NCBI GenBank assembly: GCA_963514005.1
Contig: OY740802.1
Span: 2,604,001-2,668,000, forward strand
DNA length: 64,000 nucleotides
Direction: 5' to 3'
Origin: Raja brachyura
Taxonomy: Eukaryota
The notes below the pieces were generated by a model. The model saw only the letters and a program-made list of their open reading frames with translations. It was not told where the DNA came from and made no database searches. The position numbers were made by a program, and so were the translations under genes. Positions 1-64,000 of this stretch are shown piece by piece; positions within the stretch are counted from its first letter, which is position 1, and each line of letters starts with the position of its first letter.

Positions 1-11182: not shown

Positions 11183-12631
11183 GTTTCACCATGTAGAAAT
11201 TACAGCAGTGTTTATACATGGTCCCCCCATGTCAGGGCACCATAATGTTTGGGACACATGGCTTCACAGATGTGTGCAATTGCTCAGGTGTGTTTAAATG
11301 CCCATTAATGCAGGTATAAGAGATCTCAGAACCTAGTCTTTCCTCCAGTCTTTCCATCACCGTTTGAAACTTGTATTGCTGTTTATCAACATGAGGACCA
11401 AAGAATAAAACTGTTAGAGACATCAGCCAAACTCTAGGCTTACCAAATTTACTGTTTGGAACATCATTAAGAAGAAAGAGAGCACTGGTGAACTTACTTA
11501 TCGCAAAGGGACTGGCAGGCCAAGGAAGACTTCCACAGCTGATGACAGAAGACTTCTCTCTATAATAAAGAAAAATCCCAAGCACCTGTCCGACAGATCA
11601 GAAACACTCTTCAGGAGTCGAGTGTGGATTTGTCAATGACCACTGTCTGCAGAAGACTTCATGAACAGAAATACAGAGGCTACACTGCAAGATGCAAACC
11701 ACTGGTTAGCCGCAAAAATAGGATGGCCGGGTTACAGTTTGCCAAGAAGTACTTAAAAGAGCAACCACAGTTCTGGAAAAAGGTCTTGTGGACAGATGAG
11801 ATGAAGATTAACTTATATCAGAGTGATGGCAGGAGCAAAGTATGGAGGAGAGAAGGAACTGCCCAAGATCCAAAGCATACCACCTCATCTGTGAAACACA
11901 GTGGTGGGGGTGTTATGGCCTGGGCATGTATGGCTGCTGAAGGTACTGGCTCACTTATCTTCATTGATGATACAACTGCTGATGGTAGTAGCATAATGCA
12001 TTCTGATGTGTATAGACACATCCTATCTGCTCAAGTTCAAACAAATGCCTCCAAACCCATTGGTCGGCGGTTCATTTTACAGCCAGACAATGAACCCAAA
12101 CATACTGCTAAAGCAACAAAGGAGTTTTTCAAAGCTAAAAAATGGTCAATTCTTGAGTGGCCAAGTCAATCACCCGATCTGAACCCAGTTGAGCATGCCT
12201 TTTATATGCTGAAGAGAAAACTGAAGGGGACTAGTCCCAAAACAAGCATTTGCTAAAGATGGCTGCAATTCAGGCCTGGCAGAGCATCACCAGAGAAGAC
12301 ACCCAGTAACTGGTGATGTCCATGAATCGCAGACTTCAAGCAGTCATTGCATGCAAAGGATATGCAACAAAATACTAAACATGACTACTTTCATTTACAT
12401 GACATTGCTGTGTCCCAACATTATGGTGCCCTGAAATGGGGGGATTATGTATAAACACTGCTGTAATTTCTACATGGTGAAACCCAAATGTATAAAAATG
12501 GCCTTTGTTAAAATCTGACAATGTGCTCTTTAACCACATGTGATTTTGTCTATTACAAATCTCAAATTGTGGAGTACAGAGGCAAATAAATGAATGATGG
12601 GTCTTTGTCCCAAACATTATGGAGGGCACTG
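11183..12631 (+). mobile_element. Tc1-like DNA transposon relic (DD34E, IR/DR type), left end truncated
   Basis: ORF 11624-12256 has WTDE, QPDNEPKH and SPDLNPVE with 34 residues between D and E. Right TIR ends ...ATTATGGAGGGCACTG followed by TA. Frameshifts and a deletion after the ATG at 11391. Confidence 0.95.
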
Positions 12632-13244
12632 TATATTTCCTACAGGGGGTTACACAAAAAGCTGGAGAAACTCAGCGGGTGCAGCAGCATCTAAGGAGCG
12701 AAGGAGATAGGCGACGTTTCGGGTCGAGACCCTTCTTCAGACCCTATATTTCCTACATGTGTGTCCTAAATTTTATTGGTGAAGTGGTACCTACAGATTA
12801 TTGTAATTAATTTATTATTGTCACATGTACTGAGAGACCTTGAAAAGCTTTATGGAGGGCACTGTATAGATGTTGATGTAGAGAGATAAAGAACAATGAA
12901 TGCATTTGTATCCAGTAACTCACACTAACAACTTAGTAGGTTTGCCTACTTTATGTTGCAAACGCATAGCAGCACCAACGTGTTATGGAGGCGGAGAGAA
13001 CTGCAGATGCTGGAAGATTGAGCAGAACACAAAGTGCTGGAGGAACTCAGCGAGTCAGGCAGCATCTGTGGTGGGAATGGGCAGGCGACTTTGTGAGACG
13101 GGAGGGTTACACAAAAAGCTGGAGAAACTCAGCGGGTGCAGCAGCATCTAAGGAGCGAAGGAGATAGGCGACGTTTCGGGTCGAGACCCTTCTTCAGACT
13201 GCTATCTGACAGATCACCAGTCTCAAGGAAGATCCAGACCCATA

Positions 13245-14158
13245 AAGACATAGAAACATAGAAAAATAGGTGCAGGAGTAGGCCATTCGGCCCTTCGAGC
13301 CGGCACCGCCATTCAATATGAGGGCTGATCATCTAAAATCAGTACCTCGTTCCTGCTTTTCCCCCATATCCCCTGATTCTTTTAGCCCTAAGATCTAAAT
13401 CTAACCCTCTCTTGAAAACACCTAATGAATTGGCCTCCACTGCCTTCTGTGGCAGCGAATTCCACAGATTCACAACTCTCTGGGTGACATCTTTTTTCCT
13501 CATCTCAGTCCTAAATGGCCTGCCTCTTATTCTTAAACTGTGACCCCCTGGTTCTGGACTCCCCCATCATCGGGAAAAATTCCCCTGCATCTAGCCTGTC
13601 CAATCCTTATAAAATATCCTCTCATCCTTCTAAATTCCAGTGAATGAGGAAAGACATTCTTGCCGTAGAGGGGGTTCACCAGACTGATTCCTGGGATGTC
13701 GTGACTTTCATATGAAGAAAGACTGGATAGACTCGGCTTGTACTCACTGGAATTTAGAAGATTGAGTGGGATCTTATAGAAACGTACAAAATTCTTAAGG
13801 TGTTGGACAAGCTAGATGAAGGAAGATTGTTCCCGATGTTGGGGGAGTACAGAACAAGGGGTCACAGTCTAAGGATAAGGGGGAATTCCTTTAGGACTGA
13901 GATGAGGAAAACATTATTTACACAGAGAGTGGTGAGTCTCTGGAATTCTCTGCCACAGAAGGTAGTAGAGGCCAGTTCATTGGCTACATTCAAGAGGGAG
14001 TTGAATGTGGCTCTTGTGGCTAAAGGGATCAGGGGGTATGGAGAGAAGGCAGGTACGGGATACTGAGTTGGATGATCAGCCATGATCATATTGAATGGCG
14101 GTGCAGGCTCGAAGGGCCGAATGGCCCGCCCCTGCACCTGTTTTTCTATGTTTCTATG
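13245..14158. mobile_element. Two CR1 3' ends in inverted arrangement (minus 13245-13645, plus 13646-14158)
   Basis: Tails ATAGAAACATAG at the left end and CTATGTTTCTATG at the right end; RTRGHSLRIRG coding relics on both strands. Confidence 0.9.
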
Positions 14159-17100
14159 ACGTCTGCCCATTCCCCCGATGAATGCTGTCTGTTCCTCCAG
14201 CACAGATGATTTAGTATTATAGAAGTTCACAAATGTGTTACATTTGAGAGACTTTTTAAAATGCTACTGTCTCCGGGAATCCAGTCATTTTGTTGTTTTC
14301 ATGAGTTCTAGGAACAGAATTAGGCCCATCAAGTCAACTCCGCCATTCAATCGTGGCAGATCTACCTCTCCCTCTCAACCCCATTCTCCTGCTTTTGCCC
14401 CATAACCTCTGACACCCTTACTGATCAGGTTTACTACCTGCTGACTAAATATGATGTTTTATTTAAGTGTGTGGGACGTGGGAGCCGAATGCATTGCAAC
14501 AACCTCGTTGTAAAGGCCCGGTTAACAGCAACAAATTTCAGCGACATCCCTTCTGATTTAGACATAAGACATTCTAATTTCATTAACTTGAGGTTTGAAA
14601 ACCGTGGCCCTAAGGGCGAAGTCCTACCCATCTAAGTTATTTCAGCAAAGATGGGGAAAAAAAACTGGAGTAACTCAGCAGGTCAGGCAGCATCTTTGGA
14701 GAGAAGTAATAGGTGATGTTTCAGGTCCGAACCCTTCTCCAGGGCGCTAGTTACTTCACCAAAGACAAGAGACAATAGGTGCAGGAGGAGGCCATTCGGC
14801 CCTTCGAGCCAGCACCGCCATTCACTGTGATCATGGCTGAGCATCCCCAATCAGTACCCCGTTCCTGCCTTCTCCCCATATCCCCTGACTCCGCTATCTT
14901 TAAGAGCCTTAACTTGCTCTCTCTTGAAAGTATCCAGAGAACCGACCAACGCCTTTAATGTTGATTGTTCATACCAATTGTGCAACTGAATTGTTTAATA
15001 TTTTGCACCAATATTGGATTAATTGTAAGATGTTTTTGTATGGAAACATTGAAGGAATGCCTGTGTATAACCAAGCATTGATTTAGAAGTCCCCTCTAGC
15101 TGATATTAATTCCGTAGGAAGTGTGTCTTTTCAGTTGAAAGATTCTGATGTTTACATACCAAATGAAACCTCGAGCTTCTCAGCGTACTACATCCAGATT
15201 CAGATCTTTGACTGATGTAGATAGAATTCTGAATGTGAACACGAATCGCATTCGTACACCTTTCAACAGCTGGTGACATATGACCGTATGGGAGATAGAT
15301 TTAGCCCTTAGGGGGGCTAAAGGAATCGGGGGATATGGGGAGAAAGCAGGAATGGGTAGTGGTTCTGGGTGATCAGCCATGATCATATTGAATGGCGGTG
15401 CTGGCTCGATGGGCCGAATGGCCTCCTCCTGCACCTATGTTCTATGTTTGCATAACGAATGCATTTATGAAAGCAGAACTCTGAGCTGGGCTGCACATGC
15501 TGTGGGATCAGACTTGCTGGCTGCCAGCATCCTACCTCTCATCCAGACACTGGCGTTGCCATAGAGACACTCATTACCTGTCTCCCTGTCAGAGTGTAGC
15601 CGGGCACTCGGTTATTAACTTTAATGGGAGCCTCGCCCAGCCAGTGGCTTTATTTGCCTCCACACAGAGCTGCGCTTTGCAGCTGAGCTCGGGACTGAAG
15701 GCCCGGTGTGAGGCTAATTAAACAAGAGACAGGAGCACCTTAATCCCCCAGTGAGGCAAACGTGGCGGCTCGCTACTACCTCCTGGCCGCTAGAGATTCC
15801 CCACCCCCCACTCTCACCCATTTAAAATAACATTGGGTTTCAAACAGAAAGGCAGGGACCAGGAGACATAAAGCACCGAGGCGGCAGCCCTGGCGTGTGG
15901 TTCACCGAGAGCAGACAGACACAAAGTGCTGGAGTAACTCAAACTCAACTCTTTTCAGCATGTAGGAAGGAACTGCTGGTTTAAACCGAAGGTAGACACA
16001 CAAAGCTGGAGTGACTCAGTGGGACAGGCAGCATCTCTGGAGAGAAGGAATGGGATGGGTGATGTTTCGGGTCGAGACGCTTCTACAGTGTCCAACTTTA
16101 ACTCTGCCCCCCCCCCCCCCCCCACCCCAGCTGAACACAGACCCACATTGCTCCCCCTCCAGACGCGGTTCTAGGTAAAAGGCAACCGGGGGATAGACGT
16201 CCAGGAGAGGGAGGGCTTCTGTCAGTGTGGTGGTTGCTTGCAGCCAGCTCCTGCTGAGAAAGTGCATTTGTCAACGTAATCTCGTTTCCCAGACAGGATC
16301 CTGGTCGTAATAAAAGTCACCAGAGATACTGCAACATGGAAAACAACATTAAAAAAACACAAGTAAAGATAGACTCAAGAAGCTAGAGAGGCTCAGCGGG
16401 ACAGGCAGCATCTCTGGAGAGAAGGAATGGGTCGAGACCCTTCTTCAGTCCAGTCAGGGGAAAGAGAAACGAGAGATAGAGACATCATGAAATTAATTAA
16501 TTGTTTGATATCTCTCTACATCATCTATGCCTCGCATTTCCCTTTCCCTTGACTAGTCTGAAGAAGCGTCTCGATCTGAAACGTCACCCATTCTTTCTCT
16601 CCAGAGATGCTGCCTGTCCCACTGAGTTACTCCAGCATTTTGTGATTATCTTCGGTTTGAACCAACATCTGCAGTTCCTTCCTGCACATTAAAGACAAGT
16701 GTTCCAGTGAAAGATGTGGCGAAGAACTAAATCTAGTGACGAATGGAATCCTTTTTGTTGCGCTTTCCCAAGTTATTCTGCACACTGAGGGCAAAATTAA
16801 AGCCGCGTGAACCAGCGGGCCAAGGGCTTCTTGATTAGTGGGTCTTTCTTGATCAGTAAAGGTGTCAAGGGTTATGGGGAGAAGGCAGGAGAATGGGGTT
16901 GAGAGGGAAAGGTAGATAGTTCATATATTCATAAGTTATAGGGGCAGAATTAGACCATTCGGCCCATCAAGTCTACTCCGCCATTCAATCGTAACTGCTC
17001 TATCTATCCCTCTCAACCACATTCTCCTGCCTTCTCCCCAATGAAGCTTGATCAGCAAGGATTGAATAGTGGACTAGATTCAATGGCCTAATTCTGCTCC

Positions 17101-17924
17101 AATGACTTATGGATTTATGAGACAGCATCTCTGGAGAACATGGATAGGTGACGTTTCGGGTCAGGGTCCGTCTTTGACTGTCAGGGTTGAAATGGGAAAT
17201 CATTGAAGAGAGAAACCCATAAGATGCTATCTTGTTGCACTTGTAGTTAAACATTTCCCAAACTCTCGCAGTGTCATCCACCCTGTAGTTCCTTTGGCCC
17301 GAAACATCACCCATTTCCTTCGCTCCATCGATGCTGCCTCACCCGCTGAGTTTCTCCAGCACTTTTGTCTACCTTTGATTTTCCAGCATCTGTGGTTCTT
17401 TCTTAAACACTATGATAAAAAGGAAACCGATGGTGCCAGTTTTCTAGAATTCATTAACAGTAGACTGGCAACAAAAACATGAAAAATGTAGATTAATGAG
17501 ATACACATTGAAGAAATTAACAAAATAATGGAAGGCAGACACAAAATGCTGGAGTAACTCAGCGAGTCATGCAGCATCTCTGGAGAAAAGGAATAGGTGA
17601 CGTTTTGGGTCGAGATCCTTCTTCAGACTGCAAAGTAACAAAGTAATAGGTTTTTTTCTAGAAGCTTGGAATTAAAAGTTCTATTAAACATAATATTTTT
17701 GGTCTCCATATTATGAAAATGATATAGAGGCACTGGGGAAATAGCTAACAGGCTATCGTTACTTAAAGGATGAAATGTATTCAGAAAGATTGAAGAGAGT
17801 GTTCTAACCTATCGTGTTGAGGACCTTGTCCTTGGCATCACCCAAATCCTTGCAGACATCATATACCGCACTGCTCTCATCAACACCAAGTCTTTCCAAG
17901 TATGGCAAAACATCTCATCCCTGA

Positions 17925-18500
17925 AACTAGTTTTGTGCATTGTGGCAAACACATCCTTTCAAAGATAAAGAGATCAAAACTGTACACAATACGTCAGGTA
18001 TAGTCTCACCAAGACCCTGTAAGTACGACAAGACTTCCTTACTCCTGTCATCAAATTGTCGTACAAAAAAGCTAAACATACTGCTTGTTCCCTTAATGGC
18101 TTGCTGCACATGGGTGTTGACTTTCTGTTGACAAAGCGTAGAAGCATGCCTTGGGCCCACACCACCCAATCTCGCATCAATTGATAAATATTCTGCTTTT
18201 CTGTTATGTCCACCAAACGTCACATTTTCCACATCATATTCCACTTTCCACACACCTGCCTGCTCATTCTAATTGTCCACATCTCCTTTAAGCCTCCACT
18301 TCCTCCTCCATATGTACAATGCGCCTAATTTGCTGTTGTCAGCAAAGTCAGATATATGGCATTTGCTCAATTCGCCCAAATTGTAAATAAAGATTGTGAA
18401 ATGATGTCATCTCCACTCTACCCAAATAGGCACAGCCGGCCAACCTGAGAATGATCTGTTTATTCTCACTCTTTGCTTTCAGTCCGTTGAGCAACATTCA
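17925..18500 (-). mobile_element. Old CR1 RT fragment
   Basis: Minus-strand ORFs with YRVLVRLYLTYCVQF and an FADN-like motif; heavily decayed. Confidence 0.7.
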
Positions 18501-20107
18501 GTCCAGGGCAGCACACGACCCATATTTCTTACTTACAATTCCTAGGATAATTGTTTTTGATAGTTTGCAGATAATATTTTGCATTGATTAAAATAATTGC
18601 ATTTGTCAGGCATATTTGATCTTGGTAATTGTCTCAAGGTGTTTTACAGTATTATTATCCAACCAAATGTGGTGGGATAAACCTCAGCTCCAGGCATTGA
18701 AGGAGTATGAACCATTTAGGCTCCTTTGTTCCACCAGTCAATCATATCTCAGTTGGTTTCTAATCTATCTCCAAATAACTGTTTTTGATGGATTTCCCTG
18801 AGATCTCTCTTCATCACATCACATGCCTATGTTAACATCACGTAGTTTCTACCTTGTACACATTTATTATCTACACTAACACATTATGTCCACTTTTAAC
18901 AAAGTGAAAGGCAGTGCATAAAAAATGGCAACATCTGAAAGAAATAAGTAGATTCTGATTGCCTAAATTCTTGATCTTCTTTCTCAGCCAATTGCACTCA
19001 ATTCACTGTGAACAGTACTGACAGGTAATTCTTTAAATTGCAACAAGGAAAAGGCTGTATATTTCAAAGCAGTTTTGCTAGTAGCAATATGTATTGAACA
19101 CCACAGTAATCGATTTGTAACATGCTTCATATCTCGAGGCAAAGAGGCCTACTGCGACTCCCATCCTTTGGTTGTGAGTTCCCAAACTAAGTTACTGAGT
19201 TTGATAAGAGTGGTTCAAGAATAAAAGATGAGACCCTAGCAAACTGGGGCTTCTGATGTTTTGGTTAAACTAAACACATCAATGCTGCAGTTGCTCCTTT
19301 CATTCTCATTGCTTGATAAAGTCACGTTACTGGTCTTGTTATACAATAAATCTCTCCAGGAATATGATATGCATATGTGTGTCATGATAGTGTGTTTATT
19401 AAAGTTTACAATGTAGGCGAAATATAGTAAATTACCAAAGGAATATTTTTGCACCTGCCTGCAAAATGAGGCCTGTACTTCTTAAAAGGATTAATTGCAT
19501 GAGTGGATTGACAAATACTCGGTTAGTTTGTGATTAACTGCTACCTGAAGAACTTGGCCAGTTCCTAAAGCAATAAAGTTACGGATTGTAATTTGTTGGC
19601 ACAGACAAAGCTACCAGACACCTGTACCTACAGGAACAATTAGTTGTACTGCGGTTTCATCTCTGCAGACAGAACCTTAGTTTAATATCTGATCAAAAAA
19701 ATGCCCAGCAGGGCTGATTGACTTTGCTGGCACTCCCAGCCAACTCCTATTTCAATAGTGTTTGTAAATGAACTGCTGTCATTCATCCAGAATTTCCAGA
19801 CCCTGTCACTTACATAGTAGAGCCTTGTACAGTAGAAGGAACAAGAAGACATGGGCTTCTGTCCACTGGTTTGGGAGGTAGAGGTACTTTTTAAATGTAA
19901 CATTTCCTACAATTTGAACTGGCGGTAAATTAAGTAAACACGCAAAAATTAAGGAAAACTGTGGGTGCCTGGAAATTAGCTACTGTATACAAATGCAACT
20001 TGTAAATATGCTGTACCTATATGTTTCTGACATTATTTTCTGTTATTTAAAACCTGGATATGAACTAGGCATTCTAATAAAAATGTTTGTTTTATGATGA
20101 AACATAA

Positions 20108-20610
20108 AGGGGCTGTCCCACTGCGGCAAACTAGTTCACGAGTTTAGAAGAGTTTAGAAGAGTTGAAGACCTCCTTCGACTATGTAGAAGATTAGCTTCG
20201 ACTAACTTCGACTCGCTTCGGGAAAATTGGACACCGAATAGTGGAACGTGAAGACGACCTCCTTCGACCTCTCTTCGACTATGATGAAGACTATCTACGA
20301 CTACCTTCGACTACCCTCGATTACCTACGACTAACATGCCCACCTACTACGACCTACTTCAACTAAACCTACGAGTAAAAAAAGTATCGAATTTTTCCAT
20401 TGAGACCTTTTTTTACTTGAGGACATTTTTCAACATGTTGAAAAAAATGCCACGACCTAGCTGAGGCCTCGGGTACGCGGGGACTACTCTCGAGCATGAA
20501 GGAGAGTTACAAAGACCTCCCAGGACCTCCAGTCGACCATGCTGCGATAATGATTAGAGGGCAAACTCTCCAGAACTCGCGGATTAGGTCACCGCAGTGG
20601 GACAGGCCCT
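20108..20610. mobile_element. PIF/Harbinger-type MITE
   Basis: TIR AGGGGCTGTCCCACTGCGG / CCGCAGTGGGACAGGCCCT, 3-bp TSD TAA on both sides, internal degenerate TTCGAC/CTACGA repeats. Confidence 0.85.
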
Positions 20611-20676
20611 TAACTTTACTACAACACGTTGCCACTCTCGAGGAATATCTAAGAATTTTGTAATGTCAAAGCTTTA

Positions 20677-20920
20677 AGGCCCTGTCCCACTTTCCCAAGT
20701 TACACACAAATTCTCCCGAGTTTTCCCCTTGATTCAAACTCCGAGAATGTATGTAGCGAGTCCGTAGATATTTTGTAGCGGCTCGTAATGCCAGCCGTAG
20801 GTACTCGGGGCATCAGGTAAGTGGGGAGGTTTTTTCAGCATGTTGAAAAATGTTTTTAAAAAAAAAAAACGAATACCTACGGCTGGCTATTACTGTAATT
20901 CTCCAAGTTTGAATCAAGGG
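20677..20920. mobile_element. Related Harbinger-type MITE, right end lost
   Basis: TTA then AGGCCCTGTCCCACTT; internal inverted repeat CCCTTGATTCAAAC / GTTTGAATCAAGGG; runs into a Penelope-type fragment. Confidence 0.7.
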
Positions 20921-21429
20921 TCTCGACCCGAAACGTCACCTATTCCTTCGCTCCATAGATGCTGCCTTACTTGCTCTAGATAAGATGCATCTTAGGTTGC
21001 TGGTGGGTCTGGAGGCCGCATCTCATGTGTGGGAAGGAACTGCAGATACTGGTGTAAACCGAAGATAGATACTAAATGCTGGAGTATGTCAGCGGGACAG
21101 GCAGCATCTCTGGAGAGAAGGAATGGGTGACGTTTTGAGTTGAGACCCTTCTTGTCATACATCTCGTTTATTAACCCTCCCCAGATGCAGTGGACTTGCC
21201 AGAGGAATAGAAAATGTCCAATGCAACACAATTGCTTTGAAAGGAAGAACGCAGTTTATGTCTGTTTAACCTGGGCTGTGGACATTAAAAAAAAGCATTC
21301 ATGAAGAGATTCTTTTCAGACATTTAAGTTGGTAAAGGAGTGGTGGCAAATATTTTCATAATTGAAATCATGTTGAACCTTACGGAATTAATTGATGAAA
21401 ATGCAGTCGGCTTCACCTTTACATTTTTA

Positions 21430-21800
21430 TAGAAGGTGTTTGAGGAGTAAAGAGGTTCTTCTGCAGTTGTATAGAGCTCTAGTGAGACCACATCTGGAGT
21501 ATTGTGTTCAGTTCTGGTCTCCTAATTTGAGGAAGGACATCCTTGTGATTGAGGCAGTGTAGCGTAGGTTCACGAGATTGATCCTTGGGATGGCGGGACT
21601 GTCATATGAGGAAAGATTGAAATGACTAGGCATGTATTCACTGGAGTTTAGAAGGATGAGGGGGGATCTTATAGAAACGTAAAAGGACTGGACAAGCTAG
21701 ATGCAGGAAAAATGCAGGAAAAGATGCTAGATGCAACGAATGGTGGTGCTGGGCCGAAGGGCCGAATGGCCTCCTCCTGCACCTATTTTCTATGTTTCTA
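21430..21800 (+). mobile_element. CR1 3' fragment with internal deletion
   Basis: [15 protein letters not shown]-type coding relic joined to the 3' UTR. Confidence 0.88.
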
Positions 21801-23172
21801 CGTGTTTGTTGCAGTTCCACATGAAGAAATGGTTAGCAAAAGTGAAGCCAATGGAATTACATGCAGCACATATATGAAATTTGACTTAAAAACAGAAATC
21901 ATTTAGCAGAAACCAACACTGTTTTTAAGATGATTTAGTGGTAGCCACTAGTATTTCCTCCAGTCCATGCTGGGATCACTGCTGGTTTGATGTATGTTAA
22001 TGACTTAGCCATGAGTTTGTAGGGTAATATTTTACAAAGTTGCAGTGTCACAAAGCTTAGAATTGTGTAAAACATTGAGGGGAATAGTTGTAGACTGCAA
22101 GAAGTCATAGATAGATTGAATAAAAAGTGGCAGATGGAATTTAGTACAGAGACGTGTGAAGTGATATATTTTGGCAGAAGAAATATAAAAATAACAATAT
22201 GGATCAAATGGTAGACAAAAATGCTGGAGAAACTCAGCGGGTCAAATGTTAATGTAGGAAGTAGTTGGAGATATGGGTGTAAATGTGTGGTAATCCATGA
22301 AACTGGCGGGGTGTTTTCAGAGACTGATTACTAAAGTGTATAAGTTCGCAGGACTCATAATTTGGGAAGATAGAGAAAAGATTTTCTCAAATGGCTCTGA
22401 AGGATGAAGGATTTCAGCTTTCAGACTGGAAATGCTGGCCAGATCTCCTTTGAGCAGGGAAGGCTGAGATGAGATCAGAGAGGACGTGCGCTGATTTAGA
22501 TAAGATAAAGGACAATGATCCCCATCAGTGGTTGGTTCATGGGAACGAGGAACACAGATTAAACATTTTGGACAAAAGATATGAGAGATGTGAGGACAAT
22601 GTCAATGGTTTTGATGAGGTGTTCACTGGCTATAAGGAACCAGTGCAGAGGACTGAGGTCCAGGGGGTTGCTCTTCGACAAGCCGGCAAAGATTCAATGG
22701 ACCGAAAAACATTTTCCTATGCTCTAACAATTTTGTGAATTTGTTTTATTTTGTGGGCTTTGCCTTTTGGCGTAGATTGTGTTACATTTGTGCTCTTGTC
22801 AGAAACATAGAAAAATAGGTGCAGGAGTAGACCATTCAGCCCTTCGAGCCAGCACTGCCATTCAATGTGATCATGGCTGATCAACCACAATCAGTACCCA
22901 CTTCCTCCTTTTTCCCAATATCCCTTAAATCCCTTAGCCCGAAGAGCTCAATCTAACTCTCTGTCTTGTTGCCACTCAATGAAAAATCTCTAGATGGAAA
23001 CTGAGGGCAGATTCCAGGGTCTTTATTTTCCACTGTCCAAATCAGTTCACACACAAGTCAAGGTTGAAAAGGCCAACCAATATCAGCGTCAATCAATAAA
23101 CCTACAGAGAAATATCACACATATTGATCATATGATGTGAAGCGTTTTGGTTTGGAAGCTACTTGTGTGAAA

Positions 23173-24975
23173 TAACCATATAACCATATAACAATTACAG
23201 CACGGAAACAGGCCATCTCGGCCCTTCAAGTCCGTGCCGAACAACTTTTTTCCCTTAGTCCCACCTGCCTGCACTCATACCATAACCCTCCATACCCTTC
23301 TCATCCATATGCCTATCCAATTTATTTTTAAATGATACCAACGAACCTGCCGCCACCACTTCCACTGGAAGCTCATTCCACACCGCTACCACTCTCTGAG
23401 TAAAGAAGTTCCCCCTCATGTTACCCCTAAACCTCTGTCCCTTAATTCTAAAGTCATGTCCTCTTGTTTGAATCTTCCCTATTCTCAAAGGGAAAAGCTT
23501 GTCCACATTAACTCTGTCTATCCCTCTCATCATTTTAAAGACTCTATCAAGTCCCCCCTTAACCTTCTGCGCTCCAGAGAATAAAGACCTAACTTATTCA
23601 ACCTATCTCTGTAACTTAGCTGTTGAAACCCAGGCAACATTCTAGTAAATCTCCTCTGTACCCTCTCTATTTTGTTGACATCCTTCCTATAATTGGGCGA
23701 CCAAAATTGTACACCAGATTTGGTCTCACCAACGCCTTGTACAATTTTAACATTACATCCCAGCTTCTATACTCAATGCTCTGATTTATAAAGGCTAGCA
23801 TACCAAAAGCTTTCTTTACCACCCTATCTATATGAGATTCCACCTTCAAGGAACTATGCACGGTTATTCCCAGATCCCTCTGTTCAACTGTATTCTTCAA
23901 TTCTCTATCGTTTACCATGTACGTCCTATTTTGATTTGTCCTGCCAAGGTGTAGCACCTCACATTTATCAGCATTAAACTCCATCTGCCATCTTTCAGCC
24001 CATTTTTCCAACTGGCCTAAATCACTCTGTAGACTTTGGAATTCCTCTTCATTATCCACAACACCCCCTATCTTGGTATCATCTGCATACTTACTAATCC
24101 AATTTACCACCCCTTCATCCAGATCATTGATGTACATGACAAACAACAAAGGACCCAACACAGATCCCTGAGGCACCCCACTAGTCACCTGCCTCCAACC
24201 CGACAAACAGCCATCCACCATTACCCTCTGGCTTCTCCCATTCAGCCACTGTTGAATCCATCTTGCTATTCCTGCATTTATACCCAACAGTTGAACCTTC
24301 TTAACCAAACTTCCATGAGGAACCTTGTCAAAGGCCTTACTGAAGTCCATATAGACAATATCCACTGCTTTACCCTCGTCAATTTCCCTAGTAACCTCTT
24401 CAAAAAATTCAAGAAGATTAGTCAAACATGACCTTCCAGGCATAAATCCATGTTGACTGTTCCTAATTAGACCCTCTTTATCCAGATACTTATATATATT
24501 ATCTCTAAGTATCTTTTCCATTAATTTGCCCACCACTGAAGTCAAACTAACCGGTCTATAATTGCTAGGTTTACTTTTAGAACCCTTTTTAAACAATGGA
24601 ACAACATGCGCAATACGCCAATCCTCGGGGACTATTCCCGTTTCTAATGACATTTGAAATATTTCTGTCATAGCCCCGGCTATTTCTACACTAACTTCCC
24701 TCAATGTCCTAGGGAATATCCTATCAGGACCTGGAGACTTATCCACTTTTATATTTTTCAAAAGTGCCAGTACTTCTTTTACTTTGAAACTCATAGTATC
24801 CATAGCTACTCTACTAGTTTCCCTTACCTCACATAATTCAATATCCTTCTCCTTGGTGAATACCGAAGAAAAGAAATTGTTCAATATCTCCCCCATCTCT
24901 TTTGGCTCTGCAGATAGCTGTCCACTCGGTCTCCCCAATGGACCAATTTTATCCCTTGTTATCCTTTTGCTATTA
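23173..24975 (-). mobile_element. CR1-clade LINE, 5'-truncated about 1.8 kb, near-intact RT
   Basis: 423-aa ORF with SPGPD, NYRPVSLTS, QHGF, DFSKAFD, GVPQGSVLGP and YADD; frameshifted C-terminus (RGNFFTQRVV); 3' tail (TATATGGT)n. Confidence 0.97.
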
Positions 24976-25409
24976 ATATATTCTACTTTTGTGTTCCATG
25001 CTTGTTCTGAGTTCCTACAGCTTCTTCACCGACTCAGTGCCTGTTATCCCCTGATTACAGAACTTCCCCGATACCTATTTTGGTGCACATTAATCTCTCG
25101 GTATCTTACTGAGTATTGGAGCACTCTTTTATAACCAGTGCCCTGCACAAAGTTTGTGAAAGAACATATTGTTCAGATGGAAAGATTTATCTATGTTTAC
25201 ATAAATAATTCCTTAAAAGAGCTAAAAATAGAAATGAACAGAGAAAGCAGGTCAAAACTGATCAGTAAAGTTGCACAAGCTAATGGAACAATAATCTTTG
25301 GAAACAAACAATTTAGTTGTTTTCAAATACATTTATGAATGATCTTGTAATTAAGGAAAATTACATTTGCAAGTTTTTCCCGGGTTTGCACGGAAATGTT
25401 CAAATGTAG

Positions 25410-25635
25410 GTAACACGGTCTAATCTCAGAGTCAGAATGTTGTGGTTCGAATGTTGAGCTCAATGGACTGAAATCCAATACCATTCTGAAGGGATTTCAC
25501 ATTATTGGAGGAACAGTCTTTCAGAAAAGTTGGTGAACCAAGACCTTCTCTATGGAAATAAACAATCCCATAGCAAATTGTGTAAGAAGAGCAGATGAGT
25601 TATCCCTTATTGCCTGGCTAATGTTTATCACTAAT
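25410..25635 (+). mobile_element. Ancient Deu-domain SINE relic (SacSINE/AmnSINE-like); second copy about 61150-61340 on minus strand
   Basis: GAGTCAGAATGTTGTGGTTCGA head, then GGAGG..GTCTTTCAG and AATCCCATAGCA..GAAGAGCAG..GAGTTATCCC..TGCCTGGCTAATGTTTATC, resembling the Deu domain from memory. Confidence 0.55.
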
Positions 25636-25864
25636 GTAACACTACTAACTTACCTAAGGTAGATAAACATGCTGGAGAAACTCAGCGGGTGAGGCAGCAT
25701 CTATGGTGCATTTCGGGTCAAGACCCTTCTTCAGTCACCTATTCCTTCGCTCCATAGATGCTGCCTCACCCACTGAGTTTCACCAGCATTTTTATCTACC
25801 TTCGATTTTTCCAGCATCTGCAGTTCCTTCTTAAACATTTCGACTGCTATCTTATCTTGTCAAA

Positions 25865-26420
25865 AGGTAAGAGTGTTTCATTATCATGTGTCCCGGCAAC
25901 AGAACAATTAAATACTTCCTGCAGCTTTACAGACCCTTGTATTGTGATGCAATAACACACAAATAAATATACAATAATCAGTAAAACAATAAATTAATAA
26001 TCAATAATACTCGATAATCAGACCATAATGAGGCAAAACTGAAAACCAAACCAAAGTCCATAAGTAGGTCATAGTTGCTGAGATAGGGTTTGTGTTGTTT
26101 AGTGTTCAAGAGCCAGATGGTTGCTGGGAAGAAGCTGTTCTTCAACCTGGAGATCATGGTTTTCAGGCTCCTGTACCTTCTTCCTGATGGTAGCAAGGAG
26201 ACGAGAGTGAGGCCAGGGTGGTGTGGATCTTTGATGATATTAGAGTCCTTTTGCTGGCAGTGCCTCCTATTTGGATGGTGGGGAGGTCAGTACCAGTGAT
26301 AAACCGGGCAGTGTCCACCACTTTCTACAGACTTACATTTTTGGGAGTTCACATTGCCCTAATGTTGAGAGCAAGATTGTTGTTCTGGCATCATTCATTC
26401 GGATCATCAATCTCTCTCCA
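25865..26420 (-). mobile_element. Rex1/Babar-clade LINE 3' fragment; another at about 56900-57640 (+), split by a SINE
   Basis: LPSGRRYRSLKTMISRLKNSFFPATIWLLN C-terminal signature. Confidence 0.75.
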
Positions 26421-27099
26421 GTACTTTGTCCGATTCACCGTTCAATAATAGTAGCGTATGTCATTGCAGTCTCAGTGTCATTGCCAGCAGCTTTAGTGGC
26501 ATCCGCATGTTTGTTACATACAGGGAATCTGTGCCTCTATCATGAATAAAAATGGCTTGGTGCACTATACCAAATGCTCCTTTTCCATTTCGTGCCATTT
26601 CATGGGGATTTTTTAGGAGAACATGAGGGTGTTGTATTTGCTCAAGAAGGCTTCGAGCACAGCCTTCTGTCTTTTCAACCGTCCTCTGATCTCTTCCCAC
26701 GACAGAGCGAGGGGTAGGACAGGGCTTGTTTCAGGAGACTGGAGTGAAGCATGTGAATCATGCAGCCTACTAGCACGTCAATGGTGGTGACATGAGCGTG
26801 GGACAAGAGACTGTTACTGATTTGTTTATCCTTCCAGTGAATCATAGGGTCATAAGTGATAGGAGTAGAATTAGGCCGTTCGGCCCATCAAGTCTACTCC
26901 CCCATTCAATCATGGCTGATCCGTCTTCCCCTCTTAACCCCATTCTCCTGCCTTCTCCCGATGACCTCCGACACCTGTACTAATCAAGAAGATTAATCAA
27001 GAAGGATCTAGTGTATTTTGTGGAGGAAAGCTTTTGTAGTATCTTTTAAATGCATGAAGGTGCCGACAGTTAGTCCAGGTCTCAACAGGAGGGCAACTA

Positions 27100-27790
27100 C
27101 TGCTTTGTGTTTTGTGCCTTTTCTTCAAATGACCAAAGACCATGCTGCCGCATTGAAGGTGTTGCCGGATTTCAGCTGCGATGCCTGCCTTTGCTGAGAG
27201 GTGACTTCTGAGATGCGGGGATGCTTTCCGGGTCTTGCTGTCAACCTTTGTTGTTGTGCAGTGAGGCAGATTATCCTGCAGATGTTAAGTGCAGGACCCA
27301 TTCTCTCTAAAGCTTCACTGAACAAGTCAACAATGATTTGGAGCTCAGCCTCACAATGACATATGTCTGCAGACTGGAGCTCAACAACTGAGGTTGCAGT
27401 AACTGTGTTTCTGGAGTAGCAATGGTGCAAAGGAAGCCACATTTTCCAGGGTCTCACTGTGAGTCCACATCCTGCAAATGTTGAGTGCAAGACCAATCCT
27501 CGAGTATGCTTCAGTGAATTATCCAATGATGGCCTCTAACTTGGCCTTCCAATATACGCAAATGCTGGTCGGTAACCTTGATTCTTGAGCATGGTGAACA
27601 GCTTCCCTGTAGGTCTGAACTTTAGCTCCACATCTTCATGACATGACGACTCCCAGAATACTGCAACAAGCATAGGCTCCCCCATCCATTATGCACAGCT
27701 TTTATCAACGTCACAAAAGCTTTTGACTCCATTAATCGGCAGGGTCTGTAGAATACTCTCCCCTGGGTAGCTGCAGAAAATAGTTCTCAT
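27100..27790. mobile_element. RTE-clade LINE relics; also about 38700-39660 (+)
   Basis: Minus-strand ELQSAD..EAELQIIVDLFSEA..MGPALNI; plus-strand AFINVTKAFDSINRQGL. Confidence 0.65.
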
Positions 27791-27794
27791 CTTA

Positions 27795-28335
27795 AGGGCC
27801 TGTCCCACCAGCATGCAACTCTATGCGATGAGCGTGACCTAACGTGGTCGCTTGAGCCGTCCGGCGTCGCGGGGCCGGTCCCACTTCGATCGCCGGAGCC
27901 GTGCGAAATTGTGCGGAGTTCGTCCCGACATCGCGCGGGGTTCCGAAAAACTGACTATGTTCAAAAATTCAGCGCGGCAACGGCTTGTCGGCTCGCAGTC
28001 GCCTCGACGCATTACACACCGCCTCGACGTCATGCCTCCGTGACCCTCTATGTGTGTGGCTCCGTGGCCCTCTGTGTGTGTGCCTCTGTGCCCCTCTCTG
28101 TCCTGGCGAACTTACCTTTAAGACTTCGCTCCAAGTTCGCCTCACTTTGCGCCGCGTTGCGCCACTCACCCGACCTCCACTCGGCCCTCGCTGCCGGTTT
28201 GGTCGCGCTTGCCGCATGCAGGCGCATGCTGGTGGGAACGGCCCTGTACAGGGGATCACCCGACCTCTGCGCGGCCCCCGCTTCTAGTTTGATCGCACTC
28301 ATCGCATGGAGTCGGATGGTGGTAGGACAGGCCCT
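27795..28335. mobile_element. Harbinger-type MITE with duplicated right end
   Basis: TTA then AGGGCCTGTCCCACCAGCATGC; right ends GCATGCTGGTGGGAACGGCCCT (28245) and GGTGGTAGGACAGGCCCT (28335); CpG-rich. Confidence 0.8.
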
Positions 28336-28544
28336 TATGTTTGGTCCATGGAGGTGTACAAGTCTTCATTCCAACCAACATATCCACAGCAAAGCCAATC
28401 TCAGTGAGGAAATGTGTCAAACACAACTGTTTTGTTGCTCCCACTGTCTTTCTCATGACTGTGAGCATTCTAACCATTATGGTATAAACTAGTGCATGTT
28501 AGCAATTATCTACCCTTCTGTAAAGGATTATGGAAGGATTACAG

Positions 28545-29330
28545 AAAAATTCATGATAATCAGCCCAAGACAACATGTTTTTGTGAAAGAGAAACCATGT
28601 TTGACCAGTTCATTTGAGTTCTTTGCTAGAGTAACACGTATTATAGATAAAAGATAATCGAATATACCGTACTTAGAATGTCAGAGGACATTGACAAGTT
28701 GCTGCAATAAGGATCATTGCAGAAAATAAAAGGGGTGATATATTAACAAGGATAGAAGTTTGCTAACAGGCAACAGAAAATAAGCATAAATGTGCCTTTT
28801 ACCATTTAGCACAGGAATCAGTGCTAGGGCTTTAACCTTGTACAATTTGTATAAATCACCGGAATGAAGGAATGGTTGGTATATTTGCTAACGATACATG
28901 GAAAGATATGAAGGCAATTATTGAAGGAACATGAGGAGGCTGCAATGCGCGATATTCAATAAATTAAGAGCTGGCAATGGAGTATAATGTGGGGAAATGT
29001 GAAATGGTCCATTTTGGCACGAAAAATGAAAATAAACGTTATCTAAATGGTAATAGTTTGCAGAGCTCAGGGGTGCAGAGAGAACTGAATTTCCTAGTGC
29101 AAAGGATGAGTAAGTAGGTACAGCAAGTATTGAAATAAATACTGATTACAGAATCTTATCATTTGTTGCTAGGGTAATTGGTTGCAAAGGTTGGTGGGTT
29201 ATGCCTGTTATGTAATGTAAACCAAATAAGGGTTACAAGAAAAGGCTCCTTATTGAAAGGAAGTAAATGTGTCGGAAGAAGTTTAGACAATTTGTAAAGA
29301 AGCTGTGGCTTAATGGGATGGGCTTTACGT
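28545..29330 (+). mobile_element. Old CR1 RT fragment; similar relics at about 21930-22740, 30840-31319, 37365-37740
   Basis: Decayed QHVFVK..PCLT, FANDT and WQWSIMWGNVK-type sequence. Confidence 0.65.
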
Positions 29331-29794
29331 AGCACAATGCATGCACTGTGAAACAAACATGATGTGAAAGTGGATATACCCTCCAGTGATATCACCTCAA
29401 GTCAAATCTTTCCAACATTATTCATGGGTGTGGAGTACCTTCCTTACAGATTTCATATCTTCAGTTTCCCAAATCCGCTTGTAAATGACTAATGCCTGGA
29501 ATGGGAGGAATTCTTCCTGATGAAAGGTTGTGCAGACAGGCTTGTATCCAGTAATGATCAGAAGAGAGAGAGGACCTGGTGCAACATACAAGATCCTGAG
29601 ATGTCCTGACAGCATAAAATGATGCTGTTATACGTTTCACATAGGCCATTTGAGATTAGGTGAATTTTTTGAGTTGAGAGCCTGTGAACCATTTTTAAAA
29701 ATTGAATGGCAGTGGAAGCAGGACCTTTAAATATTTTACTTTTTATTTAAATATTTTATTTACACGGATGTAAATCATCCAATAAAGTTGGCTA

Positions 29795-29933
29795 GATAGA
29801 CTAGATAGCAGTCAGAAGAAGGCTCTCGACCCAAAACGTCACCCATCCAGAGATGCTGCCTGTCCCGCTGAGTTACTCCAGTATTTTGTTTCTATCTTTG
29901 GTTTAACCAGCATCTGCAGTTCCTTCCTATTTT
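29795..29933 (+). mobile_element. Penelope pseudo-LTR derivative (donor of the sequence captured at 42 kb)
   Basis: 13-bp TSD ATAAAGTTGGCTA at 29782-29794 and 29934-29946. Confidence 0.88.
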
Positions 29934-30114
29934 ATAAAGTTGGCTACTTCATCTTGCCCATTTGTTTAAACTTTGTATATTACAATAGGTCTTTATTTTA
30001 AAGTCGATCTCGCCCCCCTATCAGGATTTTCATTTCTGAGATTAACCGGATGATTGGAGGCACATGCATGGATAATATAAAATTCAGGATATTCAATTTA
30101 TATTGGTTTTGCTG

Positions 30115-30465
30115 CCATAAAGTGATACTGTGTGGAAACAGGCCCTTCGGCCCAACTCGCCCACATCGGCCAACAATGTCCCTTCTATCCTTGTCCCAGT
30201 TGCCTGTGCTTGGTCCATAACCCTCCAAACCTGTCCTATCCATGTACCTGTTCAACTGTTTCTTAAACAATGGGACAATGCCAGCCTGAACTACCTGCTC
30301 TGGCAGTTTGTTCCATACACCCACCACCCTCTGTGTGAAAAAGTTACCCCTCGGATTCCTATTAAATCCTTTCCCCTTCACTTTGAACCCATGTCCTCTG
30401 GTTCTCGATTCCCCTATTCTGGGCAAGAGACTCTGTGCATCTACTCGATCTATTCCTCTCATGAT
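30115..30465 (-). mobile_element. CR1/HER1-like 3' fragment; related pieces at about 1950-2335, 4310-4445, 4870-5025, 62190-62705
   Basis: RGIDRVDAQSLLPRIGESRTRGH...FFTQRVVGVWN; 3' end GGGCCGAAGGGCCTGTTTCC shared with the SINEs. Confidence 0.9.
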
Positions 30466-31319
30466 TCTGAGATCAATAAGGCTAAATTTACTCTCCCATT
30501 GTTGTCTTAATCTGCATATTACCTCTTGTCTTGTGTGTGAGTGTCTGTTATATTTAAGGAATCTACCAAACAGGGTTATCATGTCACCATTGTCATTAAG
30601 TCAAATTTGCTTTAAATATTTAACATGATAAAATGAGCACATAAGAAAAACATTTCAACAAGGGTCCCATCCCAAAACGTCATACATCCATGTCCTCCAG
30701 AGATGCTGCCTGACCCGCTGAGTGACTCCAGCACTTTGGGTCATTTTTTGCAAACCAGCATCTACAGTTCCATGTGCCTACATTTTAAGAAGTTTATTAT
30801 CTTTAAAAATAGACAATTCATCCGTGCCAGATAAAACATAGCCCAAGCTCTTAAAAGAAGCAAGGGAGATAGTTGAAGACAATTTTCCAATTCTCCCTGG
30901 CTGCAGTACCGGTGCGAGAAGCGAGCTAACACTGTACCGTTATCTAAAAACAAAGGTTGGGGAAAACCAAGTAATTATTGACTAGTTGATTTAACTTTGG
31001 CGCTGTTCAAAATATCGGAATCCATTTGAAGAGCCGGTATAAACCTTTTAGAAAGGTACTGATTAATCAGGAACAGACAGATGGATGGATTTGTTCAGTG
31101 AACGTGGTGCCGGACTGACTTGATTGAATGCATTGAGGGGGCAACAAGGAGAGTCACTGAGAGATGTGCGTTTATTGAAGACTGCACAGATTTTTAGCAA
31201 GCTTCTACATAGCAGGTGGAGGAACAAATTTGATGTACTACAATCCTTAAAGGAATCAGGACAAGTCACTAAGTTGGTTAAAAAGGCTTATGGGATATTA
31301 TATTTTATTACTTAAGGCA

Positions 31320-31844
31320 TCTATATATATTACTAAAACTCTCATCTTGTTTGTTTGTTTGTATGCGTGCGTGCATGTGAGTGGATTCCGGAAACTCCAT
31401 CAAAATGGTACACGATAGAGCTCCAAATTTTGGCCCACCTTACTCACCATTGTCCTGCGATGTAAATTAAACACGTTTTGTTCAGATTGATGGTATATTT
31501 TACAAGTTATTCACATTTTAAACTGTACAAAAAAAACACTTTCCAACATGCCCGTTTGACATCAGCCGCCCTTAACGTCACAATGACATTAAAATTTTTT
31601 TTTTAAACGCCATGTTTTCATTTTTCGTGTATACTTCCCTGGCCTCACAACGGGGACCCAACGGCTCAATGTATAATTTTGCTTCTACTTTACAAACACC
31701 TCCACGGGTCCTCTATTCACTTTATTAACTTTAACTTAATTTCAGCCGTCAACGGCAGAACTTTGAACGTGGCAGCTACGCATGCGCAATTTGGTGGAAT
31801 ATTGCGTTGGCAAAGCGGGCCGAAAAGGTCAGCACTTGACCTAG
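31320..31844 (+). mobile_element. Non-autonomous Helitron-like element
   Basis: Starts TC (TCTATATATATTACTAAAAC), ends CTAG, inserted between A and T without TSD. Removing it restores CR1-like AAGGCATAGAATATAAA. 5' TGTT microsatellite. Confidence 0.75.
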
Positions 31845-32223
31845 TAGAATATAAATACAGGGAGTAGGAACAAAAACTGCAGATGCTGGTTTATACCAAG
31901 GATAGACACAAAGTGCTAGAGTAACTCAGCGGTTCAGGCAACAAATCTGGAGAAAAACGATGGGAGAGGTTTCGGGTCAGGACAGATGCTGCCTGACCCG
32001 CTGAGTTACTCCAGCACTTTGTGTCTACAATTACTGGGGGGTTATTGCCAGTATTGCAAACAACACTAGTTTGGTCACAGATTGAATGCAACATACAGTA
32101 ATGTTCATCTTATTTCATGAAAGGTGCCTGGCAGCATAGAAGATACATAGGACATATGTGATGTGTAGGATGGCACTGCAGATGCTGGTTTAAACTGAAG
32201 ATAGACACAAAATGCTGGAGTAA

Positions 32224-32760
32224 AAGGGCTGTCCCACTGAGGCGACCTAATTGTTGAGTTTAGAAGAGTTTGCCCTCGACTCATACTCGCAGCATGGTCG
32301 ACACGAGGTCCTATGAGGTCTTTGTAACTCTCCTTCATGCTCGAGAGTAGTCCCCGCGTACTCGAGGCCTCAGCTACGTCGCGGTGTATTTTTCAACATG
32401 CTGAAAAATGCCCGCAAGTAAAAAAAGGTCTATATGTTTTTTACTCGAAGGTTTAGTCGAAGTAGATTGTAGTAGGTCGGCATGTTACTCGCAGGTAATC
32501 GAGGGTAGTCGAAGGTAATCGAAAGTAGTCAAAGGTAGTTGTAGATAGTCTTCAACATAGTTGAAGGGAGGTCGAAGGAGAACGAAGGAGGTCGTCTTCA
32601 CTCTCTACTATTCAGTGTCCAATTTTGCCGAAGCTAGTCTTCAACATAGTCTAAGGAGGTCGAATGAGATATTCTACATAGTTGAAGGAGGTCTTCAACA
32701 TGACACTTTTTCAAACTCTTCTAAACTCGCCAATTAGGTCCCCGCAGTGGGACAGCCCCT
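32224..32760. mobile_element. Harbinger-type MITE, inverted copy of 20108-20610, nested in a Penelope-type repeat
   Basis: Splits GCTGGAG-TAA-CTCAGCGGG at TAA (flanks TAA/TTA); interior is the reverse complement of the 20.1 kb copy. Confidence 0.9.
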
Positions 32761-34121
32761 TTACTCAGCGGGACAGGTAGCATCTCTGGAGAGAAGGAAT
32801 GGGTGACGGTTCGGGTCTGAAGAAGGGTCTCGACCCGAAACGTCACCCATTCCTTCTCTCCAGGCATGCTGCTTGTCCCGTTGAATTACTGCAGCGTTTT
32901 GTGTCTGTCTGCAAATGTGATGCTGGGTTTGGAAAATTGTCCCTGAGGAAAGACAAGATATGATGGGGTATTTACTTATAGGGGACACTTAAATCAAGGT
33001 TTATGCAATTTTGAAAGCCCTTACCAGACAAGATATAGTTTCCTTTAGCTGAGGAGTCAAAAACAAGGGATGCAATTTAAAATAACTTGGGGAAGGATTA
33101 AAGAAACCAGAGAGAACATTGTTAGCTCAATGGATGATATGGCTTTGGAATTCACTGCCCTAAAATGTTTGTCACATATAAGCAGTACTTGGACGTGCAG
33201 TTATAAAGCCATGACAATGGATCAAGTGTACGAGAACATTTTTGCAAATTGGCACGGACACAGAGGGTTGAATGGCCCACTGTGTCTATATTTTCAATGC
33301 TAATTCTATGATTCTGCATGCAATATGGACATTGGAAAACTATGAATCTGTTCAGAATCTCAACATTATTCAGGGTACAAATGTGTCACGGTGAGCATAT
33401 TCCACCAATGGCCAAAGCTAGACACATAAAGCTGGAGTAACTCAGCGGGACAGGCAGCACCTCTGGAGAGAAGGAATGGGTGACGTTTCGGCTCAAGACC
33501 CTTCTTCATCAATGGCCATGTCCACAGCAGCCTTGTCACCTGTCCAGAAGGGGACTGATGGAACAATGCGTAAGCATTGCCCTACCTGAACCCCCTCCCC
33601 CCCCACCAAAAGTATTACCGCCCACATCATCTCCTCTGTGACCCCCTCCTGATCGTTTCCCCCGACCTGGTACAGCTCATTACATCTGGCATGCATGGCA
33701 CACATTGGATTTGCACTCCGTTGAAGAAAGTTTATTCTTCCGTGTTGCCGTGGCACTCACGAGTTATCGTGTGAATTTTAATGAGGTTGGACCATTAAAA
33801 TATTTTGACATCGGAAAATATTTCAGCCGGCTGTCCCATTGCCCTCTTGGTCGTTAAAGTCTGATAGCCACCTGGTGAAGGGTGGCATACTGGAAAGAAA
33901 GCTTTAATTGCTTGTGACGTACTACAAATTGTGCACAATCATCCTTCTTTCTTTCAAGCCTGTTCTGAACAAATATACAATGTTGATGTGAAGGAAACTA
34001 GTTAATGCTGTGGCTAAAACTGCATCCTGATTAACCCTTAGATAGATTTCTATTAAGAAAATGTACTGAATTATTTCAATGGTAATATTAAAACCACTAC
34101 AAGTGGTTTTGGAGAGAATAA

Positions 34122-34313
34122 AGGGCCTGTCCCACTTGCGCGTCATTTGCGTGTCACGCAGATGGCGCACGAATATTTTGTACATCCCAAAATCCTGCGG
34201 CTCCACGCGCGACCACGCGTTGCAGCCTACGTCTCCACGCACGATGCCAGCGCGTCATGCGTCGTGACGTGTAAATGATCTCGCGCAAATGACGCCCAAG
34301 TGGGACAGGCCCT
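34122..34313. mobile_element. Short palindromic Harbinger-type MITE
   Basis: AGGGCCTGTCCCACTTGCGCGTCATTTGCG ... CGCAAATGACGCCCAAGTGGGACAGGCCCT; TSD imperfect (TAA/TTG). Confidence 0.85.
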
Positions 34314-35189
34314 TTGCCTGACTTTATATCTTAGGTAGACAAAAATGCTGGAGAAACCCAGCGGGTGAGGCGGCGTCTATGGAGCAAAGGAATAGGTGAC
34401 GTTTCGGGTCGAGACCCTTCAAGGGTGCCTCACCGCTGAGTTTCTCCAGCATTTTTTGTCTACCTTTGATTTTTCCAGCATCTGTAGTTCTTTCTTAAAC
34501 ATGACTTTATATCTTAGTCAGTAGATATAAAATGATATTCTGAAAGTGAAGGGTTAAACTCATTGTGATCAATGAGAGTTTAGTTTCATGCATCAGGATT
34601 AGATGCTCAGAGTTTTCCTCAGCAACATGCACTATGGTGTGTACGGTGTCAACCTGACCTTTGACCGCACCATTGTGATTACTTTATCATCTTACAGACA
34701 GGTGTCTGGTTTGTACACATGCTGTGGGATTGGCACAGGTTACAAAACAACTTCTGTGGAAATGCTGCACATTAAGCTCCCAAGATGAAACAGTCCCCGG
34801 AGAGAAAAGAAGCATTTAGCGTTTGAAAGTATATATATAAAAGGAAAAAAAAAATCCTGCCTGCTACCTCTTACTGGGCAGAAATTGATTTTGTTATCAT
34901 CTCTCAACATCTAACACAGTGCGAGTCAGTTGAAAAGGAGATTTAGCCATGCTTCAAGTTAATATTTTATAGGTCCATATTCATATTTGAAAAAGTCTCA
35001 TGCACTTTCAATTCCTACTGTTTTCTCAAAGCGCACTACTTAAGCAAGCTTATATTTATCAAAGAAACTGCTTTGTAACATTGTCCTGTAATGACTATCT
35101 CTTCCCAATAGAGGTGCTCTAGTACCACTCATAGACGGAGGTAATGATAGCGTGTCACATATGGTCAGTGTATCACCTGCAGTGGTTTG

Positions 35190-35335
35190 CCACCCATTAT
35201 TCACACTTAGCTGCTGGACCTATCCGATTTTCATCCAGAAGCCAGGTTAGTTCCCACATCTACACTGATGACACACAGCTCTATTTCCAAGCCTCCTGTC
35301 TTGTCCACTGCTCTGCTTCCAATTGTCAGATTTCT
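35190..35335 (+). mobile_element. L2-like RT relic; another at about 39720-40080
   Basis: HIYTDDTQLYF, a decayed YADDTQLY motif. Confidence 0.6.
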
Positions 35336-35854
35336 TGGCCAATATCATTCAAACAAATTCATGTCCAAAAGGAAGACTGCCCGTTTGTACCATTCTACCA
35401 TCAATGGATTCCATCTTTATCTTAGCTTACCCGCGTTGTTACCCTGCCCCTGATTATCCCAATGCTCCCCTGACGTACCATTTGATTCTATCCTGCATAA
35501 ACTCTGGTCTTGTGTTTAATTCACATTATCCAGGTTTGATTAGTAAGGGTGTCAATGGTTATGGGGAGAAGACAGGAGAATTGGGTTCTTCTTCTTATCG
35601 AGTCCACGCACAAGACCAGAAATTGTTCAGCCAGAGCTGAACACACCTCTCGGCATCCGCACACAATGGTGTCTGTCTTGTCACTTCTTGTGCGTGGTGG
35701 TGGAAAGATTGGTGGAAACAGGGCCGTGCGTGAATGCTCTTTCCTTGACCCCGGAGAATGGGGTTGAGAGGGAAAGATGGATCAACCATGAGTGAATGGC
35801 GGGGTAGACTTGATGGGCCAAATGGTCTAACTCTGCTCCTATGACATGAACTTA

Positions 35855-37362
35855 CAGTGCCCTCTATAATGTTTGGGACAAAGACCCATCATTTATTTGC
35901 CTCTGTACTCCACAATTTGAGATTTGTAATACAAAAATCACGTGTGGTTAAAGTGCACATTGTCAGATTTTATTAAAGGGTATTTTTATACATTTTGGTT
36001 TCACCATGTACAAATTACAGCTGTGTTTATACATAATCCCCCCATTTCAGGGCACCATAATGTTTGGGACACATGGCTTCACAGGTGTTTGTAATTGCTC
36101 AGGTGTGTTTAAATGCCTCCTTAATGCAGGTATAAGAGAGCTCTCAGCACCTAGTCTTTCTTCCAGTCTTTCCATCACCTTTGGAAACTTTTATTGCTGT
36201 TTATCAACATGAGGACCAAAGTTGTGCCAATGAAAGTCAAAGAAGCCATTATGGGACTGAGAAACAAGAATAAAACTGTTAGAGACACCAGCCTTACCAA
36301 AGTCTTAGGCTGACCAAAATCAACTGTTTGGAACATCATGAAGAAGAAAGAGAGCACTGGTGAGCTTACTAATCGCAAAGGGACTGGCAGGCCAAGGAAG
36401 ACCTCCACAGTTGACGGCAGAAGATTTTCTCTATAATATAGAAAAATCCCCAAACACCTGTCTGACACATCAGAAACATTCTTCACTAGTCAGGTGAGGA
36501 TTTGTCAATGACCACTGTCCGCAGAAGACTTCATGAACAGAAATACAGAGGCTACACTGCAGGATGCAAACCACTGGTTAGCTGCAAAAATAGATGGCCG
36601 GGTTACAGTTTGCCAAGAAGTACATAAAAGAGCAACCACAGTTCTGGAAAAAGGTCTTGTGGACAGATGAGACGAAGATTAACTTATATCAGAGTGATGG
36701 CAAGAGCAAAGTATGGAGGAGAGAGGGAATTGCTCAAGATCCAAAGCATACCGCCTCATTTGTGAAACACGGTGGTGGGGGTGTTATGGCCTGGGCATGT
36801 ATGGCTGCTGAAGGTACTGGCTCACTTATCTTCATTGATGATACAGCTGCTGATGGTATTAGCATAATGAATTCTGAAGTGTATAGACACATCCTATCTG
36901 CTCAAGTTCAAACAATGAAGAAGGGTCTCGACCCGAAACGTCGCCTATCTCCTTCACTCCTTAGATGCTGCTGCACCCGCTGAGTTTCTCCAGCTTTTTG
37001 TGTAACCCTCATAATTCATTGGTCGGCGGTTCATTCTACAGCAAGACAATGATTCCAAACATACTGCTAAAGCAACAAGGAGTTTCTCAAAGCTAACAAA
37101 TGGTCAATTCTTGAGTGACCAAGTCAATCACCCGATCTGAACCCAGTTGAGCATGCCTTTTATATGCTGAAGAGAAAACTGAAGGGGACTAGCCCCCAAA
37201 ACAAGCATTTGCTAAAGATGGCTGCAATACAGGCCTGGCAGAGCATCACCAGAGAAGACACCCAGTAACTGGTGATGTCCATGAATCGCAGACTTCAAGC
37301 AATCATTGCATGCCAAGGATATGCAACAAAATACTAAACATGACTACTTTCATTTACATGAC
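35855..37362 (+). mobile_element. Second copy of the same Tc1 family, right end displaced
   Basis: TA then CAGTGCCCTCTATAATGTTTGGGAC left TIR with inner direct repeat CAGGGCACCATAATGTTTGGGAC. Disrupted transposase from ATG 36209, interrupted by a young Penelope-type insert at about 36916-37008. Confidence 0.95.
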
Positions 37363-37742
37363 CTTACAGTGGGAAGCAATATGGATCGATTATTTACAGC
37401 TTATATGAATGACTTAGATGAAGAGGATATAACCTGACTAGATTTATGTACAATATAATGCTCAGTGGAAAGGTAGCTGTTAGCAGGACACAAGAAAATC
37501 TACAAACTGATATAAATTGGTTCCACAAGGCAGTGGCCTGTCGGAATATATTATGAGAAAATGTAAGGTTTTGCATTTTAGGGCAAAGAGAAAATTAGAA
37601 TATATTTTGAACACTGAGAAGCTAGTAAATGTTGGTATTCAGAAGGTCCTTGGTGTGCTGTTCAAGAAATACAGTTCTAACAAACAATTAGGAAGGCAAA
37701 TGTTTTGTCAGCTTGTATTGCAAAGGGATTTGGGTGGAAAAG

Positions 37743-37876
37743 TACAGTGCCCACCATAAACCATGTGTCCCAACATTATGGTGCCCTGAAATGGGGGGAC
37801 TATGTATAAATGCTGCTGTAATTTCTACATGGTGAAACCAAAATGTATAAAAATGACCTTTATTAAAATCTGACAA
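37743..37876 (+). mobile_element. Rearranged Tc1 TIR fragment
   Basis: TACAGTGCCCACCATAA (left-end tip) fused to right-TIR interior TGTGTCCCAACATTATGGTGCCCTGAAAT... Confidence 0.85.
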
Positions 37877-37879
37877 CTA

Positions 37880-38390
37880 TGAGAACTAATGAAGCATTGC
37901 CAACCCCTCACTCAGACTGGATCATCTGCTGCCTCTTGTGGAGGAAGTATCCCCAGGCTCCCCAAATGGCTTCAGATTTCACCATTGTTGTGATCTTTGC
38001 AGAAGACGCTCTTCGGTCTGCCCGAGCATTGTTGACCACCCAGTGGAGCGAGATGTCCGTCGGGGAATGTTGCCAACTGGCACGCTGCTGACTGCTGGAG
38101 TACATGCTGAGGGGCACACTGAAGCTCGGTGCAGCCAACACCAAGGCTCTATGGGGGAGAACCACAGCCTAGAGTCCTTCCGCTACTGGACATGGGGGGC
38201 AGGGTGTGGTGGACACGCCCCTCAAAATAAGGGAAGGGAGTGGCTAGGGCGGGGGGATAAATTTGTGATTTGGGGAAACTGTATTGTATGTATGTATAGC
38301 CTCCGAGAATGTCGGATGGAGTTTTGTAAGAATCATGCATTGTATATATATATTTCTTGAATAAAGACTATTTTGAAATTTAAAAAAAGA
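37880..38390 (+). mobile_element. L1/Tx1-like LINE 3' end
   Basis: Decayed coding sequence (DALRSAR...ECCQLAR) then AATAAA and an A-rich tail. Confidence 0.55.
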
Positions 38391-41300
38391 TTCAGGAAAA
38401 GTGTCAGAACATGATCCCTGGCATTATAAATGGTCTACACTGATCTGAGCAAAACCTATGACTTTACCAATCAGAAGTCTCTGTGAAAAAATACAGTTTG
38501 GTTGCCCAGGCCACTATTATAAAACTCATCTGAATGCCTGTTTTGTAGTGTAGTCTGAACTTTTTGCCATCTGATTAGGTGTGAAACATGTGGTGTACTT
38601 GCATCCTTCTCTGTACTTCTATCAGTATGCAAACATTTATCCAACAATGTCTGCCACGGGGCACTGGTATCCAATATTGGACTGGCGGTAACCACTCATC
38701 CTGTGTCAGAACTAAAGTAGCATCAGCTTCTGTAATCAAACACTAATAGGCTGATAATCACACTGCTGTTGTGCAATGAACAAAAGACACAAGCAGCGGG
38801 CAACTGCTTCTCTGAAGCTTATAACAGCCCCGGGCTAACTCTGAACATTGACAAAACTACCACTCATCACCATGTTGCTCTGAGCATTGTCCAGCATAGA
38901 AGATCTATGTTGACAGTGTGGAACATGTTGCCTACCTTGGCCAGAGGGCAACTGGAGATGTAGATTCAGTCCAGTATTTATTCTGCTTATGTGTGTCTGA
39001 AGAAGGGCCTCGACCCAAAACGTCGCCTATCTCCTTCGCTCCTTAGATGCTGCTGCACCCGCTGAGTTTCTCCAGCTTTTTGTGTAACCCTCGATTCTCC
39101 AGCATCTGCAGTTCCTTCTTTAACACTTTATTCTGCTTATCTTGCCTTTGACTGGCTGGCCTGCTGGGTTACTTTCAGAGTGTGTACAAATATCTTACTA
39201 AGCAATGCTAATCTCAACTCGCCTACACATCTGGGTAATTACTGAAAATTTCTGGGAAAACCTGGAATGCCAACACCTCCATTGGAAGAATCCCAATATC
39301 AACTGAAAGATGGAAGCTAACATCTTCAGTGCCTGATTCTACCTCAAATCACCATCAACTAAGGTACAGTCAGGCTCTGGGAGTGTATGAAGCATTCCTA
39401 TCAAAATAACTGCTTTATAACCAATGTCAAAGACAAATTTATTCATCACATACACCCGAAGGTGCAGTGAAATGAATTTGCCAGCAGTGATACACTTAAA
39501 AAGAACACGCAATACACAATAAAATTTAACACAAACATCATGTACCAACAGAGAAGGGAAACTGCAAGGCCAAAATGAAAAGCTTCAAAGAGACAAACAT
39601 CAAAAGAGTCTGCATCACACATCGGCAGACAGTGGCCCAGAACAAAGCTATTGAGCTGATTCTATCTTCCATAAACTCTTACAAAAGGGGAAAGGAAAAT
39701 GGTCTCACCTCGGTCATAGATGACCATGAATTTATCTATGGTTTCTCGTAGCAACCAAGGTTGAATCACATCCTCGCACACCATTTGTAACGCTCTCAAA
39801 TTTGTCTCTGATTTCAGCAGATTTCCCCATCATCTAAATACCCGTTAAACGTTCTTGACCCAATAGATCATCAGCGTCTTCTACAAGGACCACTGGCTTA
39901 ATGGTTCATTGTGTGTCAAATATGATAATGCTACCTTGAGATTCTATATCACAGCCTGTCCATCTCCCTCAATCCCTTTACCTTCATTATCCCCGAACCT
40001 TGAAGCTGTTTTAACCGCACCGTATCCTTTTGAGATCTTTCATTAGTTGCCATCACTCAAGGACAGCCGTCACTAAGTTCCATTCTTCTCTTGTAGCCTT
40101 TTGAGTTTTATGATTATTAAGAAGATGCTCTGTGGTTGTAGAATTGAATGTGTTTCTAGCCCCAGTAACATAGAGGGTTTGAGACATGGAGAGAAAAGGG
40201 TTGAGGTGAGGGTGGGGGTTGGAGGTTTGATGGAGCACTGCCTCATATACATTCTAATAGCAGTGTATGTTTTCTGGGACTACACTGTTGGGTGCTACCA
40301 AATGGGCTGAGGACAAGGAACCGTTAAGTTTGGAACTGAACCACCTTTAAAAATATCTATCCAACATTACCACCACTTCCCTCCCCCAACCCTCACCGCA
40401 GTCTTCCTTCCTGTTGTTTTTGCAGGGCCTTTTGTAAGTTCCCACCAATTTAGCCTTCATGAATTAGTTAATGCTTGTAAAATATTAACACATATCTGCT
40501 TTCTAAAATGTGTGGCTGTAAAATTATAAGTTTGGTGTACAGAATTTCTGGGCTTTTGACAATTTTCTTAATTGACAATTTTTTCACAATTGTTTTGTCA
40601 TGGATCTCAATAAATGTTAACTTGTCCACAATGTGAATTCCAGATTGTTTCAAAGACCTTTTTGGACAAAAAATAAATAAAAAATTACCACATATGTACA
40701 AAAGTGGACACATCATTCAACTCCTCTCAATGCAGAGTTTACATATTGGAAATGTTGATGCTTCGACCCAAATGGTTGAAAGCTCCTTCCAGTTACTGTC
40801 AGGTAATCATCCCTGAATAAATTCATAATTTTGAAAGAGGTTGAGGACTAAATGTAAAAATTGAATTATGTTATTCACAAAGAACAATCTACTGGGTTAA
40901 CATTACATCTGTTTCGTTGTTTGTCATTTTGTTTACAACTTTGCACATTAGAAATGTGTTAATTTGTTTAAAAAACGTCAGACCAAGAATTTTATAAATA
41001 ATTTTTCACAGTTAGATTGGTGCTTTGACAAAATATGATGCCAAAAGATGACAAGATTTGTTTATTTTTAAAGATATTACTAGTTATTTTGAATAAAACA
41101 TGCTGACAGGTCTGGTGTCCATTATAAAATTAGGAATAAAAGTTTGTGTGTGGAAAGTGAACACAATTTGTAAGGTTTTTACCCATATTAACCCATATTT
41201 CAAGAGTTAGGCTTCTTCTTCCGTATGGCGTGCACAGATTAAAGTTGTAGGACAACCTGTTCTATTTGATCTTATTGGTTTGTGCACACCAGGTTGATTG

Positions 41301-41889
41301 CATTCGTCGAAACAGGGCGGACCACGTGAAGGTTGTAATCTCCCACCCCAAGAGTTAGGCGTCATAGCAAGACAAAATGATTTCATCTTGGTCACACTGA
41401 CCTTTGCTGAGAATCTATTCCTGTCTGTAACTGCATCCACTTCATCTCTCCTCTCTCTCCACCACCTCCCCCCCTTCTCTCCCCCCCCCCCCCCCCAAAC
41501 ATTCTCTTTCCATATTGAGAACTGCTGGTATGGTCTGCTTAAAGCAGCTATGAAAAAAGTCAAAATTAATACATTTTAATATTTTAATCTCCTGCAAATT
41601 AGCTTTAATTTGCAATGCTCTAAGTGGTTTTCATGGTTGCATCAGATATGGTAACACAGTCGGCAATTGACTGTAAATTTAGCCATGTGTGCAAAATTCC
41701 TGGGGAGGGTATACACTGGGAATTATTTTAATGGTAAATACTGGCTGATGATTAATGAGCCGTTTGACTACAAATCTGCTCATTTGTAACCTTCACAAAA
41801 TCTTCAACATGTCTTCTACATACACCCAAAGTGACCAAAGCCAAAATTAATTTGCTTATGCACTTTAAACTCAGCAGGCATAAATCTTT

Positions 41890-42182
41890 AGGAAAGAACT
41901 GCAGATGTTGGTTTAAACTGAAGATGGACACAAATTGCTGGAGTAACTCAGCGATGGGGGGTGAGATTGACTTTAAATTAAAGACCTCTTGTAATATACA
42001 AAGCTTAAACAAATGGGCAGGATGAAGTAGCCAACTTTATTTGTAGGAAGGAACTGCAGATGTTGGTTAAACCAAAGATGTTTTGGGTCTTCGAAGGGTC
42101 TCGACCCGAAACGTCACCCATTCCTTCTCCCCAGAGATGCTGCCTGTCCCGCTGAGTTACTCCAGCATTTTGTGTCTATCTT
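41890..42182. mobile_element. Composite Penelope-type insertion with captured intronic sequence
   Basis: 14-bp TSD AGGCATAAATCTTT at 41876-41889 and 42183-42196; interior 41956-42079 is the reverse complement of about 29894-30018. Confidence 0.9.
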
Positions 42183-42936
42183 AGGCATAAATCTTTGGTT
42201 CTTATTTGTGCAAAAAATAATAACAAACAATTAAAGTTGCATGTTTATTCCAAGTTCAGTTTATTCTATCCAATAAATAACACTTTGTAATTTAGAATCA
42301 TATTTTTGGATTCTGATCAGCTACATTTTTCGGATAGCAAGGCAAAAACACCACCCTAAAGATCAGGGCAATCCTATCAACAACTAGAGAGCATTCCTGA
42401 GCTACTATCTACCTCATTGGAGATCCTCGGACTACATTTAATCGGACTTTACTGGACTTTATCTGGCACGAAAGGTTTTTCCCTTTATCCTGAATCACTT
42501 TATCTGTACCCAGTAGATGGCTTGATTGTCATCATGAATAGTCTTTCCGTTGACTGGTAAGCACACAATAAAAGCTTTTCACTGTACCCCGGTACACGTG
42601 ACAAAAAACTAAACCAAACTAGATGTCATTTAACTGTAATGCAAAAAGTGTGTAACTCAATTTACCAGTAAATTTGAAGTCAAATCTCTTCCAGTCTTTT
42701 AAGTGGAAGATTAGTTCACCGACACTGCTCTATGAGACGAGATCGAATGTTTGCTGTAATTTGCAGACAGATTTGTTTCTCATATTCTTGTTACTGGGTT
42801 TTATTGTAATTCGAAATGTGGAGTGAGTGTTTGACTGATTATAATAATAATAATAATTCATCTTTGTCAATAATAAACAGTCTAAGATGTTTATGAAACT
42901 ATTGCAGTCAGTGAATACTGTAATGTGCTTCCACAG

Positions 42937-43092
42937 ACTGGAGATGGAGTCACAGCTAAGGAGAGCATCTCTCTGAAACGTGTGGCGGTTGTGGAGGATT
43001 TTTTCGACATTATTTATTCTATGCACGTGGAAACGGGGACAGAGACCGGGAGGACGGCGAAACACGCCGGCCAGAAACGGACTTATAAAGCG
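42937..43092 (+). CDS. NOL4L: NOL4L coding exon 2
   Basis: Acceptor ccacag|, 156 nt, TGDGVTAKESISLKRVAVVEDFFDIIYSMHVETGTETGRTAKHAGQKRTYKA, donor GCG|GTGAGC. Phase 0-0, in frame with exon 1. Not in the ORF track. Confidence 0.95.
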
Positions 43093-45263
43093 GTGAGCTA
43101 AAAATGCCTTCACTAATTCCTTAACTTCAATAAATCAGGGTTTCTTCGTTGAAGACATGAGAAACCACGGGTACTGGAATCTTGAGCAAGACACAACGTG
43201 CTGGATGGACTCAGCGGGTCAGGCAGCATCTGTGGAGGGAATGGACAGGCGACGATTCGAGTAGGGCTCTTGTTTTGAGACCCCGGAGAAAGGTCTGTCC
43301 AAGTCTGAGCTGAGTTCCTCCTGCTCTTTGTGTTTTGTTTACAATGTTGTTGTTATAATTTATTCCAACTTTATTTCAATCATAGAAATGGCTGCTCTGC
43401 TTGAGTATTATAACCACAATATAACTGGCATTTAGTTTAGTCTAGTTTAGGGATACAGTGTGGAAACAGGCCCTTCGGGCCATCAAGGTCTATACTGGTT
43501 ATATCACTTGTTCTATCCCACCCACGAGGGGCAATTTACAGAGGCCAAATAACCTACAAACTGCATGTGGGGGGGGGGGGGGGGGGGGGGAACCGGATCA
43601 CCCGGAGGAAAACCATGCAGTCACAAAGAGAATGTGCAAACTCCACACTGACAGCACCTGAGGTCAGGATTGAATTCGGGTCTCTGGGGCTGTGAGGCAG
43701 CAGGTCTGGCAGCTGTGCCACTGTCAAATGAGTCTGCAATGCCGAATATTTGAGAGGCCTTGGATAAAGGGTGAAGCTTAGATTCTCTAAAATGTGCTGT
43801 AAAGTAGCAAAGAGTGATTGGTGAAATTAGCGCTAAGGATCTGCTTGATGAATACAAATGTTGGACAGCATTTCACAAAGCTCACTGTTGTGTGGAGCAG
43901 AGTGCATTTATAAAACTATCTCTATTTCATGGTCATCTAAGTATTCACTTTGCAAATTTAAAATAAACTCAAGATAAACATACATGCTGGTGTAACTCAG
44001 CGGGACAGGCAGCATCTCTGGAGAAAAGGAATGGGTGACATTTCGGGTCGAGACCCTTCATCAGACTCACTTGCCTGTTTAGTTCAGCTTTGCATTTGCC
44101 ACTTTCCACTGTTTTTACATGGAGATACTGTTCAGCTTTATGCATAATGCTTCTAAATTGACTCTCCCCTCATTTGTGGGATCAAGTGTTTACCTGTATT
44201 ACATTTACGGGCGATATGTGAAATACTGTACAGGTTTAAAATTGAACAGTCGTCACATAGGGACAGCATTTTAATGACCAAAGTCTATATAATTAATTAA
44301 AAGAGATGTGTAAAGTACAGGTTTAAAATTGAACAAACCTTGCAGAGGGACAGCTTGTTTTACGTGCAGAGTCTATGCAGTTAATTAAACTGTATTTAAT
44401 GCAATGTATTAATCTGATGACCTGCTGAGAACTGTTTTGCTGCGATTCAGACTAGCTGCTTTTGGAAGAATAGTATTTTCCAGGAATCAGAATGAAATAA
44501 GCAACCAAAAGCCAATGATTCGATGCTCAGTCCTGTTGTTTATCTATAAATTCAGTCAATCACTCTGGTGCAAGTGTGATATTCATTAATAACTGCAGCC
44601 TCACAGTTTCAAGAACCTGGGTTTGAATTCGATCTTGTGCTGTCTGTGTGGAGTTTGCACGTTCTCCCTTTGGTTGGGCACTCTGGTTTCATCCAAAAAA
44701 CCCACAGTCTTGTTGATTGGGCTAAAGTAAACGACACTGTATTTAAGTGACAATTGAAAGGGAATTGCAGACACAAGGAACTGCAGATGCTGGAATAAAG
44801 GAATTTGATGGGCAGGTAAATTGCAAGGAAATAAGAAAAGTGGAATGGGATTGCTCTGCTGATGGAGTTCAGCATGAACTCAATAAGCAAGAGGGCCTCT
44901 TGTGTATCGCAATAGCTTTACAGAACTAAAATATCAAAGATTTGAAGTAATTATACTAAATTTTAGATATGTGCAGCATATGAGGTGAAACAGAGCTGGT
45001 GGTTCGCCAACCTCCATAAGCTAAATATAACAGGACCAACACTTTTCCCATTTTTTTAGTTGTTCAGATTAATGAATTCTTCATAATTGGTCAATTAAGT
45101 AAATAGCTGGAGTGGGGGAACCACTGTGGGGGAGCGGGAAGAACAATGGACACTCGGTATGGGGGGGGGGGGGGACAAAGGAGGAGCCGGCGTACTTTGT
45201 AACTTTGTCAGCACCTTGGGTATGCAAGCAAAGAATTTCACTGTGCCTTGCCACATGTGACAA

Positions 45264-45790
45264 TAGGGTTGCCAACTTTCTCACTCCCAAGTATGGGACA
45301 AAAGGTCAAAATACGGGACAAATTCCAGACGGCAATTCGTTGACCGACTCGGCCGTGGCTGGGTGAATGATGAGTTGGCCCGGGTGCTGGACTGCACACA
45401 AAGCCCAGCCGGCGGGCCAGCTGAGGAGTTTTGGCCCGCGCGACATCGCACGCAAAGTGCGGCGCCCCGTCCAACTCATGAACTGATGATCCGCCGTGAG
45501 AAGGAGGGGTGGTGGTGGTGTCAGCGGTTAGCGAAGGTCTGAAGGTCGGACAGCTGGTCGGGCAGCCGACCGACCAACGGGGCCACAGGCGAGGCGCTGC
45601 TGTTGCACTCCATGGGCTGCACTACTTCGGGACGGGTGAGGCGGGGCCGGACGCGGCGCTCTGACCCGACGATCCCCTCGACCCGAGTAGTAGCGGTCAA
45701 ATATGGGACGAGGGCGGTCCCATACGGGACAAACTAATTTAGCCCAATATACGGGATGTCCCGCCTAATACGGGACAGTTAGCAACCCTA
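45264..45790. mobile_element. hAT-type non-autonomous DNA transposon
   Basis: TIR TAGGGTTGCCAACT / AGTTAGCAACCCTA, perfect 8-bp TSD TGTGACAA (45256-45263 and 45791-45798), subterminal ATACGGGAC repeats. Confidence 0.92.
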
Positions 45791-47074
45791 TGTGACAATA
45801 AAGTATTCCATTCGATAATTTGAGAATTTTGGGAATTCTGTGTTTGTGAATGATGATTGATGGATTCAGGTTACAAAAGATTCTGCAGTTAGACTGTTCA
45901 ATGATACTTTGTTTGGCAGTTATGAAATAAATGTTTAAAATTACAATTCACTCTCTTTCAAATGACAACATCATACCTTTTTACCATGTCCGATTTTAAA
46001 ATTGGAATTCAGAATATTTTAACTTTAGTTTTCCTTTTTGAAGGCCCTGGTGAACATTGGTCCATTCTGGGAATGTCATGGAGCCAGAGTGTGAAATGTG
46101 ATTATTTCATTTCATCATTGACAATATTATAAGAGAGAAGTTCTTCACTTCTGGGTCAAAAATGGCTGGTGCTGTTAATTTCCAACATGCATATCTTCAT
46201 GCAAATCAGTGAAAACAATTTCATTTTCATATTGGTAAACTAATTGATGTGACTACTCAATTTGTTGAGTTTATCCTATAATGTAATGTATTCATTTACA
46301 TATTGACAGGGTGAATAGGTTGGTTTCCCAGTATCATGTGGTACTGATTAGCAAACTGAAGAGAATATATAAGCTAGTACTTATCTTTCAGTTTTTTTAA
46401 CTAATTATAATGCTTTCAGGGGTTTCTGCTGTACTTTACCATTCCTGATACAATTTTTCAAATTTAAATCGTACAAATTTAAGTTTGGATTTCAATCCTT
46501 ACATCGTAGGCCTAGCACAAAATATTGTTGAAACATAAACAACTGATAAGCGAAAAGGACTGATAGTATTCATCTTTAATCATCACACATTCAGTAAAGC
46601 AGAACATGTTTTGAAGTTAATATATGGAAGGTACGTGTGTCATCTTTGGTTGGCATGTTATCTGCAAAGAATGATTGCACTGTATGGGTGAAGTACTGTT
46701 TTTGTGAATGTGCCACATGCATTTGGCACTCCAGAAGTACCATGACCCATAATTATCACAAATTCAGATTTTTGAATAGCCTAACCTCTCCAAATAAACT
46801 GCCTTTCTAAATACTGAAATTCTAATGAACCTTTCATTTCTGGGGGAAACAAAAACACTACCGTGGCAGTCAATATGATGATTATGTTTAGCTATTTTTC
46901 TGTATATGTATCCAAATCCTTAAATTATTTATGAGGTCCTTTGTTTTATTAAAAAGAGCTAAAAGAAATGGATCACGCAGGAAATGTGACATAGTCTGTT
47001 GCTTTATACTTTAATTTATATCATTAGTTATCTTTTGCTGATTTGTTTTCCCTATGAAGGGGAAATCCTGTTTT

Positions 47075-48230
47075 TTTATGAAAGGGTAATCCTGCTTGAC
47101 TTTTGAGGAAGTGACAAGTAAAATGGATGAAGGAGAGCCAGTTGATGTAATGTATCTGGAATTTAAGAAAGCCTTTGATAAGGTCCCACACAGGGGATTA
47201 GTGGGCAAAATAAGAGCACATGGTATTGGGGTTAGGTTATTGACATGAATTGAGAATTGGTTGGCAGTCAGGAAACAAAGAGTAGGAATAAACGGATCCC
47301 TGTCGGAATGGCAGGCAGTGGCGAGTGGAGTGCTGCAAGGCTCGGTGCTGTGGCCACAACTATTTACAATATATATTAATGATTTAGATGATGGTATTAA
47401 AAGTAACACTAGCAAATTTGCGGATGACACAAAGCTGGGTGGCAGTGTGAACTGCGAAGAGGATGCGAGGAGGTTGCAGGGTGACTTGGACAGGATGAGT
47501 GAGTGGGCAGATGCATGGCAGATGTAGTATAATGTAGATAAATCTGAGGTTATACACTTTGGCGGCAAGAACAAGGAGCCAGATTATTATCTCAATGGTG
47601 TCAGATTAGGAACAAGGGAAGAGCAACAAGATCTGGGTGTCTTTGTACACCTGTCACTGAAAGTAAACATGCAGGTATAGCAGGCAATGAATAAAGCTAA
47701 TGGCATGTTGGCCTTCATAACACGAGGATTTGAGTATAGGAGTAAAGAAGTCCTTCTGCCATTGTACAGGGCCCTGGTGAGACCACACCTGGAGTATTGT
47801 GTGTAGTTTTGGTCTCCTAATTTGAGGAAGAACATCCTTGCTATTGAAGCAGTGAAGCGTAGGTTCACGAGGTTAATTCCCGGGATGACGGGACTGTCAT
47901 ATGAAGAAAGATTGGAAAGACTGGGCTTGTATTCACTGGAATTTAGAAGGATGAGAGGGGATCTTATAGAAACATATACAATTATAAAAGGACTGGACAA
48001 GCTATATGCAGGAAATAAATTCCACAGAAGGCAACAGAGGCTATTTCACTGGATGAATTAAAAAGAAAGTTAGATAGAGCTCTAGGGGCAAACGGAATCA
48101 AGGGATATGGGGAGAAGGCAGGTACAGGTTACTGATTGTAGATGATCAGTCATGATCACAATGAATGGCGGTGCAGGCTTGAAGGGCCAAATGGCCTCCT
48201 CCTGCACCTATTCTCTTTATTTCTATGTTT
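47075..48230 (+). mobile_element. CR1 LINE 3' fragment, degenerate RT
   Basis: KAFDKVPH, QGSVLWP, FADDTKLGG and RGDLIETY with stops; 3' UTR ending TTCTATGTTTCT. Confidence 0.95.
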
Positions 48231-49703
48231 CTGGGCACAGCACGGAAAAGCTTCTATACACAGCACAAACTTAGTGACTTTCATTTTTAATGGAAAAATA
48301 TACCTTTTAACCATCCTTGTTTCACTATATATCATTTTATAGACATGACAATATATAATGAAATTATCTAACATACAGTTAATGTAGAGAAAGCCCACTG
48401 CATTAAACAATTGCTACATCTACTGTGATTTTATTATGTTCAAAGTAATTTCAAGAATAAAGCTTGTAAAATCAGTCTAGTTTGTTACATATAACAGTTT
48501 GGTACGAGTTGTGAACAGAATAGAAATCAACCCGTCCTCCCAAACAATACAGGTGTATGCACAATTATCTATTGACCGTGATAATTTAACATCGTACTTA
48601 TCAATTATATAAAATCTTTAATTGTATCCTGTGTATTGCTGAAATGTATAATAAATCCTTTTAAAACATCAAGAGTACTTTTTTGTCGCTTGCTTATTTG
48701 CTGTTTCTTTTAACATGCCAAACAGTAGTGGTACATACATCAAATTAATTCATACTATCTTTTGCTTTAAAATGTAAAAAATGGTTTTACAAGTCTATTG
48801 CAAAAGGACTAATTAGGTCTTTGCGTGGGGTGAGGGTCATCTAATTAAAGTGGCCTTCTGCAGATTTAATCAATGAAGCACTATGCATCAAATCAGCATC
48901 TTCCTGAGGTCATCTGTTGCTGGCCCTAATTTGTTCTGGCCTTCCTTCGCCTCAAGTTTACTCACTCCCCCCCCCCCCCATCCCCCCCATCCCCCATGGC
49001 AGGTGTCATGGGTTGTTATAACATTAGACTCTCATGGTTGCTAATGCTGAACATTTGAGATATTTGTGGACTTTCTCCCTGTGGGTTTTATTCCGGGAGC
49101 ACCTGTTTCCTCCCACATCCCCAAGACATGAATCCAACGGGTAGCTGATATCTTTGATAATGTTTAGTATGAATGACGCAGACACAATTTATCTCTTATA
49201 TCTAAAGTAACTAACATACAACGGCTGAATTTCAAGATCACGGTTGTTATTTCGACTGCTTAATCTCTCAAAGTAAATTATATAACGGGCACAAAATGCT
49301 TTATATAATGCTTTATATTTGTGCCAGTTATATTTAGTGCAAATAGAGTGGTTAACATTTACTTCATGGTAAGCACTCATATTCTTTATTATAGAATGTC
49401 AGGCATTAGTGAGTATTATTTAAAAGAAACAAAGTACAATTTTCCTGTAATTATTCCAAGGATGATCTTGGTTTCTGTGGCAACCTCCAACTGGTGAAAA
49501 CTTCATATTACAACAAAAATTTTATCCTGATGCATCAACACGTAATGATTACACAGAGCAAGTTGTGAAGTGACAGGTGTTTAATAAGTGTGTAAGGTTT
49601 CTTTGTTGTCCTATTCTATTGTCTGCTTTCAATTGCAGATTGCCTTTGTAAATAAAATGGCAGCTTCATCCTAACTGGAATATTTTCCATTTCTTGAAAT
49701 CAG

Positions 49704-49815
49704 ATAGCTGAAACGTACGCATTCCTCCCAAGAGAAGCAGTGACAAGGTTTCTAATGAGCTGCACTGAATGTCAAAAACGAATGCACATAAACCCAAATA
49801 GTGTGGACTCAAAAG
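49704..49815 (+). CDS. NOL4L: NOL4L coding exon 3
   Basis: Acceptor aatcag|, 112 nt, IAETYAFLPREAVTRFLMSCTECQKRMHINPNSVDSK plus G, donor |GTAAAT. IAETY and CTEC are NOL4L-type residues (NOL4 has ISESY and CSEC, from memory). Confidence 0.95.
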
Positions 49816-49922
49816 GTAAATATAAAAGACTGCTGAACCTCGTAACTTTCTGCAGGAGCAGTTTTATTACTGATGTCCGGAATCAATAAATCATTATGCA
49901 CTTTATTTCATACATTTTTCAG

Positions 49923-50032
49923 AAAATGAAAGACCTTCATCACTGGCTGGGGTGATAGATTATAACATGCCCATAACTGCCACATACCTGAAACAGATGA
50001 AACTCCAATTTATGTGTGGATCTCAAGAACTG
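49923..50032 (+). CDS. NOL4L: NOL4L coding exon 4
   Basis: 107-nt intron, acceptor tttttcag|, 110 nt, (E)[36 protein letters not shown], donor CTG|GTAGGT. Phase 1 matches exon 3. No later exon was recognised, so the gene probably continues past the window. Confidence 0.93.
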
Positions 50033-51295
50033 GTAGGTTTGACTAAATACAAATGTTTCACATTTATGTATTATGTGATTTTGATCTGGTATAGTTCACA
50101 AAACTCATTTCTGCAAATATTTCAAAATTGGTGTTATCTTGATAACCTCAATAATATATTAAGTACAATTGGAAAATGTAAAATATTGTGACCAAGAACT
50201 TTCCATAGATTTTTGGGGATACTTACAAACGTCTTTGTTATAAAACTTATGGCCAAGAAGTTCACATTCATGTTTGTGTTGGTGAATGAATCACACACCT
50301 CATTTCCTTTATGCTGTTTAATAAATGTTCCTTTACTGATGTGGTTTAAGAGAGAGAATCAAGAATATGTAAATGTTGTATGTACACACAATGGAACAAT
50401 TAATTATTCCAATTCTTTGAAAAAACAGAATTACAAATCCTTAAAGTATGGAAAACAATATTCCCAAAAGCCTGGCCACTGAATGGAAAGGTAAACAAAG
50501 ATATAGATGCAGCAGGAGGAAATAATGTCGTGTGGAAAAGAGACTAGAAAGAATAAACACTACTTATTTTGTTTCATCCAATAAAGTTCTGCTTCGTAGC
50601 GGCCGAATAGCAAAGTATTTTTGCCAAGTCCATTTTCGGATGAGTTGTTGATTATATTTGATCGGGCATCAGTTTGAGACAAGCTTGCCCTCTGGTGTTA
50701 GGGATTTGTAATTAATGAAATAATTTGAGAAAAAATTCTATCTGTGGAAATACTATTATTGAGATAAAATAGTTGCATTAAAATATCTGAAAATGTGAAC
50801 GCTGCACATCTCAATGTTGTCGTTTTGTAATTATCTTCCCAGAATTTATAAACAAAAATAAACTGTAATAGCGATATTCCTCATCCGTTTGGCAACTTTA
50901 ACATGTATGATATTTAAACTGGCTTAGTGAGTAGTATAGTGTTTTGAAACAAATGTTGCTTTTGTGCAGAGACAATATTTTTTTAAATACAAAATAAATG
51001 GGATGATACTTCCTTGAAATGGAAGAAATAAATTTCAGACAATTGCGAATCGCTTTGTTAATGATACCAGAAAGATATGTTAAAACACTAATGCAAGACA
51101 GGCCATTGAGGTTTTTTTAAATAATCTACCATTTGCAAAATGTTATGCTGCAAGAAACTCTAGGTGCTGCACATTATTGAATTGCTTACAGAGATATTTT
51201 TAATGGCCTGGTTTGCAGAATGGAGAAGGATTGGATTTGTGAATCCGTTTGGAAATGAGTCTTTACTGAGGCTGGTGATGCCATTTGAGAGAGAA

Positions 51296-51420
51296 TGGGA
51301 AGGAGGAGGAGAGGTGGGGGTTGGAGGGATAAGAGGTGGGAGGGGAGGAATAGGTGGGGGGGAGAAGAGGTGTGGGGGGGAGAGAAGAGGTGGGGGGGGG
51401 AGAAGAGGTGGGGGGGGGAG
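51296..51420. repeat. G-rich degenerate tandem repeat
   Basis: Repeated AGAAGAGGTGGGGGGGG-like units. Confidence 0.85.
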
Positions 51421-51799
51421 TGTGAGAATGTGTGACGTTCTGCACAGCTGCTTGGAAATAACATCACCAGAATTTATGATAAAAATGTGAATTTGTAAAG
51501 GCATGGTGTCTTGGCAATTGACCCTGAATTGCAAATTTACAAGTTTGGTGCATCTCAGAATTATTGTTGCAAATATCTAGTTGTTTTATTAACTTTATAT
51601 TATTTCTCATACCTCTGGGTCTGCAAAGCATTTTTTCCCCTTTTATTTTGCACCAGAAACATTTTTTTTAATTTTGGTGCTATAGTTTCTGGTTTAGACT
51701 CTGGGTTGTAAGAAGACTTTTTCATTTTGAATAGTGGAATTGTTGTGCGATTGCTCTCTGTGTCGGTTCACGGTGGACATGATGCACTGAGAATGATCT

Positions 51800-52520
51800 C
51801 TGAATATATCAAATACATCAACAACAGATAATCCTATGACATTTTCGCCACCTCCAAAGGGATCCCACCACTGGCCACATCTTCCCATCTCCTCCCCTTT
51901 CAGCTTTCCGCAGAGACCGCTCCCTCCGTGACTCCCTGGTCAATTTGTCCCTTCCCAACCAAACTACTCCCTCCCCTGGTACTTTCCCTTGCAACCACAG
52001 GAAATACTACACTTGTCGCTTTACCTCCCCCCTTGACAACATCCAAAGACCCAAGCAGTTTTTCCAGGTGAGGCAGAGGTTCACCTGCACCTCCTCCAAC
52101 CTGATCTATTGCATCCACTGCTCTAGGTGTCAGCTGCTCTACATCAAGCGTAGGCCTGGTGTTCACTTTGCCCAACATCTCCGCTTGGTTCGCACTAACC
52201 AACCTGATCTCCCGGTGGCCCAGCACTTCAGAGTGGGTCCCACTGCAAATTGGAGGAGCAGCACCTCATATTTTGCTTAGGCAGTTTACACCCCAGCGGT
52301 ATGAACAATTTCAGGTAGTCCTTGCTTTCTCCCTACTTCCCCTCCCCTTCCCAGCTCTCCCAAAGCCTACTGCCTCTGCCTCTTCCTTTCTTCTTCCCGC
52401 CCCCCCCCCCCCCACCTACACATCAGTCTGAAGACGGGTCTCAACCCGAAACGTCACCTATTCCTTCGCTCCATAGATGCTGCCTCACGCGCTGAGGTTC
52501 TCCAGCATTTTTGTCTACCT
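51800..52520 (+). mobile_element. Penelope-like element 3' fragment: GIY-YIG endonuclease relic plus pseudo-LTR with hammerhead motif
   Basis: PGTFPCNHRKYYTC...QRFTCTSSNLIYCIHCSRCQLLYI..KRR...FAQHLR, then a pyrimidine-rich UTR and CTGAAGACGGGTCTCAACCCGAAACGTC, which continues as the abundant short repeat. Confidence 0.88.
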
Positions 52521-54604
52521 CTGAATTCATCAATTTGTGGCACAAATGTCTGCAAGCGGATCAAAGTGTAATGTGCTGTGGAGCCAGTTATCATTAGAAA
52601 TTACAAGCCTTTGGTTGTGACCAACTCCCCCAACACTTGGGATCCAAAAGGACAACAGTCGAGAAATTGTTATGTAATGCTGCTGTTATTATTAATGCTA
52701 CATGCATGATTTCTCAAAAACTGTATTTAAATAAAGCTGGGAATCTACCATGTGCATCTTGAAGCATGCAGATTTATTTTGAGGTCCTCGAAAAGACCAA
52801 TGCCTGAAGATGCACAATGTGGCGGATATGGTGTTTGGGGGCCCTGAGAAGAGCATCATGTTGTAACTGGGAATCAATTTTGGCTAGTTCTTAAAAATGT
52901 AATCTTCAATAAGACTTATCCGAGTAGATATCCAATAATGGGTTTGACAGCCTAGGATTAAGTACAGTACATCTGATCTGTTTGGATAGCATGCAAAACA
53001 AAGCTTTTTCAGTGTACCTCTGTACATGTGACAATAATAAAGCTGAACCTAGATCTGCTCAGGCCTTTATAAGTTATACAAAAGTTGGCCACTAACACTA
53101 TGAGGTCCTGCATCTACATGAAGAACCCTTACCATCTTCAGACCATGCTTTTCATAAGGTCACAAGTAATAGGAGAAGAATTAGGCCATTCAGCCCATCA
53201 AGTCTACTCCGCCATTCAATCATGGCTAATCTATCTCTCCCTCCTAACCCCATTCTCCTGCCTTCTCCCCATAACCCCTGACACCCATACAGTTGACAAT
53301 CATGTAACAGTTGTCCACACACTGTGTGCAAGTATGAGATGTATGAGAGACAGGATATGGAAAGATATTTTCAGGCTTTTAGATCAATGTGGTAAGTTCC
53401 CGATTGTACTTTGCTCTATTTTCATGGATATTCAATGTAGAACATAGAACATAGAACATAGAAATTAGGTGCAGGAGAGCCTGCACCGCCATTCAATATG
53501 ATCATGGCTGATCATCCAACTCAGTATCCCGTACCTGCCTTCTCTCCATACCCTCTGATCCCCTTAGCCACAAGGGCGACATCTAACTCGTAATGTATGT
53601 TACAAGACAAAAATTCTAGACAGTTGACTATGTAGATTTAAAAAAATTGGTGAGGTTTGCCTAACAGTGATGAAACTTGAAGTTGCACAGAGAAATTTGT
53701 GCAGTTTATAGGAGAGATATTTTTGCAGCGTGGTGTGCCCAGAACCAGTGTAAGTGACAAAAACATTCTTCCATCAATTAAACTGAAAACCCCTTATTCC
53801 AGCTGAAACTAAAATAAACCAGGAAGTATAAATTCATCATGAATTATGTACAGAGAAGAAAATGAAAGGAAAGAGAACATTTTAAGAACAAGAGAAATGG
53901 GATAAAAAAGTAATGAATAAATCGTAAAAAAACGATGCCAAACTTGAGCGTGAAATTTCCGGTTCAAATTTCTTTGCTTACAAAGATATTATGCCATCAA
54001 AGTGTCACATACAACTGATTGGATTAGTTTTTGAAATATGTTTGATCATATCTTAACTTTTACATCGTGCATGTGACTCTATATATTAGGAATTGTTACA
54101 TTGGAGCTGTTGAAAAATCAGGGCCATTGTCTTACTATCTATTTACATAATTATCACATATGCAGATGCTGGTTTAATAGACACAAAGTGCTGGAGGTAC
54201 TCAGCAGGTCAGGCAGCATCTCTGGAGAACCCAGGTGATGTTTCAGGTCGGGACCATTCTTCATGCTTCAGATCCCGGCCCAAAACATCACCCATCCAAG
54301 TAAGAAATAGGATTGGCCGTCTACTGTATTCCAGGTGGGATTGGTGAATGTATGTGGCCCATAGACTGCCATTTGTACACTTGGGGCTCTGGCATTATGT
54401 CAAGACTTGTGTATTTACATTCATTTGACATTTGTCAAAGCCTGTTGTATGCTCATTGGCTTGTGCAATGGATCCTGACATTTTCAGGACAGGAGGAGAT
54501 ACAACAGCTGCAATACCCTTAATTTTTCTGTGGATAGTATTCATTTTAATATCAGCAAAAAAGATATACATTAATTGTTTACAAAAGCACTTTCCCTTGT
54601 GTTG

Positions 54605-54907
54605 TTTAAGAAAGAACTGCAGATGCAGTTTGTGTGTTATTGCATTAAAGGGTCTGTAACGCTGCAGGAAGTAAGTATTTAATTGTTCCGTTGCCGGGAC
54701 ACATGATAATGAAACACTCTTAACACTTGACAAGGTAAGTTAGTAGTCGAAATGTTTAAGAAGGAACTGCAGATGCTGGAAAAATCAAAGGTTGACAAAA
54801 ATGCTGGAGAAACTCAGTGGGTGAGACAGCGTCTATGGAGCAAAGGAATTCCTTCACTCTGTGGATGCTGCCTCACCCGCTGAGTTTCTCCAGCATTTTT
54901 GTCTACC
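54605..54907. mobile_element. Composite Penelope-type insertion with captured intronic sequence
   Basis: 13-bp TSD TTCCCTTGTGTTG at 54592-54604 and 54908-54920; interior 54629-54755 is the reverse complement of about 25835-25963. Confidence 0.9.
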
Positions 54908-56174
54908 TTCCCTTGTGTTGGGAACTCACACACCCATCATTATGCAACCAGGATATAATTGTGAATACTTCATATTTTCTAATGACATAGAAGGATGTCA
55001 TTTAGAAACATAGAAAACATAGAAAAATAGGTGCAGGAGTAGGCCATTCGGCCCTTCGAGCCTGCACCGCCATTCAATATGATCATGGCTGATCATCCAA
55101 CTCAGTATCCCGTACCTGCCTTCTCTCCATACCCCCTGATCCGTTTAGCCACAAGAGCCACATCCAACTCCCTCTTGAATATAGCCAATGAACTGGCCTC
55201 AACGACCTTCTGTGGCAATCAAGTGTATCCCAGTGCTAAGTATTCCCATCGTTACCAATCTCTTTCACTCACTCAACACCTAGTTTTATTTAGTGACACA
55301 GCATGGAAACAAGCCCTTCAGTCCACTGAGTCCATGCTGACCATCGCTCATCCGTTTACACTAGTTCTATGTTATCTCACGTTCTCATCCATTCCCCACA
55401 TACTAGGGGCAATTTACAGAGGCCAATGAACTATAAACCCATCCGTCTTGGGGATATGGGAGGAAACAGGTGCTCCCAGAATAAAACACACAGGGAGAAA
55501 GTCCACAAAGACCGCACCCAAGGTCAGGATAAACCCATCTCTGGAGCTGTGAGGCAGCAGCTCTATGAGCTGCACCACTGTGCTGTGAACTGATCATACT
55601 GCCACCCACTTAAAATGGGGAAAATCTACAGTGATGTATTTTAGAATGTGGGAAGAAACAGGAGCAGTGGAAGAATCTCATGCACTGACAGGGAAAAAGT
55701 GCAAATTCCACACATTGTCCCTGGTGCCAAATTGAAATTCTCTGTAGCAGCGGCCTGAACTGATGTACCACCCGTCTCCAAGTTATCCAGAAAGATGTTG
55801 GGAGAATCTGAATGATATCAACATTGTTGAGGTGCTTGGCCATTCATAGGTCACACTGAGGTGCTTGATCATTTATTATTCCAGATACAGTGCATGTAGA
55901 TCAAGTTTAACATTAAAAAATGGGGAACCGACGAAATTCCGATGCTGGTTTATGAAAAAAGATACAAAGTGATGGAGTAACTAAGCGGGGCAGGCAGCAT
56001 CTCTGAAGCCGCATGGATAGGTGATGTATTGGGTTGGGATACTTCTTCAGACTGATATTTACTTTTTACCCGAAATGTCACCTATCCATGTTCTCCAGAG
56101 ATGCTGAGTTACTCCATCACTTTATTTTTTGGGGGGGTAAACCAGTATCTGCAGTACCTTCTGTCTGTTTTTTA

Positions 56175-56810
56175 AAAATTATTATTATTTTTTTAATTAT
56201 TATTTTTTTTTAATTTATTTATTAGAAGTAAGTACATTACATTTTAATGGTACCTTTTTACAGGTTCCCAGTATTATTAAAACATTCTTTGTACAACTTC
56301 CTTTTTTATTTAGAAAGAAATGAGAAAGAAAGAAGTATTGAAGAGTGAAGAATAGTCTAGTGAGTGTAGTGTAAAGAGATAAGTGAGAAAGTGAAACAGA
56401 AAGGAGATTCTCACACGCCACAGGTCGATATATATATATATATTTTTGTTCTTAATCATTTTGTCACTCAAACCCAGAATTTTTAATTTTACGATGTTAT
56501 TACACCCCATGAATCCACAAGATCAATAAATGGAGGCCAACTTATTAAGAATTGGTCTTTTTTTTCTATTAGGAGAAGTCTCATTTCTTCCAAATGGGCC
56601 GTTTCCAACATATTACCAATCCACATTTTGAGTGTTGGTATAGTAGCCTTTTACCAGAATTTGAGTATGAGTTTTTTTTCTCGCTATTATTAAACCATAA
56701 TTAATAAATGAGATTTGGGATATATTTAATTTGTTTCCATCTCCTAATACTCCAAAGATAATAATTTCTGTCTGTTTTTAAATGTAAAATTAATCTTGAT
56801 TATCTAATCA
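56175..56810 (-). mobile_element. L1-like LINE 3' end
   Basis: Minus-strand coding relic (ILKFW..ATIPTLKMW..NMLETAHLE), 3' UTR, AATAAA and A-rich tail. Confidence 0.6.
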
Positions 56811-57069
56811 TTAAAGCATTGGTGTGTCCCTGCTTTCAAGAAGTGGGGTCCCAAATGTGATCTGTGACTTAGTCAGTGAACCACATTTTGGAATGGGAAT
56901 TGAATATTGATTGGTCACATTATGGCCTGACTCGGCAACTCGAACACCCAGGAACGAAGGAGTCTGCAGAGGGTGATAGATACTGACCTCCCCACCTTCA
57001 ATGGGATTTATGGTAGGCAATGCCTCAAAAAAGCAGCCAATATCACCAAAGAATCACACTTTATTTTAG

Positions 57070-57347
57070 AGAAACAGGCCCTTTGGCCCACTGAGTCCAT
57101 GCCGACCAGCTATCACCTCGTAGACTAGCACTATCCTCCTACACACAAGGGATAATTTACAGAAGTCAATTAACCTACAAACTTGCACATCTTTGGAGTG
57201 TGGGAGGAAACCGGAGCACCAGGAGAAAACCCACACGGTCACAGGGAGAACGTGCAAACTCCGTACAGACAGCACTCACCCTCAGGATCGAACGTGGGTC
57301 TCTAGTGCTGTAAGGCAGCAACTCTACCAGCTGCGCCACCGTGCCAC
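57070..57347 (-). mobile_element. tRNA-derived HE1/V-SINE-like SINE; other copies at about 43433-43725 (-), 55289-55586 (-), 55620-55770 (-), 44605-44760 (+), 49060-49130 (+)
   Basis: Minus strand: A box TGGCGCAGCTGG, B box GTTCGATCC, core GGAGTTTGCACGTTCTCCC...TTCCTCCCACA, CR1-derived 3' end GGGCCAAAGGGCCTGTTTC. Confidence 0.88.
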
Positions 57348-57656
57348 CCATTCATCCTGACGCTCTCATCCCGCTCCCATTAGTGGGAAGAAGGCACAGG
57401 TGCATGAAACCGTGAACACCAGGATCAAGAACAAATTCTTCCCAGGAACCAAATGGATCTTGAACACTATACAACACCAACCTGAGCAACTATGAACTTC
57501 CATGGACTGGCTTTGGTTGCACTGCACTTGGTTTTTTTTCCCCACTAGTATTGTGGTTATTAATTTATATCACCTATGTGTATTGTAAGAAATAAGAATG
57601 CCATTGTTAGGTTATTGGTACATATGACAATTAACTCTTAGATCCAAATCTACTGG

Positions 57657-58095
57657 CAGAGAGGGAGGGAGAGAATGAGAAGTTAGGAGGGTGAGAAGGA
57701 GAGGTTGGGATGGAGGGAGGGGAGGAAAGGAAGGGGGAAAGAGGGGGGGAAGGGAAATGATGAGAGAGGGAGAGAGATGGAAGGCAAGAGATGGATGGCA
57801 GGAGAGGGAAAAAGAGGGAGGGGGGAGAGGGGGGGAGAGGGGGAGAGGGGGAGGAGGAGGGGGGGGAGAGAGAAGAGAGAGAGAAGGGGAGAGGAGGGAG
57901 GGGAAAGGGGGAGAGGAGAGCGAGAGAGAGAGGGGGAGAGGGTGGATGAAGAAAAGGGGGTAGAGAAAGAGGGGAGAGAACGAGCGAGATAAGAGGTTGG
58001 GAAGGAGGGGAGGGGGAGAGAGGGATGGCAAGGGAGAGCAGGATGGACGGAGAGAGTGGGGGGAGGGCTGGAAGGGGGGGGAGGAGGGCAGAGGG
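57657..58095. repeat. Polypurine (GA-rich) low-complexity tract
   Basis: About 430 nt almost entirely G/A on the + strand, directly upstream of the intronic CpG island. Confidence 0.95.
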
Positions 58096-58099
58096 CACA

Positions 58100-58560
58100 G
58101 GGCACAGGGCACAGCCCCCGCCGGGGTCCCGGTTACCTGAGGCCTCCCCCCTGTGGCGGCGCCTCGGGCCCGTTGCTAGGCAGCGGCGCTGTCCGCTCCC
58201 GCCTACGGTGGCCGCCGGCGGCCAAAGGAGCGGCCCGGCCCGGCCCGGCCCGCCTGACGTCAGCGCCCCCTGCTCCATCCCCATCTGTCAGCTGCCGCTG
58301 CGCGCCCGCCCGCCCGCACCGCCCGCCAGTCCGCCGGCCCGCTGTGTCTCGCCGGCTTCCCCTTCACCACCCTCCATCCTCTCCCTCAGCTCGGAGCACC
58401 CAACCCACACCCGGCACGGAGGCGCCAGACTCCCCGCCAGAGGAGAGCCGGTGGCGGCGGCGGCGGCGGTGCTGCTTTGGGTGAGTGAGTGCGGGCTGTC
58501 GTGTGAGGGGAGTGAGAGGGAGCAGCGTTGGGTCTGAGGGAGGGGGAGGCAGGGCCAGGG
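58100..58560 (+). promoter_or_regulatory. Intron-4 CpG island: alternative promoter and non-coding first exon
   Basis: CpG-dense island in AT-rich surroundings, full CRE TGACGTCA 58255-58262, (CCCGG)n, (GGC)n tract, consensus donor TGG|GTGAGT at 58481, no ATG in the putative exon. Confidence 0.7.
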
Positions 58561-61500
58561 GGAGCCCTGGACTAGACTTGGCTTCCAAATGCAATGACCT
58601 GATCCATTTTGTCTAGGAAGCTTACTTATTAAATGTCTGCAGCGTAGCTGACGGAGAAGTCTAATCTCAGCAAAACAAAACCTCATTTCTTTTCAGGAAT
58701 TGATCGCATGTGGGCTTGTGTTTTTATTTTAAAGTATCCAATGTTTTCATTTCCAGCTTTTTTTAAAAATTAAAGACATAACAGTGGTTATGTCTTTGAT
58801 ACGAATTTTCTTTTATTTCCATATGTCAGTTAAAATCCTTCGTAGTTTGATTTAATAAAATACACGAGCGGTACATATTCGTTTTATCTTCATTCTCTTC
58901 CCTCTCGTCCGTTGTATTTAGAGTGAAGTCAGTGCGCCTATTTAATCGTCTTTACATTTCATTATTGTCAAGGGTCGCGATTGCATTTTACATGTTATCC
59001 CCGAATATATCCTTAAAAAGTTAGTTTCCATTAGTAATTCCACCACGTTTACAGAAAAGGAAAAGGTACAAATCGATGAAACTGCTGCAGCCTCATCAAT
59101 CCATCATTAAATATTCTTTTTGTAAATTGATTTTTCTCTACTAGGGTTTCCAAATTGAGCCTCTCCCAAGATGTTGTTAAATATATTGTCTGTGTGATAC
59201 TGTGCAATATAATGTACACAACTTTTTTCAGTGAGTAAGCAGAAAGTAGGGTACAGTATTTCATACTTGAAACACTATATTTTATGGTCTGTTATAAGAA
59301 TGCAGAATTGACATTTTTTGGATGTTTCTGACAGATTTAATAATTCATTGTAAATGGGTTTTGTTTTCGATAGATTAGTTCAGTGTCAGCTAAAAATGTG
59401 TATAAAAAGCAAATAAGAATAGCAGTTCATATTTACACAATACATTCGCAATTGGATGTATTGGAATACATCCTCATATATTGGAATAGTTTCAGTGAAA
59501 ACTGCATCTTTGAAACTTTTGAGACTTTTCAAGTTTGCTTTCATGTATGCAAGATATTGTGAGCTACATAGGCTATAAACAGCAAATAGTGAGTATTTGA
59601 AAATACTTTGGATTTGTGGTTTGTCGGTTGTCTTTTGAGATTCCTGGCCAGGTAATTAAAACTACTTGTAAATAATGGAAACTCTTGCTTTTTCCAAGGA
59701 AAGAAACATAGATAGCCTAGTTTCTCATACGAATATGTTATGAAAAGAAAAAAAAGAAAGCATCTCTTTTTATCATGAGTTCTCTGTTAGTTATTAATCC
59801 AAAGCCTGATAATAATTGTGGCATCTCTTTATTGTTTTATAATTTAGCTAAAGACCTCAATCTCTTTTGTATTAAATCATCATTTTATTGAATGTCTCAA
59901 CAAGGGAAGTCTAGTTTAATTTATGATTAAACCAATGTGAAAGGTCAAGACCATTAATGCAAGCCATAACCAGATTGAAGCCGAAAAGGAAAGACATTAT
60001 TACTTGATGTTGCTCACTCTTTGTGTAAATTAAAGTTTGTGTTTGTAAACGAGATTACACATGGAAGTGAAAGGAGGATGTGTAGGTTACTGAAAAGGTG
60101 ATTTTTTTGGTGCTTTTTTAAAATTCAATTTTTAAGACTTATTCAATGAATGAAGTTCACAATTGATGTACTTCACCAATGTGGACTTGTCATCACCTAT
60201 TTGTCATTAATCAGTCAGCATCTGTTTTTCATACTAACTGAATTAAGTTTCATTTTTGTCCATATATTTAATAGGGGAATATATATTTTAATCAGTTATC
60301 TACTTGATCATTAAAAAATTCTTAGTTTATGCATACATCTTGCATACCACTGTCAATGTGGGTCTATGTTGTATGCCTGCATCATCTGTAGCAGGGATAT
60401 TCGCTCAACAGTTGGACTTGCAGTGGGCAAAGTAAACAATTGCTTCTAAAATGAACCATTTTCCTAATGAGACAGCATAAAGGAAGTTTAACTGGAGTTA
60501 TCAGAAAATAAAAGGCAACACAAGCAACTGCAGGTGTTGAGATTTTGAGCAAAGGACAAAAGGAACAGCAGTTCAGGCAACATCTGTAAAGTCACAGAGA
60601 GCATCTTTTTGGTCATGACCCTTTAGAATGAGGGTGTAAGGGGGAGAAAGCTGGAAACGAGAGGTGGGGAGACAAAGGCTGGTAAGTGATAGGTAGATAC
60701 AGGTGAAGGGGGAACTGATTAACAGATCGATAGAGTGACGGGTTGGAGGTGAAAAGGAGACAACAGATGTCAAATAAGGAGCGTAGAGGTGAAAAGTAAA
60801 CCTAGATATGTGTGGATGGGGACAATGGGGAGAGAAAGGGGTGGGTGGGGTGTAGAAAAAAAAATGAGGGACAAAATGCTGCTCGTGCAGCATCTCTTTC
60901 ATACCCGAAACGTCACCTATCCACGTTCTCTAGAGATGTTGCCTGACATGCTGCGTTACCCCAGCAATTTGTGTCCTTTTGTATATTAAGCAGCATCTGT
61001 TGTTCCTTGTTTCCATAAGGAAATGAGGGATTTGGGGATGGGAGATGAGAAAAGAAAAGGCACTGTATTCTCATAATCACTTGTTATGTCAAATGCAAGA
61101 GTTAATGCATGGAGCAAAAATGGTGTTGGTGTAATGGGGAGTGTCAGCTAGGGCAATGGACGGCAGCAGGCTTTCCTTTAGGAATATCATAGGATTTACC
61201 ATGTCCACCTGAATGGACTTGGGCATTAGGTCAATTCCTTCAATAAAAAAACGTCCTGTAATAATCTCTTTGTACTGTGCTGAAACTCAGCATCGCTTGG
61301 TTGTCTTTAAATTCCACAATGAACCTTCAACCTGCAACTTTACCATGACAAATGAAAACAATTGAAATTTAGTTTTGATTATTGCTGCATAAATTATGAA
61401 AATTCATTGCCCCGTAATGTGATTTACTTCAACCCCCAGTTTAATAGTCTCCAACAATAGTGTGGTTTTGTTTATAATTGTACGACTTACTGAAACAATA

Positions 61501-64000
61501 ACATATGATAGCATAAAATGTAGAATGTAGCTTTAATTCCTGCTTTGCACAGAATTCCTGCTCTTTGCCATACTGATTTTAAGAAAATATAGTGAAGCTA
61601 TATTTTGCTATAGAATGTGGGGAATTATCAAACATAGAGTCAGTCTAAAGGCATGTTCATGTACATCTCCAATAAGCTGGCTGGAGATTAGCACCGAGGA
61701 AGCTTGAAGCAGGCCATCTGCTTGTTCCTGTTACAGGAGGTGAAGGATATGAGAGATCAGAAGGTGGAGGGTTGGCGGGGCGAAGCAGTGAATATAAAAT
61801 AATTCAACAATTTTGGTTGCTGCCACACTGCACTCTGATTTGATTTCTCCACAAAAATTGACATGAAAATAGCTACAGCATGTCATTAAACTGCTCAATA
61901 ACTCAAAAATTGTAATGATTTCGAAAATATATGTAATGTTAAATGGGAGTAGTACACCAAGCTTTGGGCTGAATTGTAATGAAAGAGTTAAGTACTATGC
62001 TTTTGAACGGCATTCTGCCAAGCAAGCAGTGGAAGGGTGGTTTCCTTTGGCAATCTTGCAATAAAGAATGTGACTGTAAGCTGCAAATGGCTGGCAAGTT
62101 GTTAATGATTCCCAACAAATTGGGATGTGTGTATGTGAATGTGAGGAAAATGCTTCATTGCTCACAAATGTATTGAAGTTCGCAACTAATAGAACATAGA
62201 GCATAGAAAAGTGCAACATAGGAACAGATCCTTTAGCCCACAATATCCATGCTGAACATGCTGCCAAGATAACCTTTCTGCACAGAATCCATATCCCTCT
62301 ATTTTCTGAATGTCTATATGCAAATTAAAAGCCTCTTAAATGCCACTGTCGTGTCTGCCTCCACCACCACCCCTGGCAGCACATTCCAGCCACAAGTTCC
62401 AAATAACTTGCCCCACACATCTCCTTTAAACTTTGCTCCTCTCGCCTTAGCACCATACTGCCTAGTCTTTGACATTTCCATCCAGGGAAAATAGTTTTGA
62501 CAATTTGCCCTCTCTGTGCCGATCATAGTTTTGTATACCTCTATCAGGCTCCCCTTAACCACTGGCATTCTAGACAAAGCAATCCAAGTTTGTCCAACCT
62601 CTCCTTGCAGTTAATACCTCTTAATCCAGGCTCTTAAACCTCTTCTCGCCCTCTCCAAAGCTTCCCTATCCTGTATAAGGGTGACCAGAACTTAACACAA
62701 TACCATGTATTTTGTCAGAGAAATTCAGTAATATGTCGACATGTGAAGGTACATCAGTACAGTATATTTCCTGTATTGAAATATTCAATGATTGACTCGA
62801 CTGTATAAAGTTAAGAGTAACTTCAACAGACATAGTATGATGAGCTAATTGAATTTTAATTATTCACAAATTTTCTCCATTCCGTTGCATGTTCCAAAAT
62901 GGAAATTATTGGAGTTTTTGTTTTCAACAAGATAGTTCATATGCTGGATTCCATTGGAAGCAATATGGAATGTGATGACTTTGATGGTTGTGATAAATAT
63001 CTGAACTTTGCTGTCGACCTTTCCCTTGTGCAGCTTAGTGGGTGGCATCGAGCAGAGCAAAGGATATTTTCATTAAAAGAATGAGAAAAAAACCAAGATG
63101 TTGGGAATATGGGGAGTTGAATACCATTTTTTTTTTTTTGGTGGTTTATTTCCCAGATTTTTCTTCCATGCAAATTTTGACTTCGTACTAGCTTCATCTT
63201 GATGGGAAAGAAAAAAAAATCATAAAAATGGCATTCTGTGTTGTCCTGACACATCATCAAGAACTGTGCTTATTTAGGCGCAAGTCATCATATAACCCAC
63301 TTGTTATTTTCCTTGTTCTGTCTGATCCAGTTTGTGCCTTAGCACTAAAGGCTTTTAAGATTTGTTTTGTTATATCTTAATTTTTGGCTATTAAGATGGA
63401 CATCATGGTGAGAAAGTAGTTATTGCGCATATTTAAATAGTTTTAAATATTCTTTTTAGGGATATGGCTCAGAAAATCAAGTATAAAATTGTCATTCTTT
63501 ACCTTTCCTCGTATTTAAACATGAAAACATTGGAATCGTTTTGTCTTGTTAATTTATAAAGTTTTCTCAGCTCCTTTCAAGTTGTATCTATGTTTTGTGA
63601 AATAAATTCTTATATATTCAGATTGGGGTTATTGAGTATAGTGTTGAGCCTTTTTAACTGTCGATGCTGAATCTTGAGCAAAACACAAGGTACTGGTGGA
63701 ACTCAGCGGGTCTGACAGCATCTGTGGAGGGAATGGATAGGTGATGTTTCAGGTCAGGACCTTTCCTCAGACTTATATTTACTAAATACATCAATGATGT
63801 TATCACTGTACATTATACACTTTTGATGAATGACCTGATAAAAGTGTCAATTTTAAGAGCATCCTGGGAATGAAAGCAGAGGTACCATTACCCCTTAAAT
63901 TATTGTTTTAAAGAAAGATGTTCCTAAAAAAAATGGTGGCTAGCTAAAAGAGTGCCTATGTGTATGAAAGGAGTGGAGCATTCAGGAAACTATAGACTAT

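Follow-up and report, generated by a model that had tools for sequence, protein, structure and literature searches.

The stretch of Raja brachyura DNA analysed here (the window, 64,000 nucleotides) carries part of NOL4L, whose first coding exon (7046..7318, + strand) sets the direction of host transcription and whose exons 2, 3 and 4 were placed by tblastn at 42937-43098, 49704-49814 and 49892-50038 (together 42937..50038, +). These three exons lie between two repeat copies 28.9 kb apart, which we call donor and daughter. The donor, at 25.7 kb, begins with a 15-nt left TSD (25641..25655, +), followed by an inverted, tail-less pseudo-LTR (pLTR) arm (25656..25735, -), a direct pLTR arm with tail whose final 6 nt are the element's own continuation (25736..25842, +), and a right TSD with three substitutions relative to the left copy (25843..25857, +). 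Beyond it lies the 3' end of a dispersed LINE, recognised from an ORF end and from dispersed copies, which we take to be Rex1/Babar (25858..26286, -; captured part 25858-25963). The daughter, at 54.6 kb, is a Penelope-like (PLE) insertion that lies in a NOL4L intron and is bounded by a TSD, and the pseudo-LTR arms and new TSD foreseen for it are present. Between a 12-nt direct repeat starting at 54592 (left TSD, 54592..54603, +) and at 54908 (right TSD, 54908..54919, +, its first two bases overlapping the arm end), it holds in order a 24-nt pLTR tail piece differing from the donor tail at one base (54603..54626, -), which would be the first-made cDNA, an inverted copy of the donor's 3' flank (54629..54732, -), the donor's TSD in an older state (54733..54747, -), a pLTR arm with tail collinear with the donor arm (54748..54849, -), and a second, tail-less arm, putatively the second cDNA (54850..54909, +). 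The 24-nt piece is thus a second tail, and it closes the insert.

The family of the element is indicated by a 5'-truncated parent copy at 51840..52530 (+), in which a decayed endonuclease frame runs into the pLTR. The linkage of pLTR and GIY-YIG endonuclease is a feature of EN+ PLEs; a Pfam search of this copy returned no match, and a homologous copy, L113, matched GIY-YIG (PF01541) at the curated cut-off (E 1.3e-4). The inverted shorter arm, the tail at one end and the TSD, which make up the PLE insertion unit in the accessible part of one account (PMC3846280) and also in another (PMC8557442), are all present in the 54.6-kb insert. Upstream of the GIY-YIG motif the window copy has a Cys cluster, as in the Neptune clade, for which a Cys-rich segment between reverse transcriptase (RT) and endonuclease is described in the part of the former paper available to us (PMC3846280). 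A hammerhead-like core-stem II-core pattern, whose stem II folds, recurs at 11 places in the window; the Rfam hammerhead found no match in 25600-33000, and the donor and daughter arms end short of an intact sense motif.

Within the window, 25656-25963 and the reverse complement of 54909-54629 can be aligned over 312 columns with 81% identity; in the flank part 112/130 columns are identical, with 8 substitutions, and in the arm part 89/96. The original prediction had read 54629-54755 as the inverted flank from about 25835-25963, and this alignment holds, but 25837-25842 is the element's own sequence rather than flank, and the captured host part is therefore about 25843-25963 (captured template 121-127 nt). 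The donor's left TSD is present in the daughter exactly as had been claimed: the window has just two copies of the 15-mer 25641-25655, one at 25641 (+) and the other at 54733-54747 (-), with a chance expectation of 2e-4 matches, and a third copy was absent from about 1.9 Mb of examined sequence. The donor's right TSD has indeed changed at three positions, and the proposal that the daughter keeps the older junction agrees with position 25855, the sole informative position on the donor side in the comparison with other organisms, where every compared contig of organisms B, C and D carries the daughter's base. A genome-wide search with 25831-25963 gave, among 40 listed of 365 first-look candidates, only two full-length matches, donor and daughter; the other 38, none of which covers query positions before 20 and all of 75-92% identity, belong to a dispersed repeat, so that the flank is repetitive, as had been cautioned. 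Since only donor and daughter are full-length among the matches listed, at the sensitivity of the search the composite does not form a dispersed family. By identity of its arm to the donor the daughter ranks the latter 4 of 474 tails, and the arm alone is therefore not diagnostic of the source; the remaining long self-matches within the window are ordinary transposon copies. The left junction of the insert is bridged in contigs from all four other organisms compared, and because no empty or capture-free allele was seen at the 54.6-kb site in these four, the order of events is not fixed.

Local capture recurs both in the window and beyond it. In a first case, a donor with its captured flank (29801..30018, +) has a daughter of the same architecture with a 14-nt TSD (41876..42196, -); the match of 29894-30018 to 42079-41956 is a real capture and brackets no exon. 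As in the 54.6-kb insert, host DNA lies between direct pLTRs with the whole unit within one TSD, and in both the outer tail pieces show variants that the donor lacks. The density suggested by a count of two in 64 kb is not supported, the tails in the surrounding 400 kb having yielded no additional pair. Elsewhere in the genome, 7 of 14 tail-spacer-tail candidates have a source 0.6-53 kb away, namely L082 (53 kb, 98%), L095 (15.7 kb), L150 (2.4 kb), L212 (0.67 kb, an insert mixing pieces from both strands), L111 (12.4 kb, diverged, detected by local BLAST), L140 (0.63 kb, no repeat at the source and only 6-nt microhomology) and L259 (7.8 kb, 82%, weak), and a block scan added a further local capture at C12:47017317, with its source 19 kb away. 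A convincing distant source was found for none of the 14, and no source at all for the other seven. Whole-genome searches for L111, L106, L118 and L157 were blank, as were searches reaching 50 kb for L157, L086 and L097, 5 kb for L158, and across the 48-kb contig that carries L257. As the source of L111 was later found locally after a genome-wide blank, such blanks are soft. The block-scan set comprised 73 listed local duplications, of which 19 pairs or groups were inspected; left out of the counts were C22 blocks 102364, 72508, 212745, 237653, 281776, 172997 and 419638, C36a 24080 and 49764, and C12 45759 and 33527, where the PLE had its own TSD or the shared piece was another repeat, and C29 12078, C29 85532 and, from outside this set, a 904-nt pair on C4, whose direction was unassignable. 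Two candidate regularities were dropped, a fixed tail-to-tail length of about 150 nt (the range is 84-300 nt) and the ranking of arm identity as a donor test (donor 1 of 474 for L212, and 4, 55, 7, 19 and 242 for others), which separated no case but L212 from ordinary copies.

The direction of capture is more consistent than its orientation. The source lies upstream in host transcription in all six strict cases with a known gene (one-sided p 0.016), in 4/4 when the window's own two cases are set aside (p 0.06), and in 9 of 11 of a looser set with a known host gene (p 0.03); these counts are small, donor and daughter having been told apart by eye with the direction in view, and gene extents are inferred at the SSBP, SUGCT-like and ADCY-like loci, where the SSBP-locus donor sits a short way upstream from the start codon. 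L095 and two C12 cases yielded no host gene, and base skew was too noisy to serve as an indicator of gene direction. Two PLE-associated captures run in the opposite direction. The first, in NOL4L intron 5, had no visible TSD and is 76% identical to a source 2.7 kb downstream; the second, upstream of an SSBP-family gene, has its sources 17-21 kb downstream. The latter insert and L212 are mosaics of both strands, and one sense RNA therefore cannot supply either. A fixed geometry of sense donor and antisense daughter, as first proposed, gave way on wider comparison, only 3 of 8 strict cases being inverted and one donor being antisense to its gene. All captures found are short and intronic or intergenic, none spanning a splice junction. 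Of the suggestion that pre-mRNA segments are systematically copied back into the gene, the recurrence of local capture stands (7/14, source within 53 kb), whereas pre-mRNA as the template is a candidate that the polarity favours.

The best reading of the 54.6-kb insert, to which we give an even chance, is a PLE insertion in which the reverse transcriptase jumped onto nearby nascent NOL4L pre-mRNA. The element's endonuclease would have cut both target strands about 12 nt apart, leaving the observed TSD, in the manner described in the accessible part of PMC11167929. One end would then have primed on the tail of a pLTR RNA and copied the 24 nt present in the insert, after which the enzyme would have switched to a local template, landing some 127 nt downstream from the tail of the donor, and copied the flank, TSD, tail and arm that are seen in the daughter. 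The other end may have primed at a second, tail-less start site, the two cDNAs joining at 54849/54850 between the observed arms. This mechanism predicts sources upstream in the host gene, with captures of both orientations, since the copying could proceed from either end of the cut target. Template jumping by the element's enzyme is also what a second observation points to: in inserts of the same tail-spacer-tail design, the spacer is the element's own downstream sequence at 7 of 17 loci (6/16 without the reference locus), against 1 of 94 genomic tails of the same subfamily in 1.46 Mb (Fisher p 4e-6), so that jumping on RNA appears routine for the element's enzyme. The least certain step is that a tethered pre-mRNA rather than DNA was the template. 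Tentatively, and leaning slightly the other way ourselves, we extend the reading to a PLE reverse transcriptase that acts in cis on chromatin, is drawn to pLTRs in nascent transcripts and copies stretches of pre-mRNA back into their own gene as far as about 50 kb downstream.

A local DNA template or homology repair, taken jointly, comes just short of an even chance. In the former, itself rather unlikely, the PLE insertion is the same but the growing cDNA switched to nearby genomic DNA, guided by proximity and pLTR homology, which accommodates the two-strand mosaics and both reverse-direction cases and has a precedent in L1 templated insertions and "twin priming and 3-prime switching" (10.1101/2024.08.27.596794; PMC11702581). 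As far as the accessible parts of those reports go, the likeness extends to a short genomic template (<250 bp, here 121-127 nt) built into a retro-insertion and to cDNA transferred downstream on RNA, but the L1 templates are typically no more than 15 bp from the site, are read as DNA and are somatic, whereas sources here are 0.6-53 kb away (28.9 kb for our pair) and the element is of another class. Nor does a switch to DNA by itself predict the upstream bias, and the point of landing falls on the downstream side of the donor pLTR, where the sequence has no homology to the cDNA end. Chimeras of L1 and RNA are described as well, in the available part of PMC13174262.

Somewhat less probable again is duplication-dependent strand annealing (DDSA), in which a pre-existing TSD-flanked copy broke in its tail and was repaired from a nearby copy, a tail remnant being left outside; as described in the accessible part of PMC3276153, it likewise copies a repeat with its flank into another repeat copy under the guidance of the repeat, needs a pre-existing homologous copy, involves no RT and predicts no polarity. 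It gives the identical order of parts, the homologous repeat at the template end is present for the 25.7/54.6-kb pair, a few other copies resemble the daughter arm at least as closely as the donor does, and no empty or capture-free allele was seen among the four organisms. Local templated insertions without any PLE end do occur in the genome, among them a young 575-nt inverted copy with SINE homology at its bounds (C17:5539755/5556712), so ordinary repair makes similar scars here. Against this, DDSA expects host-flank spacers, while spacers of the element's own sequence are about 40 times as frequent as their share of genomic tails would give; it cannot produce L140, whose source has no homologous repeat; and it predicts no bias of direction.

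Compatible with any origin is the claim that the pair, which brackets exons 2-4 as originally stated, has been maintained since pairing in the pre-mRNA drives editing or circularisation of exons 2-4. The predicted donor-daughter duplex (-431 kcal/mol, against -114 for shuffles), its position as second-best of 96 inverted matches between NOL4L introns 1 and 4, and its presence in four other organisms would suit such a function, but each copy is predicted to fold on itself (-92 and -138), the splice sites are 17 kb and 4.6 kb away, the copies are now only 81-86% identical, with indels, and 25 inverted repeats, this pair among them, span these exons with a length of 60 nt or more and an identity of 80% or more. 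We regard the function as improbable, and the insert by itself is probably inert. Finally, that the repeat-TSD-LINE composite is a dispersed family, or a chance match between common repeats, is refuted for the 25.7/54.6-kb pair at search sensitivity by the confinement of its junction to two loci among the matches listed and by the small expectation for the 15-mer, even though the flank is repetitive and unlinked composites may exist for other copies, L141 and L143 on different contigs having a common 12-14-nt junction and internal variant and L106 a weak match on another contig.

In L1 3' transduction the source copy's 3' flank moves along with the repeat, and so it does in the skate; unlike there, the skate case has no poly(A), the flank is re-capped by another molecule's tail, and daughters stay near their source. 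Among PLEs, the closest parallel is Adineta vaga, in which host DNA is framed by pLTRs, the Pen1 spacers are captured host DNA, and read-through transcripts with template jumps were proposed (PMC3846280). Both have a pair of direct pLTRs enclosing host sequence, together with an inverted arm and a TSD, but in the accessible part of that work a local source is not demonstrated and direction is unreported, whereas in the skate the sources are 0.6-53 kb distant, are for the most part upstream within the host gene, and often take in the neighbour's TSD. For PAc (Poseidon, green anole), the available text describes in vitro extension of both target strands by the RT and two internal start sites that define the tail, giving tailed and tail-less ends that match the daughter's two ends, with template switching or host capture not described there (PMC11167929). 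Internal initiation alone would exclude the downstream flank, and a jump is therefore needed. The capture of host DNA by PLEs is thus already published; its locality and polarity are apparently new, a search outside subscription journals having found no published report of local, polarised capture by PLEs.

Capture scars bear on how PLE insertion is completed and, for retroelements in general, on the choice between RNA and DNA as template for locally templated insertions; they offer a countable test through the distance, direction and strand of the source relative to host transcription. If the upstream bias holds, they would count as natural evidence that tethered pre-mRNA is reverse-transcribed in a vertebrate germline. 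If the cis-acting reading is true, the genome would keep a polarised fossil record of germline co-transcriptional retro-copying, which may also be a route to the within-gene duplication of intronic sequence or small exons.

The plentiful short repeat in the window (G000:C22:2604001-2668000, in a genome of 2.7 Gb) is the pseudo-LTR (pLTR) of an endonuclease-bearing Penelope-like element (PLE), since a decayed endonuclease frame continues into it at 51840-52530 and a better copy of the parent element matches Pfam GIY-YIG; a Cys cluster preceding the endonuclease suggests, as a sequence feature, that the parent belongs to the Neptune clade. The first-exon peptide of the host gene is 96-97% identical to the nucleolar protein 4-like proteins of two skates, and the NOL4L coding exons located by tblastn lie on the plus strand at 7046-7318, 42937-43098, 49704-49814, 49892-50038 and from 66809 onward, between what we take to be DNMT3B-like and ASXL1-like exons (G000:C22:2465000-2520000 and 2792000-2820000, both minus strand). 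The window also holds two Tc1-like transposon copies with DDE_3 and HTH matches, each broken by a pLTR (11183-12633 and 35853-37371), and a short element with terminal inverted repeats in two copies that are inverted relative to each other (20105-20615 and 32219-32763), the second sitting in a pLTR. At 12745-12851, 107 nt between 17-nt direct repeats match at 78% the sequence beside a Tc1-like end that lies 104 kb downstream; the pLTR arm also present there is a later insertion with a separate target-site duplication (TSD).

Sequence comparison bore out everything the original prediction had said of the sequences of the donor pLTR copy at 25.7 kb and the daughter insert at 54.6 kb. In minus-strand order the daughter consists of a TSD, a tail-less pLTR arm, an arm with tail, the donor TSD in an older state, 104 nt of donor flank, two linker bases, a 24-nt tail piece and the TSD again. 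When the genome was searched with the junction, the donor and daughter were the only full-length matches among those listed, as expected of local capture. Single contigs of four other organisms run across the left-hand daughter junction and on into the captured flank, with up to 4% divergence, and the junction is therefore neither an assembly error nor recent. The claim that the donor has drifted while the daughter keeps the older state agrees with position 25855, where all contigs compared from three other organisms carry the daughter's base, and with the dispersed flank repeat: of 28 copies compared, 19 match the daughter better and 8 the donor.

Two cases in 64 kb had implied a high frequency, which proved to be a local one: the window and its surroundings, 464 kb in all, contain 137 tails, and host flank is shared only by this pair and by case 1 (donor 29801..30018, plus strand; daughter 41876..42196, minus strand). 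Two pLTR tails at 9220-9283 and 10633-10696, inverted, 1.4 kb apart and with 14 more flank bases in common, are possibly a third small capture in the window; the second adjoins another copy tail to tail. At 8371-8910 three arms surround about 200 nt of non-element sequence, for which no source was found within 8000-11200.

Searching with four exact tail-gap-tail patterns gave lists of 18, 59, 38 and 52 matches, overlapping and including one satellite array, and the 108 loci inspected, with 14 fetched in addition, were mostly neighbouring independent copies, tandems, or composites with the element's own downstream sequence as spacer. Fourteen candidates with a non-element spacer were checked for a source, which was located for seven: in direct orientation for L082 (53 kb away), L150 (2.4 kb), L212 (0.67 kb), L111 (12.4 kb), L140 (0.63 kb, no pLTR at the source) and, weakly, L259 (7.8 kb), and inverted for L095 (15.7 kb); none was found for L157, L086, L097, L106, L158, L257 and L118. 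Genome-wide searches for six of the fourteen gave two sources, both local, and no convincing distant one; the other sources were located by searching the neighbourhood. One more TSD-bounded case, direct and at 19 kb, on contig C12, came from scanning ten blocks for local duplications of low copy number.

Several other arrangements occur in this genome. Clusters of four copies of a pLTR with the same flank, tandem or inverted, at G000:C32:6571126-6572448 (directly upstream of an SSBP-family start codon) and G000:C55:6610300-6611100 are each a site re-copied locally and repeatedly. L141 (C15) and L143 (C18), on separate contigs, agree in 12-14 nt at the tail junction and in an internal variant; they may be donor and daughter at unlinked sites, or members of a composite subfamily. 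At G000:C38:20738190-20739710 a 94-nt pLTR-end unit has grown into a satellite with 16 or more copies, and open-frame pieces at G000:C4:111555000-111565000 are presumably LTR retroelement- or provirus-like.

A TSD, a tail piece, host flank and a donor pLTR define a strict class of eight: cases 1 and 2, L082, L095 (degenerate TSD), L150, L212, L111 and the C12 case. The fixed antisense geometry claimed for daughters did not hold, as just three of the eight are inverted, and long-range inverted repeats are thus a by-product and not the rule. The pair at 25.7 and 54.6 kb could form a long duplex; it is the second-strongest inverted match across NOL4L exons 2-4, yet one of 25 of similar quality, and donor and daughter copies each fold on themselves.

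The host gene could be oriented for six strict cases (NOL4L twice, and SSDP-domain, Vps53_N, CoA-transferase and cyclase genes; we assume the names SSBP, SUGCT, ADCY and KLHL17 for host-gene loci). With daughter and source assigned by eye, the source lies upstream of the daughter in host transcription in 6/6 (one-sided p 0.016), and in 4/4 without the window's two cases (p 0.06, likewise by eye). The donor tail of L212 is antisense to its gene, but this donor is palindromic and so has a sense arm to offer. Among looser PLE-associated captures the source is upstream for L259, C33:13261463 (start site inferred) and NOL4L intron 5 at window-scale 126402, and downstream for NOL4L intron 5 at 99875 and C32:6564554, giving 9/11 overall by the same assignment by eye (p 0.03 one-sided, 0.065 two-sided).

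Both strands of the target are cut and extended by the PAc protein, which initiates at two internal RNA sites bounding the tail (PMC11167929); one tailed and one tail-less end inside one TSD follow from this. Two-site initiation brings no downstream flank, and a template jump is therefore needed. Such jumps are routine for this element: at least 20 bases of its own continuation form the spacer in 7 of 17 composites, whereas of the 94 tails of the same subfamily in 1.46 Mb only one has this arrangement, and since templates with that continuation are rare in DNA, element RNA is the simplest template for these spacers. Cases 1 and 2 each have an outer tail piece that does not match the donor, which suggests a switch between molecules. 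The enzyme would arrive carrying its own RNA, prime, and then switch to a nearby pLTR-bearing template, which may be tethered pre-mRNA, as locality and the upstream bias favour.

Whether the local template is RNA we judge to be about an even bet, weakened by two inserts that combine pieces from both strands, by the two reverse-direction cases and by local templated insertions without a PLE elsewhere in this genome. A switch of the cDNA onto DNA during insertion, the next candidate, we regard as possible but doubtful. Later repair is slightly less probable again, though it has a point in its favour: one PLE-free local copy bounded by SINE homology is what duplication-dependent strand annealing (DDSA), as described in PMC3276153, leads one to expect. 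That copy (G000:C17:5539755/5556712) is young (98%), 575 nt long and inverted, 17 kb apart and lacking a PLE end, with a direct repeat of about 140 nt; further templated insertions of local origin, 120-360 nt long and lacking a clear PLE end, at G000:C29:5641738/5643951, C36:22999514/23001183 and C22:2506840/2476508, have direct repeats of 11-100 nt on both sides. Co-transcriptional templating, which the original prediction had proposed as a systematic copying of pre-mRNA, is best seen as a testable, partly supported hint.

Host DNA framed by pLTRs and bounded by a TSD, as in the skate, has already been described in Adineta (PMC3846280), and short templated insertions are known for L1, whose templates typically lie no more than 15 bp from the site. 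The literature searched gave no description of PLEs capturing sequence over kilobase distances with a polarity. Capture is a real, recurring by-product of Penelope insertion, and the skate cases are a new variation on the known capture of host DNA by these elements.

Follow-up and report, generated by a model that had tools for sequence, protein, structure and literature searches.

How does a Penelope-like insertion in an intron of NOL4L come to contain, in inverted orientation, the junction between another copy of the element and its host flank? Template choice and the build of tandem and inverted Penelope-like element (PLE) insertions are described as unresolved in an account of these elements (PMC8557442). 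Within the window, a 64,000-nucleotide stretch of the Raja brachyura assembly, donor and recipient lie 12 kb apart, both inside NOL4L intron 1 (7319-42936). The gene is on the + strand, as is the donor, which is thus sense to NOL4L, as originally predicted (Table 1).

Table 1. Positions of the features discussed in the text, in window coordinates
Feature	Position	Strand	Details
NOL4L first coding exon	7046..7318	+	94.5% to skate NOL4L residues 1-91; fixes host strand
Counter-example, probable donor	8364..8502	-	Tail-less arm with 5' flank (35 nt), on the strand opposite to NOL4L
Head-to-head copy bearing marker V2	8694..8908	.	
Counter-example, probable recipient	13103..13234	-	4.7 kb from donor; no TSD found
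Second donor, head-to-head copy	25652..25963	+	
Donor left TSD	29782..29794	+	13 bp, ATAAAGTTGGCTA
Donor, short Penelope-like copy	29795..29933	+	pLTR and tail, model positions 1-127; sense to NOL4L; vestigial inverted stub at 29795-29810
Donor right TSD and 76 nt of single-copy 3' flank	29934..30022	+	Captured host sequence; TSD at 29934-29946
Recipient left TSD	41876..41889	.	14 bp, AGGCATAAATCTTT
Recipient's own tail arm	41890..41953	-	Model 65-127
Captured copy of donor tail, TSD and flank	41953..42079	-	From 29894-30022
Spacer	42080..42092	-	13 nt, pieces of element head
Recipient's inverted tail-less arm	42093..42182	+	Model 8 to ~100
Recipient right TSD	42183..42196	.	14 bp
NOL4L second coding exon	42937..43098	+	
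Second recipient	54605..54904	-	15/16-bp TSD; anatomy as in focal case

The captured DNA was copied from a local donor

The recipient at 41.9 kb is a head-to-head insertion in NOL4L intron 1 with the same 14-bp TSD, AGGCATAAATCTTT, at both ends. Pairwise alignment places the reverse complement of 29894-30022 inside it at 41953-42079 with 91% identity (12 alignment columns differ; 125 nt align at 91.2%). This bears out the original prediction, which had described 41956-42079 as an inverted copy of the donor's tail, TSD and flank, lying within a separate insertion. The captured piece consists of the tail of the donor element, its 13-bp TSD and 76 nt of flank. When the flank (29940-30022) was searched against the 2.7-Gb assembly, a check the original prediction had called for, exactly two matches were found, the donor and the copy; the search passes over very common words, and both candidates were scored. 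The captured DNA was templated locally, in an event at integration, as had been proposed, rather than by 3' transduction at random.

The two arms of the recipient derive from templates other than the donor, which ranks 103rd of 1755 copies as a match to the tail arm and 288th as a match to the inverted arm. A downstream + copy (30657), considered as a source of the tail arm via looping in one RNA, was rejected at rank 407 of 1755. The spacer, in which a short palindromic junction sits, has the CpG-decayed allele of the donor, which is itself common (78 vs 315 matches in 1.98 Mb). Among the 701 tails present in 1.864 Mb, these two alone have the variant that the original prediction saw shared by donor and copy; genome-wide, however, it has 13 matches on 12 contigs and so is no diagnostic by itself. 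It was rejected as a lineage marker together with the palindromic junction motif (121 matches); both are dispersed and so recur independently. An inverted match between 35960 and 37876 was also discarded as a capture, as it is a transposon terminal repeat, putatively Tc1-type by its resemblance to a DDE ORF at 11546.

A contig of sequencing run X2, from a second species (organism B), joins the flank to the recipient's own arm. The composite junction thus predates that species split and is old, which contradicts the misassembly that the original prediction had named as a possible refutation. The donor flank of organism B differs from this genome at 12 of 170 letters, and at 4 of the sites where donor and copy differ, the copy agrees with the donors of other species. 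An empty recipient site was not seen in any sequencing run examined.

The element has the anatomy of a two-ended Penelope-like insertion

Pieces of the element are dense, with 1755 in 1.864 Mb (~950 per Mb). Exactly one tail is present in all 105 TSD-flanked, outward-facing arm pairs, while TSDs were found in 0/553 tail-tail or tailless-tailless pairs (null, 0/223). TSD length averages 14.3 bp over the 105 pairs (search range 10-20), and arms end near model 100 or 127-131. For an anole PLE, the account cited here reports two RT start sites and the extension of both strands (PMC11167929), with which this one-tail anatomy agrees. A longer TSD-bounded copy contains a GIY-YIG endonuclease ORF (PF01541 at 22.8 bits vs a cutoff of 22.6); the other 4 of the 5 ORF fragments tested gave no match, and the RT of the element was seen only as truncated ORF pieces. 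At the element head, letters resembling a hammerhead core can be made out by eye together with a stem, a candidate motif at most. Within 28-45 kb, Rfam returned 12 sub-threshold matches, none a hammerhead, and predicted folds did not produce the ribozyme. A minimal hammerhead motif in the pLTR has been described (PMC4209133).

Captures recur and long-range cases favour the host strand

Of the 104 head-to-head insertions bounded by a TSD in the 1.86 Mb surveyed, at least 6 contain locally templated DNA, and three flank-capture cases fall in NOL4L, a single 170-kb gene. The + arm and tail of the second donor were captured 29 kb downstream (54605-54904) together with its TSD and 127 nt of flank (25734-25963 in all); the recipient there retains the unmutated version of its donor's TSD. 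Both arms of an insertion at C22:2,712,143 match a local donor (0 and 1 differences) and extend into its 5' flank. Among junction-sharing pairs more than 3 kb apart, 6/31 are separated by 3-30 kb vs 2.9% expected (P 2.3e-4). The filler survey covers 1.98 Mb, with distant donors beyond its reach; one filler has a weak match on C33, which we count against locality. A 204-nt filler that had appeared unique was rejected as a dispersed repeat, and a candidate exon at the donor at 3.48 Mb gave no credible PDB match. None of the captured pieces in the cases found crosses a splice junction.

In a small tally, curated by hand post hoc and restricted to cases beyond 3 kb in mapped transcription context, the captured arm is on the host strand in 5/5 TSD-bounded cases (NOL4L three times, PTPRT and an acetyl-CoA-synthetase gene; p 0.031) and, with cases lacking a TSD included, in 7/8 (p 0.035). 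Pfam was run on 300 of the 867 predicted exons and mapped the genes incompletely, one case depends on 20 nt of flank, and in one "sense" case the donor lies 10 kb 5' of the CCM2L start codon, where transcription is putative. The background in NOL4L is 79 of 155 copies sense. The host-sense arm was taken in 3/3 TSD-bounded 3'-flank captures from two-armed donors. The capture from 8364 to 13103, whose flank is present at those two loci only, is antisense to NOL4L and is counted against an RNA template. Short-range captures also look DNA-templated: one from an antisense donor 0.5 kb away, an adjacent fold-back, and a CCM2L exon piece taken from 121 bp away, for which a DNA-only route would offer 9 nt of microhomology. 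The original prediction had expected donors to be upstream and copies antisense; as a rule this fails, as the PTPRT case is a direct copy and the donor is downstream in two cases. Either orientation is possible because both ends of such insertions are primed.

Host RNA is the favoured template

The established parts of the focal event are one tailed and one tail-less end arranged head to head, a fresh TSD and a local single-copy donor. On balance, we think that a two-ended PLE integration gained the 127 nt when its RT jumped onto NOL4L pre-mRNA held near the gene. A GIY-YIG endonuclease would cut with a 14-bp stagger, and primed synthesis of the left end would begin at the tail start site and run for 64 nt on element RNA. 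The enzyme would then jump without homology to the intron RNA, 76 nt past the donor TSD, and copy back over flank, TSD and tail before skipping across the element hairpins. The product would be joined at the short palindrome to a second cDNA, primed from the tail-less start site.

The original prediction had the RT switch onto host intron RNA at a homologous repeat. The RNA template stands as the better-supported reading, but the entry point does not: an RT moving 3'->5' on sense RNA and entering at the repeat would copy 5' flank. For RNA to have yielded the captured 3' flank, the RT must have entered unique sequence at 30022, a point with 1 nt of microhomology, and left in the repeat. Entry at the repeat requires the other strand, that is, a DNA template.

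Copying of the donor as DNA, while the integration break was being repaired by an SDSA- or polymerase-theta-like route, is the strongest rival, although we consider it rather unlikely. The end of the inverted arm would fold back, and the new sense strand would invade the homologous copy 12 kb away, run across tail, TSD and flank, and then be joined to the tail-arm cDNA; megabase lineages would reflect a choice of template by proximity. The focal sequence is fitted equally well by a route that enters at homology and exits at 1 nt of microhomology, so that the focal junctions by themselves are compatible with both routes, and both the short-range cases and the antisense donor at 8364 point to DNA. 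L1 templated insertions have been read in the same way: the cited account gives 22 cases, with templates typically within 15 bp of the site (bioRxiv 2024.08.27.596794), whereas those here are 6-32 kb away; the focal donor is at 12 kb, and one of the surveyed captures has an adjacent template. Repair from DNA also predicts no host-strand bias, against the 5/5 and 7/8 observed, and leaves unexplained those copies with a fresh TSD that begin at RT start sites and match a local source. Considering these points, RNA is probably the template of the captured DNA.

It is improbable that non-allelic gene conversion between neighbouring copies later introduced the donor piece or the markers into an ordinary insertion. 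Homologous copies are dense, gene conversion declines with distance and several marker copies have no detectable TSD; however, the captured piece ends in unique flank, whose junction with a truncated arm shows no homology, TSD-bounded insertions of the same anatomy recur, and organism B already has the junction. We regard ordinary 3' transduction with a chance landing in the same intron as very improbable. PLEs can mobilise host sequence between pLTRs, according to the cited description (PMC3846280), but the flank search found no other daughter, dispersed or otherwise, the flank is internal with a tail arm 3' of it that is non-contiguous with the donor, and neither three cases in one gene nor the local excess would be expected. 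An assembly artefact, or a flank that belongs to the repeat family, has a negligible chance of being correct: no contig of runs X16 and X17, both near-identical to this genome, spans the focal junction, but donor and copy diverge by 9%, the TSD is intact, the flank has two genome matches only, the junction exists in another species, and the copy shares bases with donors of other species.

Marked sub-lineages are confined to megabase neighbourhoods

A larger fact was overlooked in the original prediction: whole sub-lineages of the element are spatially confined. Four complex markers are restricted to this chromosome arm, where their 7, 27, 2 and 2 matches fall within 0.6-3 Mb. All 7 matches to marker V2 fall on C22 at 2.61-4.15 Mb and all 27 to V3 (11 loci) on C22 at 3.11-6.10 Mb; the two matches to V4 are 585 kb apart, and the two to V5 594 kb. 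A central filler shared by two copies has both of its matches 39 kb apart. Seven V2 or V3 loci lie beyond the survey sample, all <=2.2 Mb from it. The parent motif is widespread (3133 matches, 91 along C1). Several marker copies have their own TSD. Marker V1, found on three chromosomes and one small contig, counts against confinement; its cluster on C41 overlaps a family hot region, and with 16 of 19 matches elsewhere it was rejected as proof of a local donor for the PTPRT tail arm. A nearest-relative ranking of all copies revealed no general local excess (86/1417 within 50 kb, 75 expected), but has little power as many copies are near-identical, and its high-margin local matches are mostly small DNA duplications. 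Unbiased lists of two-copy self-matches (110 pairs in 1.064 Mb; 195 in 1.864 Mb) were set aside as dominated by low-copy dispersed repeats. A first junction list of 181 pairs was noisy, since different element copies had inserted into shared repeats.

Marked sub-lineages likely stay within a few Mb because the enzyme copies element-bearing host RNA that is still near its gene. In general, promoter-less pLTR copies inside host RNA would be recognised in trans and would serve as templates near the transcription site, giving daughters kb to a few Mb from their source. We tentatively propose that short skate PLE copies may spread mainly by such local retro-hopping, in which a trans-acting protein finds pLTRs in nascent chromatin RNA and integrates cDNA in the same gene or within a few Mb.

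Significance

The very many short copies with private markers and captured flanks allow source-daughter distance, strand and gene context to be measured genome-wide, a direct test of whether a retrotransposon uses chromatin-tethered host RNA as its template for reverse transcription. In that case, this would be a retroelement with local hopping and a route by which intron and exon fragments, such as the CCM2L exon piece, are copied within genes, and subfamily age would be confounded with location in such genomes. Were local retro-hopping correct, the sub-lineages would serve as fossils from which germline transcription and chromosome-territory contacts could be read, and tail plus flank would act as a portable signal for site-proximal RNA-to-DNA writing.

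Comparison with known systems

The skate insertions resemble those of EN+ PLEs in the published descriptions cited here (PMC3846280, PMC8557442, PMC11167929), with an inverted 5'-truncated arm, a 30-nt tail at one end, a palindromic junction, a TSD and host sequence between pLTRs. Those descriptions, as cited here, give no donors close to the insertion, draw no link between donors and host transcription and mention no spatially confined sub-lineages.

Precedents for capture of a nearby template exist in L1. In the event reported by Nam et al. 2023 (PMC10191854), an L1 insertion was co-inserted with nearby pre-mRNA and an RT switch was proposed; in keeping with such a switch, the focal skate donor is within the host transcription unit and on the transcribed strand. 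As reported, that was one somatic event in an adenoma clone, whereas the skate captures are germline-fixed and recurrent, and their donors are mostly other element copies. The L1 templated insertions (bioRxiv 2024.08.27.596794) are alike in having <250 bp of genomic sequence in a two-primed insertion, but in the skate captures lie 0.1-32 kb from the site and have a long-range host-strand bias. For LINE-1 chimeras with cellular RNAs, template switching is described as giving the same orientation and twin priming the opposite one (PMC13174262); the partners are diffusible RNAs and, unlike here, locality is not claimed in the portion of the report cited.

We did not find frequent kb-to-Mb local hopping by a Penelope-like element in print. 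The DNA transposons P, Ac/Ds and Sleeping Beauty hop locally, and their new copies cluster near the source. Those are cut-and-paste DNA elements, whereas the skate element is a retroelement whose RNA template, we propose, keeps it local.

Anatomy of the elements and of the focal capture

The Penelope-like elements (PLEs) of this genome display local templates, a two-ended anatomy, a kilobase-scale excess and, in some lineages, megabase-scale confinement. Profiles made from the window copies detected 1755 pieces in 1.864 Mb. A target-site duplication (TSD) was present in 105 of 1378 outward-facing (head-to-head) pairs of arms (pLTR copies) tested, every one joining a tailed to a tail-less end, and in none of 553 like-ended or 223 random pairs. 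One of five ORF fragments tested gave a GIY-YIG match at cutoff; hammerhead-like core letters and a stem are visible at the element head by eye only, the Rfam scan of 28-45 kb returning no hammerhead match.

Features in the window and long-range captures on chromosome C22. Positions without a prefix are window positions; strands of captured arms are relative to the host gene.
Feature	Position	Donor or partner	Remarks
NOL4L coding exons	7046 to window-relative 175069		+ strand
NOL4L intron 1	7319-42936		contains focal donor and recipient
Focal donor	~29.8 kb		short repeat, + strand; TSD 13 bp
Focal recipient (case 1, NOL4L)	41890-42182	focal donor, upstream	sense; TSD 14 bp
Case 2, NOL4L	54605-54904	25734-25963 (copy 25652-25963), upstream	sense; focal anatomy; 29 kb apart
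Case 3, NOL4L intron 5	C22:2,712,143-2,712,430	C22:2,686,929-2,687,112, upstream	sense
Case 4, PTPRT	C22:2,088,026-2,088,637	C22:2,081,965-2,082,464, upstream	sense; direct; 15-bp TSD
Case 5, acetyl-CoA-synthetase gene (named from Pfam domains)	C22:2,381,310-2,381,559	C22:2,370,757-2,370,833, downstream	sense; flank just 20 nt
Case 6, PTPRT	C22:2,004,889	C22:2,036,527, downstream	sense; no TSD
Case 7, CCM2L	C22:3,263,316	C22:3,290,577	gene's strand, but 10 kb before start codon; no TSD
Case 8, NOL4L	13103-13234	8364-8502	antisense; no TSD
V2 sub-lineage copies	8694-8908; 1476-1662		second is a partial form
Longer PLE copy, 3' part	51840-52531 (+)		decayed; pLTR at end; no Pfam match
Tc1-type remnants	35852-36600; 37758-37876; 11546-12256
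Reverse transcriptase ORF (PF00078)	23667-25025 (-)		452 aa; presumably CR1-like
Two-copy match in sample	45264-45790	C22 ~3.264 Mb	533 bp, 85%; both at CpG-rich spots, one copy between element pieces
Organism C contig (run X5)	42174-42573		271 nt, aligns on both strands; organism C may carry a small inversion or an inverted repeat here

The window corresponds to C22:2,604,001-2,668,000 and is skate DNA: the first coding exon of NOL4L in it is 97% identical to that of Leucoraja and 95% to that of Amblyraja. The original observation of a reverse-complement match (41956-42079 to about 29894-30018) was confirmed, 42079-41953 aligning with 29894-30022 with 12 differing columns, and the captured piece does lie in a separate TSD-bounded insertion. 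It comprises the donor's last 36 nt and right TSD, followed by 76 nt of flank. The proposed search of the whole assembly with this flank gave two matches. On the minus strand, the orientation of the element, the recipient starts with an inverted tail-less arm, followed by a 13-nt spacer, the captured piece and finally its own tail arm. The donor is the source of neither own arm, ranking 103rd and 288th among the 1755 copies as their match.

Reverse transcriptase on a sense RNA travels 3' to 5'. The earlier inference of a switch onto intron RNA is therefore not supported as regards entry at the homologous repeat: entry there would yield the donor's 5' flank, and an RNA route to the 3' flank would have to enter NOL4L RNA at 30022, where microhomology is 1 nt, after 64 nt of the recipient's own tail arm. 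Starting at the repeat is possible only on the other strand, which means a DNA template. The inverted orientation, taken earlier as a sign of template switching, is not decisive because both insertion ends are primed. By itself, the focal locus agrees with either route; what does decide between RNA and DNA is how the captured arm is oriented with respect to transcription of the host gene.

Long-range captures and the host strand

We surveyed 1.984 Mb of C22 (1,984,001-3,968,000), with the insertion census in the first 1.864 Mb. There, six of 104 TSD-bounded head-to-head insertions carried locally sourced filler (one source adjacent, the others 121 bp and 2.1, 12, 25 and 29 kb away); the remaining fillers were mostly family extensions or nested repeats. 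An inverted match, 35960/37876, is the terminal repeat of the Tc1-type remnants and was rejected as a capture.

Case 2 was the single full-length match among the 40 of 391 candidates scored, and its copy keeps the donor's TSD in pre-mutation form. Both arms and the 5' flank of case 3 are 99-100% like the donor (40 of 884 candidates scored), its arm sequence being common to at least one other copy. Case 4 captured ~290 nt of flank with two matches genome-wide. Donor and recipient roles in cases 6-8 are a reading of the flanks. Beyond 3 kb the captured arm was host-sense in 5/5 TSD-bounded cases (p = 0.031) and 7/8 overall (p = 0.035), against a background of 79 sense copies among 155 in NOL4L. 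Cases below 3 kb were left out before counting, as were pairs without a mapped gene (C22 near 2.31-2.33, 3.00/3.08, 3.47 and 3.55/3.59 Mb). Three clustered captures at 3.466-3.483 Mb (L132-L134), with no gene mapped, all agree with a + strand template, possibly an unannotated transcript.

We infer that the template was probably nascent host RNA: the element protein would bind sense pLTR plus tail in trans, and nascent RNA bearing them would act as template. Nearby DNA copied during break repair is a less likely but serious alternative. Three short-range cases look DNA-templated, and such templating probably acts at short range; at longer range the host-sense bias speaks for RNA. The exception, case 8, lies 1 kb from NOL4L's first coding exon; its arm and the adjoining 35 nt of 5' flank occur at its two loci alone, and it may reflect antisense transcription or DNA templating. 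A further TSD-bounded insertion (L111:9632-9993 and L112:114-194) carries 81 nt of adjacent CCM2L coding exon, inverted.

Lineage confinement and the scale of locality

The whole assembly was searched with complex markers of sub-lineages (V1-V5) first seen in the C22 sample, so that in-sample copies are selected for. All seven V2 matches fell on C22 at 2.61-4.15 Mb, and all 27 V3 matches (11 loci) at 3.11-6.10 Mb; V4, V5 and a shared central filler had two matches each, spaced 585, 594 and 39 kb, respectively. None of the seven out-of-sample V2 and V3 loci, which are unselected and represent two independent lineages, is more than 2.2 Mb from the sample. The parent motif had 3133 matches, 10 of them within the sample and 91, among the first 100 listed, along chromosome C1. 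Counter to confinement, the 19 V1 matches form clusters on C21, C22 and C41, with one small contig besides, and two simple markers are dispersed. A hot region of the younger element family (C41, 10.9-17.4 Mb) holds 10 of the 19 matches to V1 and, among the first 100 junction-motif matches listed, 25. Tandem arrays of a 40-41 nt element-head unit with V3 occur at C22 3.549 Mb (L198) and 5.326 Mb.

A TSD of their own was found for several marker copies and none for others, so later gene conversion may have contributed; overall we regard it as improbable.

At the kilobase scale, 31 of 41 distinct junction-sharing pairs were more than 3 kb apart, and six of these 31 were spaced 3-30 kb, against 2.9% expected (P = 2.3e-4). 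Flanks were low-copy in 6/6 pairs at 3-30 kb and repeats in 23/25 pairs beyond 30 kb. Beside this excess, chance transduction is very unlikely.

The focal capture in other species

The focal capture is a real event: a 96-nt contig of organism B (run X2) contains the flank and runs on into the recipient's arm, and an artefact is scarcely credible. At four differing sites the base of the copy is also that of the donors in organism B or C; those changes therefore arose later, in this lineage's donor. An X5 contig, taken as organism C's donor, differs from the copy in this genome at 2 of 105 letters. By these comparisons the event is older than the splits from both organisms. The junction contig was not found in X16 and X17, runs near-identical to this genome, and no empty recipient site was seen in the runs examined.

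Comparison with known systems

Our literature search, covering few subscription journals and no supplements, turned up no account of PLEs using nearby donors or hopping locally, and the accessible text of bioRxiv 2024.12.14.628481, PMC7229834 and PMC4209133 holds nothing further on locality. Going by the accessible parts of the following reports, host DNA capture between the pLTRs of PLEs is already known (PMC3846280); for L1, one insertion with nearby pre-mRNA (PMC10191854) and 22 templated insertions, typically within 15 bp (bioRxiv 2024.08.27.596794), are described. The skate element has the anatomy of endonuclease-positive PLEs, an inverted pLTR plus tail (PMC3846280, PMC8557442), and its one-tailed, one-tail-less arm pairs agree with the in vitro finding for a PLE that reverse transcriptase has two start sites and extends both strands (PMC11167929).
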